From: Lingula anatina
Lineage: Eukaryota > Animalia > Brachiopoda
Assembly (NCBI GenBank): GCA_051362555.1
Contig: CM120646.1
Span: 17,484,001 to 17,548,000, forward strand
Reading direction: 5' to 3'
DNA length: 64,000 bases
In this document: positions 1-64,000 of the stretch, one piece after another
How positions within the stretch are numbered: the stretch's first letter is position 1
Layout: the number at the start of each line of letters is the position of its first letter
Notes under the pieces: generated by a model
The model's input: the letters and a program-made list of their open reading frames with translations, nothing else
Told to the model about the DNA's origin: nothing
The model's database searches: none
Translations under genes and position numbers: made by a program

Positions 1-187
1 ACGCGTAATATTAGGGCCTATATATGAAATGACAAAATAGTACAGATATATGTAAGAATAACTTTCGGTTCCTCAAGCCATTTCTGTTCGTCAAGTACTT
101 GTAAGTTGCAATTTAATATTGGTCTTTTGAAACCAAGTTGTCAACACAATTGGCCCGTCCCAACTAACGCAATCGTCTTGGTTGCAG

Positions 188-1416
188 TTAAAGATGGTGC
201 TGGTTAAATGCTGCGACATATCAAATGAAGTCCGCCCAGCAGAAGTTTCCGAACCATGGGTAGATTGCCTGCTTGAAGAGTACTTTAATCAGGTATACCA
301 GTCGATAAATCACAGATTGGTTCACTTAAAAGTCATAAGATTTTAGTGATGAATTAATTAATTAATATTAAATATTAGACCAATAGTTGTCTTGGCAGAG
401 GTCTGCTCTCTTTGGGTGATTTTTTAGTCACTGTCATCGGTAACGTAGTGTTTTATTTGTAATTATCATAACAATCTTGATTTATGTCTAGTCTGACCGG
501 GAAAAATTGGAGGGATTGCCAGTGGCCCCGTTTATGGATAGGGAGAAGGTGACAAAACCGACCGCCCAGATTGGCTTCATTAAGTTCGTGCTTATTCCTA
601 TGTTTGAGACAGTTGCCAAGGTAACGAACGCTGTCTGTAATTGGGTTGATCTGTTTCTCAGGCCGTGTATCTGATGTTTATCAAACGGCGCCGTTAAGGT
701 TTGCATATGGATTAATAAATAAGTTTTCTTGTCTTGGATTTTATCGCATTTAAACAGAATGTGTCTCTTTGCTGGGGTATATGTGCTTATTTGTATGTAC
801 GAGCGTTTGCGTGTGTGTGCGTGCGTGTGTGTGTGTGTCGCTTTTAAGTGCCAAAACTGCAGAGACAAGCCATACCGCTGCCTTATTCTTAAGAAGAGTG
901 ACCTACATAATTGGACAACAATGTTGAAAATAATCAGCATTGTTATTTGTTTCAGCTTTTCCCTATAGTGGATACTATAATGGTCGAGAAGCTTCGGATG
1001 GCACGAGATCATTACGAGGAAATGAAGCTAATGGATGAGGCACTGAAAGAGGTAAAAATACATTGATGTATATTGCATGATGTAAAAAGAATAACCTTAT
1101 TTAAAGCCATAGGCTAGTGCAGAGAGCTTAACAGAATTTGTTTAATAATGTCTGCCTTCTGCCCAATACCCGAAATGCAAATAGCTCTTTGAAGTGACAC
1201 ATCCTCTTGTTTATCCATGGCTTGTATTTTGTCAATTTGCGATCCTTTCTTGTCATACCATTGTAGCTCTTTCTGTTTTATGCGTTATTCTTTTTTTTAT
1301 TAATTGTTCTTTGTCTGTTTTAGTTTCAACTTACATATTATGTTAACTCAAAATTTGTTCTCGCATCATAAAATAGCGTATCTCTTGTTGATTTTTAGAA
1401 AGCCAAAGTAACATAA
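188..1416 (+). CDS. PDE9A: 3' part of high-affinity cGMP-specific phosphodiesterase (PDE9-like); exons 188-292, 492-620, 956-1051, probable terminal exon 1399-1416
   Basis: Spliced translation [35 protein letters not shown]|[43 protein letters not shown]|[24 protein letters not shown] matches the PDE catalytic C-terminus (CCDISNE, EYFxQSDREK, APFMDR, QIGF). All introns are GT-AG, phase 0. The 5' part lies outside the window and the last exon is tentative. Confidence 0.9.
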
Positions 1417-4400
1417 GAGGTCGGATTCACTAACGGAGAACCACAAAACATCTCACCAAATGATTCTGGCAACAAAAACTATTGTCTGCGCGTCGTTTAT
1501 TATTTATTTTCGCATTTCGTATTGTTTAACAATTTCTGCCATGTTTATGGAGAAACATCTGTATGGCTTAATAATTCCCCAATGACCTGGAGTAAAAATA
1601 TGGAAAATGAATAAGAACTTAAATATACTATTTACTGAAGTCCCCCGATTTTCAGAATTATGTTTTACACTGCACTGTAATGACTCTGGCATAGAAATGT
1701 ATTGATCTTAATATGACGTATCTTTGGTGCTGAGTACAAACAATTTAGTCAACTGCTATGTCAAAATTCAGCGATTTGAGATTTTGTAATGCACCTAATG
1801 TTTCTGAAAAAAAAAAACAAAAAAAAAAACGCTGATTAAGTTATGTGTGGCGCACCTGATTGCTGTAATAAGGTATTCAGTACATTTTATGATATCTGCC
1901 AAGGGAATGTATTTCCTGAATCCAACAAGTTTCGTTTAAACTCATACTACTAACACGTTTTCCTGGCTGGACAGGCCTAGTACTTGTGTGACGAGGTATT
2001 GGATTGTGGCAACCTGGCCAAGAAAGTGTATAATGTTATGTGAATTGTAAATTAGGACATTCCACTCTGCGACCGTAGACATGATTTTTCCAAAAGAAAA
2101 TAGTACCATTGGAACGCAGTAAATAATTTTGAGGTATCAAAATCTGAAGTTAGATTCGTTTTTGTCAACTATTTAATATCCACACTTAAGGTTCTTCACG
2201 ATTTAGTTGGGTGTTCTCAGACTTCTCTAACAAAAGTGCCTATTTAGCAACTACAGTAAAAGGTGTGGTTTTAATTTCAGACGGATGGTGTCGACTAGGT
2301 GGGCAGATTGCGCATGCGTACTTGCTTGCCAATTGGACGCGCCACGGACAACGTGTCTTCTAATATACGCCACGCTCTGAGTCACACCATACATAAAGAA
2401 GGAAGGAAACACGAAGCCTTTGGCATTGACCTGGTAGTCCGTGACAGCTAGCACGCATGCGCAATTCACAGTCTACCAAAAGTCCACATTCACCGGCTAT
2501 TTACGCATTTTGTTGAATTTGCGTTGCTCTAGTATAAAACGTACCATATGCCCCGATGATCGCAACACTCGCACTGCAGTTGCTACATGTCACAGATTAC
2601 TAGGGCGTGGATTCAATGGACATTGTGTACCGTCTTGTTAATTTCATATATTGTGCTTTAAATGGTCTATAGTATTTGCACAGGTTTAACGGCGATTAAA
2701 ACTACATTTGGGAGCAAGCGACATTAACAGTAGAACTGTGACCAATAGGCATAATTGTTTTGGTTGATGACGCTTAGCCTGACGTAACTCCGGCAGTACT
2801 CTCTGGCCACAGGGTCCTTTAGTAGTCTGTTACAAAATTATTGTATCGGGCCATTCTTTAATTTTGTGTGCTCTTTGAGAGCCCCCCTAAAACCAGTACC
2901 CCTTTGCCGTACCCCCAGTTCCCACCTTTAAATTGGTCCGTGTTACTAACCAGCGTGCCGAACGCGAGTCTGTTTTGGCTTGGGTTCATTATTCTTGGGT
3001 TGGTCGCCATGGGTTCTGCCTGGGTGTCATACGGGCTTTTCTTAGTTTTTGCTTGACTAATTCCAACATGAATAGAATTGGAAATGGGTGGATGACGTGT
3101 CATTGTTATGGGGTATCCAATGGCCGGTAAACGCACAGTCTTAATATTATTGTCAACATAGATTTTGTGTAAAATATTTCTTGTCAGTACTTACGTGTGC
3201 ATCAAATAGAAAAATGTAGATCTTATGAAATTGGGAAAGTAAATACAATGTTAAATATAAAGTGTCTGATATCCAATCAATAAAGACTATTGAAATTTTA
3301 CAAATTTTATAGTCTTCATAAGTGTAATGGATTTTTATTTGTCAAAGATTGACAGAGACAGGTTTTTAATTGATAATTATGTACACGCCTAAATACTGTG
3401 GCAACTCGTTTTGCAGTTTGATTATCTAGATATTTAATTTAATATTTAGATTATCAAGATGCGTTATTTATATTCGCTATATGTGGGGTTGGATGAAGTT
3501 TGAATCAACATTGTGTGTCTATATTTTTATAATACTGCATCGGTTACAGAATAAATGTTTTATTTTCACCGAGATTCGTTGTGGTACGTAAGCAAATTTT
3601 GAATAATAAAATTATTTCAAAATTCAATGTATATTCTTTTATATGTGGATTGCATTTGAATGGTGTGGAGTACATATTGTGGTGTGGCAACAAATTAAGT
3701 TATCAGAATTTATTTGAATTTTTTCCCGTGGCGAATTACAGGCTATTGCACAATAGCGTGGATTCACAATATTTTGCGTTGCACTTTTGTATTGTTTTCC
3801 AAGAAAACCTATCTGTCACATTAGAGTTTCATTCTTAAATAATAATCACTAAAAAGTCAGACTCCTCACCTCACACGGATTCACGAGCAAAAAGGGTGAA
3901 ATATTGTTCCAATCTTCTTGGCCTGTGTATGAATGAGGAAATTGCCTATATGTTTTCCTCAGACTGGCTTAATAAAGGTACAATTCCATATCACGTTAGT
4001 AAATGGTGGATGATTAACAGCATAATATATTATGCACGAACAGACGTGTGGTACTAATGTTTTGCGCAAGAACAATACACCTGAAGCCACCGTGTTTACA
4101 TGAATACATGAATATTAGATTATGCATTGACGTACTGAAATCTCTCGATTTGGTGAAGGCACTTAATGCGCGCTAACCATTTATATAGCAATAATGATTT
4201 TACAAACGGACATGTCAATGCTTTTTACTTAAACCCCAAAGTATGCAAAACAACGGGTTTGGACAGGGCTAGGACACAGTATACTATACACGCAGCTGTT
4301 TATTACAACTGTATATTTTGTCCTAGGACAGGGTGGTAAAATCGAGAAATTGCTTTAACTTTCTTCGTTTTTTAGGTACAACGCGCAATTGTTTGCCTGT

Positions 4401-5043
4401 ATTTAATATCCGGAAAGCACTTCTACGACAATAAAGGAATATTACCCGTATTTTTCATAAAAAATGCATAACATGTATTTGTTTAGGGCGATGATTCTGG
4501 AGAATAAATGACATCGGAAAAGCTGTTTTCTTGCTAAGTAAACCTCGCCAAATCCAACATGAAATTTTATTATAAACTTCCAACTTTACTTGAATGCGAT
4601 GTTTAAACGGCGTTCCCTGACTGCTGCCCTGTCTGTTAAATCAATGCAATCATTCCCTTAAATCATTACTTTAATTTCCTCATGACGCATCATTTACTAA
4701 CACGACCAATGAAATATACATGTATTAGCTATAATAAGTATGTTTGTAATCAAGGCGGTTTCTTCCTTCTGTATTAACGTCCAAGGACACATACAGTGAT
4801 CATTTGATGTGCAATTTTCTATCGTTCAGAAATTAAAAAGCAAAAAGTGGAAAGTAGACAGAAATCTGCACAAGTAAAATAACCAAAAACAAAACAATAA
4901 TAACAGAAATTAACTGACACTGATCTGGACCAGAGAAACCAAAAATTCTCACATGACATAGTAATCTTCAACTTAATACTAGATTCCATACTGTTGTCTT
5001 AACACACACACACACACACACACACACAAATTATCGAGAGAGA

Positions 5044-5220
5044 GGCACCATTCAAAATAGCGGACTAACTAGTCCGAGGGTGAAATATGGCTACCCACTA
5101 CATAGGCGTGTGAGAGGCGGAGAGACTTTTACAGGATCAAAGGGTCTTCCTTTCATGTAGGGTCCGTCATATTTGAGTCTTGGTCCAGTTGATACACAGA
5201 TCTTCGATTCTGAATGGCCC
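5044..5220. mobile_element. Internally deleted copy of the MITE family seen at 32523-32820
   Basis: Shares ggcgtgtgagaggcggaga...tcttcctttcatgtagg...ctgaatggccc-TAA with the right TIR of the 32.5 kb element. Confidence 0.7.
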
Positions 5221-5228
5221 TAATGGTC

Positions 5229-5230
<2 letters not shown>

Positions 5231-5280
<50 letters not shown>

Positions 5281-5294
5281 GGGGGGGGGGGGGG
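5231..5294. repeat. (GA)n microsatellite followed by poly-G
   Basis: Direct reading of the sequence. Confidence 0.95.
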
Positions 5295-6224
5295 CGGGCA
5301 CAAGTAACCAACAAAGGGTGGACATCCCAAAGAATATACAATAAACTTGAATACAATTCAAAATAAAAATTATGTTTAAATGCAGCTAGCCTGTACTGAT
5401 CTTTTTCAAAAATAAAATTGCATATGTCATATACCTCTTTGTCAAACAAAGGCGTGGCTTTGGTTTATTTCTCATTAAAACACAGAATACATCACATATG
5501 TTAAGATGAATATTTAAAACTGGGACTTAAACCGTTATTTGATGAACATTAATTTTTAAACTGAAAAGCTCTGAAAAGAGAAACGCCCTGAATCGTTTTC
5601 AAGAACCTGTCTCGAATGGGGTTCATTTAACATTGGCCAAGGACTGCGTATATTTGTAAATATGAAGTTCCGTTTCATATATATGCTCACTGCAGCCGAC
5701 AACATACGAAAGAAGGTCTTGAATATGGATTTTGTATAACCAGTCTTTCCTATCATGCGGGCAGTGTGATTCAGAATATGCTTTCGCTAACGTTACAAGA
5801 CACTGTAATGCGAAAATATTTTACCAGAGTTCAAACGAAATGCAGGACAAATTTCCGTTGTAAGTCATCTTTATCTTTTCCATAAGATTGATTGGAAGTG
5901 ATTTAGGTAGAAAAAAAGCAACCGGTCAAAACACTGCATATTTTTCGGAATCGAAATCGTGTTTCTTTTGCAAGCCGTCGCGTTTTCATTTGGTTACGAA
6001 CTTTTTTCAGTGACCTTAAAGTAAGACAGCAGCGTGGGTTGAATTTGAACAGATAGATTCAGAACAGACAACGCCCAGGTTTAGTCAGAGCTATTTCGCT
6101 GAATGCTTGGTCATATTGGAGGACCCTTAAGTGTTTGTTATCAGTTGAGTTTCAGAAACAACGTCGCAGAACAATCTTCATTTGGACATTCCGGACTCGT
6201 GTTACACTCATTCAGGATTGTACC

Positions 6225-6343
6225 TATATAAGTGGCCATACCATTGATCGACAAAAACACAGGTCAATTAAAGCTCTTTGTGCCTTTGAAGCATTTCAAA
6301 AACTATTTCATACCAGTGCCTGTCAGTTTAGGGATAATCAAAG
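6225..6343 (+). promoter_or_regulatory. Putative TATA box and non-coding first exon of ZP-A
   Basis: TATATAA at 6225 and a strong donor AAG|GTAAGA at 6343/6344. Same layout as the candidate ZP-B promoter. Confidence 0.4.
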
Positions 6344-7643
6344 GTAAGATTGGATTTATTTTCATTCCAATACATTGTTATTACATGTACGTGACAAACC
6401 GTGCACCCTTCTACAACCAAAGAGCGGTTTCATTTGCGTGTTTATTTCAATATGTCTTTGTCAAATTAACTCATTTAGTTGGAATACTTGCACCATTGGA
6501 ATTCAATTTTGAAAAATTAAATGAATGGGAATAAACTTTTATCACAAATTTCTAAACACGCTACCACAATATAAGTATACCCGTAGGCTGCAGAGAAAAT
6601 CATTTGCGTGGACTGAGCACATTACTTCAAAAAGATAAGCTGTAAATATCGGGAGTTTTTGGCCATGCGCTCTCTTGAAGTTAGGAATAAAGGTCCAAGT
6701 AGGACTACTTTATTCCGTAGTACCTAGGTTCCAGGCGGGCCTGCATTCACCGGTATACAGCAGCGGCGCCCTGGTCCATTCAAGCAGGGTCATTTTCATG
6801 TTGAACATTTATGATTTCTTTTATGATTAACAAAATAAATTATTTGGGATGTTGAGAAATAACACAATTAAACTTTATGGCAAAGATCATTAGAAAATAT
6901 AACAGTGCATTATTCTTCGGTCTTTTTGCCTATTCCCATAGACATAAGCTTGTTATTTACAATTTCATTTATTCTGATTTAATAGCAAAATGCTCCTTTA
7001 AGGGTAGAAAAATAAAAAAGAGGTGGCATCAATTCCTTAAGAAAGATAAATGGGTTACACATTTTCACCCGATAAATGACCTTGAATTTGAAATGATGCA
7101 AGCTACTTCAGTTTCATATCAATCGCATGTGCCCGCAGAATGAAACAACGCTCATCTTGCACGTCGGCGCTTCATGTTTAGTTAAACACCACCTGTTCAC
7201 AAACTGTCTCATATATACAGCACTGACAACGTGTTCCATTGAACTGCTGGCAGGCAGTCTTCAACCAAATGACTTGAGTTTGTTTATCACTTTTAGCCTT
7301 CGTTATTGGCAATATTACTGTAATATTGCAAGGTTTTATTAATCAATGGATGCACGTATTACGGAGAATTAAACAGAAACTATGCATGCACATGAAATAC
7401 TGTAAATACTCAATATTCTCTTTAGTGTAGTTATAACATTTCATCTTTAGAGTTGTCTTTAACTAAAATAACTCATTAATTTCCCTCTATTAAGATGGGT
7501 TGGAAGGGTTGTCTGGTGGTTCAAGAGATTTCACAAGTTATAACAAGAACACAATACCTGTAAGTAAATGCATGCTACTACAATGTAGTATAATGAACAT
7601 TAAGATTAGCCTTGGTTAACTTTAAAAGTTTCCTTATTTCAGG

Positions 7644-10600
7644 ATGAGGGTTTTCGTGGCGGTAGTTGCCTTTTTGATGTCCCAGGTAGGTTTTACTTGA
7701 AACGTTTTTCCCTTATGAAAAATATTCGGAATGGATTGATTGTAAGCGTATATATGATTACCCTGATTTTGTGCAATGAACCGTTTGCTATAAGGTATTT
7801 TTACGATGCATACATAGGTTGTCTAAATACATATATATATGTTTTATTCCATTGAATGTTTCACTTCTTGTGGCATTGTATTAATATTAATTCAAATAAC
7901 AGAATCCGTATTTACTTTACTTGAGAAAAGTATCCCGGCATGTTTTGAAGAAGTATATGCATAGTTATAATGATACTGGTTAATGAATAAAAACTATGCA
8001 CATGTTTGTGTACTACTACATCACAAAGTAAGCATCACATCCTATAGCGGGTACAGATAATCAGTACTACAGGGTGAACCAGGCTATCAATTCAATATAA
8101 CATTGTACCCCACAGCACCATCTGAGGCAATGTGAACGGTTTAAAAGCTGAGGAACGAATTGTAATATTGACTGCATAAGGCTTAATTCGCTCATGTGTC
8201 TTTTCCCTTTTTTAAATGGAGGGGATGGGAAGAAAAGAAGCTCCCCAAGTCGTCTGTGTTGCAGAGGTTCAGTGTGATTATCTATGACTTTGATTCCAAT
8301 GTTTATAACTTTGTATTCTAATGTTTATTACATGCGCTGAACTGCCTTCTTTCAGATCACTGTCGTTTCTGCAAAAACAGGTAAGAACTCCTTATTCACA
8401 CAGGACAAGTAGAATGTTAATATCATGTTATTATCACAATAGCTACTGTTACAATTTATGTCTTCTAGCTAGTGCTGAGCAAGTTATGTTTGGAGTAGAA
8501 AATGGGGACAAGGGTAAGAGCTGCATGGTATCATATCTATACAGGGATGCTTCGACTGTTTTGGATAATTAACACTTAAGCGCTTAGGCACTTGATGATA
8601 TGGACCCTGATAGTTTAAATAAACGACGAGGAATGATGTTTGTTGTATACCAGTACAAAATGCAAACAGTGTCATAAAGATCTACACGTCTGTTGTTCAT
8701 AGACCTAACAGTATATATATTAACATGAAGTGAACGTGTTTTTCTTCCTTTTATTCCTAGTGACGTACTCGTGCACCGACGCCAATGTATTAACCTTAAC
8801 GATAGGAGACAGGACGAGCAGTGATCAAGATACGACGGCATATTTCGCTAGTTCATTGGAAACTGACACTGAATGTATCCAAACACTTACAGCCGGCGCC
8901 ACGACTGATGTCACGTTTACGATAACACTCAGCACCACGGACCCCGCCAAATGTGGCATGGTGTTCGACGTAAGTTTGCCAAGTAATTTGTTTAGCTGTG
9001 TCTTTATCTATCATTCATCTATTATTCATCTATTGTTCAATTACAATTTCTTGATCTGTTCATCCGGAAATCTTCATCGAAATCTGTGATCTATGAAGAG
9101 CATTCTGAGATATTTCGTCCACAGTCATACTATTACTATGAAAACAACTTTCATTTATAGCGGAGGCAAAATTTAAACTCAACTGACATATCCAGTGGTA
9201 TGCATGTGTCTTTATCAAAGGTCATTTAACTTTGCAGAACAACACTAGTGTCTTTACTGGGACTTTGTGGATCAAGAAAGCACAAACCATAGTCCAGAAT
9301 GGGGATTCCTATTCTAATTTACAAATCCGCTGTGAAGGGGCTGCAAGGGACGTTGACGCCACCGTCACCGCTATAACTGACACGTAAGTAGGCCACCGCC
9401 TTCTCGTCCTTGCCGCCATATTGAATGCTATCAACCTGTACTAGCTAAAGAACCTATTCAGACGCAACTGACGGGAGTTTATCTTTTCACTTTTCAGGCC
9501 TACCCAACTACCAGACTCGGCACATATGGATCCTGAATTAACCGGTATATCGGACCGCACTACCCGTTTTCAAGGTGTGTATCAGATCGCATTTCGGAGG
9601 ATGAGCCCGCGGTCGTCCTACAAAATTTGTTCTGGGGTATGATACTCCGAAACGCGATCTGACACACACCTTGAAAACGGGTATACAGTGTGGTCCGATA
9701 TACCGGTTAATTCAGGATCCTTATGTGCCGAGTCTGGTAGTTGGGTAGGCCTGCTTTTGCAGATATTTAGCTTAGTTTGAAGTTAAATTATGAAAGTTAG
9801 TGACTACTGTGTTGTATGATTCTCACTATATACAGCAAGTCATACGTTCTTTCACCGACTGCCATATTTCATATGTCCGATATGTAGCAAATGGGGTTTT
9901 AAAACATGTTTTCAAAATATTTAAAAAACACGCAAAATTATTTTCATAAGCGACTTTTAGAACGTCTTTTGTCTAATTATCTCCTGAAATGGTTTGTATT
10001 TTTTTAAACTGGGTACTGTACAGTATTTGGGTAGTTCTGCTTCCTTGTCGTGTTTATATTGTAGGTCATCCCCCATTCTTCCATCTGAGGCCCAATCAAA
10101 TGAGAATGTTGCTATAACAGTCGAACTGGCGGACGGTTCGGCAATATCTGGCGCTGTTACGATGGCGCAACAAATTCGCCTTCGCGTCGCACTTACAATG
10201 CAAAGTGCACCAGTAGGTATGTTCTCCCTATAAACGAACGCAAAATTGATTCAGCAGTTAGCTTGCTCCCCATTTAAATGGTCGCAAAAACGAGCAGAAA
10301 TGGGAATATGTCATCAGTTGTAACTGACATCAATATGTATTTCGGGTATTCTGTTTCCTTTATTGTACAGTATAATGAAAGTGCAGGGAAAGTTGGATGT
10401 TCGTTTTAAAATTGTTTTAATGAAACCAGAATTATTGCCACGCATGTATCGAATGAGAACACATACTGTACTGTATTGCAATGAAAAAAATCGGATAAAT
10501 TACGCAGCAGTAATAAATTTAAAAACGAAGTCTGTTGTAAGTCGTAGCCATTCATTTACGCTTATCGATTAAATTTTTTTTTCAGATATTCTCGCTGTTT

Positions 10601-12331
10601 TGACGATTCACGTGGACTAAGTATATCTAAATTTATTATCAAAATATGATCTTTTTTCCTTATTCAGCAAGAGCCGTGCGGGTCAGCGATTGTACAGTTA
10701 AACCCACTTCGTCCTCGGATGCGAGTGTTAAACTCATCACCGACTAGTGAGTATTTTTACACATATCATTAGCCTACTCATGTAAATGTACTTTCATTTT
10801 CCTTTTATTGGAATTTTCAAAAGAATAGATAGTCCCAAGAATGTGTTGATACATTGTAGTGCCCATATGGTGACTTTGTATTTTCATCGCTATATGCAAA
10901 ATATTAATAATTATTATTAATTTTCATTATTACATATATTTTGTAGTGCATTCTATATAATCTCGATGAGGTTTGCAAGATGACGAAAACTTAGCAAACA
11001 AATTAATAACCAAAAACTGTTATATTTTGTTATATTTTGTTGTTATCATTATCGATACTCCTTTGCTGTTCAATATCCTGGCAATATCCTTACAGCTGCG
11101 GAGACAGTAGCACCGGAGTACTGGCTACCAGTCAAGGCTTTACGGGCGCAGCACCTTCTGCGGGTGCTACCACGCAGGAGTCCATATCGGCCCCATTCCC
11201 GCCATTCCTTATAGCCGGCCATGAAAGTACCAATTCAATGTTTATCACGTGTCGATGCGTTTTCTGCGGGACAGCCGGCGATAATAAGTGTGAAGGGGTA
11301 AGTTGGAAAAGGAGCTTATTTGGGGTTTTGTCTAAATGTTGTATTTACGTGTGTTTATGTGTTTGTGTGTTTAAAGGGTACGTGTTTCAGGGCACGTGTT
11401 ATTTTACTTCTTACACCATCGCTAAGCTGAGAACTCTAAGTACATGTATGTATGTAATGTATGTATTAGTATGTTTGCCATGGTTAAATGGTACTGCAAA
11501 GTAAATTTTTACCCAGGGCACGTCACCAGTAGTAAGTAGGCCTAATTTCCTTCAGATGTTTTCAGTGTTCAAATGAACATATTAGTTAAAATAATTCTGT
11601 GATTGCCTTATGATTATCAGCAAGCATAAACAAGAATATTTTCCTTTGATCGTCGGCGTAATTGTTTTAAGACGATTTTTGTACCTTGGCCAACCTCTAA
11701 TCGGCCACCTAACAGTAGAAGCATAATATAAATACTCGTCTTCTGCACCCTTATTCAGGACCAGTGTGCCACCAACAATGCAAGGAGAAGGCGAAGGGAT
11801 GTGGAGGAGACTTCGAGTAACTCCACTGTCGTCTCCACGTCCGTTTTCATTTCACTTGGCGCAGGACGCTCAGCGCAGGGCGCCGTTTCAGGTACAAAAT
11901 ACGTGTGTTTCAAATTGAAATGACAAACTTATGTAGGCCTATGTATTATCTGGGTATTTATCCATTCTTCCTGACTCGCTCTCACCGCCCTATGTATTTT
12001 GCACAAACAGTCTAACTACAAGCATAATTAACTAATTAACTGATCAAATAAATTACGAACAGACGAATTGAAATATTTTTCACTTATCTATCTATCTATT
12101 GACGGTTTCTTAATTACATGTATGTTGTGTTAAAAGCATTTATTCGTTCATCCAGTTTCAGATGACCAGACAGGCGGTTATTGTGAGAACCAAACAATCT
12201 TCATAGCGGTCACCTCTGTCATTGCCGCGGTGTTGCTCTTTGCTCTGGCCGTGATAGTTTTCATGTACACCAAGCTTCCGAGAAGACAGAATCCAGTCGA
12301 GAAGGAAGGAGTCACCAACCCGGCGTTTTAA
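7644..12331 (+). CDS. ZP (zona pellucida)-domain type I membrane protein ZP-A, VEZP-like; exons 7644-7685, 8356-8380, 8761-8969, 9238-9383, 10065-10216, 10668-10746, 11096-11297, 11759-11891, 12162-12331
   Basis: Continuous spliced frame. Signal peptide MRVFVAVVAFLMSQITVVSA. Four-Cys ZP-N-like region (YSC, TEC, KCG, IRC). ZP-C-like region (SAPFPPFLIAG...FITCRCVFC). Furin site RRRRR, EHP-like STVVSTSVFISL, TM helix, C-terminus GVTNPAF*. Confidence 0.85.
9495..9753. mobile_element. Foldback MITE with ~105-bp TIRs in ZP-A intron 4
   Basis: caggcctacccaactaccagactcggcacat... at the left is the near-perfect reverse complement of ...atgtgccgagtctggtagttgggtaggcctg at the right. Flanked by the direct repeat CTTTT (9490-9494, 9754-9758). 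Confidence 0.9.
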
Positions 12332-13815
12332 TACGTTGAATTTCGAAGCATGTGCGCTTGATATAAACTGCAGCTATAGATGCCCGGTTATGAACAGACA
12401 TTTCATTTGTCCAGTCTGCCTAAGTTTTGGGCAATTTTGTGACGTTTTTTATGATACTTGTAAATAATGTATGAGTGACGACTCTTCTGCGGTGGACGAA
12501 CGTGAGGAATGTTTATGCAAATAAGATCCATAAGACATATTTAGATATACCCGGTACCAGAAAATTATAAAACAACAATTAGTCAGGTTGTTCATGGAAC
12601 ATAAAAATCGGAAAGATATCTTGAATATTGTACGTTGGATTATGGATTTAACAAATAATGGTCTCCAATGAAACAGCACGGCTGTTTCTTTTCTATTTAA
12701 ATCTGAACTTTTTTTGTAGATATTTCTTATCGCCGCTTATTGTGAGGGTATTTTTGTAGTTTCGCTTTTTTTATGTTTTGCATATTCTTTTCCTTCCGTA
12801 GTTTGTGTAAGATATCGGCTTTTACATTCTTTGTGACTGTTCACTGCCATCACTCCTTAAGATGTAAGTTCTTGAATTATCATGTTGATTTTCCTTTGGT
12901 TGGAATAAAATCTTCAAAGAAAACACGTTTGATGTTCGTGCTAAAAGCGTTTAATGAACAAAAAAACAGAAGTAATGGTCATTCTATAGTCAAGTATTCA
13001 TGACAAATTGATTGTTTGTACCGCTGTGGAAAGGCAATGGGAGCGGGAATTTGATGTCCATTAAATAACTTGGATATTCCACGTTTAGAATATTTTTTAC
13101 TATCCTTGGCAATAAATGATAACAAATTTGCGAATCAAGTACATGTACAAAGATTCGTCGCTCTAGTCGTCATTGTTTTTCGTGCGGGTGATAAAATTTG
13201 AACTGATTATGTATTTCACGCCAAGACCCAAAACTCTGCCACAGATTGATTTTTAACCAGATATTCACAGATATGACTGTTGCTAAATTATGGCACATTT
13301 TTAAGTGCACATATTTAATCTGCAGCCCTGGTAGACGGTACCAAGATCCTGATCCATACACGCGCATGCCTTAAAATAAAGCAAAGCCACAAGTAATTTT
13401 CGTGAAATATCAAAGTGAGTTGGCTGTTTCCAATCCATGGTGTTTCAGTTTAAAGTAACACACGGAACAAGTCACGCAAAAGAACTGCCAACTGGGGAAA
13501 GTGACAGACGTACGTAAACATGGAAATTATATAAGGAACGTCGAATTTTCATGCATGCAGTGGCGTTGCATTTCTTTGAAACCCATTTCAAGTGTACAAT
13601 ATACCTATTATTTGACAGGACTAAATTCACTTTTTGAAGAAATCTCAAGGTAGAAAATTTGCAAATGCAGTAATCAGAAAACAGTGATCACATTACAGTG
13701 TAGCCTACCGGTACATTTGTACCAATACAAGTGAATGAGGCAAACTTCATTATATAGATTTCGTTGAAAGAGATGTTCTGCACTGTAACCGCTATATCGT
13801 CGTCAATTTCTGGAA

Positions 13816-16800
13816 CTAGCTCCTAATTTTTTGCGCGATCCAGGTCAGGTACTTGGTGACGTCAGCGTACACTCCCGGCAAGCCCGCGCGTGCACACCCT
13901 CTCCCCCAGCTGACCACCCCAAACTGCTTCCATTTACCGTTTTCGTTGCACACGAGCGGTCCACCACTGTCACCCTGCAGAAAAATAGCAAAAAAATAAT
14001 ATAATAATAATAATAATTAGATTCTTATATGTCGCCTTTCATTCGGTATACATTCACGTTGATCCTATAACTGCATGGTTTTGTGCACGTTGTAAGTGCT
14101 ACAGCCATGAAATGTATTGACAACGCCATGATTGTATACCGATTTTTACACACACATGCACGGTCGCACGCACGCATGCATGCTCTCACGAGTGCGTGTG
14201 GGAATACCCGGTATATGTCATGGAGGTAAGCAATATTTACAGTTCATTAACAGTTCAAGACATACTTGTATATATAATAAAAGACCATTACTTAATCCCT
14301 CTGGCAAGTACGTTGCGTTCATCTTTATTTTCAATCTCCATATTTTGTGATGTCCAGATCATACTTGTGACGTGAACAACGCTAAGACCTTCGTACGAAA
14401 TAAGCTTTTCCTTCATACATATACTATATCAACCGAACTGAGCCGAATGTTAAACGAAAACGGCCGATATCTTCCGAATGGTTGTTCTTGTGTCCTACCT
14501 GGCACGAGTCTTTTCCTCCCCCCTGGACACCAGCGCAGATCATGTTCGATGTTATTTCTCCATCGTACGCATTAGCAGCATTGCAGTCTGCACGCGCGAC
14601 CACGGGGACTTGAACTTCTTGTAAGATGCTAGGAGAGCCTTCTTGTTCTTAAAATTATTAAAAAATTATTTAAAACTAAACAACGAAATCACATGCACTG
14701 CATTACATGTAGTATAAACTTTTTGAGTTGGAAAGCTACTCGTCTTGATAGAATAATTGAAAATTATGTTAACCACTTTCATATTGTACACTTGGAATTT
14801 GACATAGATGGTGTTTTAAAACTTCTCAATACCCTTCAAGGTACATATTCTCCTGTAACGTTTTCATTACTAATCCGATATGGTATCCAACCGTCAGTAC
14901 AATTTCTCAGCTGAGTACAACGACCTCTGGCGGGGCCTACCTCCAAGTTTTCCCCAACCGGTGACGTAACAAGTTGTCCCCGCGACCACCGCGTCGCCTG
15001 GCTCGGGCAGACAGACCGGGCTACGTTCAGGGGAGTAGGTCACGGGCCTGTCGAGCTTCATCAAGGCTATGTCGTTGTCAAGTGAACCGCCATCGTATCC
15101 CTCGTGGGAGAAGATTTCCTTCACGGTTCTGACTTGGACATTTAGCGGTGAGCCCTCCACCTCCTCTGTGTCGTGTTCTCCGACCACTACTCGCCAGTAG
15201 CTGGGGGTAGACCTTTAAGAAGATATAGTTCATAATTACATACATGTATATAAAAAGGAATTATCTTTATGGCGACTGCTAAATAAAACTCGCTTCGAAA
15301 AAAAATAAACGATTAAAATGATATTCCAGCAAAGATAATTAAAAGTTATGCATTGGAAAACATTTTGACACAAGGAGTGGTGTTCCACAGGTAAGGTAAT
15401 GTACATGTGCTAGCAGTTTGAAAATGTACTGTTTACGCTCAGAGCGCTATGAGTCAACATATGATGTAGTCGAATTTGAAAGAGTAAGAGAGGCGAACGC
15501 TTCCCCACCCTCAAAATAAAAAAAATATATATTTGAAATGGAAGGTGTGTGAGTAAATCATCCCCATCGCTATTACTATGCGTCTTGATAACGTAGATCC
15601 GCCATGCTTTAAATATCGTGTAACCTACAAATCGCCATCAACGCAGTGCGCAGCCGTAAGGATCCAATCGGGCGCTATTAGACTTCCGCCGCACACGTGG
15701 TAGCCCCCCTCGTAGCTGAACAGGCTCACCATCCACGGCCAACTATGCAAAGACACTTCTTCACCTCCTACAATCCTCTTAGCATACTCATTGGTAGGAA
15801 CGCCACAGTCTTAAATTAAATCAAATAAATTGATGTAATTAAAAAAAAAGAAATGCACTGTTCAGCTGAGAAAAAGAGAAAGCGATACAAAATTAGTAGG
15901 CCTAAGTCTACTATTAAATTCAAATAAGTGCGTACAACAATCACATCCGGGTCGTGTTCCTTTGCAGAACTCATTATTAAATCCATCATAAACTTAACAC
16001 TTATTGAGATCTTTAAAGTGAAGAGATCATAATTACCACCATGCTGTGAAAGAAGTGGTAGTCAGCTAGGGACCGTAGTCCATTTTCGTTACATTTTACA
16101 GTTGACATTCGTCTCATGGTCTACTTATACTGACTCGATACTCCCATTCCTATCAACACCAGACCAACAGTCAGGTCACACCGACCCAAATGTACAACTA
16201 CACTTACCGTGGCATAAGAAATTGGCTTCGTCACTCTCATCAGCACACTGAGGACTGCCGTCGCAGGTGCGTTGTTTGTCAATGCACCGGCTGCTGCCGA
16301 TACATTTGAACTGGTCGGCCGGGCACTGGTGCGAGTCTGCGGCCACTGGAAAAAAAAAGAAAAAAAAAAGAAAAAAAAACATTTATGATCCAAACGAGAA
16401 CTGGTATCCCATGTTTAAATCCAATGACGACAGCTTTTCTCTTTTTGTGTAACAAAAGATCTCATTTGAATTTCAATGTTAACATGGAGACGCTTCATGT
16501 AAAGTGATGCCTTCCTGATATAGATCCCCATTGGTGAGTTGAGCGAAGTATGTTATTTACGCATGCATCTCAGTATGACATAGACTTGATTATAATTATT
16601 ATTATTATTATTATTATTTATTTTCTTAGTCTTCGCCATTATGACCTGCAAAGCGTTACCAAACAATTCGCCTTTATTGTAGGCCTTCGCTAGCTGTTAC
16701 AAAACATACATACATACATACATACATACATACATACATACACGGTACATACATACATACATACATACACACTAATAGATTTATCAGGGCAATAATCTAT

Positions 16801-17394
16801 ATTCATTCCACCTACCCGACGAGGGGTAAACAATGAGAACAAAACCTCTGCCGCCGACTGATCCGTCACTGTGGAATTTAACGGTTAGCCTGTTGCCAGG
16901 GACAGAATCGTGGTCGTCATGGTAACGTCGACAGAACTTTTGCTTGTATGTGGTGTTCGGCGCGCTGATTTCAACGTAGTCATAATTACAGTTTGCACCA
17001 TCGGGTTCTATGTTTATAAACCCAAAGTAAAACGTCAGCCCCTAGAAGAATATATTTAATGTGCATAACATGCGCAAAATACAGTATTAATATATGGCAA
17101 AGTAATGCTACCAAACAAGGAGCAGTTTCCGCATTTTTATATTTTCATTATGTTTACAAGCAATAATATCGTTCTATACTGCGATATTGAAATCTGGCAC
17201 ATACTGTACATATACGAGCTGTGACACGTACCTCTCCCTGAGGAGCGCTTACTTCCCAATAACAGTCCGAGCCGCTGGGGTAGTCCGTCCCGCGCGGCCA
17301 GGGATTGATGGTGATGGGGGCCCTTAGCTGAGTAGGGTTGTCCTGAGGGGGGCATGTCGGATGTTCACTGGTGCCTAAAACAGAAATATTTGCT

Positions 17395-17454
<60 letters not shown>

Positions 17455-20400
17455 ATTTTGCTTAATCCCATCAAATGTACGTTGAAGCGTTTTTGTTTTC
17501 AGGTTGGACGCAAGGCAGGTTTCGGAAATGCGACCACAAACGGTCTGAATAAAGAAGTATGCACCTACACGTACTATTCATTTCATTTGAGGATGGATGG
17601 GCGTGCCTGTCCCACTGTCCCTCCCTTTCCTTTGCTGATATATCTAATAAGCAAATCACATCTAAGCGACGGTATCTTTTAAAATATAACATTTCACACA
17701 ATTCTACATGTACCTACCTGGGCAGAGCTTGGTGCCACACAACACCGTTCTGGACGCCTGGCCAACACAAGGTGCACCCCCGTTTCTGGGAGCCGGGTTG
17801 TTACACTGGCGGCTGATGGTGCCCGTTCCACCGCCGCAGGTGACGCTGCAGCCGCTCCAATTGCCCCAGTTGCTCCATCCGCCGTTAACAACGCCTAAAA
17901 TCGCGTACAAATTAATTATAACGCTATACACGCTCGAGTACATGCCAGTCCAGACATACCTTGTATAAATGCACACCTAATTTAAAAGTTACAGAACATT
18001 TATTTCTAAACATTAGGTCGACTAATCTATCATGAACTGGAGAAAGCAAAATTCCCCTTGTCTTAAATTTAAGACCGATCGCAAGTGTTTACTCTAAGTC
18101 TTTTCAGAACTATTTGGTCGTTTGGCCTAATTACCATCGATCTCATAACGGATTCGGAATCCGGCGCGATTGATGGATCCGTCTGAGTGGAACTTCAACA
18201 GCATGTGATTCCCAGTCGACCTTATGGCCTCGGGGATAGAGTTGCCGCACATACGACTGTGTCTGTCACTGTCGGATGTTTCCCCGTCGTAGGCTTCAAG
18301 GTAGTCGTATTCACAGTTAGTACCGCCTTCTACATCAAACGTTTCGAATGTTGCTTCAATGTGCTGCACGTACAGAAAAACCAATAACATTTTATTTTCT
18401 TTTTCTTCTTCTGTAAGGTTTCAGGTGTGATATGACATTTGCTCGCAATTAATTACAGTTTAAAAGTCTGATTACCTTCATAATGTACAGTCGCACGTTT
18501 TCCATTATACACGCACGTACGCACGCACGCACGCACACACACACACACACACACTTACCCTACACAAACACTCTCACTTACTTGACCCGTAGCCGCTCTA
18601 AGTAGCCACTGGCAGTTAAGATTTGGCGGGTACTTTCCATTGGACCGAGCAAACCCTTCTGTAGAAAGCACACCCGGAGCTTGCAGCACTGTTTCCACGG
18701 TACATCCGCGGGCCGCATCAGCTGCAACAGAACGAAATGGAGTTTGAATGTTTTTTCTTCTTTTTTCATTTTGGTGAAGTTTACTTTCGATTTTCAGTAA
18801 TATCTAGTAATATCTAGAAATATAAGCTTCTTTCCTTAATTAAACCTGATATTTTAATGAAAGACAAAAACAGAACCAAATAATAATGTGACTACAGCAC
18901 ATTGAATTGGCTTTAATGTAAAACTCTGGTCTAAAAGCTTCAGGAGTTGATTTTTACATGTATACCCGTCATATCAATCATTGAACAGTGATAAGATATT
19001 AGTATACACGATTTATAGAATCTCTTTATATACTATATTCCGTGTGAAAGTCTTATTTCCACACTTGCCCTGAATCAAAGCAAAATAATAACAGTAAGAA
19101 CAGAGAAAAACGGGACCGAGTGGGAATCGAACCCACCCGTTGAGTTTAGCAGCCAAGGACATTACCAATGTGCCAGCAAATCCGGTTACCTGCTGCTGTG
19201 TTATTGACAATATACATTGTATGATACCTTTCCGAAAATTGCCAAAGGCTAGAAATACTTTCAAAATATACCTTTAACAGTTATAATCAAATTCAAACTA
19301 CGGCCACTATCTTCCCACTGCCCCAAGGAAGTGCCAACACCTTTCAGTTGTCAACAGATCGTTGTATTTTGGGAGAAAAACGTGAACAGAAGACTTCGGC
19401 TGATCTGCTATTACTATATAGATACATAATGGCACCAAATATTATGTGATAGAACATGCTTGAATCAGTTTAACAATCGACAGAATTATGAATATAAATA
19501 AAGGCAAATAATTAATTTCATTGCATAAAAGACATTACAAACAGCGTATATTATTTGTCTTACTTCTGCCTGTACCGTCGCGCATCTCGTACTCGATGAT
19601 GAATCCGAATTTATTGACGGAATCATCCGAAGCGAACTTCAGCTTCACTTTGCGTCCTTCCGAGGCGTATACGAACGTGTTGTTCCCGCAGAGCACCGTA
19701 AGAGGTTCGGCGTCACCGTTTTCGTAGATGCTTAGACTGTCGTATTGGCAGCTTGGTTCTTGTTCGATATCAAAGCCTGATGATTTCATGAAGATGTACT
19801 GTAACCGAAACAAGCGAAGCAAACATTTAAGACAGAAATCCCGACGCCAATAAGTTGCTGTTGCATTCTAAGACTTTGACAATTACGTCCGGTAAAATAA
19901 CTTTTGATTTATCAAACCATGCAAAAAATACTTCGTAAGTATTACACTTATATTTTTTCACATCACTCAATAAGTGTTCCGATATGAATCAGACACTCAC
20001 TCGTGCAAAACCATATACTAGACAGCAGATAACTTAATGGACGTCCAATGCTATATAACGTATTTTAGATTTTGTAATCTATAAATTAATAGTTTCTAAC
20101 GAGACCCACATTGCTATCGGTGTGGCTTCCAGCGATAAATCAATGTTACTTTTAATGCTTTAATTTTCAAGAACGCATCACTGAATAGGTGCGTATATGA
20201 TTAAATCTTATAGGCAGGTGAGAAAATACGGCACCGTGATTACCTTTCCAGGGGGTGCAGTGATCGTCCAGGAACAGCGGGCATTACGAGGGTATTTTTG
20301 ACCACCAGGTTTCCTTGGTGCCAAGATAACGCCGCTTTCAGCTGTGAGGTTTACTCCCCCGCCACAAGGATCTGTAATAAAATGAGTATAGGCCTACACC

Positions 20401-21208
20401 GTTACATCTGTGTTGTAGCCAAGAATTTCTTACTCGCCACTGATTTGCAGACTCAGCTGATATATTTCAAAACATGAAATGGAGTCCACAGCATGAAAAG
20501 TCACAGAATAGGTATACAGTGGTATTAAGTGCAAGAGAAAAAATTCGGTCTTTGACACCAATTGTTGGCGTGAACACAATTGAATGAGACTTCGATTAAA
20601 TTACTCAGCCGTGATTTTCTGCTACTTCAGCAGCTAATACTTGTGCTTTATACTTAATCACACTATATTGATAACCACCAGGGGTATATACCCTGTTAAG
20701 ACTTAAAGCTGACTAAACGATTGAGCTTAAAAAATTCCAAAACAAACAAGATGGCAGTCTGCGAACATTAAATTGTGACATCCATGTACCAAATGTTGGC
20801 CCACCTACAACTGGTTCGGCAGCTGACCAGTGAGCTCTGAAGCCTTCATCTTGGACGGACTCGTCCGACGAGAAAACTAGGTACATAACGTTCCCTTCAG
20901 AACGTGCCTTGAAGTCGGCAGGAAGGGTTCCGCACAGCTTTCGGCCGATGATGTTCGACTGGTCTTCCAGGGGCTCGCCTTCGTATATTGACAAACTGTC
21001 GTAATTGCACGCGCGGTGCTGTTCCAGAGAGAACGTGTCAAAGGCGAGGAGCACCTGAAGTATAGAAATATAAAAAGTTCATGAACACTTCAAAAAGCTT
21101 TCTAAAATTCAGTGCCGATAGTGTTTGAGAACTGAAGAATACAGCGGAATCCTTCAACAGAAATGGGGAGATTCTAAATGAAAAAGGAAAGTACATATTG
21201 GAGAATTT

Positions 21209-21269
<61 letters not shown>

Positions 21270-22184
21270 ATTATTAAGATTAGTACTAGAATTATGCTTT
21301 TTTAATTACATTTTTTCAATTTGAAAGTCAACTTAAAAACAGAAACATTTCACTTACTTTTACACACATCTGTCAATTCAGATGAAATTTTAGGATTTTT
21401 ATAACGAAAGATGAAGGATGGATTGTGTTTATCAACTACTTAACATAATTGAAAAAAACTACAGATTAGAAGGGATTGTTGATGTAACATGAAAGAAACA
21501 AACCACAAACCTTTGCCTTAAGTTCTTCAGTAAATAAAAAGTGGCCCTTAAAACGCTGCGCATACAAAGTCGCTCAGTGCCTTATTTACTTACCTGTTTG
21601 CCATCGGGAACCTCAATTTTCCACCTACAGACCTGGCTGTGTTCGTATGTCAGGTGTGACACTGTCCCGGCGTCTCCCGTCAACGTGTCAGTCTCGCTGG
21701 AGCACGTGGTTGAGTTGGTGAATCGCCTCGAAACCACACCTGGTTGATTCTCAGTCGCTTTTTCACTGTTGAGCTTTTTCTCTAAAGCTCCCAGCAGCTT
21801 CTTAAGAACTTTGGTTTCAAGCGTGGCTCTCGTGTTTTCGAGGGAGTTTGTTCCCGTGTCTGTCTTCTTGGGTGGGGGTTTGGGTTCAGCAGAATTGGCT
21901 CCATCGATAGCAGCAGCGGATTTTTGTAGTGGGGTACCTATGTGATACGAATTGATTGTATCAGCGTGTGGCGTGTATATACTAATAATATAACGAACAC
22001 AAAATACGATTATTATATTTAGGAAATCGAGGACTTGTAAAAGTTGATGTGCAGGATTGGGTGTTAAAGACATTGTGAAATATTCTATCATGATTGTAGA
22101 CAAAATATAATGTTCACAGTACAGTAACAATTAACCTTCACAAATACAGTCGGATACTCTGGGCTAAAGATAAAGATTTGCGAC

Positions 22185-22215
<31 letters not shown>

Positions 22216-22960
22216 TGAAAGAAAATGGCGATTCAGCCCCTATCACAGGTAGATCCCGTGTATCAAGTTCGCTGTACTCAGTACTGAAGCACTATGAATT
22301 ATTAAACTGAACCTGTCTAGTTTTATTTAACTTGACCCAGGATTGGTTGACAAAAGAACAAGTATATTGCAAATAACCTTCCATTCTTGGTGTTCACAAC
22401 TGTCAGTACTAGTATGGAATGACATCTTCACATCTTGGGCTGTAACGAAACTGATGATGCTGTGTTTTAGAATCAGTTTTTCTCTCGTGCCAATTAGAAA
22501 AGTTTTTTTTAAACAATTTCCAAGTCAGGATGGGAGTAAACAAGGCTATCCAGTGCAGGAACTACCCGGTGCAAATTGAAGATATAGGCAACTATCACGT
22601 CTTTAAGCAAGATTACGGTCACACCCGAGCGCCATATTAGAACAAACGTGACAAAACAGAAAAAGTGACATCTCTGCACTCTTTTACACACGCATGTCTC
22701 AAATAAGATCCAGAGATAAAAAAGAACAATAAACGATTGCGACCACTGTACGGTCACGGAATTCGAAGCAGCGCGACAACAACAATGAGTTTACGGATCA
22801 TATAGCTGCCAATCTGATCCCGAGATAACGTATGTATACGCGTGTAAATGCTCACAAAACAACGCGCTTTGTGACAATGGTGGTTGATACGCCAATTCAA
22901 CCAAGTAGAGTTCTTGGTTTGTCCATTGTACTGACTCACCTTAATTGTTGTCAACGACAT
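13816..22960 (-). CDS. Mosaic serine protease CUB-CUB-CUB-TSP1-CUB-LDLa-trypsin (ovochymase/enteropeptidase-like); exons 21937-21594, 21054-20790, 20371-20244, 19798-19576, 18721-18582, 18363-18135, 17894-17718, 17374-17232, 17041-16816, 16345-16208, 15809-15629, 15212-14941, 14647-14499, 13974-13816; tentative 5' exons 22960-22940 and 22745-22688
   Basis: CUB motifs ([11 protein letters not shown], FxSDxSV...GF), TSP1 [17 protein letters not shown], LDLa CPADQFKC...[13 protein letters not shown]. Activation site KR|IVGG, catalytic triad TAAHC / DIALMKL / GDSGGP, S1 Asp in GKDSCQ. Exon phases join. The 5' exons (MSLTTIK|[20 protein letters not shown], signal-like) are uncertain. Confidence 0.9.
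16705..16768. repeat. (ACAT)n tetranucleotide microsatellite
   Basis: Direct reading; one interruption. Confidence 0.9.
19112..19183 (-). pseudogene. tRNA-like element (tRNA pseudogene or SINE head) in protease intron
   Basis: Minus strand shows A-box-like TGGCACATTGG, a perfect T arm GTGGG-TTCGATT-CCCAC (B box) and a TTTTT terminator. Acceptor and anticodon stems are imperfect. Confidence 0.6.
21212..21266. repeat. (TC)n microsatellite
   Basis: Direct reading. Confidence 0.95.
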
Positions 22961-24081
22961 TGTTGTAATCAGACCTGTTTTACGTACCTGTAGACGACCA
23001 GAGCTCGTTTTGGGATGTCTGAAAGAGGGGTTATTTCCTTACCCAATTTAACCCCCATTAAATTTCTGTCTTTTGTGAAGGCGCAGTTTGGCGCAGTTTG
23101 TAGTGCTGTATCTAAGAACATACATTAAAACTGGTATATTGTCTATACTTACAGAAAAAGGCGAGTGTAAGTGCCAGATTCCTTGCTTTAGATTTACAAG
23201 GTTTAAATGCTAGATTCCTTGTTTTAGATATACAAGGTGTGAGTAGTTTTCATGACTTGCGTGAGTAGCGCGCCTGTTTTGAATGTAACCGGGTCATAAC
23301 GCTACAGGATTTTGCACAAGTAGGGTCTCTCCTGCATTTTACCGTTATTTCCAACGTTGTATGATGTATTGTTACAGTTCTACGGCGAAATCATAATGTA
23401 AGTCTTTATCTTATCAAAATATATTTGAGCATTGTATTTATTAGTTTTCTGTATAAATGATAAAGGTAAAATATTGGTATATTAGCTAGAGCACCTGGTA
23501 GGGTGTGGCCATTAGTATGAAATACAGTAAATGTAAAATACGAGAACGCATTAGTATAATTGTCAACTGTAAAGCCTTGCTGTAATTCAGTATTTAACGT
23601 TTTGATTAAAACTATATTATGGTAATTGCATTATTAGGTAAATTTCATATCATTTGTGTTCATTGAATAGATTCCAGTCTCGCTATATAAAGCCGACTTA
23701 ATGTAATGTTCAAAATATCTAGTATTATACAGTTATATATATTTGATGTATGTAATTTAAATGTTCAGATGTACATGTATAAGTATTTATATAGTTTCCC
23801 TTATTTATTTTATTTATTTATTCATTTTATTTATTTATTGTTTTCTTTCCTAGATTATGTACCTTGCTGACTTGCTGATATGTTGACTTGTCCATTTGCT
23901 GTACCGACATAAGAGATGTGAATGGCAAATTGTTACTGAACTGAACGTTGAAATAAAGCATGAGTTACATATATTTTCCACTGTCTCAACGATTTCACAG
24001 CGAGTGCTAAATCGTATTTTTCTTTTTAATTTTCCCTTAAACTATCTCATCTCCTTACATCTGTCTGTTCATCACTGAGTC

Positions 24082-24135
<54 letters not shown>
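24082..24135. repeat. (AAT)n microsatellite
   Basis: Direct reading. Confidence 0.95.
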
Positions 24136-24138
<3 letters not shown>

Positions 24139-25894
24139 AGAGTCTCTCATTATGTCCATAAATAAGGTAATCAGCGGCAGACGCCTTGCGTTGAATCCTT
24201 TAGCTCACGGTTTTCACCATTGTTGTAAAAGAGGCAAATATTTTTTAACAAAAAGACATGTTTTGATAATGCTTTGTAATCTTATTCATGCCACGCCTTT
24301 TTAGGTATCTTGTAAATCTTAAGGCTTCAGATTAAGTAGTTTTGCTATCGTGATCTGAATTTTCCTCGAAGCTTTAATAAAAGGGCTTCGCTTTTCAGTA
24401 AAAGAAGATTTTCCTTTAGAGTAAACATACCGGTAAACACAGATTTTAGAGACTAAATAATCATGGCAAAAGAGAGGGTGCTTTTCCTCAGTTGCCAAAA
24501 ACCTTACCTGAACCACAATGGTCTGAAAATCAATGAATATAACTAATTTACTGAGCATTTTCGTAGGATGGGAATAAATGAAAGCATTCATAGTATCGGT
24601 CATTCTCATTGTGAAGCTTCCACATATTCAAGTTTTACTGTAAGGCTTACAGACAGCGATTCTCCCACCATCTAATATCATTCATAAACACCACGTTTTG
24701 CAGGTTATTCTGTAGTGTAACAACACGCTACATCTTCTTAACATTTTGTCGGTGCAATTAACTTACAAAATACGCCGCAGATGGTCAGGTAGAATACAAG
24801 TCCGCGCAGATACATCTTGGTGCGGCTACACTTTGCCCTTGACAACACCCTGGCTTAACTTGCGGGTCCAGTTGAGCAAATTGTTACCGCATTGCAGGCA
24901 AAGAATGCATTGTGATTTTGCTCCTTTCGTGCACGGTGTTTATTTAAAGCTGCTAATGCCTGGCCCCGCTTCAATGGCCAGGTATTCGTTTGGCCCGCCT
25001 TTACTGGAGATTTTAAAGTCCCTTTCAGTCACGTAGGTGTTTGATTGACGGCCTATACCAAAGTATCGAATGCCAACCTTGAAGAGTGCACCCTTTATTT
25101 GCATAGTAATAACAGCAGTAGCAGCACTAATGGTAAATTATTTTATAAACTTATATGCAGTGGATAAAGAAAAAGATTGAAATACTGTGTAAGGCACAGA
25201 CAGAAAATAATTAGTTTAGTCTCGGTTTGCTCGTTATACTGATTTTAAGGAGGGGGATGCAGGGAGAGAAGGGAGTACCCCTGTAGTAGGGTGCGTGGCA
25301 GTCCTTTTCCCTGGACCTGCTATACAAGTGTATGCACCCCTCTTTTTTTCAAATATCACTACCGGTTAAATCACTGATTAAGTAAATGAAAATACGTACG
25401 CCATGTGATTGGTTTTAACTAGCCCAATCACGGATGCTTGACCTACCTAATCAAGATGTTATTAAGGTCTTTTTATATGTCTCCCTTAACACTGACGGGG
25501 TTGTTTGGATCCAGGAAGGGATAAGTGGGCTGGCGCCTCTCTTTTAGCTTCTGATGCACCCCCACCTCCCCCACCCCACCCCCACCTCCCTCACCCCACC
25601 CCCACCCACAATAAATAAACGAAGAAAGGATGCACAGCTATGCTTTTTTATCCCATGTCCCATATACCATAGTGACATTGTTTACGTCTACTGTTTTGCG
25701 GAGAGTAGCATAACAAATTATCTTTATACCCGCACCCTACCCCCACTTCCCTAAGTTAAACCTATAATAACCTGCGTAAGATGACCAGAGATAACTTCTT
25801 GCAAGGTCTCTGTATCGCCTTTTAAGAATGGGTTGTAACTAATTTGCTCACGCATATAATGACATGAAAGTTTTTACTAGATACGGCACAATAT

Positions 25895-25928
25895 TACCCT
25901 CTACCAGGGTCATAGATTGATTTTACAC
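25895..25928. mobile_element. Partial copy of small TA-flanked MITE family (see 41260-41391)
   Basis: taccctctaccagggtcatagattgattttacac matches the left ends of the 41.26 kb and 63.0 kb copies. Confidence 0.6.
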
Positions 25929-26053
25929 TAGATATTTACTGTAGAGTTTACTTTACCTTTAATTGTGTTAGAGGAGCTGGCTGATGCATCTAACACAAGG
26001 AGTTCATTATATTCATATTTGACAACTTTCCCTTAAGCAATAAAGACCCCTTA

Positions 26054-26230
26054 GGGGCCATTCAGAATGAGATGAGCCGAGTGCTAGCTGGTCCAAGGCC
26101 TTAATATGGCGGACCGCTTAATCTTGAAATGGTCTCTCCGCCTCTTTCACGCCCCCCCCCCCCCCCCCACGCATCGTCCCTGCAGGACGCATCGTCCCTG
26201 CAACTATCAAATCTCGGCTCAATTCGACCG
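26054..26230. mobile_element. Left-end copy of the 32523-32820 MITE family
   Basis: TTA-ggggccattcag...gtgctagc...atatggcggacc...gcttaatc...ggtctctccgcctct matches the left TIR of the 32.5 kb element. Confidence 0.7.
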
Positions 26231-26269
26231 GTCGAGGGACGAAAAATACATTAGAATTAATCATCAGGC

Positions 26270-26341
<72 letters not shown>
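26270..26341. repeat. (AAT)n microsatellite
   Basis: Direct reading; explains the poly-I and poly-Y ORFs in the track. Confidence 0.95.
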
Positions 26342-26343
<2 letters not shown>

Positions 26344-28767
26344 CTATTAACGCTGTTGCACTTAAGTGATACACATGTGAGAAATTGCAGTCGAGTATTT
26401 TGCATAATCACTGGATCAAGATTAAGGCATAAAGACCCTGTACAGATTGGGGAGATATAATTAAATTTTCATGAGTGTGATTTCAAAATTAACCTTTAAA
26501 TACATGTACATAAAATATATATCTCGTGTAAGAGTATTACTGCATGCATTTTGTTCTTTTTGAGACATCATTTACAGAGTTCTTGCATGGATGTGGATCA
26601 ACTCAAAAGTTTATGTATTCGCTTGCAACGTTGCCAGTGCTGTATTTCTAACAATTCAAAGTCGTTAAATTCAAAGACGTTTCCAATCACGCAATCCAGG
26701 CCAATACCGATCATCCCCGAGGAGACTCAGGCCAAGATTTCGAATTCAAAAGTGAATGAGGCGTAAAAAAATGCTCAATGACTTTTTTTAATTAAGTAAT
26801 TTAGTTTAGCTCTAATTTTTTTTTTATTTCTGACAAGAAATTGCTTAAGATATAACCAGCAATGTGGCTCACCCATGGACCTAAACTTTTTTCTGTTTCT
26901 TTTGTCAATTAAGTCTGCAAATATCTAGTTTACTCAGACCCGATGTTCGCCAGGTAATTTTTTCTAAAAGGGATAAAAAAAAGAAAATGTACCTTGAGGG
27001 GCTTATCGGCCCTCGGTTAGCCTCGACAACAAAAGAAATTTTAAAAGGGCAACAAGAAAATGTGTAAGCGTGAACAACATATTCCATATTAACATTTACT
27101 GTGTCTACATTTACGCGAGTTTGTAAACAAGGAAATGAAAAGATTAAAAACATTATTTGAGGCTGGCGTGACATGTTAATACGTCGAACACCTGGGACGA
27201 CGCTGGAGTTGACATTCTTGGCCCTACCTGATATCTCATTTATCATTGTAACTGTATGTAAACAATTGTTGGCGCCACCTCAACTATATTATTATTATTA
27301 TCATGATCATAAATACGCATATTTATTATTGTTATTGCTTTGATCATTATAATCATTATTATCGTTATTATTATACTTGTCGTCCTTGCCTTTTCATAAC
27401 ATCGTATATTTTTCATTTATAGAATAAATTTCACCGTGTTTTTTTTAACTCAAATGTGCTGAGAAAGTGTATTCTAAATTTTTGACAATGTATAGGCATA
27501 AGGATTAGGCCATAATGTCATTGGTCTTACGAGGTCACTTTTTTGGATGGTAACGTTGATTTAGTCTGCTATCTGTACTCAACCTTTTACTTCATACTTG
27601 TAAGACTTTTGCTTCTGGCTTTCTTCTTCTTTTATTGCCATCCCTGGCAACTAGCAATATGCGATTCTTTAATTTTCACTCATTTCTTTATTTATTTTGG
27701 TCTGGCTGACAGACCTCTGCGAACACAAATATTCTAAGTTATACATAAATATAAATGCAGTTGAATATGTGTCATTTGACAACGTCCGTCATACCACCCT
27801 CTCTCTTTTTCTTTCTCTCTCTCAATGTGTGTTTGAGCGCACATTTACAAATAAATAAATTTCATTTATTTATTTGTAAATGTAGGCCTACCCGTTATGA
27901 GTATTGGCGTGACAGGATGAATTCGCAGCATGGAAATAGACAAAAAGAGAAAAAAAAGAAAAAACATGAATGAGTCAATTTTAGATAATTTTTCACGATG
28001 TCTAAAGATCATTTCATTACATTATATCTTTATATATAATTGTGGCAGCGGCAATTGCTACATACTACGTTTCACACGGCCTCCCAGGTCAACAAATTGT
28101 GTTATTAGGAGGTGTCTTCGCAATGTAGTTTTCATTCTTTGACTGCCTATACCAAAGGGAAATAAGAACCAAAATCACTCCATGCCGCTCTTGAAACAAA
28201 TTATAAAGATACAGATGTTTGTGTTATGTTCCAGGTGCTTCGAAAAAAAAGGAAAAAATACCGTGGCAAGTGTTTAATTAAGACAGTCGGCGAATTTGTT
28301 CTCAAGATGAGACGACTATTCTGATTGATAAACAGTAGAAAGTTTAAAGAAACCATGTTTGCCACATTTAAACTTTACTAAATGTTCTACAGCAAATCAG
28401 AATTCTATGAAACGCACTAAAGTATATATCAACAAAGACTGATAGTTTGAAAATACATTTGGAGACAATATACAGGATATGAATGGATAAAGATGTGGGA
28501 TAATGGCGAAAATAAACGCTTAAATAAACGAATATGTCGCCACAATCTGGTCATATGGATGATTAACAAATATTGAATTTAAATGCAAATCATGTTTACT
28601 ATGGGATTAATATCAAATGCTTTATCCCAGAAGAAGCAAATTGAATTAGTTGCCCCGTATATACATGTATAGTTAATTTATGTCTACTACACTCATTATC
28701 ATATTTTTATGTTTTCGACCGACACTACTAGAAACAGGTTTTCACACTCTCTCTCTCTCTCTCTCTA

Positions 28768-28813
<46 letters not shown>

Positions 28814-30716
28814 TAACAGAAACACTTGCACACAAACTTCCTCTCACATTTACACTGTAATAAACCAGGAATTCCAAACGTGACGCATTCCTTTCTTTAC
28901 TTATCAAGTCGGGTGTTCTACAGTGCAAAAATATCCTCAAGCAATATTTTTCTTTTTTTAACATTTATGAATTATTGAAAGCTTCCTTTACACCGTCACA
29001 GATAACAGGGCATAAAATTACATTTTAAAAGATACCATAAGTTTACGTAACGCCAAAAGGCATTACATTTGTGACTTCCCTTAAAAAAGATGGCACTCCC
29101 TAATACAACATAGTGACAGAACGATTGCACTTATGATATGACTAAATGTGTCACAGTATAATTGTCATGGTCTATGAAATACGACATGTCCCGAAATGGT
29201 TTCTTATCCGGTTTTAGTCGTTTTAAAGCTGATATTCTTAATATGGTTTCAAAACGACAAAAATAATGCCTATATGCGCCATCGGACCACAATAAACTCG
29301 TTTTGTCTGACGCTTGTGAAATTGAAAAGCGGTACCGAAAGAATATTAGGATAGGGTGTAGAAAATTTACCTTGGCTTTTCAACCTTAAAAATAAAAACA
29401 GGTAGCATGCTTCGTACAAACGGCGCTTATTTTGATTGACACAAGCTTAGAAAATGAAACCATAATTGATTAAAGCCGAGTTTACCTAAAAATACAGAAT
29501 GTATTTCTATACCTTTATAAACAACCTATTGCTACACATCAAACTAAACAACAAGTAAAAAAAAACAACTTATATACTCTCTGTCAATTTGTTCGATGAT
29601 TCAGGGGTTAAATACATTTCTTCTGTTTTTTATACATGAGGTAAGTATAACCTCCTTTACCTCGATAACCACACACATGTATACATATCAAAATGTTACA
29701 GTCATTTTTTTTTTTGAGAATCATATATTCTAACTTTCACATATTTTCATATATTTTCTTTACGCCTGTCAGTAGCGCTGCCTGTCAGTGCGCAATTTGA
29801 AATACCTATGGTGAGCATCATTCACATCTCTTCTTCAGAATTAGTTGGGCTCGTGGACTGTATACCCCATTCCTAATTAGAAAAGCTAGCGGGGAGAATT
29901 TCAGATAAGCGTTTGCCCTGTCAAATAGATTATTAATAGCGGGTCTCGCTTTTTTCAGTGTGCACGAATTTTCGGGTGTTTGACTTCGGTGGCGATCGGA
30001 AAGCTCCTTATGATTTAAATGTTTGGAATGGAGATTTATGGGAACAAGACCATTTCAAATTGTTTAAATAACAATACTTCCGAAATTTCAACATTTTTCA
30101 TACTTAGGAGACATTTCAGATGACAATTGACACGTTATGGCTTGAAATGTTATCTCAGACATTTGCATGTACTATACTCGAAATTTAATTCTGAAAGAAA
30201 GCAACATGCTTGATATTGGGACTTTTCTATTTCCACAAAATCACTGTTCCTTTGGCCCTGGGGCGTTTGTCCTTAACAATAACAGGTGGGGACAAAAAAT
30301 TGTAAAGTTTTAGTCACTCGCAAAAGAGGTAAGCCCACCATTCTGTTAGCTTCCCGATACTGCCCTCGGGGACATGTTAACAATACCGGCTACCTCGTCC
30401 CCTCCCAAGGTGCGTTATTTTTTTGTTTCGTTTTGGTTTTAGTTATGTTTACTGTGGGACTCTAAAGCGTGTGTTAATCACACGCCTCAAGCAAAAGAGG
30501 CGGTGATATGTCGCTACTCAATTTTTCTCTTTTTTTTCTTCCTTTCTTTCTTCCTTTTGTTTGACAGCATAATGCGTGACAGCAGCCCGTGAAAGGTGAA
30601 GTGGGGGGGGGGGGGGGATCACTCTCAATATACATGTATACAGTATTTGCGTGCGTTTTCCCGCTGTTGATCTGCTCTCATCATGCTTGTGTCTGCGCTC
30701 GCTTCTGCATTGACTG

Positions 30717-30759
<43 letters not shown>

Positions 30760-31196
30760 GGGGGGGGGAGGCTCTAATGGAAATAGTTTCGTTTACTCGG
30801 TTGTGTAAAGAGCGGTCGATCTTTACCATGCTATCGTTATCACATAACGTTCGAATTAGTCAAATTTCCCTTTAAATAAGTATGAGATTAGCAGAGCGTA
30901 GGTGCTAGCTTGTAATAGGAGGGAAGTTTTTTATTCTTCTTATTCTTTTATCACTGTAATAATTATCATTGACGCTTCTAATGATTATCAACTTCTTACC
31001 TATTCATATTTATGGAGCTGAAAAACGCTGTTGTTTTCCGTAGGCTTTCTGGGTAAAGGGTATAAAATTTTGGTCTAAGTTTGGCTAAATTTTTGGGGCT
31101 TGAGTTCTATTCTCTTGATCGGCTCCTAATTACTGCGCGCGTATGAACACTCGTAAAACAGATATCTATAAGAATCAATTATGGAATACTTCAGCT

Positions 31197-31400
31197 TAGC
31201 ATCGGATCCAGGATTATTTGAAGGACAGATGCGAAGCTGAGGGGCCCAGAGAAATTTTCGTACTTTAGAGGTCGAACGGTGCCATTTGATTTAGCTGGTC
31301 AAAATTCTAGTTCCAAGAGAGGGCCATTGGTGTGAATTTTTTTCAGAAATCGAAGGAAGAGCCAGGACCCCACTGACACTGCCCTCTAAATCAGTCACTG
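31197..31400. mobile_element. Degenerate copy of hAT-like MITE (see 40929-41137)
   Basis: Shares cggatccagg, tttagagg.cgaacggtgccatt, gtcaaaattct, gccaggacccc and ctctaaatc...cactg with the 40.9 kb element. Confidence 0.7.
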
Positions 31401-32522
31401 TGGCTCTACTTGCACAGCGTATATCAATGGAGATGACATTGCATATTTTACTACGGTCCCTCGAGTTTTGGAAAGGAAGCTGCGCTTTGACAAGCCTATT
31501 TCCCAGAAGTGTCGATTTTAGCATTTGCAGCTTTCTCTCTCTCTCTCTTTCTTTCTTTTTATTTTTTTATTATTTTGAAATAGTTGTCTATTGTTCCTTT
31601 TTGGGTCTTAACTGTTACACCCAATGCAATGAACAATGCTCACACCACAGGGCACATGTTAAATGTCTCTTTTCGAAGAAAGTGACACAGGTATTCTTTT
31701 GAAATAGCTGATTTATGACACTGTTGTCACCACCAATGGCACAGTACCACACGGCACACTGCATTTTAATATAATTATTAAAATAATTATAATCATTTTC
31801 AATTATTTGACCACTAAAAACATTTTTTGGGGATTGGGATGGGTTACAGATTAGACTTCGTTCCAACTTCTATGAGCTTTTCTGCTCTCCCTTATCACCA
31901 ACATCAAAGTTTTGCTTGAATATAAGACAGAGTTCTGAAAGCATCCCCCAGGCTACGGTTTTCCCAACACGCACGGAAGGCTCAACAGGGGGCTGGGTTT
32001 TCCCCAAAAAATCTGGGGTACAGGGAGTCCTACCAAGTCCCAAAAATATACTGTAAGCGCGGGGAAGGAAATATATTTTAAAAATAATTCAAAATATAAG
32101 CCTTTTTATTTTCTGTTTTTTTTATTGATAATACTCAATTTCTTTTGGGGGATTTTATATATTTATAATAACTATATTCACTATGTATATGTCCACACAA
32201 TAAAATTGATTTTTATAGATTCCTGTTCTTTTTATAAGTAACAAAGTAACAAAGGTCGTGCTAGAGACATTAAATAAAACACATGACATTTTTGATCATG
32301 TATTCGCAAATAAATTAGCCATCGCATATCCCCGCACTATGCCACATTGTAACAAAAAGCTCAACCCATGGGCCCCTCCCTCTGGGTATCTATGCCACTG
32401 CCTTGGTCTTGATTATAGCTGATAAAAATCATAATTTAGCAAAAAAAAAACTTCTGCCTATAAGAAAATATAAATAAAAATATAAATAAGAAAGGGATAG
32501 TAATGTACTCTAGTAACATTAA

Positions 32523-32820
32523 GTGACCATTCAGATCCTGAAGAGCCGTGTGCTAGCAAGGCCGCGATCTAAATATGGTGGACCTACATGAAAGGAAGAT
32601 CGCTTAATCCTGTAATGGTCTCTCCGCCTCTCAGACGCCTCGGCCGGTTGAATTGAGCCGAGATTTTTAATTACTGTGCCCCTGCAGGGACGACGTGTGG
32701 GGAGGCGTGTGAGAGGCGGAGAAGCCATTACAGGATTAAGCGGTCTTCCTTTCATGTAGGTCCGCCATATTTAGGTCGCAGCCTTGCTAGCACTCGGATC
32801 TTCTCGATCTGAATGGTCCC
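32523..32820. mobile_element. Tourist/PIF-Harbinger-like MITE, ~115-bp TIRs, TAA target duplication
   Basis: Left gtgaccattcagatc...ggacctacatgaaaggaaga...ctccgcctctca is the reverse complement of the right end. TAA lies on both flanks. Related copies at 5.0 and 26.05 kb. Confidence 0.85.
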
Positions 32821-33633
32821 TAATATCTAGTGATATTTTTTTCGGTGGGCCATTTTTTTTATTGTTATAGCTATCCCAACAGGCATTTTTCCACAAAATC
32901 GAATTAAAGCTTAAAACGTAACTCTCTCCAACTCATTGCGCAATCCGCCCCCTGCTCATGGATTTGATGTTGTTTACCAATCTAATTTGAATGAATTAAT
33001 TTTAAATGTTTTCCGTGACCTTTAGATCGCCCTTTCTTCCTGGACGTTCCCCAGGGGAACCTTGAACTTCTTTTTGACGGGTTGATATCACTTTTAAGAT
33101 CTAGATTGGGGAAGATAAGTAGCACTGCGGGACATGAAGACTGACAATTACTTCGGAGGATTTTCAAACGTGGATAGTATAGGCCTATCTTTGGATATTA
33201 AAGGACATTGCGTGCTAATCCTTGTGTCAGTTCATATCAGCGACAAGTACAAATTATGGTTGAGCAGGATTTGCTTTGTTAAAATCGGCCAAGCGTTAAA
33301 TACGAACGGTTTAAAGGAAAAAAGTTCCAAACTGTTGATTGAAGACCTTCGTTTTTGGCCAATCTATTATAATATATCTAACCAGGTGGCCTGCCAGACG
33401 CAAATGATTTAGAATCCCGTTTTAATCAAGTCATATCAATAACCATAATCAAAATTATATACCGCAATATTTCTCCTGGTTGTAAAATCAACATCTGGAA
33501 GTCGACGAGGGAGAGTGTAAACATCTATGCATCAACGCTTGAATTTTTCTAACTTTTAACCTTTTAAAAATTGAAAAGAAGATCTGCGCTGTTTGAGGCA
33601 AACGCTAAATAAACGATATGTCGTACACATCGC

Positions 33634-33833
33634 ATTGGCCAATCAGGTGCAAGTAGAATATATTGGGGCGTGGTATGAGTATAGCTACCAGTTCGTAGAA
33701 CGGAAAAAAGCGCCGTTATAACAAGCACTAAAGGCTATAAAAGGTACATTACCGCTGTGAAATTCATTGCCACTGCTTTGACATCAATTTCAACGTGAGG
33801 GCAAGATCTATCTGATCACCAATCATTTGCAAG
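33634..33833 (+). promoter_or_regulatory. Putative ZP-B promoter and non-coding exon 1
   Basis: Palindromic ATTGGCCAAT (33634-33643), TATAAAA (33736) and donor AAG|GTAAGG at 33833/33834. A matching acceptor lies at 37604, upstream of the ZP-B ATG. Confidence 0.55.
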
Positions 33834-35650
33834 GTAAGGCCATGTTTTCCATGAAGCTGCATTGTAAATTATCTGTGTGTATTGCACTTTTTGTACATTA
33901 CCACTTTATGCCATGTCAAATATATATATATATATTTGATTTTAAGATTTTAAGTATAAAAATTTTCTTTATGGATTTGGTTGTTGTCGTAACTGCGTGA
34001 CCGTAACAAATTTGATTTAGCGTGTAATGTGTGCGCACTTGATAGTGATTCTGGATAGTTTCACACGTTATAATTTTCCAAAACTTTTTAAATCGTATAA
34101 AAACCGATTCCACAGCCTGTATATTTGTTATTTAAGCAACGCATGAATATATCCGATTTTGTGGGATAGTATAGATTGGCTTTGGGGTCTTAAAACGATG
34201 TAACCTCTCGTAATTATTACATTTCAAGTAAAACTGTAAGTTAATTTACCAACCCAAATAAAGGTAAAAGAGGGAAGCTATTGCAAAAGGCAATTTTTGA
34301 CTGAAAGCGAAATCGTCATTGTAGCCTCCTCAGCGTGTGTAGGGTCATTTCATGCTACAACCGACTTTTACCACCAGAGGCGCATTAATTTTTTAGGTGA
34401 TATATTTCTTTGACAAAAAACTTAAAAAATGCTGCGTAGTGTATGAGATGAGAAGCATCGGTGCATTTAATGGATGAAATCATGCAGCGTTAGTACTTTA
34501 TGTATCTTCTACCTTGGTAGGATGGCAAATGTTTTTATCCTACTTAGGCTATGAGCCAAAGTAAAACAAATATTTAGGGAATAGGAATTTACAAAAATTT
34601 ACTGATTGTACAACCAATAAGTAAGCTGGCCATGTTGAAAAAAATCGAAGTCACATCGTAGTATTTTGTACAGTATAGGCCTACTCTGGATTGGAAGATG
34701 CACCTGACGCGTCTGCGCATGGAGTCAGAAAAAAAAATTGTGCTGTTGACAGAGTGATGGCGTTCCACATAGGGACCAAAGATAGTCTTTTGTGTTTCTG
34801 TTTGTTGGGTTATCAGTGCCCGAGTGTATCCCCCCCTACATATTTGCAACGTGTATGTATTGTTAAGGTTCCCGTTGACCACTCCCAGCTCACCAACACC
34901 ATGGCAACCAATACACAACCCCATACCATGGTTTATGTATGACGAGTCCTGTTGGCCAGAGAAAAAAATTAGGAAGAAATAAATTAGTACTTCTCATTAG
35001 CCTTTCTCCAAACCCTTACTTGTCAACAACGCTGTACCTGCTTTCATCTGAGAACATTTACCATTGTTCAGTTGCTGCCTGGTGTCCATGTTGGAATTCT
35101 GGTATACCATATGACTAGACAAAGACGGTTACTGGCGAAGAACATTACAACCCTGCCAAAAGAACGACCGCTGTTACATGTAATGCGTCTTTTGACCGTG
35201 AACTCAGAAACGGAGTTTGCTCTTTTTTGGTCAAATAATGAGGTCGAGTTCCTTATTGTCATTCTTTCTTCTCAAGGAGTAGTCCCCCCCTTCGTCCTGA
35301 TACAGGTTATCTTGCCCTTGTGCCTGTGCCTGTTTTGTTCAACCCTCTTCATGGTTACTGGAACAACCCAACTATCAGGCAATTTCGTGCCCCCCCCCTC
35401 CCCCCCCCCCCCCCCCCCCCCCCCGTGTCAACTGTATTGTCAACCATGTATCCTCTCACTTAATTCCTAATTTACATGATGATTTGCTACCTAGTTGTTA
35501 CCTTGTACTTTATGAATTCTACACGCCTCAAAGATGGCATTCCACTTGTAAATTTAATTCTATGGTAGCCCTTATAAGCGATGTACATAAATGCGGTAGA
35601 GGTGCCACTTGGTAGGGGACTTGAAAACGGAATGTTAGTCCGCTAGTCTT

Positions 35651-36230
35651 AAGTGCCCATGTTCATCTATGATCATGGGGTTATCAACCATGGAAGTTTA
35701 AATTTCTTAAACCTAATGGTCTAGGAGATAGTGGAAATTACAATGTTAAAAAATTAGAATCGACCTCCCCAGAAACAGCACAAACTTGAACTTTTAAGTG
35801 CCCATGCACAACCCAGATGACAAGTTAAAACCAATCAATAAAGTTTGACCTTCCTAACACAAAAAGTGTATGAGGTGTACGCAGAAATTACAGTGTGGAA
35901 GGAAATTAGAGCCAACCACTCCCCAGGGGCAGCTCAACCCCCAGTTACACTTATATTTTGAAATGCCCGTGCCCTTCCCTGATGACAGGTCTATCAATCC
36001 CCAAAGTTTCAACTTCCTACATGTAACTCTAAGGCAGTAGGAGGAGATAGCGGAAATTAATTAGTTAGCGTGAAAAAAATTCGAGTCAACCACCTACAAG
36101 GGACACAAGGAACAGCTCAATCTCCAGACACACTGAAATTTTGAAGTAAACGTGCACATCCCTGATGACAGTCCTCACAGTTTCAAATTCCTAACTCTAA
36201 TGGAATAGGAGGAGATAGCGGAAATTAATA
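35651..36230. repeat. Four degenerate ~145-185-bp tandem subrepeats of an interspersed element
   Basis: Recurring aagtgcccatg...gatgac...aagttt...ttcct...ggagatagcggaaatta at ~35651, 35796, 35961 and 36144. Confidence 0.7.
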
Positions 36231-36231
36231 A

Positions 36232-37164
36232 AGCCTGGCTCCCAACTCCACGCACGATTTTTCATGGGTACGTTTTTTTAAGTGCCTCTCGTCTGGATGG
36301 ACCGTAGCTAGATCGCAGGGAAGGAATCAAGTAATTGGTGATTGCAAGGAGTACGCAAGAAGAAAGTGCATGGAAAGTGCGAAAGAACCGCAGCCCCCGC
36401 ACGTCAGAAGTACCTGCTGTCGCTGACGGGCTTCTGCAAGGGTCCTGCGCGCCTCATGCATGCTAAGTACAAGCATCGTGCACTACGTACGTGATCCGTA
36501 GAGTACGGCCAACGCAAGGGGAACACAAGGGCAACGCAAGTGAATGTTGAGCAGTCTTGCTGACTTCCTACGGTTGTTGCTCGTCCTTTGCACGCGAGTC
36601 TTGCGTGATGAGATGTTTTTTGGGAAGGTATAAAAACTGCAAGTTTAAGGAGAACATTATATCCGCAGCAGTGTTCAAAGATGTTGCCTTTTTAGGCATT
36701 TTTCAAACTTGAAGTCCCATGCTTTTTCGTGCATGCTTCTCCTTTTAAACCCGCGGTCCGTGCGCATGGAATGACCACTACTCACTCAAAATTCACGAAA
36801 CCCGTGAGCTCCACACGGCGGGCGCGTGAAGTGCAGAGTCAGCACGGAATGAGCAAGAAATAAGTACGTGTATTGTGGGCCTTAACCACGTGCATTGCAC
36901 GCATCGTAACCAACCAAGTGCAGTGGAACAAAAGAATTTCCTAAAGTGTGCCGTACGACAGGCGAACGTGTTCCATTTTTTTTGACATGTCGTAGACTGC
37001 ACGCAGCGGGTGTTGATCATGTCGAAAAATTTCTACGTGCTGTCTGCGCCCTCCAAATGTTGCACGATGGACGTGCTCCTCAGGCACGAAATCCCACGTT
37101 TACCCAATTTTTTTGGTCCGTAGACCACACGTAGCAGCCCGTACGTTGGGTTGGGACCCAGGCC
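36232..37164. mobile_element. Non-autonomous DNA transposon (PIF/Harbinger-like), ~930 bp, GC-richer
   Basis: Imperfect ~25-bp TIRs (agcctggctcccaactccacgcacg / cgtacgttgggttgggacccaggcc) with TAA on both flanks. No transposase ORF recognised. Confidence 0.7.
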
Positions 37165-37633
37165 TAACATACAGACGCAAGGACGCACGGACAGGCGGCA
37201 TAACATGATCAGGGGCGGATCCAGAGGTATTTTCTGACAGCCTTCGAACCTATCCTTGATGATCTATCCTCAATTTTTGGCCGTCTTCCGACAGTTATTT
37301 AAAGGGTACCGGAGGAGACAGGATTGTGCCGGAAGTGACGTGTAGTGGTGTAAGACGTGAGCCTGAGTGGTCTTTTTTAGCTGGAGGTGAACGGGAGTGA
37401 AGACATGGGCTCAGAGAAAAAAGCAGTTTTTCCAACAACATAGTAAGATAAAATTTTTTACCAAAAATGCCCATGGGGAGCATTTTTATCAATAGAGGAT
37501 TTTTATTTTTTATTATGACCGCATTATGGACTCATAACTGCAGTTAAGTAACTAGTAAAAATGAAAGCTTTATGTTTGTTTAAACCGTTATTTGTTATTT
37601 ACAGATTGTTGGTGAGAAAGGAAAAAGGGAAAA

Positions 37634-39592
37634 ATGCAAAATATCATCTTTTTAATGGTGAGCGGCAATTTGTGTGTTAAAGAAATGTTTCGGTGTATGC
37701 CACTTTGTGGCAAAAAATTGGGACAGTGCCTGTGTGGCATTTTATTCAAAAACAATTAATGTAACAGGAGACTAGTTCTGTATTTATTTATTATTTATTC
37801 ATTTATTATTATTTATTGATAACGGTCTTTCTAAGCTGTAAATATGAAAATCATTTAAAAAGTTTTACAACCATGTGACGAAATGGTGCACCTTGATCTT
37901 GTCACCTCTCCTTTTGTAATGTGTGAATGTATAATACCACATGCAAAAAGCACCAAAAAATTCACCATTAAAAGTTCCACTTTTCTCTTTAGGTTTTCCT
38001 CACTGGATATGCTTATGGCCAAACCACTCTTAGTAAGTATACATTGCATACCCCCCTCCATTGCTGTATTGACATCATTGGTATAATCATACGTGTCGCA
38101 GGCCAATTCCCAATTCAGACAGATTTTCAAATTAACCTAGGTCCAGTCCACTGATTTATGTCATGTTTAATGTTCTTTAAATTAAATGAGTGACGCAAAT
38201 CTTCATATTTAAAATTAAACTCACTGAGAACGCTGTCGCCGTTTAGTAACCATTCCTGAACAGCGTGCACGTAAGTTTGGAGGTTTTACAAAAGAGTAAC
38301 TTATCTTTGACATACTTTTCTAATATTATCAATAAATAACTGTCACTAGAGGAGATGACAATGGTTCATTGTAGTGACAAGGGCCAGGCTCTTAGAAAAT
38401 TATGAAATTTGACTTTTCGGGGACCTTATCGTGTACTCACGAATTTAATAAAACATTGAATGTCGTAAATAGGCGGTAAAATGGAATTGTGTTCCTTGTC
38501 CCTCTTACTTACCAACAGTCCCAATGAAGTTTTAAATTTGAATTCGTATATCAATATGCAGATCTGTATGTCTCAATCATTCTCAATTTATGCAAAATAG
38601 GTTTAACAAAATAGTAATTATCTTACTTATCAATACTTTACCCATTTGTTCCTTCTGAAATAAAGTACTATTCACTAAGCATACTTTATTCATATCTTCA
38701 TTAACATGCTGTGGCTTTACTTGACTCCAAAATTGACTCAAAAATTGTTTAGATTTTATAATAATATACATCTTCTGAGGTTTGATTTACGTAAATGTGA
38801 ACGCCAGGTTGTTTTTTATCATTTATTTCAGCAGCAAGGCTGTCTATACCTGCTTTTATTTTTATCAAAAAGTATGACATATCCAGCCAAAATAAGGAGC
38901 TGGTATCCTTTAAATTAATGTGTTGAATTTCTTACTTTGCTCCGTTTGGGCAGACATCTTTCACCATTAATAGACTTTCATAAATATATAAATTATATGT
39001 TTCAGACTACACGTGCATAGCTTCATCAGCAGAGGTTACACTTGCCCTATCCGCGCCCGATCCCAATTATTATGCAGTATATGAAATAAGCAGTTACGAC
39101 AACTGCTCATTTACCAGTGATAATGTTAACAGCCAATGGACGGCAACGCTAAACTATACTACTTGTGTACGTAAGCATGCACACTGACATCCGAATGACG
39201 TCTTGAAATGATGTTATCTTTAAATCTATTCAATACCTTCCTTTTTAGATTTATCCAATTTCTCCCGTAGATATTTCACCCAGATATAACTGGGAATAGC
39301 ACCAGACATTGCTTTTGCGTTGGTCGTATTGATCAGTGGATCAAAAACTAAACAGTTTATTTAAACTGATAGACTGAAATATGATTTTTTTACACTTTTC
39401 GTTTGCGAATTCCGTTATATCTTTTTGAAGCATAGATTCTAGTTCCGTGGCTTGCAGCATATTCCATTAGCTATTTGTCGTTGGTGCCCAGTGTTTCAAA
39501 ACAAGTAAGAATAGCACAAAAATGTGAGGCAAATTAGTCGTGGGACATCAATTAAACATCTATCAAACAACGGATCGATCCCCCTACTCTTT

Positions 39593-39665
<73 letters not shown>

Positions 39666-41771
39666 CTTGTCTCTTTCACTAGACTTTATCTACTCGTGTC
39701 TTTTTTAATTCGTCTATTTTTAATACAGGGCATCCAGGATTCAGTCACTCCTACTCAGTACAATCTAACCATTAGGGCAGTGTTTCAAGGGAACCAAGTT
39801 GAGAGTAGACATGATTATGAGTACCTCCTCTCTTGTGACACAACCATCGAATCCACTGTGACAGAAACAGTTGACGCCACCCCTGCCAACGTGTAAGTAT
39901 ACGAGTGTATTTCCAACATACATGGAACGTTATTATAACGTTACCATAACGTTTATATAACCGAAAAAAAAAAAAAAACGTTATAGAAAGTTTATAAAAC
40001 GTCCTGTACGTGCTAGGTTACCACTTTTGTTTACAAGCAATTTGTAATAATAATAATAATAATAATAATAGTTTTCCACTGATCATATTACTTGTTGCTA
40101 CTGAATAATGTGTCTTCTAAGTTATGCCTTTATTAATCACCACTTTAAATGCAGTGGTATTCGAATGCAATGCATTGGAATGTAGCGAAATGTAGTGATG
40201 GAACTAAAGGAGAAGAGTGAAATACATTTATAATCGTGTAATAACAAAAGACTGAAACATTTTTAAAAAAAGATACAGAAAAATAAAAAAATAGCGAGGA
40301 AGGGAGCGACGAACATGTAAAGAACGACAATGCAAAATAACGGTATAATTATAGAGATGTTGTTAAGTTTTAGTTTTCTTATACACTTTAAGGTAATAAA
40401 TACATAATATGGCGACTTAAAAGTAAGCAACAACATATGAAGGCCAGGAGAAACCGGTATTGTCTAAAATAATGTTAAAATAACCAAATGCCGATGTAGA
40501 GGATGAAAACTTTTTTAAGCTCTCCACTGACTTATTTTACTACGATAAGATGAAAACAATTACCTAATATCATCCAAATCGATATAAATTAACATATAAG
40601 ATATAAAATAATAAAAAGAAAACAAAACAATTTACAAAATATATAGTTACCTCTTTACCCACTGATGAGAATCAACCAAGCTGCGCCCAGGTCAAGTATG
40701 TGCCCACTGATATAGCTGCTGGCGACTAAAACTACTCAGATATTCATAATCATATATTAATTTTCTTAAACCGACGATAGCGGCATTGTGTAAGGCGTGA
40801 CTGACTTGTTGATGTCGACATCAGTACTCATCATGTTAAAGATAAACAGGGCTGCGACTACCATCTATTGGCAAAGTAAGAAAATATGGTTTGTATAATT
40901 AGTTGATTTTTAAAATACACTTTGTATACAGGGCGGATCCAGGGTTATTTGCAGGGGACCGCCGATGCGATTTTTGGTATTTTAGAGGGCGAACGGTGCC
41001 ATTCCGTACTGTTTAGTACTATAAATCAGCTAGTCAAAATTCTTATACCAAAAGGGGAATATATATATTAGTGTGATTTTTTCAGACACCGAAAGGGGGG
41101 CCAGGACCCCCCTGACCCCCCTCTAAATCCGCCACTGTTTCTATAGCTGTGTCTTTTCTCTACGCACCACAAAGCAATTTCAATTCGCTAGATACTATTT
41201 TGCTAATACTTATTTATTTTGTCTACAGCAATAAAAAAAATGTACTGGTACTTGAAAATTACCCTCTACCAGGGCGACAGATTGATTTTTCACATATATT
41301 CACAGATAGGTCTCTAGATAAATAGACAGTCATTTTGGTCTGATTCAGCAAAAAATGTCCACAATAATAACTGAGACCCTGGTAGAGAGTACTTGATAAT
41401 ATACCATGGAATTGATGGATTGATAGTTTGCGGATGATACTTCTTAGCACTTCTGAGTCTGATTATCGGGATCAAGTTCCGGCCATTGTTTCATGGTGCT
41501 CTGAAAACTACCTCGAGCTTAATGTCAAAAAGACGAAAAAATTATCATAGGAAAATTCAACAGAAATCAGCCATCTTATGATAAATAGTTCCGAGGTTGA
41601 AACAGTCAGAAATTTTTAATTTCTTGGCATGCATATCTCTGATGATCTTAAATGGCACATCAACAAAGATAAAATTGTTTGTAAGGCTCAGCAAAAACTT
41701 AATGGATTTTAGTACTTTTTTTGTATCTTATTTTATCAATTTTCATTTTATACTTTTGTGTATAAATATGA

Positions 41772-41825
<54 letters not shown>

Positions 41826-44800
41826 ATGAGGCACATGTGGGAACTAAAATATCCGGCCATCTTGGATACAGAGGTCCACTTAGGCCAATAATATTTTTGG
41901 CACGAAAATGTAGGAAATCCGCCGAAAGTTGGAAAATCCCTTTCCTATATCAGTGACACATAGTAGATATCAACAGACAGGTTTTATTTTTAAATGTCGA
42001 GAGTTGACTTGGATAGAATGCTTTGATTTTTAAAATGCACTTTGTATACAGGGGGTAGCTCTATCATTTACTCTCTTTTGCAACATTTTCCACACCATTT
42101 TACATCGATTAATTTTAAAAATTCTGAAAAAAATTCGAAAGAAAAATTAGTAATACTCCTACATAGCACTCGTCTTCTGCAATGTATGTTATATTGGCCA
42201 AGAGAATCCCACGGTGCATTTCTAACATCATTTTAGTCAAAAGAAATTATGGCAATTAGGGAGAAGTGTGTTGGATTTATGTACATTTATCCAGGGGGTC
42301 CAAGAACTTTGTATATTACTAGATGACACACACACACACACACACTCGCGCGTTTGGTCATTGGTCATTTTTTTAATATATCTCTTTCAATTTTTAAGGA
42401 TCTTTCAGGCTGGAACTGCAAATGCTGCTTTGCCTGAAATAACCATGTCTATAAGTGGAAATGAGTATGGCACTAGTGTCACTATGACGGCCACGATGGA
42501 TAATTCGGGTAAATGTTGTTAGTCTGTATTTTGGGTAGAAAGTCGCTTAATTAAAATGCAATAACTTCAGCTGTCACTATTAACTATTCGATCTTTTCCT
42601 TCTTTTTATGAAAGAAACCCTGATTTCTTTCGCTCGGTCCAGGATAGGTATGTCATTCCTGTCATATACTGTAGGTGTAACGTGACAGACAGTCCCCCGT
42701 GAAAGAGAGTCCATTGTACAATATCAACCTGTATCTACCTGTTCAATATCTAAATTATACATATTTATTACCGTTGCAAGTGAAATTCGCCAGTCTTCAT
42801 CTCCATTATGAGAGGGATTCAAAATTGGAGATTTAAAAATCTTAAAAGAGCTTAGAAGATTAAAATTTTGCCAATGGCATTGCGTGTGTTGTACCCTATT
42901 AGTAAAAAATGTCTCTTCTAAATAGATCAACTATCACTGTGTATTTTGCATGATTAGATACGCTCTGAACATACAACCATAAGATCTGAGCATATTATCA
43001 TTGCATATTGACTTATGTTTGACAAGAAACTTTTCCGCGGCTAACTGCCTTCACTTCCTTTTAGCTGTGCCTGGGTTGGTATCTTTACGAGCAGCAGAGT
43101 GCACTGCCGTAAATCCTGACGACACAGCCATAAGACAACCATTGAGCGCCGATTAGTAAGCACTTTTTCTATACCTACGTATAAACCTAGTATACCTACA
43201 CATATGCTCTTACCTACCTGAAAGGGTGGTCGACACACTCATGTAAGTAATATGACCTTGACCAGAGTGAAGCAGAGGCGGCACTTACACACTTTGAAAA
43301 TACTAGAAATACTTCACATTTGTAACGAAGGCTAGCTCTGATTATTTATTAATATGTATCCCAAACTCGAATCTTATAATATCATTTCAAATTGTAGAAA
43401 CACTAAAAATAAATAATGATTGTTTGTAAACAAATTAACACCTTTTTTCACACATCATTTAATATTACGGTTAACATATTATTAATTAGATTTAATGATA
43501 CCATGGCAGCATTAAATCTAATTAATAATATGTTAACCGTAATATTAATTAGATTTATACGATACCATGGCAGCATTAAATCTAATTAATATTACGGTTA
43601 ACATATTATTAATTAGATTTAATGCTGCCATGGTATCGTATAAAGTCAATGATCTTTTTCAGTTGTTGGACTTATGAATCTACTCCCCCTTCAGGGTGGA
43701 CGTTGGTTAATTCGAATCCGTTCGAAATTGTATCTCCGACATTCGAACTGTTTAAGTTTGCTGGAACGTTCAATATTCGATTTGAATGTACTTTCACATT
43801 CTGCACGTCTAATACTATAGCGCTTTGCGACCATTCGCTGGCGGAGGTAAGTCACCTTCACATCTCTGTTGATCTTATGCCTATAAGATACATAAGCTGT
43901 ACTCAGAATAGAAGTTATTACACTTGAGGCAAAGTCCGTGTTATGGTTACTTATAATTGGCTGGCACGCCCCCTCGCAAAGCAACATAGAAAACATCATG
44001 GGCCACAAAGTTTTCCCGACTTAACCACAGTACTTAAGTTTCGAGAGGGGGGGGGGGGGGGGGCGTGCCGGACAATTCGGCTGATTATATAGACTACGCT
44101 TTACCAAGAATCCCCGCTTAGATAGATCGATCTTGCTACTGCGATAAAATTTATTCTTAACACAGCCATAAATTTACACAGCATATTAGATAATCAACCA
44201 TCAAATTTATTCGTTTATTTTTCTACCTGTACATGTAATTATACTAGATTGATTACTGTATCTTTATTGAAGCTGGCCTCTTTGTTTTTAAAATGCGTTT
44301 TCTTTTGGATGCTTCTTGATATTGTCCAATTTCAAATTGTTAGAAAGCATAATCTCCTGTTTTTCGGTAAGTCCGTTCCACAGTAAATTCATAAAGCCCC
44401 TCTCATTTCTGTCATTGGCCAAAAACCATCCATGTACTGTGATGCACAATCCAGTTGTTTTTGTTTGGTTACTTGTCCTATTAACATTTTTGAAGCATAA
44501 CCCATTACAGTGCATACTTCTATGATGTGCTACATGGCTTATGTTTCATCATACCATCATCTGACGTTTTTAAGGATAGTAATCAGTGCGATGCCAAAGA
44601 TGCTGCCCGCCGTAAGCGGTCCATAAAGACGGACAACGAAACCTCGCATGAATCTGTTACCGCCAGTGTTATTGTGGAATTTGGAAAAACACCGATTGCG
44701 CCTTCGGCAAAATCAGGTACTGACTCTTCAAATCATCTCACAGGTTTCTACTTTTACCGTCGTAAATAATTATAATTTCAATATGGTCGAAGATTAACAA

Positions 44801-45321
44801 GGCGGACATCAATTTTGACGTGTTAATAGATAGCATGGCACCCACTGTGAGGATCAGGTAAGAGAAACAATCGGCGAACGTTTTAACCTGTGATTCGGTG
44901 TCAACCCGCACGGCGACTGAGAATTGAAACAAAGCTTTGAGTAAGACAACTTATGGTTATTTGAAGAATGCTTGAATCGTGATGGGACTTTATCATATCA
45001 AGAAATTAAAATAGGACTAAAAATTGCAGCGTTATTTAAAGCTGAGTTAAATTCCCAACTTGAGCATAATTATTTTTGATTTTATTATGAACAAAGTCAA
45101 AACGTTAAAGTCGTTTTCCAAGTTAATATTCTTATATATATTGTATTTCAGAGGAACCACCGGTCGAAAATTGCAGCAACCAAGAAGTCTTTATTGCCAT
45201 AACTTCCGTTGTTGCTGTGGTCTTATTCCTTGCCGTGCTTGTTATCGTATTCATGTTTAAGAAGTTGACAAGCCTCAGACGTCAAGATGACAAGCTAGGT
45301 GCCACCAATCCTGCGTTTTAA
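37634..45321 (+). CDS. ZP-domain type I membrane protein ZP-B, paralog of ZP-A; exons 37634-37657, 37993-38032, 39006-39166, 39729-39892, 42399-42508, 43065-43155, 43663-43846, 44575-44716, 45152-45321
   Basis: Signal MQNIIFLMVFLTGYAYG. ZP-N Cys (YTC, NCS, TCG, LSC). ZP-C SPTFELFKFAGTFNIRFECTFTFC. Furin RRKR, EHP-like ESVTASVIVEF, TM helix, C-terminus GATNPAF*. Intron phases match ZP-A. Confidence 0.85.
40929..41137. mobile_element. hAT-like MITE
   Basis: Termini CAGGGCGGAT / ATCCGCCACTG. Flanking 8-mers tttgtata and tttctata are 7/8 identical, consistent with an 8-bp TSD. Confidence 0.75.
41260..41391. mobile_element. Small TA-flanked MITE
   Basis: TIR TACCCTCTACCAGGG / CCCTGGTAGAGAGTA. 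Related copies at 25895 and 63009. Confidence 0.7.
41425..41700 (+). mobile_element. Degenerate non-LTR retrotransposon reverse transcriptase fragment (CR1/Rex1-like)
   Basis: Frameshifted translation gives FADDT, WCSENYLELNVKKTK, EVETVRNF and LGMHISDDLKWHINKDKIVCKAQQKL, typical of the LINE RT C-terminal part. Confidence 0.8.
43459..43644. repeat. Complex local inverted/direct duplication (two adjacent hairpins)
   Basis: 43459-43497 is the reverse complement of 43510-43548. 43554-43590 is the reverse complement of 43608-43644. Confidence 0.9.
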
Positions 45322-47538
45322 CAAGTGGATTTTTAAATGGAATCAACTAACGGACTGCCGCAAATGAAATCATCGTCATTACAACTTCAAGCCAAATATT
45401 TAAACTGAAATTTAAGCTATGCTATGAGTGCTAAGAGGATTAACGTGAACGTTCTTTATGGTTTTGATATGACGGTTTGTTCATAGAATAAGTGTAACAT
45501 GGTACTCTGGAAAACCTCAATTGCCAAATTTGCTTATATGTTCCTTTTCCACAGAACCAACCCCAGTATCGAAACCCTGCAACATCTACAATCTACATGT
45601 TGGTCTACCCTAAAAATTCTCCGATATAATCCATTGGTCTACCCGCACTTCTCGCTTTAAACCTCCACAATCCTTCAACTGGGACAAGCAATGTGCAAAC
45701 CTCACGTGATACGAAGAAATTTCCAAACTGTTATCGGTGTTATTGTAAAACCTCTGTAGTGATCACGCCATGTTAAACTATCTTGTTGTATATTAAGATT
45801 TTTGCATTTCCACTAATTTCGTTTCCACTTGGTTGCCCTTTCTTCTGATTCATTTGTGGTATCGATTCGACAAGGACGTTATCTTTGACAATTGTAACCC
45901 ACGGTAAATAAGAAGGCATGGTGGCCGACAACTTGTATATTACTCAGCACCACGTTATCTTGTTTCTTAAAAAACTAATGAAAACACTGTCCGCTAGATC
46001 TGCATGAATTAACATGTAGTGCATTTTCAGTAATTCGAATATTTTAAATGTTTGATTTGTAATTAATAACCATGCTTTTACACGTATGTCATCAGTAATA
46101 CTTTTGAATTCAACCGTCTTATGGACCTCCATGAAACCCTTTTTTTATTTCCGAGAACAAGATATTGCAGGTGTTGTATGAAACGATCCCCGTTGCAAGA
46201 AGATCATGGTTGTAAGGGAAAATGCCGTTCTGGTTGCATATTAAATGCACGTACACATCTTTGTACTAATACCTTTACAAGAGCTTGGCGAAAGCACGTT
46301 CAAGTAGTCACTTGCATTGTATCAATTTATATACTAGAACTAGAAGGCCTACTTGTATATTGTTTCTTAAATAACAAATCTTCGGCGTAATTGGCACCAA
46401 GGCAACCGATTTGTGAAGGCCCATGTGTGTTGTATCACCTGAAAGTAAGGCAATGAAAATAAGTACCAATCTTCACCATTGTTCCCTTAGGAAATCTCGG
46501 AACAATTCAGTCCACGTGGATTGAACAGTCTGGTGCAAAAGCGGGAAATGGATTGTTCAGCAGAGGCATCGCGACCATGTTATTTTACCTGGTGACACTA
46601 CATGTATATGTTTATGCATCTGCACTTACTGTGTTGAATGGTATTTTTGTTTTTGGTTAATTAATCGATTTTGATCGCTCGTTTTGTGATGGACGTGTAA
46701 GTTACCTGACAATGATAGAACGCAATTAATTACTGTTTTCTCTTTCTTATTTTTGCTTTTAAATACAGAATTACATCAACGATATGCTGTAAATAGAAAG
46801 TATATGTGTACTTCCTTCTCACTAGTTGTGATAATTTTTATGTTTTGTTTTGTTTTGTTTTTCTCTGATCCTCAGCTGTTTGGTTGTTTCCCTGTGTGGA
46901 TTATGGATTCCAACTCACTAGAGCTTTTCAGATTTTTTCCTAAATCTTTTTATGTTTCGTATACTACTATGAGTTTATAATAAGAAATATTTCGATAAGT
47001 CTTTCGATCAAGAAAATTACATCGATTACATGCAGTGTAGATGACGAGTGTTCTCTGATAATACACAGGCATATTATTAGATGTAATACCGGTGGTTAAA
47101 AGATATTTGACATCATTGGATCTAATTTCACATTTATTGGCTTGGGAAGCGAAATATACTATTCGGAAAGCAAATGAAGTGTTCGTTTTATTATTTTTTT
47201 TAGTTTTTAGCAGGTTCTTTTTAATGTTTCTTTACAATACAAATGAAGACAAACGGGTATATATCACAAGGCCGATATGTTTTAAGTATTGCAATAAGTT
47301 TTGATTATACTATGCAAAACTATTTATTTTTAATGTTTTACGTCGTCAAATATCGATAGATAAAATAATTGGTGAATGGCAATATTTGCAGATTCCTTTA
47401 TTGTAATTTCTTTTTGACATCGTAATCAAAATAATATACTGTAATAATATACATGAGCGTCCTCAACATAAAGATTTAAACTCGTACAAAAAGAAGCCTC
47501 GTAGTCTAGCAATCTGTTGACATCATGTAGGCCTATAA

Positions 47539-47810
47539 CAGGGCCGTAGCCTCCGGGGGGGGGGGGGGGGCAAGGGGGGCAGCTGCCCCCCCTGGGATTT
47601 GAGGTGAAAAAAAAATAATCGCAATTTCTGACTTCTGAGTGAGCAATAAATAACAGTTAAAATGCACCAGAATGCAGTATTATACATACAGTTTTTAAAA
47701 TTTTTCCACACCGTGGGACACCCCCTCCCACAACCTCCCCACTCAGGGGGCTTTGCCCCCTCGTGTCCGCTTACTGCCCCCCCTGGCATTTTGCTCAGGC
47801 TACGGCCCTG
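47539..47810. mobile_element. MITE with CAGGGCCGTAGCCT TIRs
   Basis: cagggccgtagcct ... aggctacggccctg with G/C-tract interior. TATAA lies directly on both flanks. Confidence 0.8.
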
Positions 47811-48092
47811 TATAAATATCCCTGTTAAGGCTTGACAAAAACCTCATATAAAAAGAAAAGTAGCCTGTTCTTAATCGGAGTGTTTACATATAGAACATCA
47901 TTTTGATTTATTCTATTTCACATTTTAATGAAAAAATCGCTCTGACACAATTTTGGAGATTAATTTTGTGTCAGATTATCGATGCATTTTATTTGCAATG
48001 CGATCGCTCTGAATTCTGTACTAGTAGCTTAATGAAAACCTCATAAGCAGTTGCAGCCTGTTGACGTCCCTCTTCTACATATAGCACCGGAG

Positions 48093-49415
48093 CTATATCT
48101 TTTCTGTTGAAATATATCCCATTGTCGTCTTTTTAGTCTTCTCATGGGTTCTAAGAGCTAGATTGAAGTAAGAAAAGTAAAACAATATTGTGTCCTTTAA
48201 TATGTCCCTTGATGTGTATTATAGGTACAATAACTGAATTTGAAGGTATGTTTCTTAATGAGGATACATATACAAATATCCTTCATATTTTTAGAGACCA
48301 AATTGAAACATTTCTATAGCAATATCTCTATGGTATTTGACCCCAGAACTTGGTTCAACTTGTGAAACTATAGGCCTACGGGGTTCCTTTGACAATGAGA
48401 TTCTTTCCCTTACTAACCACTTCACTTCAATATACTGATGAACCAACACTGATTTTCGGCCTCTTACTCACCTCTGGCAGAAGAAGACCCTGATGCCCCT
48501 TTGTTTTCTGCACCTGCAAAACAACTTGGTAGCCACTGGCACCATGCCGCACGTGCAGCTGACTTCATGAAGCAGTGGAAAATGAACAAAAAGAGGCCCT
48601 GAAGGGAGTTAAAGATTGCAAACAGGTAATGGAACACCATAAACTTGGCACTGACGGTGAGGAAAGCGAAGCCCCAAGTGAGCCCCAGAAGCACGACCAT
48701 GCTGCAGGTGCCCTTGACCTGTGACGCCACTGATGACGTCTTGACACTGGTAATTTTCCTTTGCTTGGCATGACGGCGGATTTGACGAAAGACCAAAATG
48801 AAGCTGACGAAATTGAGAACAATCGTCAGTCCAATAGGTGCTATAACTGTGATGTACATGGGGACGGGAGTCAACCAGCAACTGAAAATTCAAAATATAA
48901 ATTACTTCGATATTATATATACCGGTATCAATTGTTATAGACTCTAAATGAAAAAATTCTATGATCTCAAGTGGGTCTGTTTTACTTTTAAAAAAACTTT
49001 GGTTAAAGGACCCAGTGTAAGGATTTACCCCGAAAAATTCCATGGGGGTAAACAGTACTTTTTACTCTGAATAACCAACCTTTGATCCTCGTTTCCTGAC
49101 ACCTGTCATTTCTCTATAACAAGCACTAACAGTAAATTAAACAAATATTGCCACATCACATCTGTACAAGACTGGGTTCCCACAGATTTGGATCGATCCA
49201 TCTGGATCGACCTAACTCCCTGAGGGTTCACACTAAATTGCTGTCAGCTTCTGGGAGCTGAGCATGCACAAAAGTTAATTACCCCCTTACAGCTTTTAGT
49301 AGTCGGGGCAGGCACTTAAGCTGGTTAAGCTGACAGCAATCTAGTGAGACTCCCCGGGGGATATATTGATCTAAATATCTGTGGGAATGGTCTCTTAGTC
49401 TTGTTTATACACATA

Positions 49416-49452
<37 letters not shown>

Positions 49453-52400
49453 TTAAGAAAAATAACTCTTACAACGTTGCATCATATCCAGTATAGTAGC
49501 CATAGTGGTCCACATTAATAGCAGTTGTCAGCACTACTACAAAGAGAGGAAAACCTGGAATGAAATAAACTTATTTCATCACATCTTTTAATCGATACAT
49601 GTACAAAGCTCAATTCCCAGTCTTACACAAGATTATTGTAATGTGATCACCACCTGAAGACCTCAATGTGTTTACTGCTCAATCTACCCAAAGCTGATTA
49701 AATATACATGTATGGTTTATTAGCAAAATCAGAAAAAAATATAATATTCAAAGTCCCCAACCCCCCAACACAAATTAACACAAAAAAGTGCTTAAAAATA
49801 TGATGCATGACCGAAATAAGGGGAGTTTATAAATTTCTGAGAATAATACCATACTCACCCCAACCAAAACCAGCAAATTTCAGTATCATTTTCCTGAAGT
49901 ACACATCAAAGACCTTGACCAGGGCCAAGTACATGTAGAAGGCTTCGACCAGCATCCAGCTCATAGTGGACAGTAGGAAGTAGTGGAGGAAGGCAGCTAC
50001 TAGCTGTATAGATATATGAATAGGAAATACTACAGTAACTACCACTTCTACTACTACTACTATTACTACGGCTGCTGCTGCTGCTACCACCAGTACTACT
50101 TTGACTACTTCTAGCAGTATAGATAATATGAATAAAAATACCATAGACATATGGTATAGATATATAAATAGGAACTATGACCATTTATTAATAAACCTCA
50201 ATGTTCAAGGCTTTAAACATCAGAACTAAGGAATGTAAGCTCGGCAGATGATTTAAAAAAAGCACTAAAAACTTATTTTTTAAATAAGTGTTATGATTAA
50301 CCATTTTCACCTTGCACACAATGACACTGCTGAGGTCCTGGGTGCCTGACACAAACATTAAGTTTAGACCAAGCAATGCTACACAAAGGTTTATCAAAAT
50401 CTTGGCTGGTATGTCCTTCAGAAGCTTTCTGTTAATAAATAAATACATAAATAAAAATTATTGACTAAAGAGATGTTGAGGGGACTGAAAAGGAAACAAC
50501 ACAGCCCAATCCCTCCCCCCATTTCAAAACCTGGTTACACTCTTCTGTCCACTAAAATGATGGACCCGTTTATTAATAATAAAGAAATAGCTTTCAATAA
50601 CGAAGACCCATAGATATTTAACTTTTGTGGACTACACTTCATAATTCTCCAAAATTTGAAATACACATAGAGTTTTGGTCTGTAAGTTTGGATCTACTTT
50701 TGATCTAAAATTATCCTGTCTAACCACTCCCTGGTGAACTGAAGCCTTTGTGTGAGCCACCTAGACTTACCTGAATACCACATGTGTTACAATTGTCAGT
50801 AACAGTGCTACAGAGCTGATAGCACATCCTACATAAGTTATAATACTCAAAATCTCTCTGTTAATCTTATCAATCTTCACAGCACTGCTGTAGACATCCT
50901 GAAGATTTAAGATGCGTTCAAATGAAGTTCACAAGAATGCAAAAATGCCCTGTGTGAAATCACACACACATATTATGCACCTTTCTTTGAATTTTGCTAT
51001 ATAAAACTTTATTTGTCACTGTTTGTTAGACTTCAAATTAAAAACCAAAAGATAAATATAATTATCACACTTATATATAGAATTTTAAATTGACAGTGGA
51101 TATGACTACAACATTTCATGTCAAAGTGGACGAGTTAATTTGGACGTTTGTTTAATTTGTTATACATAAGCAGTTATCCTGTAACCTCCCCCACCCAGAA
51201 TGTTAGTGGCTGCACTTACCACTAACAAGGCAAAGTTAGTGAGATGGTTACAATGGCACTCTGTGCTGTTACCCAGAATATCCAGGGCCACTTTACATCC
51301 ATAGTTTGACCAACCACCTAAACCACCACGGCTGTCAAAGTCCCAGTACACACACTGAGAGTTATTTATCACCTGGGAAAGATGTAAAATAAGGGGTATA
51401 TACTGTATATAAAAACAGGAAATATTTACTTTTTAAACAACACTGTTGCTTATCATCTAGTACATTACCTATTATGGTAAAGATGCAGGAACATTTTGTA
51501 GTTTATATTTGCCTCTCTTTCTCTCTCACTGTATGTATAAGTTAGTTCCACCTTAAATTTGATCAATTAATTTTCAACTTTACATTTTCTGTCACAGTAA
51601 TGATAGTTTTTTTCTATACTATGCATTATAACAATAATTTTCTACCTGATGCTCATTCAGATGGCGGAAGTACAATCTAATTGGCTCCTTCAAATTCTGG
51701 ACTTTTTTCCCCACCAGACTTCCTGAGATAATGCGTCCATTGAGGGCCACATAGGATGATGAAGAGGAGCTGTAATCTTCCTTCTGCTCTGAACTGTTAC
51801 CGTGAGCAGCTAGAACCTGGTAAAACATTTGGTAACCGTATGAATATTTTTTGGGTTTTAGAGTAAACTGTAAGAGCCTTAAAGGCACCAAACATAGTTA
51901 GACTCTAAGAACTCAAAAATATCTATAATTGTACAATAAAACTTGACCTATGGTCTTCTTACTAAATAGCCTTATAGTTTTTGTATAAATGCACTCCAAC
52001 AGTTTTTATTCTTTATATGCAGTGGCACTGATATTCAGGGTTTGAGAAGAGAAAGGTGCTAAAAAGTATTTTGTACATTAGGATCAGGTACTGGTATATG
52101 TAGCTATAATCTTTATCAATATTCAAATCATTCAATCATTCCAGATATTAACATTTACCTCAAAAAAAGTCTCTCTGTTATACACAACAAAGTGAACTCT
52201 TTGAGAGGCTGTGGCCATTTTGGAGACATTTTCCCTGACAAACAGTGATCTGGGTATACGAATGGCCACATCAACATTGGAATGAAAAGGTACCTCAGCA
52301 TTTTTCAAAATCTTGACCTAAAACATATAACATGAAGTATGTAGTAACAATTGATTTGAGCTGAGATTACTATATAAGGCAAAATTATACCATGCAGAGT

Positions 52401-52965
52401 TATTGAGATACACATAGAATTAAAGATTCTGAATACTTTTGAACTAGTTGAAAAATATCAAGTTATGTATTAATATATACAGATTGACTAATTTGTTAGT
52501 GAGTAAATGAGGAAACAGATGAGTTCATAAATAGATGAATATAAACAAATATGATAACATTAAACAAGCATTAAACAAATAAACACAAACACAAATTAGA
52601 AAAAAAGCAATATTTTGGACTTTAATAATAAGTAACAAGTCACCTCTAAGCCACCGTTTTCCATTATTGTTTTATCCAGGCTGTCAAGACCAATACCATC
52701 AAAGTCTGCATCATCAACAACAACATCAGCCACTGACAGTGCTAAGTTGGGAGTCACCAGGGTCAAATTATTACCATCAATTTTCATGTTTGCTGCAAAC
52801 TCTTCAACTATTTCTAAAATTCTGAGAAAAGTTTCCATAAATCCAAAACTGGGACTTAATTCTGCCTCATTGTCTTTGTAGTGAGCCATCTGCTGTTAAA
52901 ATGCCAAATTTCCTTGTAGGACATCATTTAACCTTTACTATTTATAAACTGTGATTACTTAAATA

Positions 52966-53008
<43 letters not shown>

Positions 53009-56000
53009 GTATACTCTTGAGTCTCAAACTAGTTGACAACTGACCAACATTTTCATGTATACAAAAGTGCAGACACTAGAATCAAAGTTAAATCCCATTA
53101 AGCTTTTTGTCTAATATTTATTTTAGACATAAAAATACATGTATTAATACAATTGTATCTTAGAACTTGAATGCTCACCTAATGGACTGCCATATATACT
53201 GCACACACAGTGCCTGAAAAACCTCTCTCACTTACGTTTGTGCAAGTTTAGATGTACAAACACAAACAGGTGACATACACACCTTGTTACTCCCAGTGTT
53301 CTTTCCTCAGACTCCAATAAGGCCCCGGGGTCAACATCCATAAGATGACCCACAGTTTGGACGACCTCTCTAGCCACAATGGGGTCATCTGAGGTCAAGG
53401 TCACTACTTGAGCCAGCACATCTGTAGTAAGGTCAACATCAATGCTGTCAAATAGTTCACCTTCACCTGATGTCACCTCTGACAGAGTGACAGCAACTTC
53501 TCTTGCATTTTCTGAAATGGTGACCAAGATGTTACTCACAATTAAGGTTTTATGATGCTCACGCCTACCAGTACATACAGGTGTATTGCTAATCTCAATG
53601 GTTTTGGCTAGAATAATATACTGTATATGTATGTCTACGAATATACACACACACACATATAATTTTAACTTTCTGCAATCATTACACTAAAAAAGCTTAC
53701 ATTTCAATTAAAATAAGCTCCAGCAGATTCTAGAGTCACAAACTGTGAAAAACTTACCTAAGGTGATGCCTTCTGTTTGAAGGCCATGTAGGGTTAAAGT
53801 CAACTTTGTAACACAATTACTCAGCTCTGGTTCCTGCCAGAACACAGTGTTTTCCTCAGATATGACACTTATAAAAACAAAAATATATATATATATAATA
53901 TACTTTCTTTTTATTGTTAAATACAACTAAAAAAACTAATATATGTGTAGACCTAAGCTAAAATCTGTATTGCAATGTTTGATTTTTTATGGAAAGTGTG
54001 ACAAATTTTTAGAATATAAAATGAATGCCACATTCTAAATTATTTTAGAAAAATATGAGGTGAATCTGAAAATCTTTAATACAACACTACCCTAATAGTA
54101 TTTGGTGTTTGCAGATGCCACTTTTGGCTCACTTTCTAATGCCTGAATTAACTCATATAATTTTGATAAGTGTAAAAAAATTGACAGATATTTATCTATA
54201 TAGCATGTGGTTTGAAAATAAATATTTTTGTACCATGTCCTTGTGGCATTTGCATTTTCATCAATATGAAATTGGCAAGGTAGATGAACCACCACACTTT
54301 TTATGGTGCTGTTGACTTGGGTCAATGGCCATTGGTATCTGCCTTTGACACCAGAGGTCACCTCTGATGCACACTCTCCTGGAATAAAAAAAAATCTTCA
54401 ATAAATTAACACTGAACATTTAAAGGAGTGTATATATTACATTACATTACATTACATTGTTAACACAGTGACTGTGGTTTGTCTAGTGGACATAAATATA
54501 TATTACAGGTCTAGGCTGAACCTGATGTGAACTGCGCCAGTTCTCTTATTCTCACCTGTGGAAATTTGTGATGGATTAATGACATATATGGTCAAATTTA
54601 CAGAGGTTGTGGGGCCATCATATTCCTCAGATTCAGGGGCCTCTCTGCGCTGTCTTTTTTCTATGCAGTGACCTGGGTATACCTAAATTTTAAAAAATAA
54701 AAATTAATAAAAAAGTGATTGATTTCATTGTGATTATTATTGTACACAACAGCTACAAAAGGGAAATTAAAGGACCTTTATACAGGGATAAGGACTGTTT
54801 CCAAATTAATACGTCCATCTTCCAAGGGAATGTGGACTACAGCACAGGTCTAAAGTAATGAACATGATAATAAGATTATCTTCGCACTTTTACTTTCATA
54901 AAACACAAAAACATATTATTGTATTTTTCCACTATACTTACTGAGAAGTCACAATATTGATCAAAGGCTTCCGAGCAGAATGTGACAGTGCAGAGGAAAT
55001 ATACAGAAGTGGCGCCCCCTCTCAGAGCAAAGACATTAAATACAGGTGACATGGCAAACGTGCCATTTCTATTTGACACAAAACCCTGTCCACTTGGCCA
55101 TATTTCAGGTATGTCAGTGCCACAGCTGGAATATATTCATGAACATATTTTAAATAAGAAAAATGATAACTGCCTATACTTTGGACCCATTATACATAAT
55201 GTATGTATAGTGGTTCTATGTGCATACAATTAAATTTCGGTATTACTGATTTCTAATTGTACATCCAAAAGACCTCATTTTGTTCTCTTGCAATATCTAA
55301 ATCCAACTGAATTCCTGTCTAGTCTTTTATTATAATATAGGAAATGGCTTATTATTTATTATTGAAACATTCAAACAATTTCTTGTATATCCTGAGCTTT
55401 ACATGCAGCACTTAAGCTAAAATATGACACTGATTTTGTTGTTGCAAACAAGTGATTTATCTTACATTTTAATGTAAGTGCAATTAAACTGCAAACTGTC
55501 CAATAAAATAGAAGTGGGCAGGATATGTATACAACTCAGGGAGGGTTGGGGCTGTTCAACTGAAGTCCCCCTCCCCCTCCCCTCCCAACACACAGACAAA
55601 GCAACACTGTTGAAAACGTATCAGTTGGGAATGGTACAAACATGTAATTTGAACAGTTAATGTTAAAATGAGGTGTTACCATCTAAATGCTTTCAATGAG
55701 CTTACTAATCTGAGAGTATGGCTAGCCTGGGACTGATCTCCACTCTTGAAATCTGGACAATACATGATTTAATACGCATCCCAGTAAATCCTGAAATTAT
55801 AGACAAATCAATATTAATTAACAGTATTTTTATTTATATTTAAAATATAAATCCTCAGCAAAATGACCTTACGTTTTTCTGAGGGAAAATTATTTCATGA
55901 ACATTATAATATCATTACATCATAACAATCAGTTTTACATAAAGGTGTTTTTAGCCCTATTTTGACTAACAGTGCCCAATGCCAAATGCCAGTGAAAGCG

Positions 56001-58957
56001 AAAGTGCAAGTAAGCTTGTCCAGTAAAAATCTGTATAACATTCTGTTCCTGGCCACTAGTTCTGCTGAAAGTTTCTAATGTGACAGATTCTGCTGTTCCA
56101 AAGGACCTAAATATATAGAATTTAAAATTTTGGGCAAAGACTCAGACATATCTCTTGCATTACTTTACAAAGAGAGAGAGAGAGAGAGGTGGAGAGGAAA
56201 AAAAGAGAGAGGGGAAGAGAGGAGGGAGAGGAATGTGTGTGCTCATACAGGTTCCTTACCCCCAAAACCTTTCTTTCCTATCCTCACTCGTAAATGCACA
56301 GGTGTTCCAAGCTCTAAAATATTTGGGAGAGCTTTTGCATCTGGCAAAGTTTCTCTGTTTTTGGTCCCTGCTATTGTGTCCATTACGACCTCTGGCTTAA
56401 GATCAATAGGGTGGCCTGTTGATAGGCTAAAATATACTTTCTTCATTAAGTTGTCTGTAAATTAGTAAGACTGATGGTACCAAACATGACAATTCTTTTT
56501 TTTCTTATTTTTTATTATTTTTATTGCTAAACCACATAATTAGCAAAAGCATCTGAGCACGTATTGATACAATTGCCTAAAGTAACTTAGATCGAAACAT
56601 TTTATAAAGGGTTTCCTCAGCTAAATAATAATTTGCAAAAAGCTTTTAGACTGAAACAGTAGTGCTAGTTTAATGTTAGATACTGGCAATCGATTGTCCA
56701 ACCTCAGCAGTCTCTGGTTTGCCAAATGATTTGTGAAACAAATAATTGCCCAAACTTATTTTTTTTTGTAGATTAAAAAGCCACTCCATGGGATTTCCCT
56801 ACCCAAATGAAATTTCAGAGGTTCTCTTCACGTATCTGGGCATACTTTGTTTGGTTATGATCTTCTCAGCCATTTCCAGCATGCAACATGCTATTATACA
56901 TGGTGAAGGGTTGCAATACAAAACACCCCACCATTTTTTTGTGTGAAAACGAGACAGTGCGTGTGATATTAGAGATGATGTTAATTTGACTGTCAGTCAT
57001 TAAAAATGAAACAAAACATGGAATCTAAGTATAAGGGTGGGTCAAGCAACAATTTGTGAGTAGTAAAAATTGCTCTTCACTCTAGGAAAATTCTGTTTGG
57101 TGGGAAAATGTGGGTCAAGCAACAATTTGTGAGTAGTAAAAATTGCTCTTCACTCTAGGAAAATTCTGTTTGGTGGGAAAATGTCCTGGTGGGGCACTTT
57201 AAGCTTAGTATCTCGGTCTAAACAGAAACTACAGTGTAAATTACCTCAGTTGACAAAATGTCAACCCATAGCACTGTTGAATGTGCTGCGGTTTCAAATG
57301 ACTTACTTCCATGGCTGAAGTCCTACATCCAGAGTTGTATTAGTGGCATATTCTTGATATCCACAGTCTATGGTGAAAACTGTGTCTTCTGCTTTACGGA
57401 TGTATGGATGATGTACAGCAAAAACAACAATAGGCCCACTCTCCTGTAAAAACAATAGTTTACATAACTATTAATAAGTTTGTAAAGATTCATTTTTTGT
57501 GAAGAAAATGTATACGTAACTTGATAAATACTCTGTAAAAATTTTACAGGGTCCAATACACATGTATGATTTTTTCCTGTTTTGTTTCAGAGGAATTAAT
57601 TACCAAAATACCTTACTGATCTTTAGAGTGTCTTTCTCCTAATTTAAAAAATTCATACTCAAATTTTGACCAGACAAGATATAAAGTGATTCTTTTTAGT
57701 TTTTTACAAGAACAAATCACAATGTAAATGCAGAAACACAAAGCTTACAGAAATACCACATGGATTTCTCGAGGTCACTTCCACCATAAGTTCCAAGTAT
57801 CCATCTTGGTTTGCACTGTCATCATAGCAACTTCTAGTGTTTTCGGCATCTTTTATATAAATTTTGCTCCATGAAGCAGTTAGGTAATTTGAATGTCTTG
57901 AACGAATATAGAATATCCTCCTGTTTGCATCCAGGATACACTGGTAATCCGCTAAAATGATTGATTCTTAATCATTGGTTATCACAAACAAATTTCAAAT
58001 GCAGGGGTGGACAGAAGCTGTTTTCTGGGTCTTACGGAAGGCAGTCAGAATTTTTTAAGTTTACATTGATGGGCAACTATTTTTTTCTGTCAGAAGACAG
58101 TCAAATGGAGGTTGGATCAACAAAGATAAGTTGGAAGACTATTAGAAAATACCTCTGGATCTCCTAAAGTACCAGTTACTTCAAACATTTCATTATAATT
58201 TCAAAATTTAATCTCAAAAATCAAACTTTCATCTTGAAACCAACACAATGCTCTGGACTGTCAGATCATCTTGATTAAGAAAAATGGAGAAAATAATTTT
58301 TTTTTTTGTCAAATATTTTGAGCATAATAATCAAATGCAAAAAAAGACTAACAGTTGGGAAAAGCCAGTTAAAAATAAAACAATTAGAAAACAACATTAC
58401 CTGTTTCAGCAACAGCCGCACCAATGAATAAAAGCTGATAAACAGAAACAATATTTATCTTTATAAAACCACTACATTTCTGTGCTGAATGATATTGATA
58501 TATGACACATTAACTTCATAGTAATCTAAAACACAGTTCATTTGGACAGCAAACATCGTGCCTTATACTAATCTCACATTTTGAAAAGGAAAAGTACATC
58601 TGCATTAAGATTTACCATAAGGTAAAGGGTGTAATATCTGGCAGATTATGACCGCACTAATAGTAATATAAAGACCCCAAGACATAAATGTAAACGTTTT
58701 AATTTACATTTGATTTATACATGCATCGATCCAGCCATTCAAAATATTGTATAAGTATGATAGTATTAGTACCAAGGCCGAAAACTGTGACAAAGTCCCT
58801 CTTGGCTTTAATTTTACCGTCACGGTCTTAGTGTGATAATTGTCCTAGTGCGGTCTGTTTGTCCGGTAGTCCTCTTTGGTAGATCCCAAATTATGAACGT
58901 TTGCTTTCAATCAGCTGATTACAAAAAGCAACAACTTACCACCAGCAGCGGTGCCAT
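48093..58957 (-). CDS. Adhesion GPCR (ADGRG2/4/6-like 7TM) with N-terminal ZP module: SP-ZP-furin-EHP-HormR-GAIN/GPS-7TM; exons 58957-58940, 58434-58401, 57951-57749, 57443-57307, 56426-56260, 55790-55706, 55125-54942, 54682-54556, 54378-54234, 53867-53758, 53511-53283, 52821-52644, 52317-52159, 51816-51646, 51372-51220, 50898-50771, 50428-50311, 50003-49859, 49554-49473, 48881-48472, 48157-48093
   Basis: Signal [15 protein letters not shown]. HormR-like [18 protein letters not shown]...LPC...ATRTC...[18 protein letters not shown]...GGWSNYGC...ECHCNHL|TNFALLV. Class B2 7TM motifs [41 protein letters not shown]. The last exon is tentative; AATAAA lies at ~47990. Confidence 0.88.
49170..49394. 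mobile_element. Degenerate foldback element in aGPCR intron
   Basis: ttcccacagat...cactaaattgctgtcagctt is inverted relative to aagctgacagcaatctagtg...atctgtgggaa. Confidence 0.55.
57037..57184. repeat. Perfect 73-bp tandem duplication (intronic)
   Basis: gtgggtcaagcaacaatttgtgag...ggtgggaaaat starts at 57037 and again at 57110. Confidence 0.95.
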
Positions 58958-59652
58958 CACCACTTCCTGGCTTCAAATCTGCCGCTGAACTCCTTCCGAT
59001 CGAGTTTCCGCTCTCACCACGTGACACGGATAGAGGGTGGTGATTGGAGTTTCGAGACGCGAGAACTATCTCGCTTATTACTCTGACCACAGGGGTCGCA
59101 ACTACAGTAGTCTGGTACCAGTAATTGATAGGGCAATTAACGTGCAGTACAACTAGTTTCGTTTGAAACATCAACAATATAGCTACAATATAGTTACACA
59201 ATTACAAAAGAAGTTGAAAAAATGAAAAAATCATAGATCGCGGTTGAGACCGTCTGCACTTTTTCATTTTTGCTTATTTATTTATCGTTTTGCTTTAAAT
59301 TATTTATATCTTGCTCTTTCTTCATCTTCCCTCCATCTGCAAACAACGAAATGTACGACACACAGCTAACAGAAATGTGGTCACATGAATTAATTTTTGA
59401 AATTTAAAAATAATATCATCGATCATGACAACACCTCCCAAGCTTTTTCTCCCCCCCCCCCCCCCCAAGTTCTGTACCGCTCGACTTAACGGAGTCACGT
59501 GATGACAGCCTCCCCACAATCCCACTGTATATGATTTGGCGTCAGATACGAAGATAGTCAAGCTGGTCGGTCTTGACAATATTTAACCCATAGCTCTTCA
59601 GTTGTGGTCGTTTATGACCCTACTCAGAAACGAGTTTAAAAAAGTGCGCACC
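58958..59652. promoter_or_regulatory. Putative bidirectional promoter between the ZP-aGPCR and ZP-D
   Basis: Divergent start codons only ~700 bp apart. The region is locally CpG-richer and contains GTCACGTGA (E-box/CRE-like). Confidence 0.55.
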
Positions 59653-62600
59653 ATGTCAACCGTCTTTATTGCAAAGGCTATAATTTTGCTGGGGGTAAGT
59701 GTAAAGCGATAGTGGACTGCGTCAAAAATATGACTCTCGTTTGGTTGTGCACTGTAGGTTTTCTGTGCGCACCGAGTCTACTTTAACTCGTAATAATTCT
59801 ACTCGTCAATATTTCCTCGACCTGTCCCTGCACTTAAGTTCATTATTTGAATTTGTACCATTTTTAATTAACAGGCACAAGTCCTGTTATTGGGGTTTAA
59901 AAGAACCTCAGAGGTTCCCTCTGATTCAAAATTCTATTGCATTTCTCAAGATTGGTCAACAAAGGTGGTCAAAAGGTCCACTTTTAAGAATAACTCTCTT
60001 TAAATAAACTGGCTTCAGGCATCAGTAACTTAAATGCTTGTGTAATACTGGTAACAGTACCAGTAATTCTTAGTGGATAATGTTTAATTTCTACTGCCAT
60101 GCCATCCTGGCACATCAGGAGAAAATACTGACATTTTAAGATGCATGTAGCAGTAATATACCCGTTGTTATACACTGAAGAAATAAATACTTACATGTGT
60201 TTAATTTTGTTCGTTTTGCTGGATAAAAATTCTGTTTCTTATGCTATATCTCAATGTTTTTCAGAGCATTGCTGTATCAGCATCCCAGAACCTAACAGGT
60301 GCAGTATGTTTGTTTTTTTCACAGTCAACTTTATGAACCCTAAGTTTAATTAAATTAATTTCCCTGAATGTCAACATTTTATACTTTATCACAAGGTAAA
60401 CCATATCCCCAATTGTTGACAAAATTACTATCTACAGTATACTTGCTTTGGGGCCTGAATTTCCCCTTTTTTACTCATTAGATTGGTAAGGTTATGGTGA
60501 ATTTCACCCTTAATGGCAAACAAAAATTTAGAACTCAAAAACACAGGGAATTGTTAAATGCCATTTAACTCATTTGAACCAAGTTTTTTGCTTCATACAT
60601 AGAAATTTGAGAGGAATGTGTAACATTAAACAAATTATATACAAATACAAGTAGGCTTGATAATAGCCACATGGTAAAAAATTATAGTGAATTTTAATTC
60701 AAACCTCTGGACCCTGTTTTACCCAAGAACTCAAAACACAAGTTGTTCATAACTTCAACATATATTCATTCAAATGGATTTCTACCAGTAATGATTAAAG
60801 GGATAATAACTGTTTGCATGAGTTCTGTATGTCACAATAAAAACATTGTGAACAACTCATAGAAATATAATATATTCTGTTTTACCACAAAAACAGCAGT
60901 TATAGCTATTATTCTGATACCTGAGCTTGTCTTTAGACCACGTGACCTCCAAAGATGGCTATACTCTGTTATAATCTCTTAAGAGATTATAACAAAAAAA
61001 AAAAAAAAACTTTTTAGAAAAAAAAACAGGGACTAACTTTGAATGTAAAACTGGATTCATTAACCATTGGTAAGTATGGGAAAATTGTTGTTTACTCCAG
61101 GGAAATTCATTTTTTGGCCAAAACGAAGAGTTATTATCCCTTTAATGATGTGTCAAGGTGAGGTAAGAAGTGGAAAATTTAACTTTCATTTTGTGACCCC
61201 AGCACTTGTTGGATGAATGTCTGCACATGCACTGTTAGTCCTGCCTTAATATTTTCAAATTTTCAGCATCATACATGTGTTACCAAGAAGATGGCTCCAA
61301 GTTTTTTTATTTGCGTGTTAGTAATGAGCGCCATGATCAGTGGAGCAAAGTGTATGTCGATGGTGCTGAACAAAGTCCTGGTTGCCATGCCAACACCAGC
61401 TTTCCTGAAAATCAGACAGTTGATGGTGGATCAGGAATACAAGTAGAACATTCATCATCCTCTTTCCTAGAGCTGAGAATTAACATTACTTCACAGAATA
61501 ACTGTAATCTGACAGTAGGTTTTGTCTTTTGTTATTCTGATTTAACGGATCTCGGATGTTTTCGTCTTTTTTTCATTAAAATGTCATAGAGGTAAAGGGG
61601 CCAAATAATTTGTCAGTGTGAAAAATATGAGTGGTAAAATAAAGATAATCTTTTGCCTTGAATTCTTATGTGAAATTTGTACCCTATCACCTTTCATACC
61701 ATTACTATTATTGTAATGTAAATCCAGATTCTGCAAAAAATCCTAGTTTTAATGTACCTGCATTTTACAAAAAAAAATTTTAATGAACTATGGTCAGTGG
61801 TTTTAAGAAGTCCAAAACATGTTTAACCAATTATAAGAGAACTATTTGGTCGACAATCCTCATACAGTAGGGAGATTGTAAAATTGTTCTTCCATTTTAA
61901 TATATTTTTGTTTCATTAATTAAAAATTATATCATATTTCTATATTACTTATTTAGGAGGAATCTAATATCATTGTTTATGCCAGAAAAGACCAACAGAT
62001 CAACACAGAGAGGGACTATGTTTTCTTCATAAGTAGTTCTGACTGTACATATGAGGAGTATCTTTCTGAAGTTTCTGTGGAGGTCCAGAGTATTCCAGCA
62101 TTGTAAGTAAACAGGGCACCTCAGCATTCCTGCTTGTAGTATGTTGTATAGCACATGGCATTTGTTTTTGTACTTTTAAAATATCTTCCTTATGAAATAA
62201 GAGAAAAAGCCGTGTACATATTTCATGTTCTCGTGGTTCTGGCACTATGAACATATTCATGAAGTTCAACATTTCCCATGGTGCATTCAATATATAGTTC
62301 CATGGTACCATCAAAACTAGACAACGTGAACACAATATTTTTATGGTTCGAAAAATATTACCTTGGTACATTCAATATAATTCGAGTGAGGTGCACTCAA
62401 TATATCAAAATACTTGGCGATTACATCTTTTTTCAAATTAAAAAATAATATACCTGTTTATATATGTATAATGGACATAATTCAAAAACTTATAAACAGT
62501 TTATTACTTATTATATTAAGTATTTTGTTTTTATATATTCATGAACATGCAGATTCTAATCTTATAATTTATTGTATTTTTATTTGTTCATGTTCCCTTT

Positions 62601-62655
62601 ATCAATTTATTTCATTTATTGATTGATTTATTCCGACACTAACTTAGTTAGTCTC

Positions 62656-62693
<38 letters not shown>

Positions 62694-64000
62694 TAATAAT
62701 AATATCTGTATCAGTGCCATAAAAGGAAGGGCAGTGCAGCATGACTTTCAGCCCAGAATGCAGATAGTGCCAGGGAACATAACGGCAAGTGATGTACTTA
62801 ATTCAGTGGAGTGGGGGAATATCAGCACCCCTGGTCCTCTCCATATTGGGACACCTGTCTGTCTCTTGATACAAGGAAGTCAGATGGGAGGTTTGATATT
62901 TTTCTGTCCTTTTGATATGTAAAACATCAGAGGAAAGGAAATGTTTGATATCTTGATTTAAGTTTGTTTTGTAATCTTTTCAGGAATAATTATTAAGACC
63001 CTATTAAGCCTCTACCAGGGTCTCAGATTGATTTTTCACCAGATACTGAAAGAATAAGTGGCTAACTCATGACACGCTCCTCTCCACGGGCTAAAGAAAA
63101 ATGCACATATTATTTTTCCGTTGTTCTGGTAGAGGGAAGCCATCATTCAACATTCATATCCATTTCTCAATATCTTCATTATATGGCTGATATCAATGAC
63201 CATGCAGTAGAGGACACACAAAAACATTTGGGTGCCATCATTCTATAGACCCCTTTTTGTCCCTGTTGATCAGTTTTATATATTCATTCCAACTGATTAC
63301 ATTTGATAATATGAAGATGGCTGTAGGGTGTTTGATCTATAATAAAGAATTCATTATTCTCTGTATAAATTTGCCAAAGGATTCCAAGCACTGAGGGTTC
63401 GTTCCTGCATTGTACAACCAAGCAACAATGACTCTTCTCTACAAATTTCTATGCTGTCAGATTAGTAAGTAGAGTACACAAATATGATGTTTTTATCCAG
63501 ACTTGAAATAAGACTTAATAAATGACCTGTAGTAATGTTGATTAAAAAATTTTGAAAAGTCAGTTGGCTCTATGTCAGAAGGTACAATTTTGAGTAACAA
63601 AAAATGATAAATCTCCAATTTAAAGTAAGACAAGTGAGAAATTTTAATTGATTACTGCACATTTTATAGCATGCCTTTATTTTTTAAAAATCAATTTCTG
63701 TAAAATATTACAGTTGTGGAACTGGCAGAGGAAAACCATCGCCAGAGAAATGGTCAGAGTTCAGTGGTTTTATTGGAGCCGCGGCCTCTCCTGGGGAGTT
63801 TTCTGCAGTGTCACCACCTTTCCAGCTGTTTTCATTCAGAGGTGGCAATACCAGTGTGTATTTTATGTGTACAGTGACATTCTGCCAGTCTGCCACCAAC
63901 AACCGCTGTTTTCATATGGTAATTATAATTGTTTATTAGCCCTTAATCGCATATATGAATTTTTTTCTCCTCAATTTTCATATTTTTATTGTAGATAACC
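59653..64000 (+). CDS. ZP-module gene ZP-D, 5' part, truncated by window end; exons 59653-59694, 60265-60298, 61267-61514, 61957-62102, 62715-62890, 63380-63464, 63714-63918, 63995->
   Basis: Signal MSTVFIAKAIILLGSIAVSA. ZP-N ASYMC...FYLR...WSKVY...LEL...TSQNNC. ZP-C RVRSCIVQ...LSDYCGT...SPPFQLFSFRGGNTSVYFMCTVTFC. Closest in sequence to the aGPCR ZP module, with the same intron phases. Confidence 0.85.
63009..63136. mobile_element. Copy of small MITE family (see 41260-41391)
   Basis: cctctaccagggtctcagattgatttttcac ... ctggtagaggg. Confidence 0.65.

What the first reader, a model, noticed from the sequence alone, without database searches (positions are those of the whole stretch)
7644..63918. 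Identical intron-phase skeleton in four ZP genes points to exon shuffling at a phase-1 intron
Seen: ZP-A, ZP-B and the aGPCR share coding intron phases 0,1,0,2,1,2,0,1, and ZP-D shares the first seven. All four split the signal peptide over two tiny exons. All have an intron inside the Tyr codon of a D-Y-C motif (TDY, ADY, SDY, SDY). After the phase-1 intron that follows the furin/EHP exon, ZP-A and ZP-B continue into a TM exon, while the receptor continues into its HormR exon. Inference: a locally duplicated ZP gene swapped its TM exon for an aGPCR body.
Basis: partly seen in the sequence, partly recalled or inferred. Interest (0 to 1): 0.75.

Follow-up and report, generated by a model that had tools for sequence, protein, structure and literature searches.

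The report
Adhesion receptor with egg-coat ZP head
In the lamp shell Lingula, an expressed G-protein-coupled adhesion receptor carries as its outer end a whole zona-pellucida (egg-coat-type) module, likely copied from the gene next door, and so may sense the assembly or stretch of a surface protein coat; this combination was not found in the papers and databases searched.

Summary
Four ZP-module genes in this Lingula window share intron phases 0,1,0,2,1,2,0(1), a signal peptide split over two exons and an intron in the Tyr of D-Y-C. Two ZP-B junctions are my picks, without RNA support.

The receptor is real. RefSeq XP_013391984 matches my 21-exon model at 1005 of 1016 columns. RNA covers ZP exon 8 and HormR exon 9 at equal depth on one strand, although the 8-9 joint itself was not printed.

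The interpretation needs correcting. The shared skeleton is ancient ZP-family structure (human ZP1 has a phase-2 intron before Cys478), so it does not prove a local origin. Better evidence does support one: the receptor's ZP is sister to ZP-D (97/93; ZP-A and ZP-B rejected as sisters), a single-pass ZP gene lying head-to-head across a shared CpG island.

No second ZP-headed adhesion GPCR turned up among 22 profile hits, 119 other receptors or six paper searches. Head swapping on adhesion GPCRs is common, so this is a new variant of a known kind, seen so far in one species. Its function is untested.

The parts
7644..12331 (+). ZP-A: 9 coding exons (7644-7685, 8356-8380, 8761-8969, 9238-9383, 10065-10216, 10668-10746, 11096-11297, 11759-11891, 12162-12331); signal, ZP-N, ZP-C, furin RRRRR, EHP, TM; 385 aa
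   Evidence: partial RefSeq XP_013392015.1 and a second model P0142
37634..45321 (+). ZP-B: 9 coding exons (37634-37657, 37993-38032, 39006-39166, 39729-39892, 42399-42508, 43065-43155, 43663-43846, 44575-44716, 45152-45321); furin RRKR, TM; 361 aa; 3' UTR to about 46800
   Evidence: last intron and UTR by RNA; exons 1-5 boundaries inferred
54556..58957 (-). Receptor ZP block, exons 1-8 (58957-58940, 58434-58401, 57951-57749, 57443-57307, 56426-56260, 55790-55706, 55125-54942, 54682-54556): signal, ZP-N, ZP-C, furin-type RQRR (aa 286-289), EHP
   Evidence: (VERL_C E 4.6e-7)
54379..54555 (-). Phase-1 fusion intron (177 nt) between the furin/EHP exon and the HormR exon
   Evidence: RefSeq model joins here; flanking exons equally covered by RNA; the joint row itself was not printed
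48093..54378 (-). Receptor body, exons 9-21: HormR, GAIN, GPS (HL|TNFALLV), 7TM of ADGRG2/G4/G6 type, short tail; 3' end near 47765
58500..60000 (.). CpG-rich island between the divergent start codons of the receptor (58957) and ZP-D (59653); likely a shared promoter. CpG o/e about 1.0, against 0.25 and 0.26 in the two gene bodies
   Evidence: promoter function inferred
59653..63918 (+). ZP-D exons 1-7 (59653-59694, 60265-60298, 61267-61514, 61957-62102, 62715-62890, 63380-63464, 63714-63918); the gene continues beyond the window; RefSeq product has furin RQRR, EHP and one TM; sister of the receptor's ZP

Best explanation
This Lingula gene encodes one expressed protein with a complete ZP module joined in frame at a phase-1 intron to an ADGRG-type HormR-GAIN-7TM body; it likely arose when the 5' block of the neighbouring ZP-D lineage was duplicated in inverted orientation and fused to a receptor, and it would work as a sensor of ZP-matrix assembly or tension. 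Shown: exon structure, expression, ZP-C fold, sister relation to ZP-D, head-to-head layout. Inferred: the precursor is cut at RQRR by a furin-type protease and at the GPS by itself. The EHP strand, left on the receptor side, is predicted to stay packed in ZP-C, so the ZP head remains clipped on non-covalently. Binding or incorporation of the head into filaments of co-expressed ZP-D would pull on or strip the head and load the GAIN domain, exposing the TNFALLV tethered agonist. I put the origin at about 0.75 and this particular function at about 0.3.
For: One transcript: RefSeq model identical at all junctions; depth per exonic base 16.7 over exon 8 + exon 9 against 7-25 over most other exon bins, same strand, whereas an uncovered exon 8 would need 82x on 32 bases; the 177-nt intron holds no TM exon. 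ZP identity: VERL_C above its cut-off; all 8 Foldseek hits at E<=1e-3 and all 7 VIA hits at Z>=8 are ZP domains; a strand at model residues 285-295 sits inside the range aligned to ZP-C structures. Clean module border: similarity to ADGRG6 and to a hemichordate receptor begins within the first 2-16 residues of exon 9. Donor: receptor+ZP-D 97/93; alternatives rejected; exon 2 is 34 nt and exon 6 is 85 nt in both, and six of seven introns lie at the same distance from the nearest Cys; shared CpG island. Direction: none of the other 21 ZP hits has a 7TM and none of 119 other receptors has a ZP. Mechanistic precedents, passages read: furin-cut SEA head of ADGRG6 stays attached until force (PMC6954182); cleavage-triggered EHP release drives ZP polymerisation at the membrane (PMC7737619).
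Against: The exon 8-9 joint was not among the printed rows, and ZP exons 1-7 and ZP-D were outside the RNA lay, so co-expression with ZP-D is untested. The receptor's ZP has the longer branch (1.94 against 0.64), and its ZP-N modelled poorly (pLDDT 30-50). At the position I take as the polymerisation FXF motif (assignment recalled, placed) it reads F-A-L, whereas ZP-D has F-S-F. Filament incorporation would detach the head, so any signal might be brief. The tree has 22 long-branched rows found with a profile seeded by these same genes, and other Lingula ZP or receptor paralogues may be missing. At 34% identity no DNA trace of the duplication remains, so inverted duplication is inferred from layout alone. 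No orthologue in a second species was found.
Confidence: 0.6

Rival explanations
1. Same origin, but the ZP head is a non-polymerising ligand-binding or trafficking module, as in betaglycan and endoglin (role recalled), and the receptor answers a soluble or cell-bound ligand rather than matrix tension.
For: Betaglycan and endoglin ZP domains are among the top fold matches; F-A-L at the FXF position; longer branch than ZP-D; the receptor is expressed in a run where ZP-B is silent.
Against: The furin-type site and EHP-like strand are both kept; uromodulin and egg-coat ZPs match equally well (Z 10.0-10.6, tied).
Confidence: 0.25
2. The ZP head is simply shed by furin as matrix material or is a passenger: the fusion was kept because it gave the receptor ZP-D's promoter and signal peptide.
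For: The furin-type site lies 30 residues before HormR, so the head can be lost early; the leader exons and probably the promoter came with the block.
Against: All ZP cysteines and a foldable ZP-C are kept despite 66% divergence from ZP-D, which implies selection on the module.
Confidence: 0.1
3. The ZP-receptor is old or came from an unlinked ZP gene, and its closeness to ZP-D reflects a later back-duplication (ZP-D derived from the receptor's 5' end) or incomplete sampling.
For: The skeleton is ancient; the ZP-D TM exon is unlike the ZP-A and ZP-B TM exons; no brachiopod or phoronid orthologues were available to root the order of events.
Against: ZP+TM is the common layout among the hits; ZP-D has the shorter branch; no ZP-7TM protein appeared in any other taxon.
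Confidence: 0.1
4. Annotation artefact: a TM-less ZP gene and a separate receptor lie in tandem.
For: One database model in this very locus fuses a phosphodiesterase to ZP-A (P0142); the 8-9 joint was not printed.
Against: The 177-nt gap has canonical splice sites in compatible phase, there is no other signal exon for the receptor, RNA depth is level across both exons, and RefSeq gives the same join.
Confidence: 0.03

Closest known systems
ADGRG6/GPR126 (and ADGRG2, ADGRG4)
   Same: HormR-GAIN-7TM core (PDB best hits ADGRG2 292 bits, ADGRG6 276, ADGRL3 192); intact GPS; a furin site just before HormR that can release the head (PMC6954182 passages).
   Different: No CUB, pentraxin or SEA domain by Pfam; the head is a ZP module. 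The RefSeq name 'ADGRG6' is a best-hit label; orthology was not tested.
Lophotrochozoan VERL/VEZP-type single-pass ZP proteins (Pfam VERL_C; LZP2-like layout in PMC9290575), nearest ZP-D XP_013392004.1
   Same: Signal, ZP-N, ZP-C, furin site, EHP; same intron skeleton; 34% identity to ZP-D.
   Different: The single TM anchor is replaced by HormR-GAIN-7TM, so the ZP is N-terminal and far from the membrane instead of membrane-proximal.
Uromodulin, ZP2/ZP3 (polymerising) and betaglycan/endoglin (co-receptor) ZP modules
   Same: ZP-C fold, Z 9.5-10.6, rmsd 3.0-4.7 A over 126-151 residues.
   Different: 12-17% identity; as recalled, none is fused to a G-protein-coupled body.
Invertebrate adhesion GPCRs with lineage-specific heads (amphioxus: somatomedin B, kringle, C-lectin, SRCR; sponge: SRCR)
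   Same: Novel N-terminal module attributed to domain shuffling (PMC2246102, PMC4302439 passages).
   Different: 'zona' occurs 0 times in the main text of either paper; here the probable donor gene still lies next door.

Membership tests
Adhesion GPCR (class B2) | Secretin-family 7TM | tested here: met
   Pfam 7tm_2 E 2.3e-49, aa 718-956
Adhesion GPCR (class B2) | GAIN domain with GPS before TM1 | tested here: met
   GPS E 3.2e-15; continuous alignment to ADGRG2 from aa 429; Pfam GAIN PF16489 itself not hit
Adhesion GPCR (class B2) | H-L|T/S cleavage consensus and hydrophobic tethered agonist | tested here: met
   [11 protein letters not shown] in sequence; consensus recalled; actual cleavage not tested
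Adhesion GPCR (class B2) | HormR domain | tested here: inconclusive
   No Pfam HRM hit; Cys/Trp pattern and alignment to HormR regions of ADGRG6 and P0002 from exon 9 on
Adhesion GPCR (class B2) | G-protein signalling | not testable with these tools
   needs a cell assay
ADGRG6/GPR126 proper | CUB-PTX-SEA ectodomain | tested here: not met
   aa 18-319 are ZP, and no CUB, pentraxin or SEA hit
ZP module | ZP-C fold with conserved Cys | tested here: met
   pLDDT mostly 71-93 over model residues 121-250; all top fold hits are ZP
ZP module | ZP-N domain with four Cys | tested here: inconclusive
   Four Cys (22, 59, 82, 112) align across the family; Atlas hits at 0.92 include ZP-N+ZP-C clusters; model of this part is low confidence
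ZP module | Consensus furin site followed by EHP strand | tested here: met
   RQRR 286-289; predicted strand after it, pLDDT 77-79
ZP module | FXF polymerisation motif in ZP-C | tested here: inconclusive
   F-A-L in the receptor, F-S-F in ZP-D, F-K-F in ZP-B; several relatives also have F-x-I; motif position assigned from recall
ZP module | Polymerisation into filaments | not testable with these tools
   needs expression
Exon shuffling by intronic recombination | Module border at an intron of compatible phase | tested here: met
   Exons 3-8 are flanked by phase-1 introns; HormR similarity starts at exon 9
Exon shuffling by intronic recombination | Identifiable donor paralogue | tested here: met
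   ZP-D sister at 97/93; ZP-A and ZP-B rejected
Exon shuffling by intronic recombination | Unfused acceptor orthologue in related taxa, with a phase-1 intron before HormR | not testable with these tools
   No animal genomes could be searched; the nearest other receptor (hemichordate P0002) has a Ly6-like head, intron phases unknown

The most novel reading that the evidence does not exclude
A G-protein-coupled sensor built from a subunit of the very matrix it monitors: its ZP head co-assembles with ZP-D, made from the same bidirectional promoter, and filament growth or tension strips the furin-cut head from its EHP strand and triggers the GAIN tethered agonist. The ZP-C/EHP pair would then be a further cut-but-associated force switch beside SEA and GAIN.
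Probability: 0.25. Interest if true: 0.8.

Novelty: new variant of a known kind. Interest (0 to 1): 0.5.

Why it matters
ZP modules build egg coats and apical matrices and normally sit next to a single membrane anchor; adhesion GPCRs turn force on their ectodomain into signalling. A natural fusion of the two offers a direct way to test whether a ZP head can couple matrix assembly to a receptor, and whether ZP-C with its EHP strand stays together after cleavage. As evolution, it is a clear case of an adhesion-GPCR head swap with the likely donor gene still head-to-head. Limits: such head swaps are common in invertebrates, it is known from one species, and nothing about function is shown.

Tried and rejected
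No whole genome was available, so the Lingula ZP and receptor repertoires could not be listed. Word-index searches with the ZP region found only the receptor itself (1 of 1270 candidates) and nothing among shorter proteins (0 of 832); the second missed ZP-D, so these blanks are weak. No RNA holder was listed by the index; nine same-species raw-read runs were offered and four laid. Run X4 showed neither gene. X7 and X9 are mostly 90-95% alike to the window, so missing receptor reads there may partly reflect the 92% cut-off. A 13-row fragment alignment was misaligned and dropped; a 7-row one was used. The single-sequence fold of the whole receptor was useless (pLDDT 35). The Atlas search over the ZP-HormR junction gave no usable hit. 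The locus search in metagenomes could not run on alignment A3. One search compares alignments that share members and is not evidence. No complex prediction was run. Paper searches on ZP intron phases found nothing. Rejected: ZP-D as a second receptor (its RefSeq product has one TM); ZP-A or ZP-B as donor; the phase skeleton as proof of local origin. P0141 (99 aa), P0122, P0126, P0127 and P0135 were left out of the tree as fragments or replaced by my model or longer cluster members.
Full report
Organism and locus. The largest 7TM exon matches a Lingula anatina RefSeq protein at 99% (XP_013391984.1). The window has 37% GC and holds, in order, ZP-A (+), a CUB/TSP1/trypsin gene (-), ZP-B (+), the receptor (-) and ZP-D (+, running off the end). 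My spliced receptor differs from RefSeq at 11 of 1016 columns, so the window is another individual or assembly of Lingula.

The observation. I read all four genes by hand and checked them by script. The phases are as stated: 0,1,0,2,1,2,0,1 in ZP-A, ZP-B and the receptor, and the first seven in ZP-D. The signal peptide is split over two small exons in all four. Intron 6 splits the Tyr of D-Y-C in one alignment column in 4 of 4; the other introns lie within a few codons. ZP-B exons 1-2 and introns 3-4 are my best picks and lack RNA support; intron 4 has an alternative phase-0 reading.

The receptor is one gene. RefSeq joins exon 8 to exon 9 as I do. The intron is 177 nt with stops in all three frames and no TM exon. 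Depth per exonic base in the bin holding exon 8 and the start of exon 9 is 16.7, against 7-25 in 17 other bins; two bins are inflated by a repeat. Only 44,400-54,680 was laid, so ZP exons 1-7 and ZP-D have no RNA check. ZP-B is very abundant in X7 and X9 and absent from X1, while the receptor shows the reverse pattern.

Anatomy. Signal (1-17), ZP-N with four Cys, ZP-C, RQRR at 286-289, EHP-like strand, then HormR-like region, [16 protein letters not shown] and 7TM. A 23-sequence model gives a confident ZP-C and a poor ZP-N. All 8 Foldseek hits at E<=1e-3 and all 7 VIA hits at Z>=8 are ZP domains. The core is closest to ADGRG2/G6/G4. Similarity to other receptors starts within the first residues of exon 9, so the module border coincides with the intron.

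Where the head came from. A profile search of 1.84 billion representatives gave 22 hits. The best after the receptor is ZP-D, whose RefSeq product is an ordinary 462-aa ZP protein with furin site and one TM. Receptor and ZP-D share 34% identity (140 bits against 32-36 for ZP-A and ZP-B). In a 22-row tree they are sisters at 97/93; receptor+ZP-A and receptor+ZP-B are rejected (p=0.002 and 0.026); a clade of all four is neither found nor rejected (p=0.21). Exons 2 and 6 have identical lengths in the pair. Their start codons are 696 bp apart, head-to-head, across a CpG island, and both bodies are CpG-depleted (0.25, 0.26) while ZP-A and ZP-B are not (0.93, 0.82). ZP-A and ZP-B form a second pair by their TM exons (both 170 nt, 103 identical).

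Why the skeleton is not the proof. Human ZP1 splice variants sit at c.1014+1, c.1112+1, c.1430+1 (p.Cys478*), c.1573-2 and c.1775-3, the last before the TM exon (passages of PMC7231235 and PMC9327729). That gives phases 0, 2, 2, 0 and 1. Trp471 to Cys478 has the spacing of the W-x4-D-G-C motif that aligns with D-Y-C, so the D-x-C intron is likely bilaterian or older. Only this intron and the pre-TM one are anchored in position; the others match in order and phase. Alternative models of two unlinked Lingula ZP genes part at the equivalents of introns 5-6 and 7 (indirect evidence). The skeleton shows that the receptor's 5' half is a genomic copy of a ZP gene, leader exons included, not which gene.

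Mechanism. Shown: structure, expression, fold, kinship, layout. Inferred: inverted duplication of the 5' block and recombination in phase-1 introns; double cleavage; a head held by the EHP strand. In uromodulin, cleavage releases the EHP and drives polymerisation at the membrane, and uncleaved subunits tether the growing filament (PMC7737619 passages). In ADGRG6, a furin-cut SEA domain stays together until force (PMC6954182 passages). I therefore favour a sensor of ZP-matrix assembly or tension (about 0.3), ahead of a betaglycan-like ligand-binding head or a shed passenger. Against it: F-A-L at the FXF position, the longer branch, and no test of co-expression or binding.

Novelty. Only 1 of 22 profile hits has a 7TM, and the other 21 are at most 566 aa. 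None of the 119 other receptors listed scores above 2.6 bits with a ZP profile that gives this one 138. Relatives over 50% identical would be hidden behind the representative, and distant ZPs may be missed. Six searches pairing ZP and adhesion-GPCR terms listed 14, 0, 0, 1, 5 and 1 papers; by listing none describes such a fusion, and the two I opened (PMC5731807, PMC12155184; passages) do not. The Lingula genome paper (PMC4595640; passages and supplement search) and a lophotrochozoan ZP survey that includes Lingula (PMC9290575; passages, section 6 and supplement search; found) gave no mention. Figures and subscription papers could not be seen and may bear on this. Amphioxus and sponge surveys (passages) show that new heads on adhesion GPCRs are frequent. 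The scan's own notes hold nothing on this locus but list two other head swaps.

Verdict. Observation confirmed; inference right in outcome but needing ZP-D as donor and other evidence. A real, apparently undescribed ZP-headed adhesion GPCR: new variant of a known kind, interest 0.5.

Noticed in passing
window 12162-12331 and 45152-45321: ZP-A and ZP-B TM exons are both 170 nt, 103 nt and 27 of 55 aa identical, both ending TNPAF, while their ZP modules are only 21% identical: a conserved tail (NPxY-like, recalled) under fast-diverging ectodomains.
   Followed up: partly
window 48000-64000: Sharp CpG depletion over the receptor and ZP-D bodies with an island between them; ZP-A, ZP-B and the protease gene are not depleted. 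Suggests two regulatory classes in one cluster.
   Followed up: partly
window about 13800-23000 (-): Multi-CUB, TSP1, LDLa-like, trypsin protease gene between ZP-A and ZP-B (CUB, TSP1 and trypsin by Pfam). ZP proteins are activated by proteases such as hepsin, so it could be a processing enzyme; untested.
   Followed up: partly
window 44400-46800: ZP-B is very highly expressed (exon depth about 1,000-2,000) in runs X7 and X9, with a 1.5-kb 3' UTR that ends about 1 kb from the receptor's 3' end.
   Followed up: partly
P0150 / P0133 / P0149 (another Lingula scaffold): One gene model joins an N-terminal ZP-C to EGF-EGF-C-type lectin; RefSeq splits it in two. If real, a second Lingula protein with a ZP head.
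   Followed up: partly
P0142; window upstream of 7644: A database model fuses a cyclic-nucleotide phosphodiesterase to ZP-A; probably an annotation error joining the upstream gene.
   Followed up: partly
window 9495-9753, 32522-32821, 43459-43644: Long palindromic elements (MITE-like) in introns and intergenic DNA; parts of the 32.5-kb one recur at about 5100 and 26100.
   Followed up: no
window about 49200-49380 and 47490-47830: Repeats that draw many reads from elsewhere in all four RNA runs: one in receptor intron 19, one just past its 3' end.
   Followed up: no
window 57037-57184: Perfect 73-bp tandem duplication in receptor intron 4.
   Followed up: no
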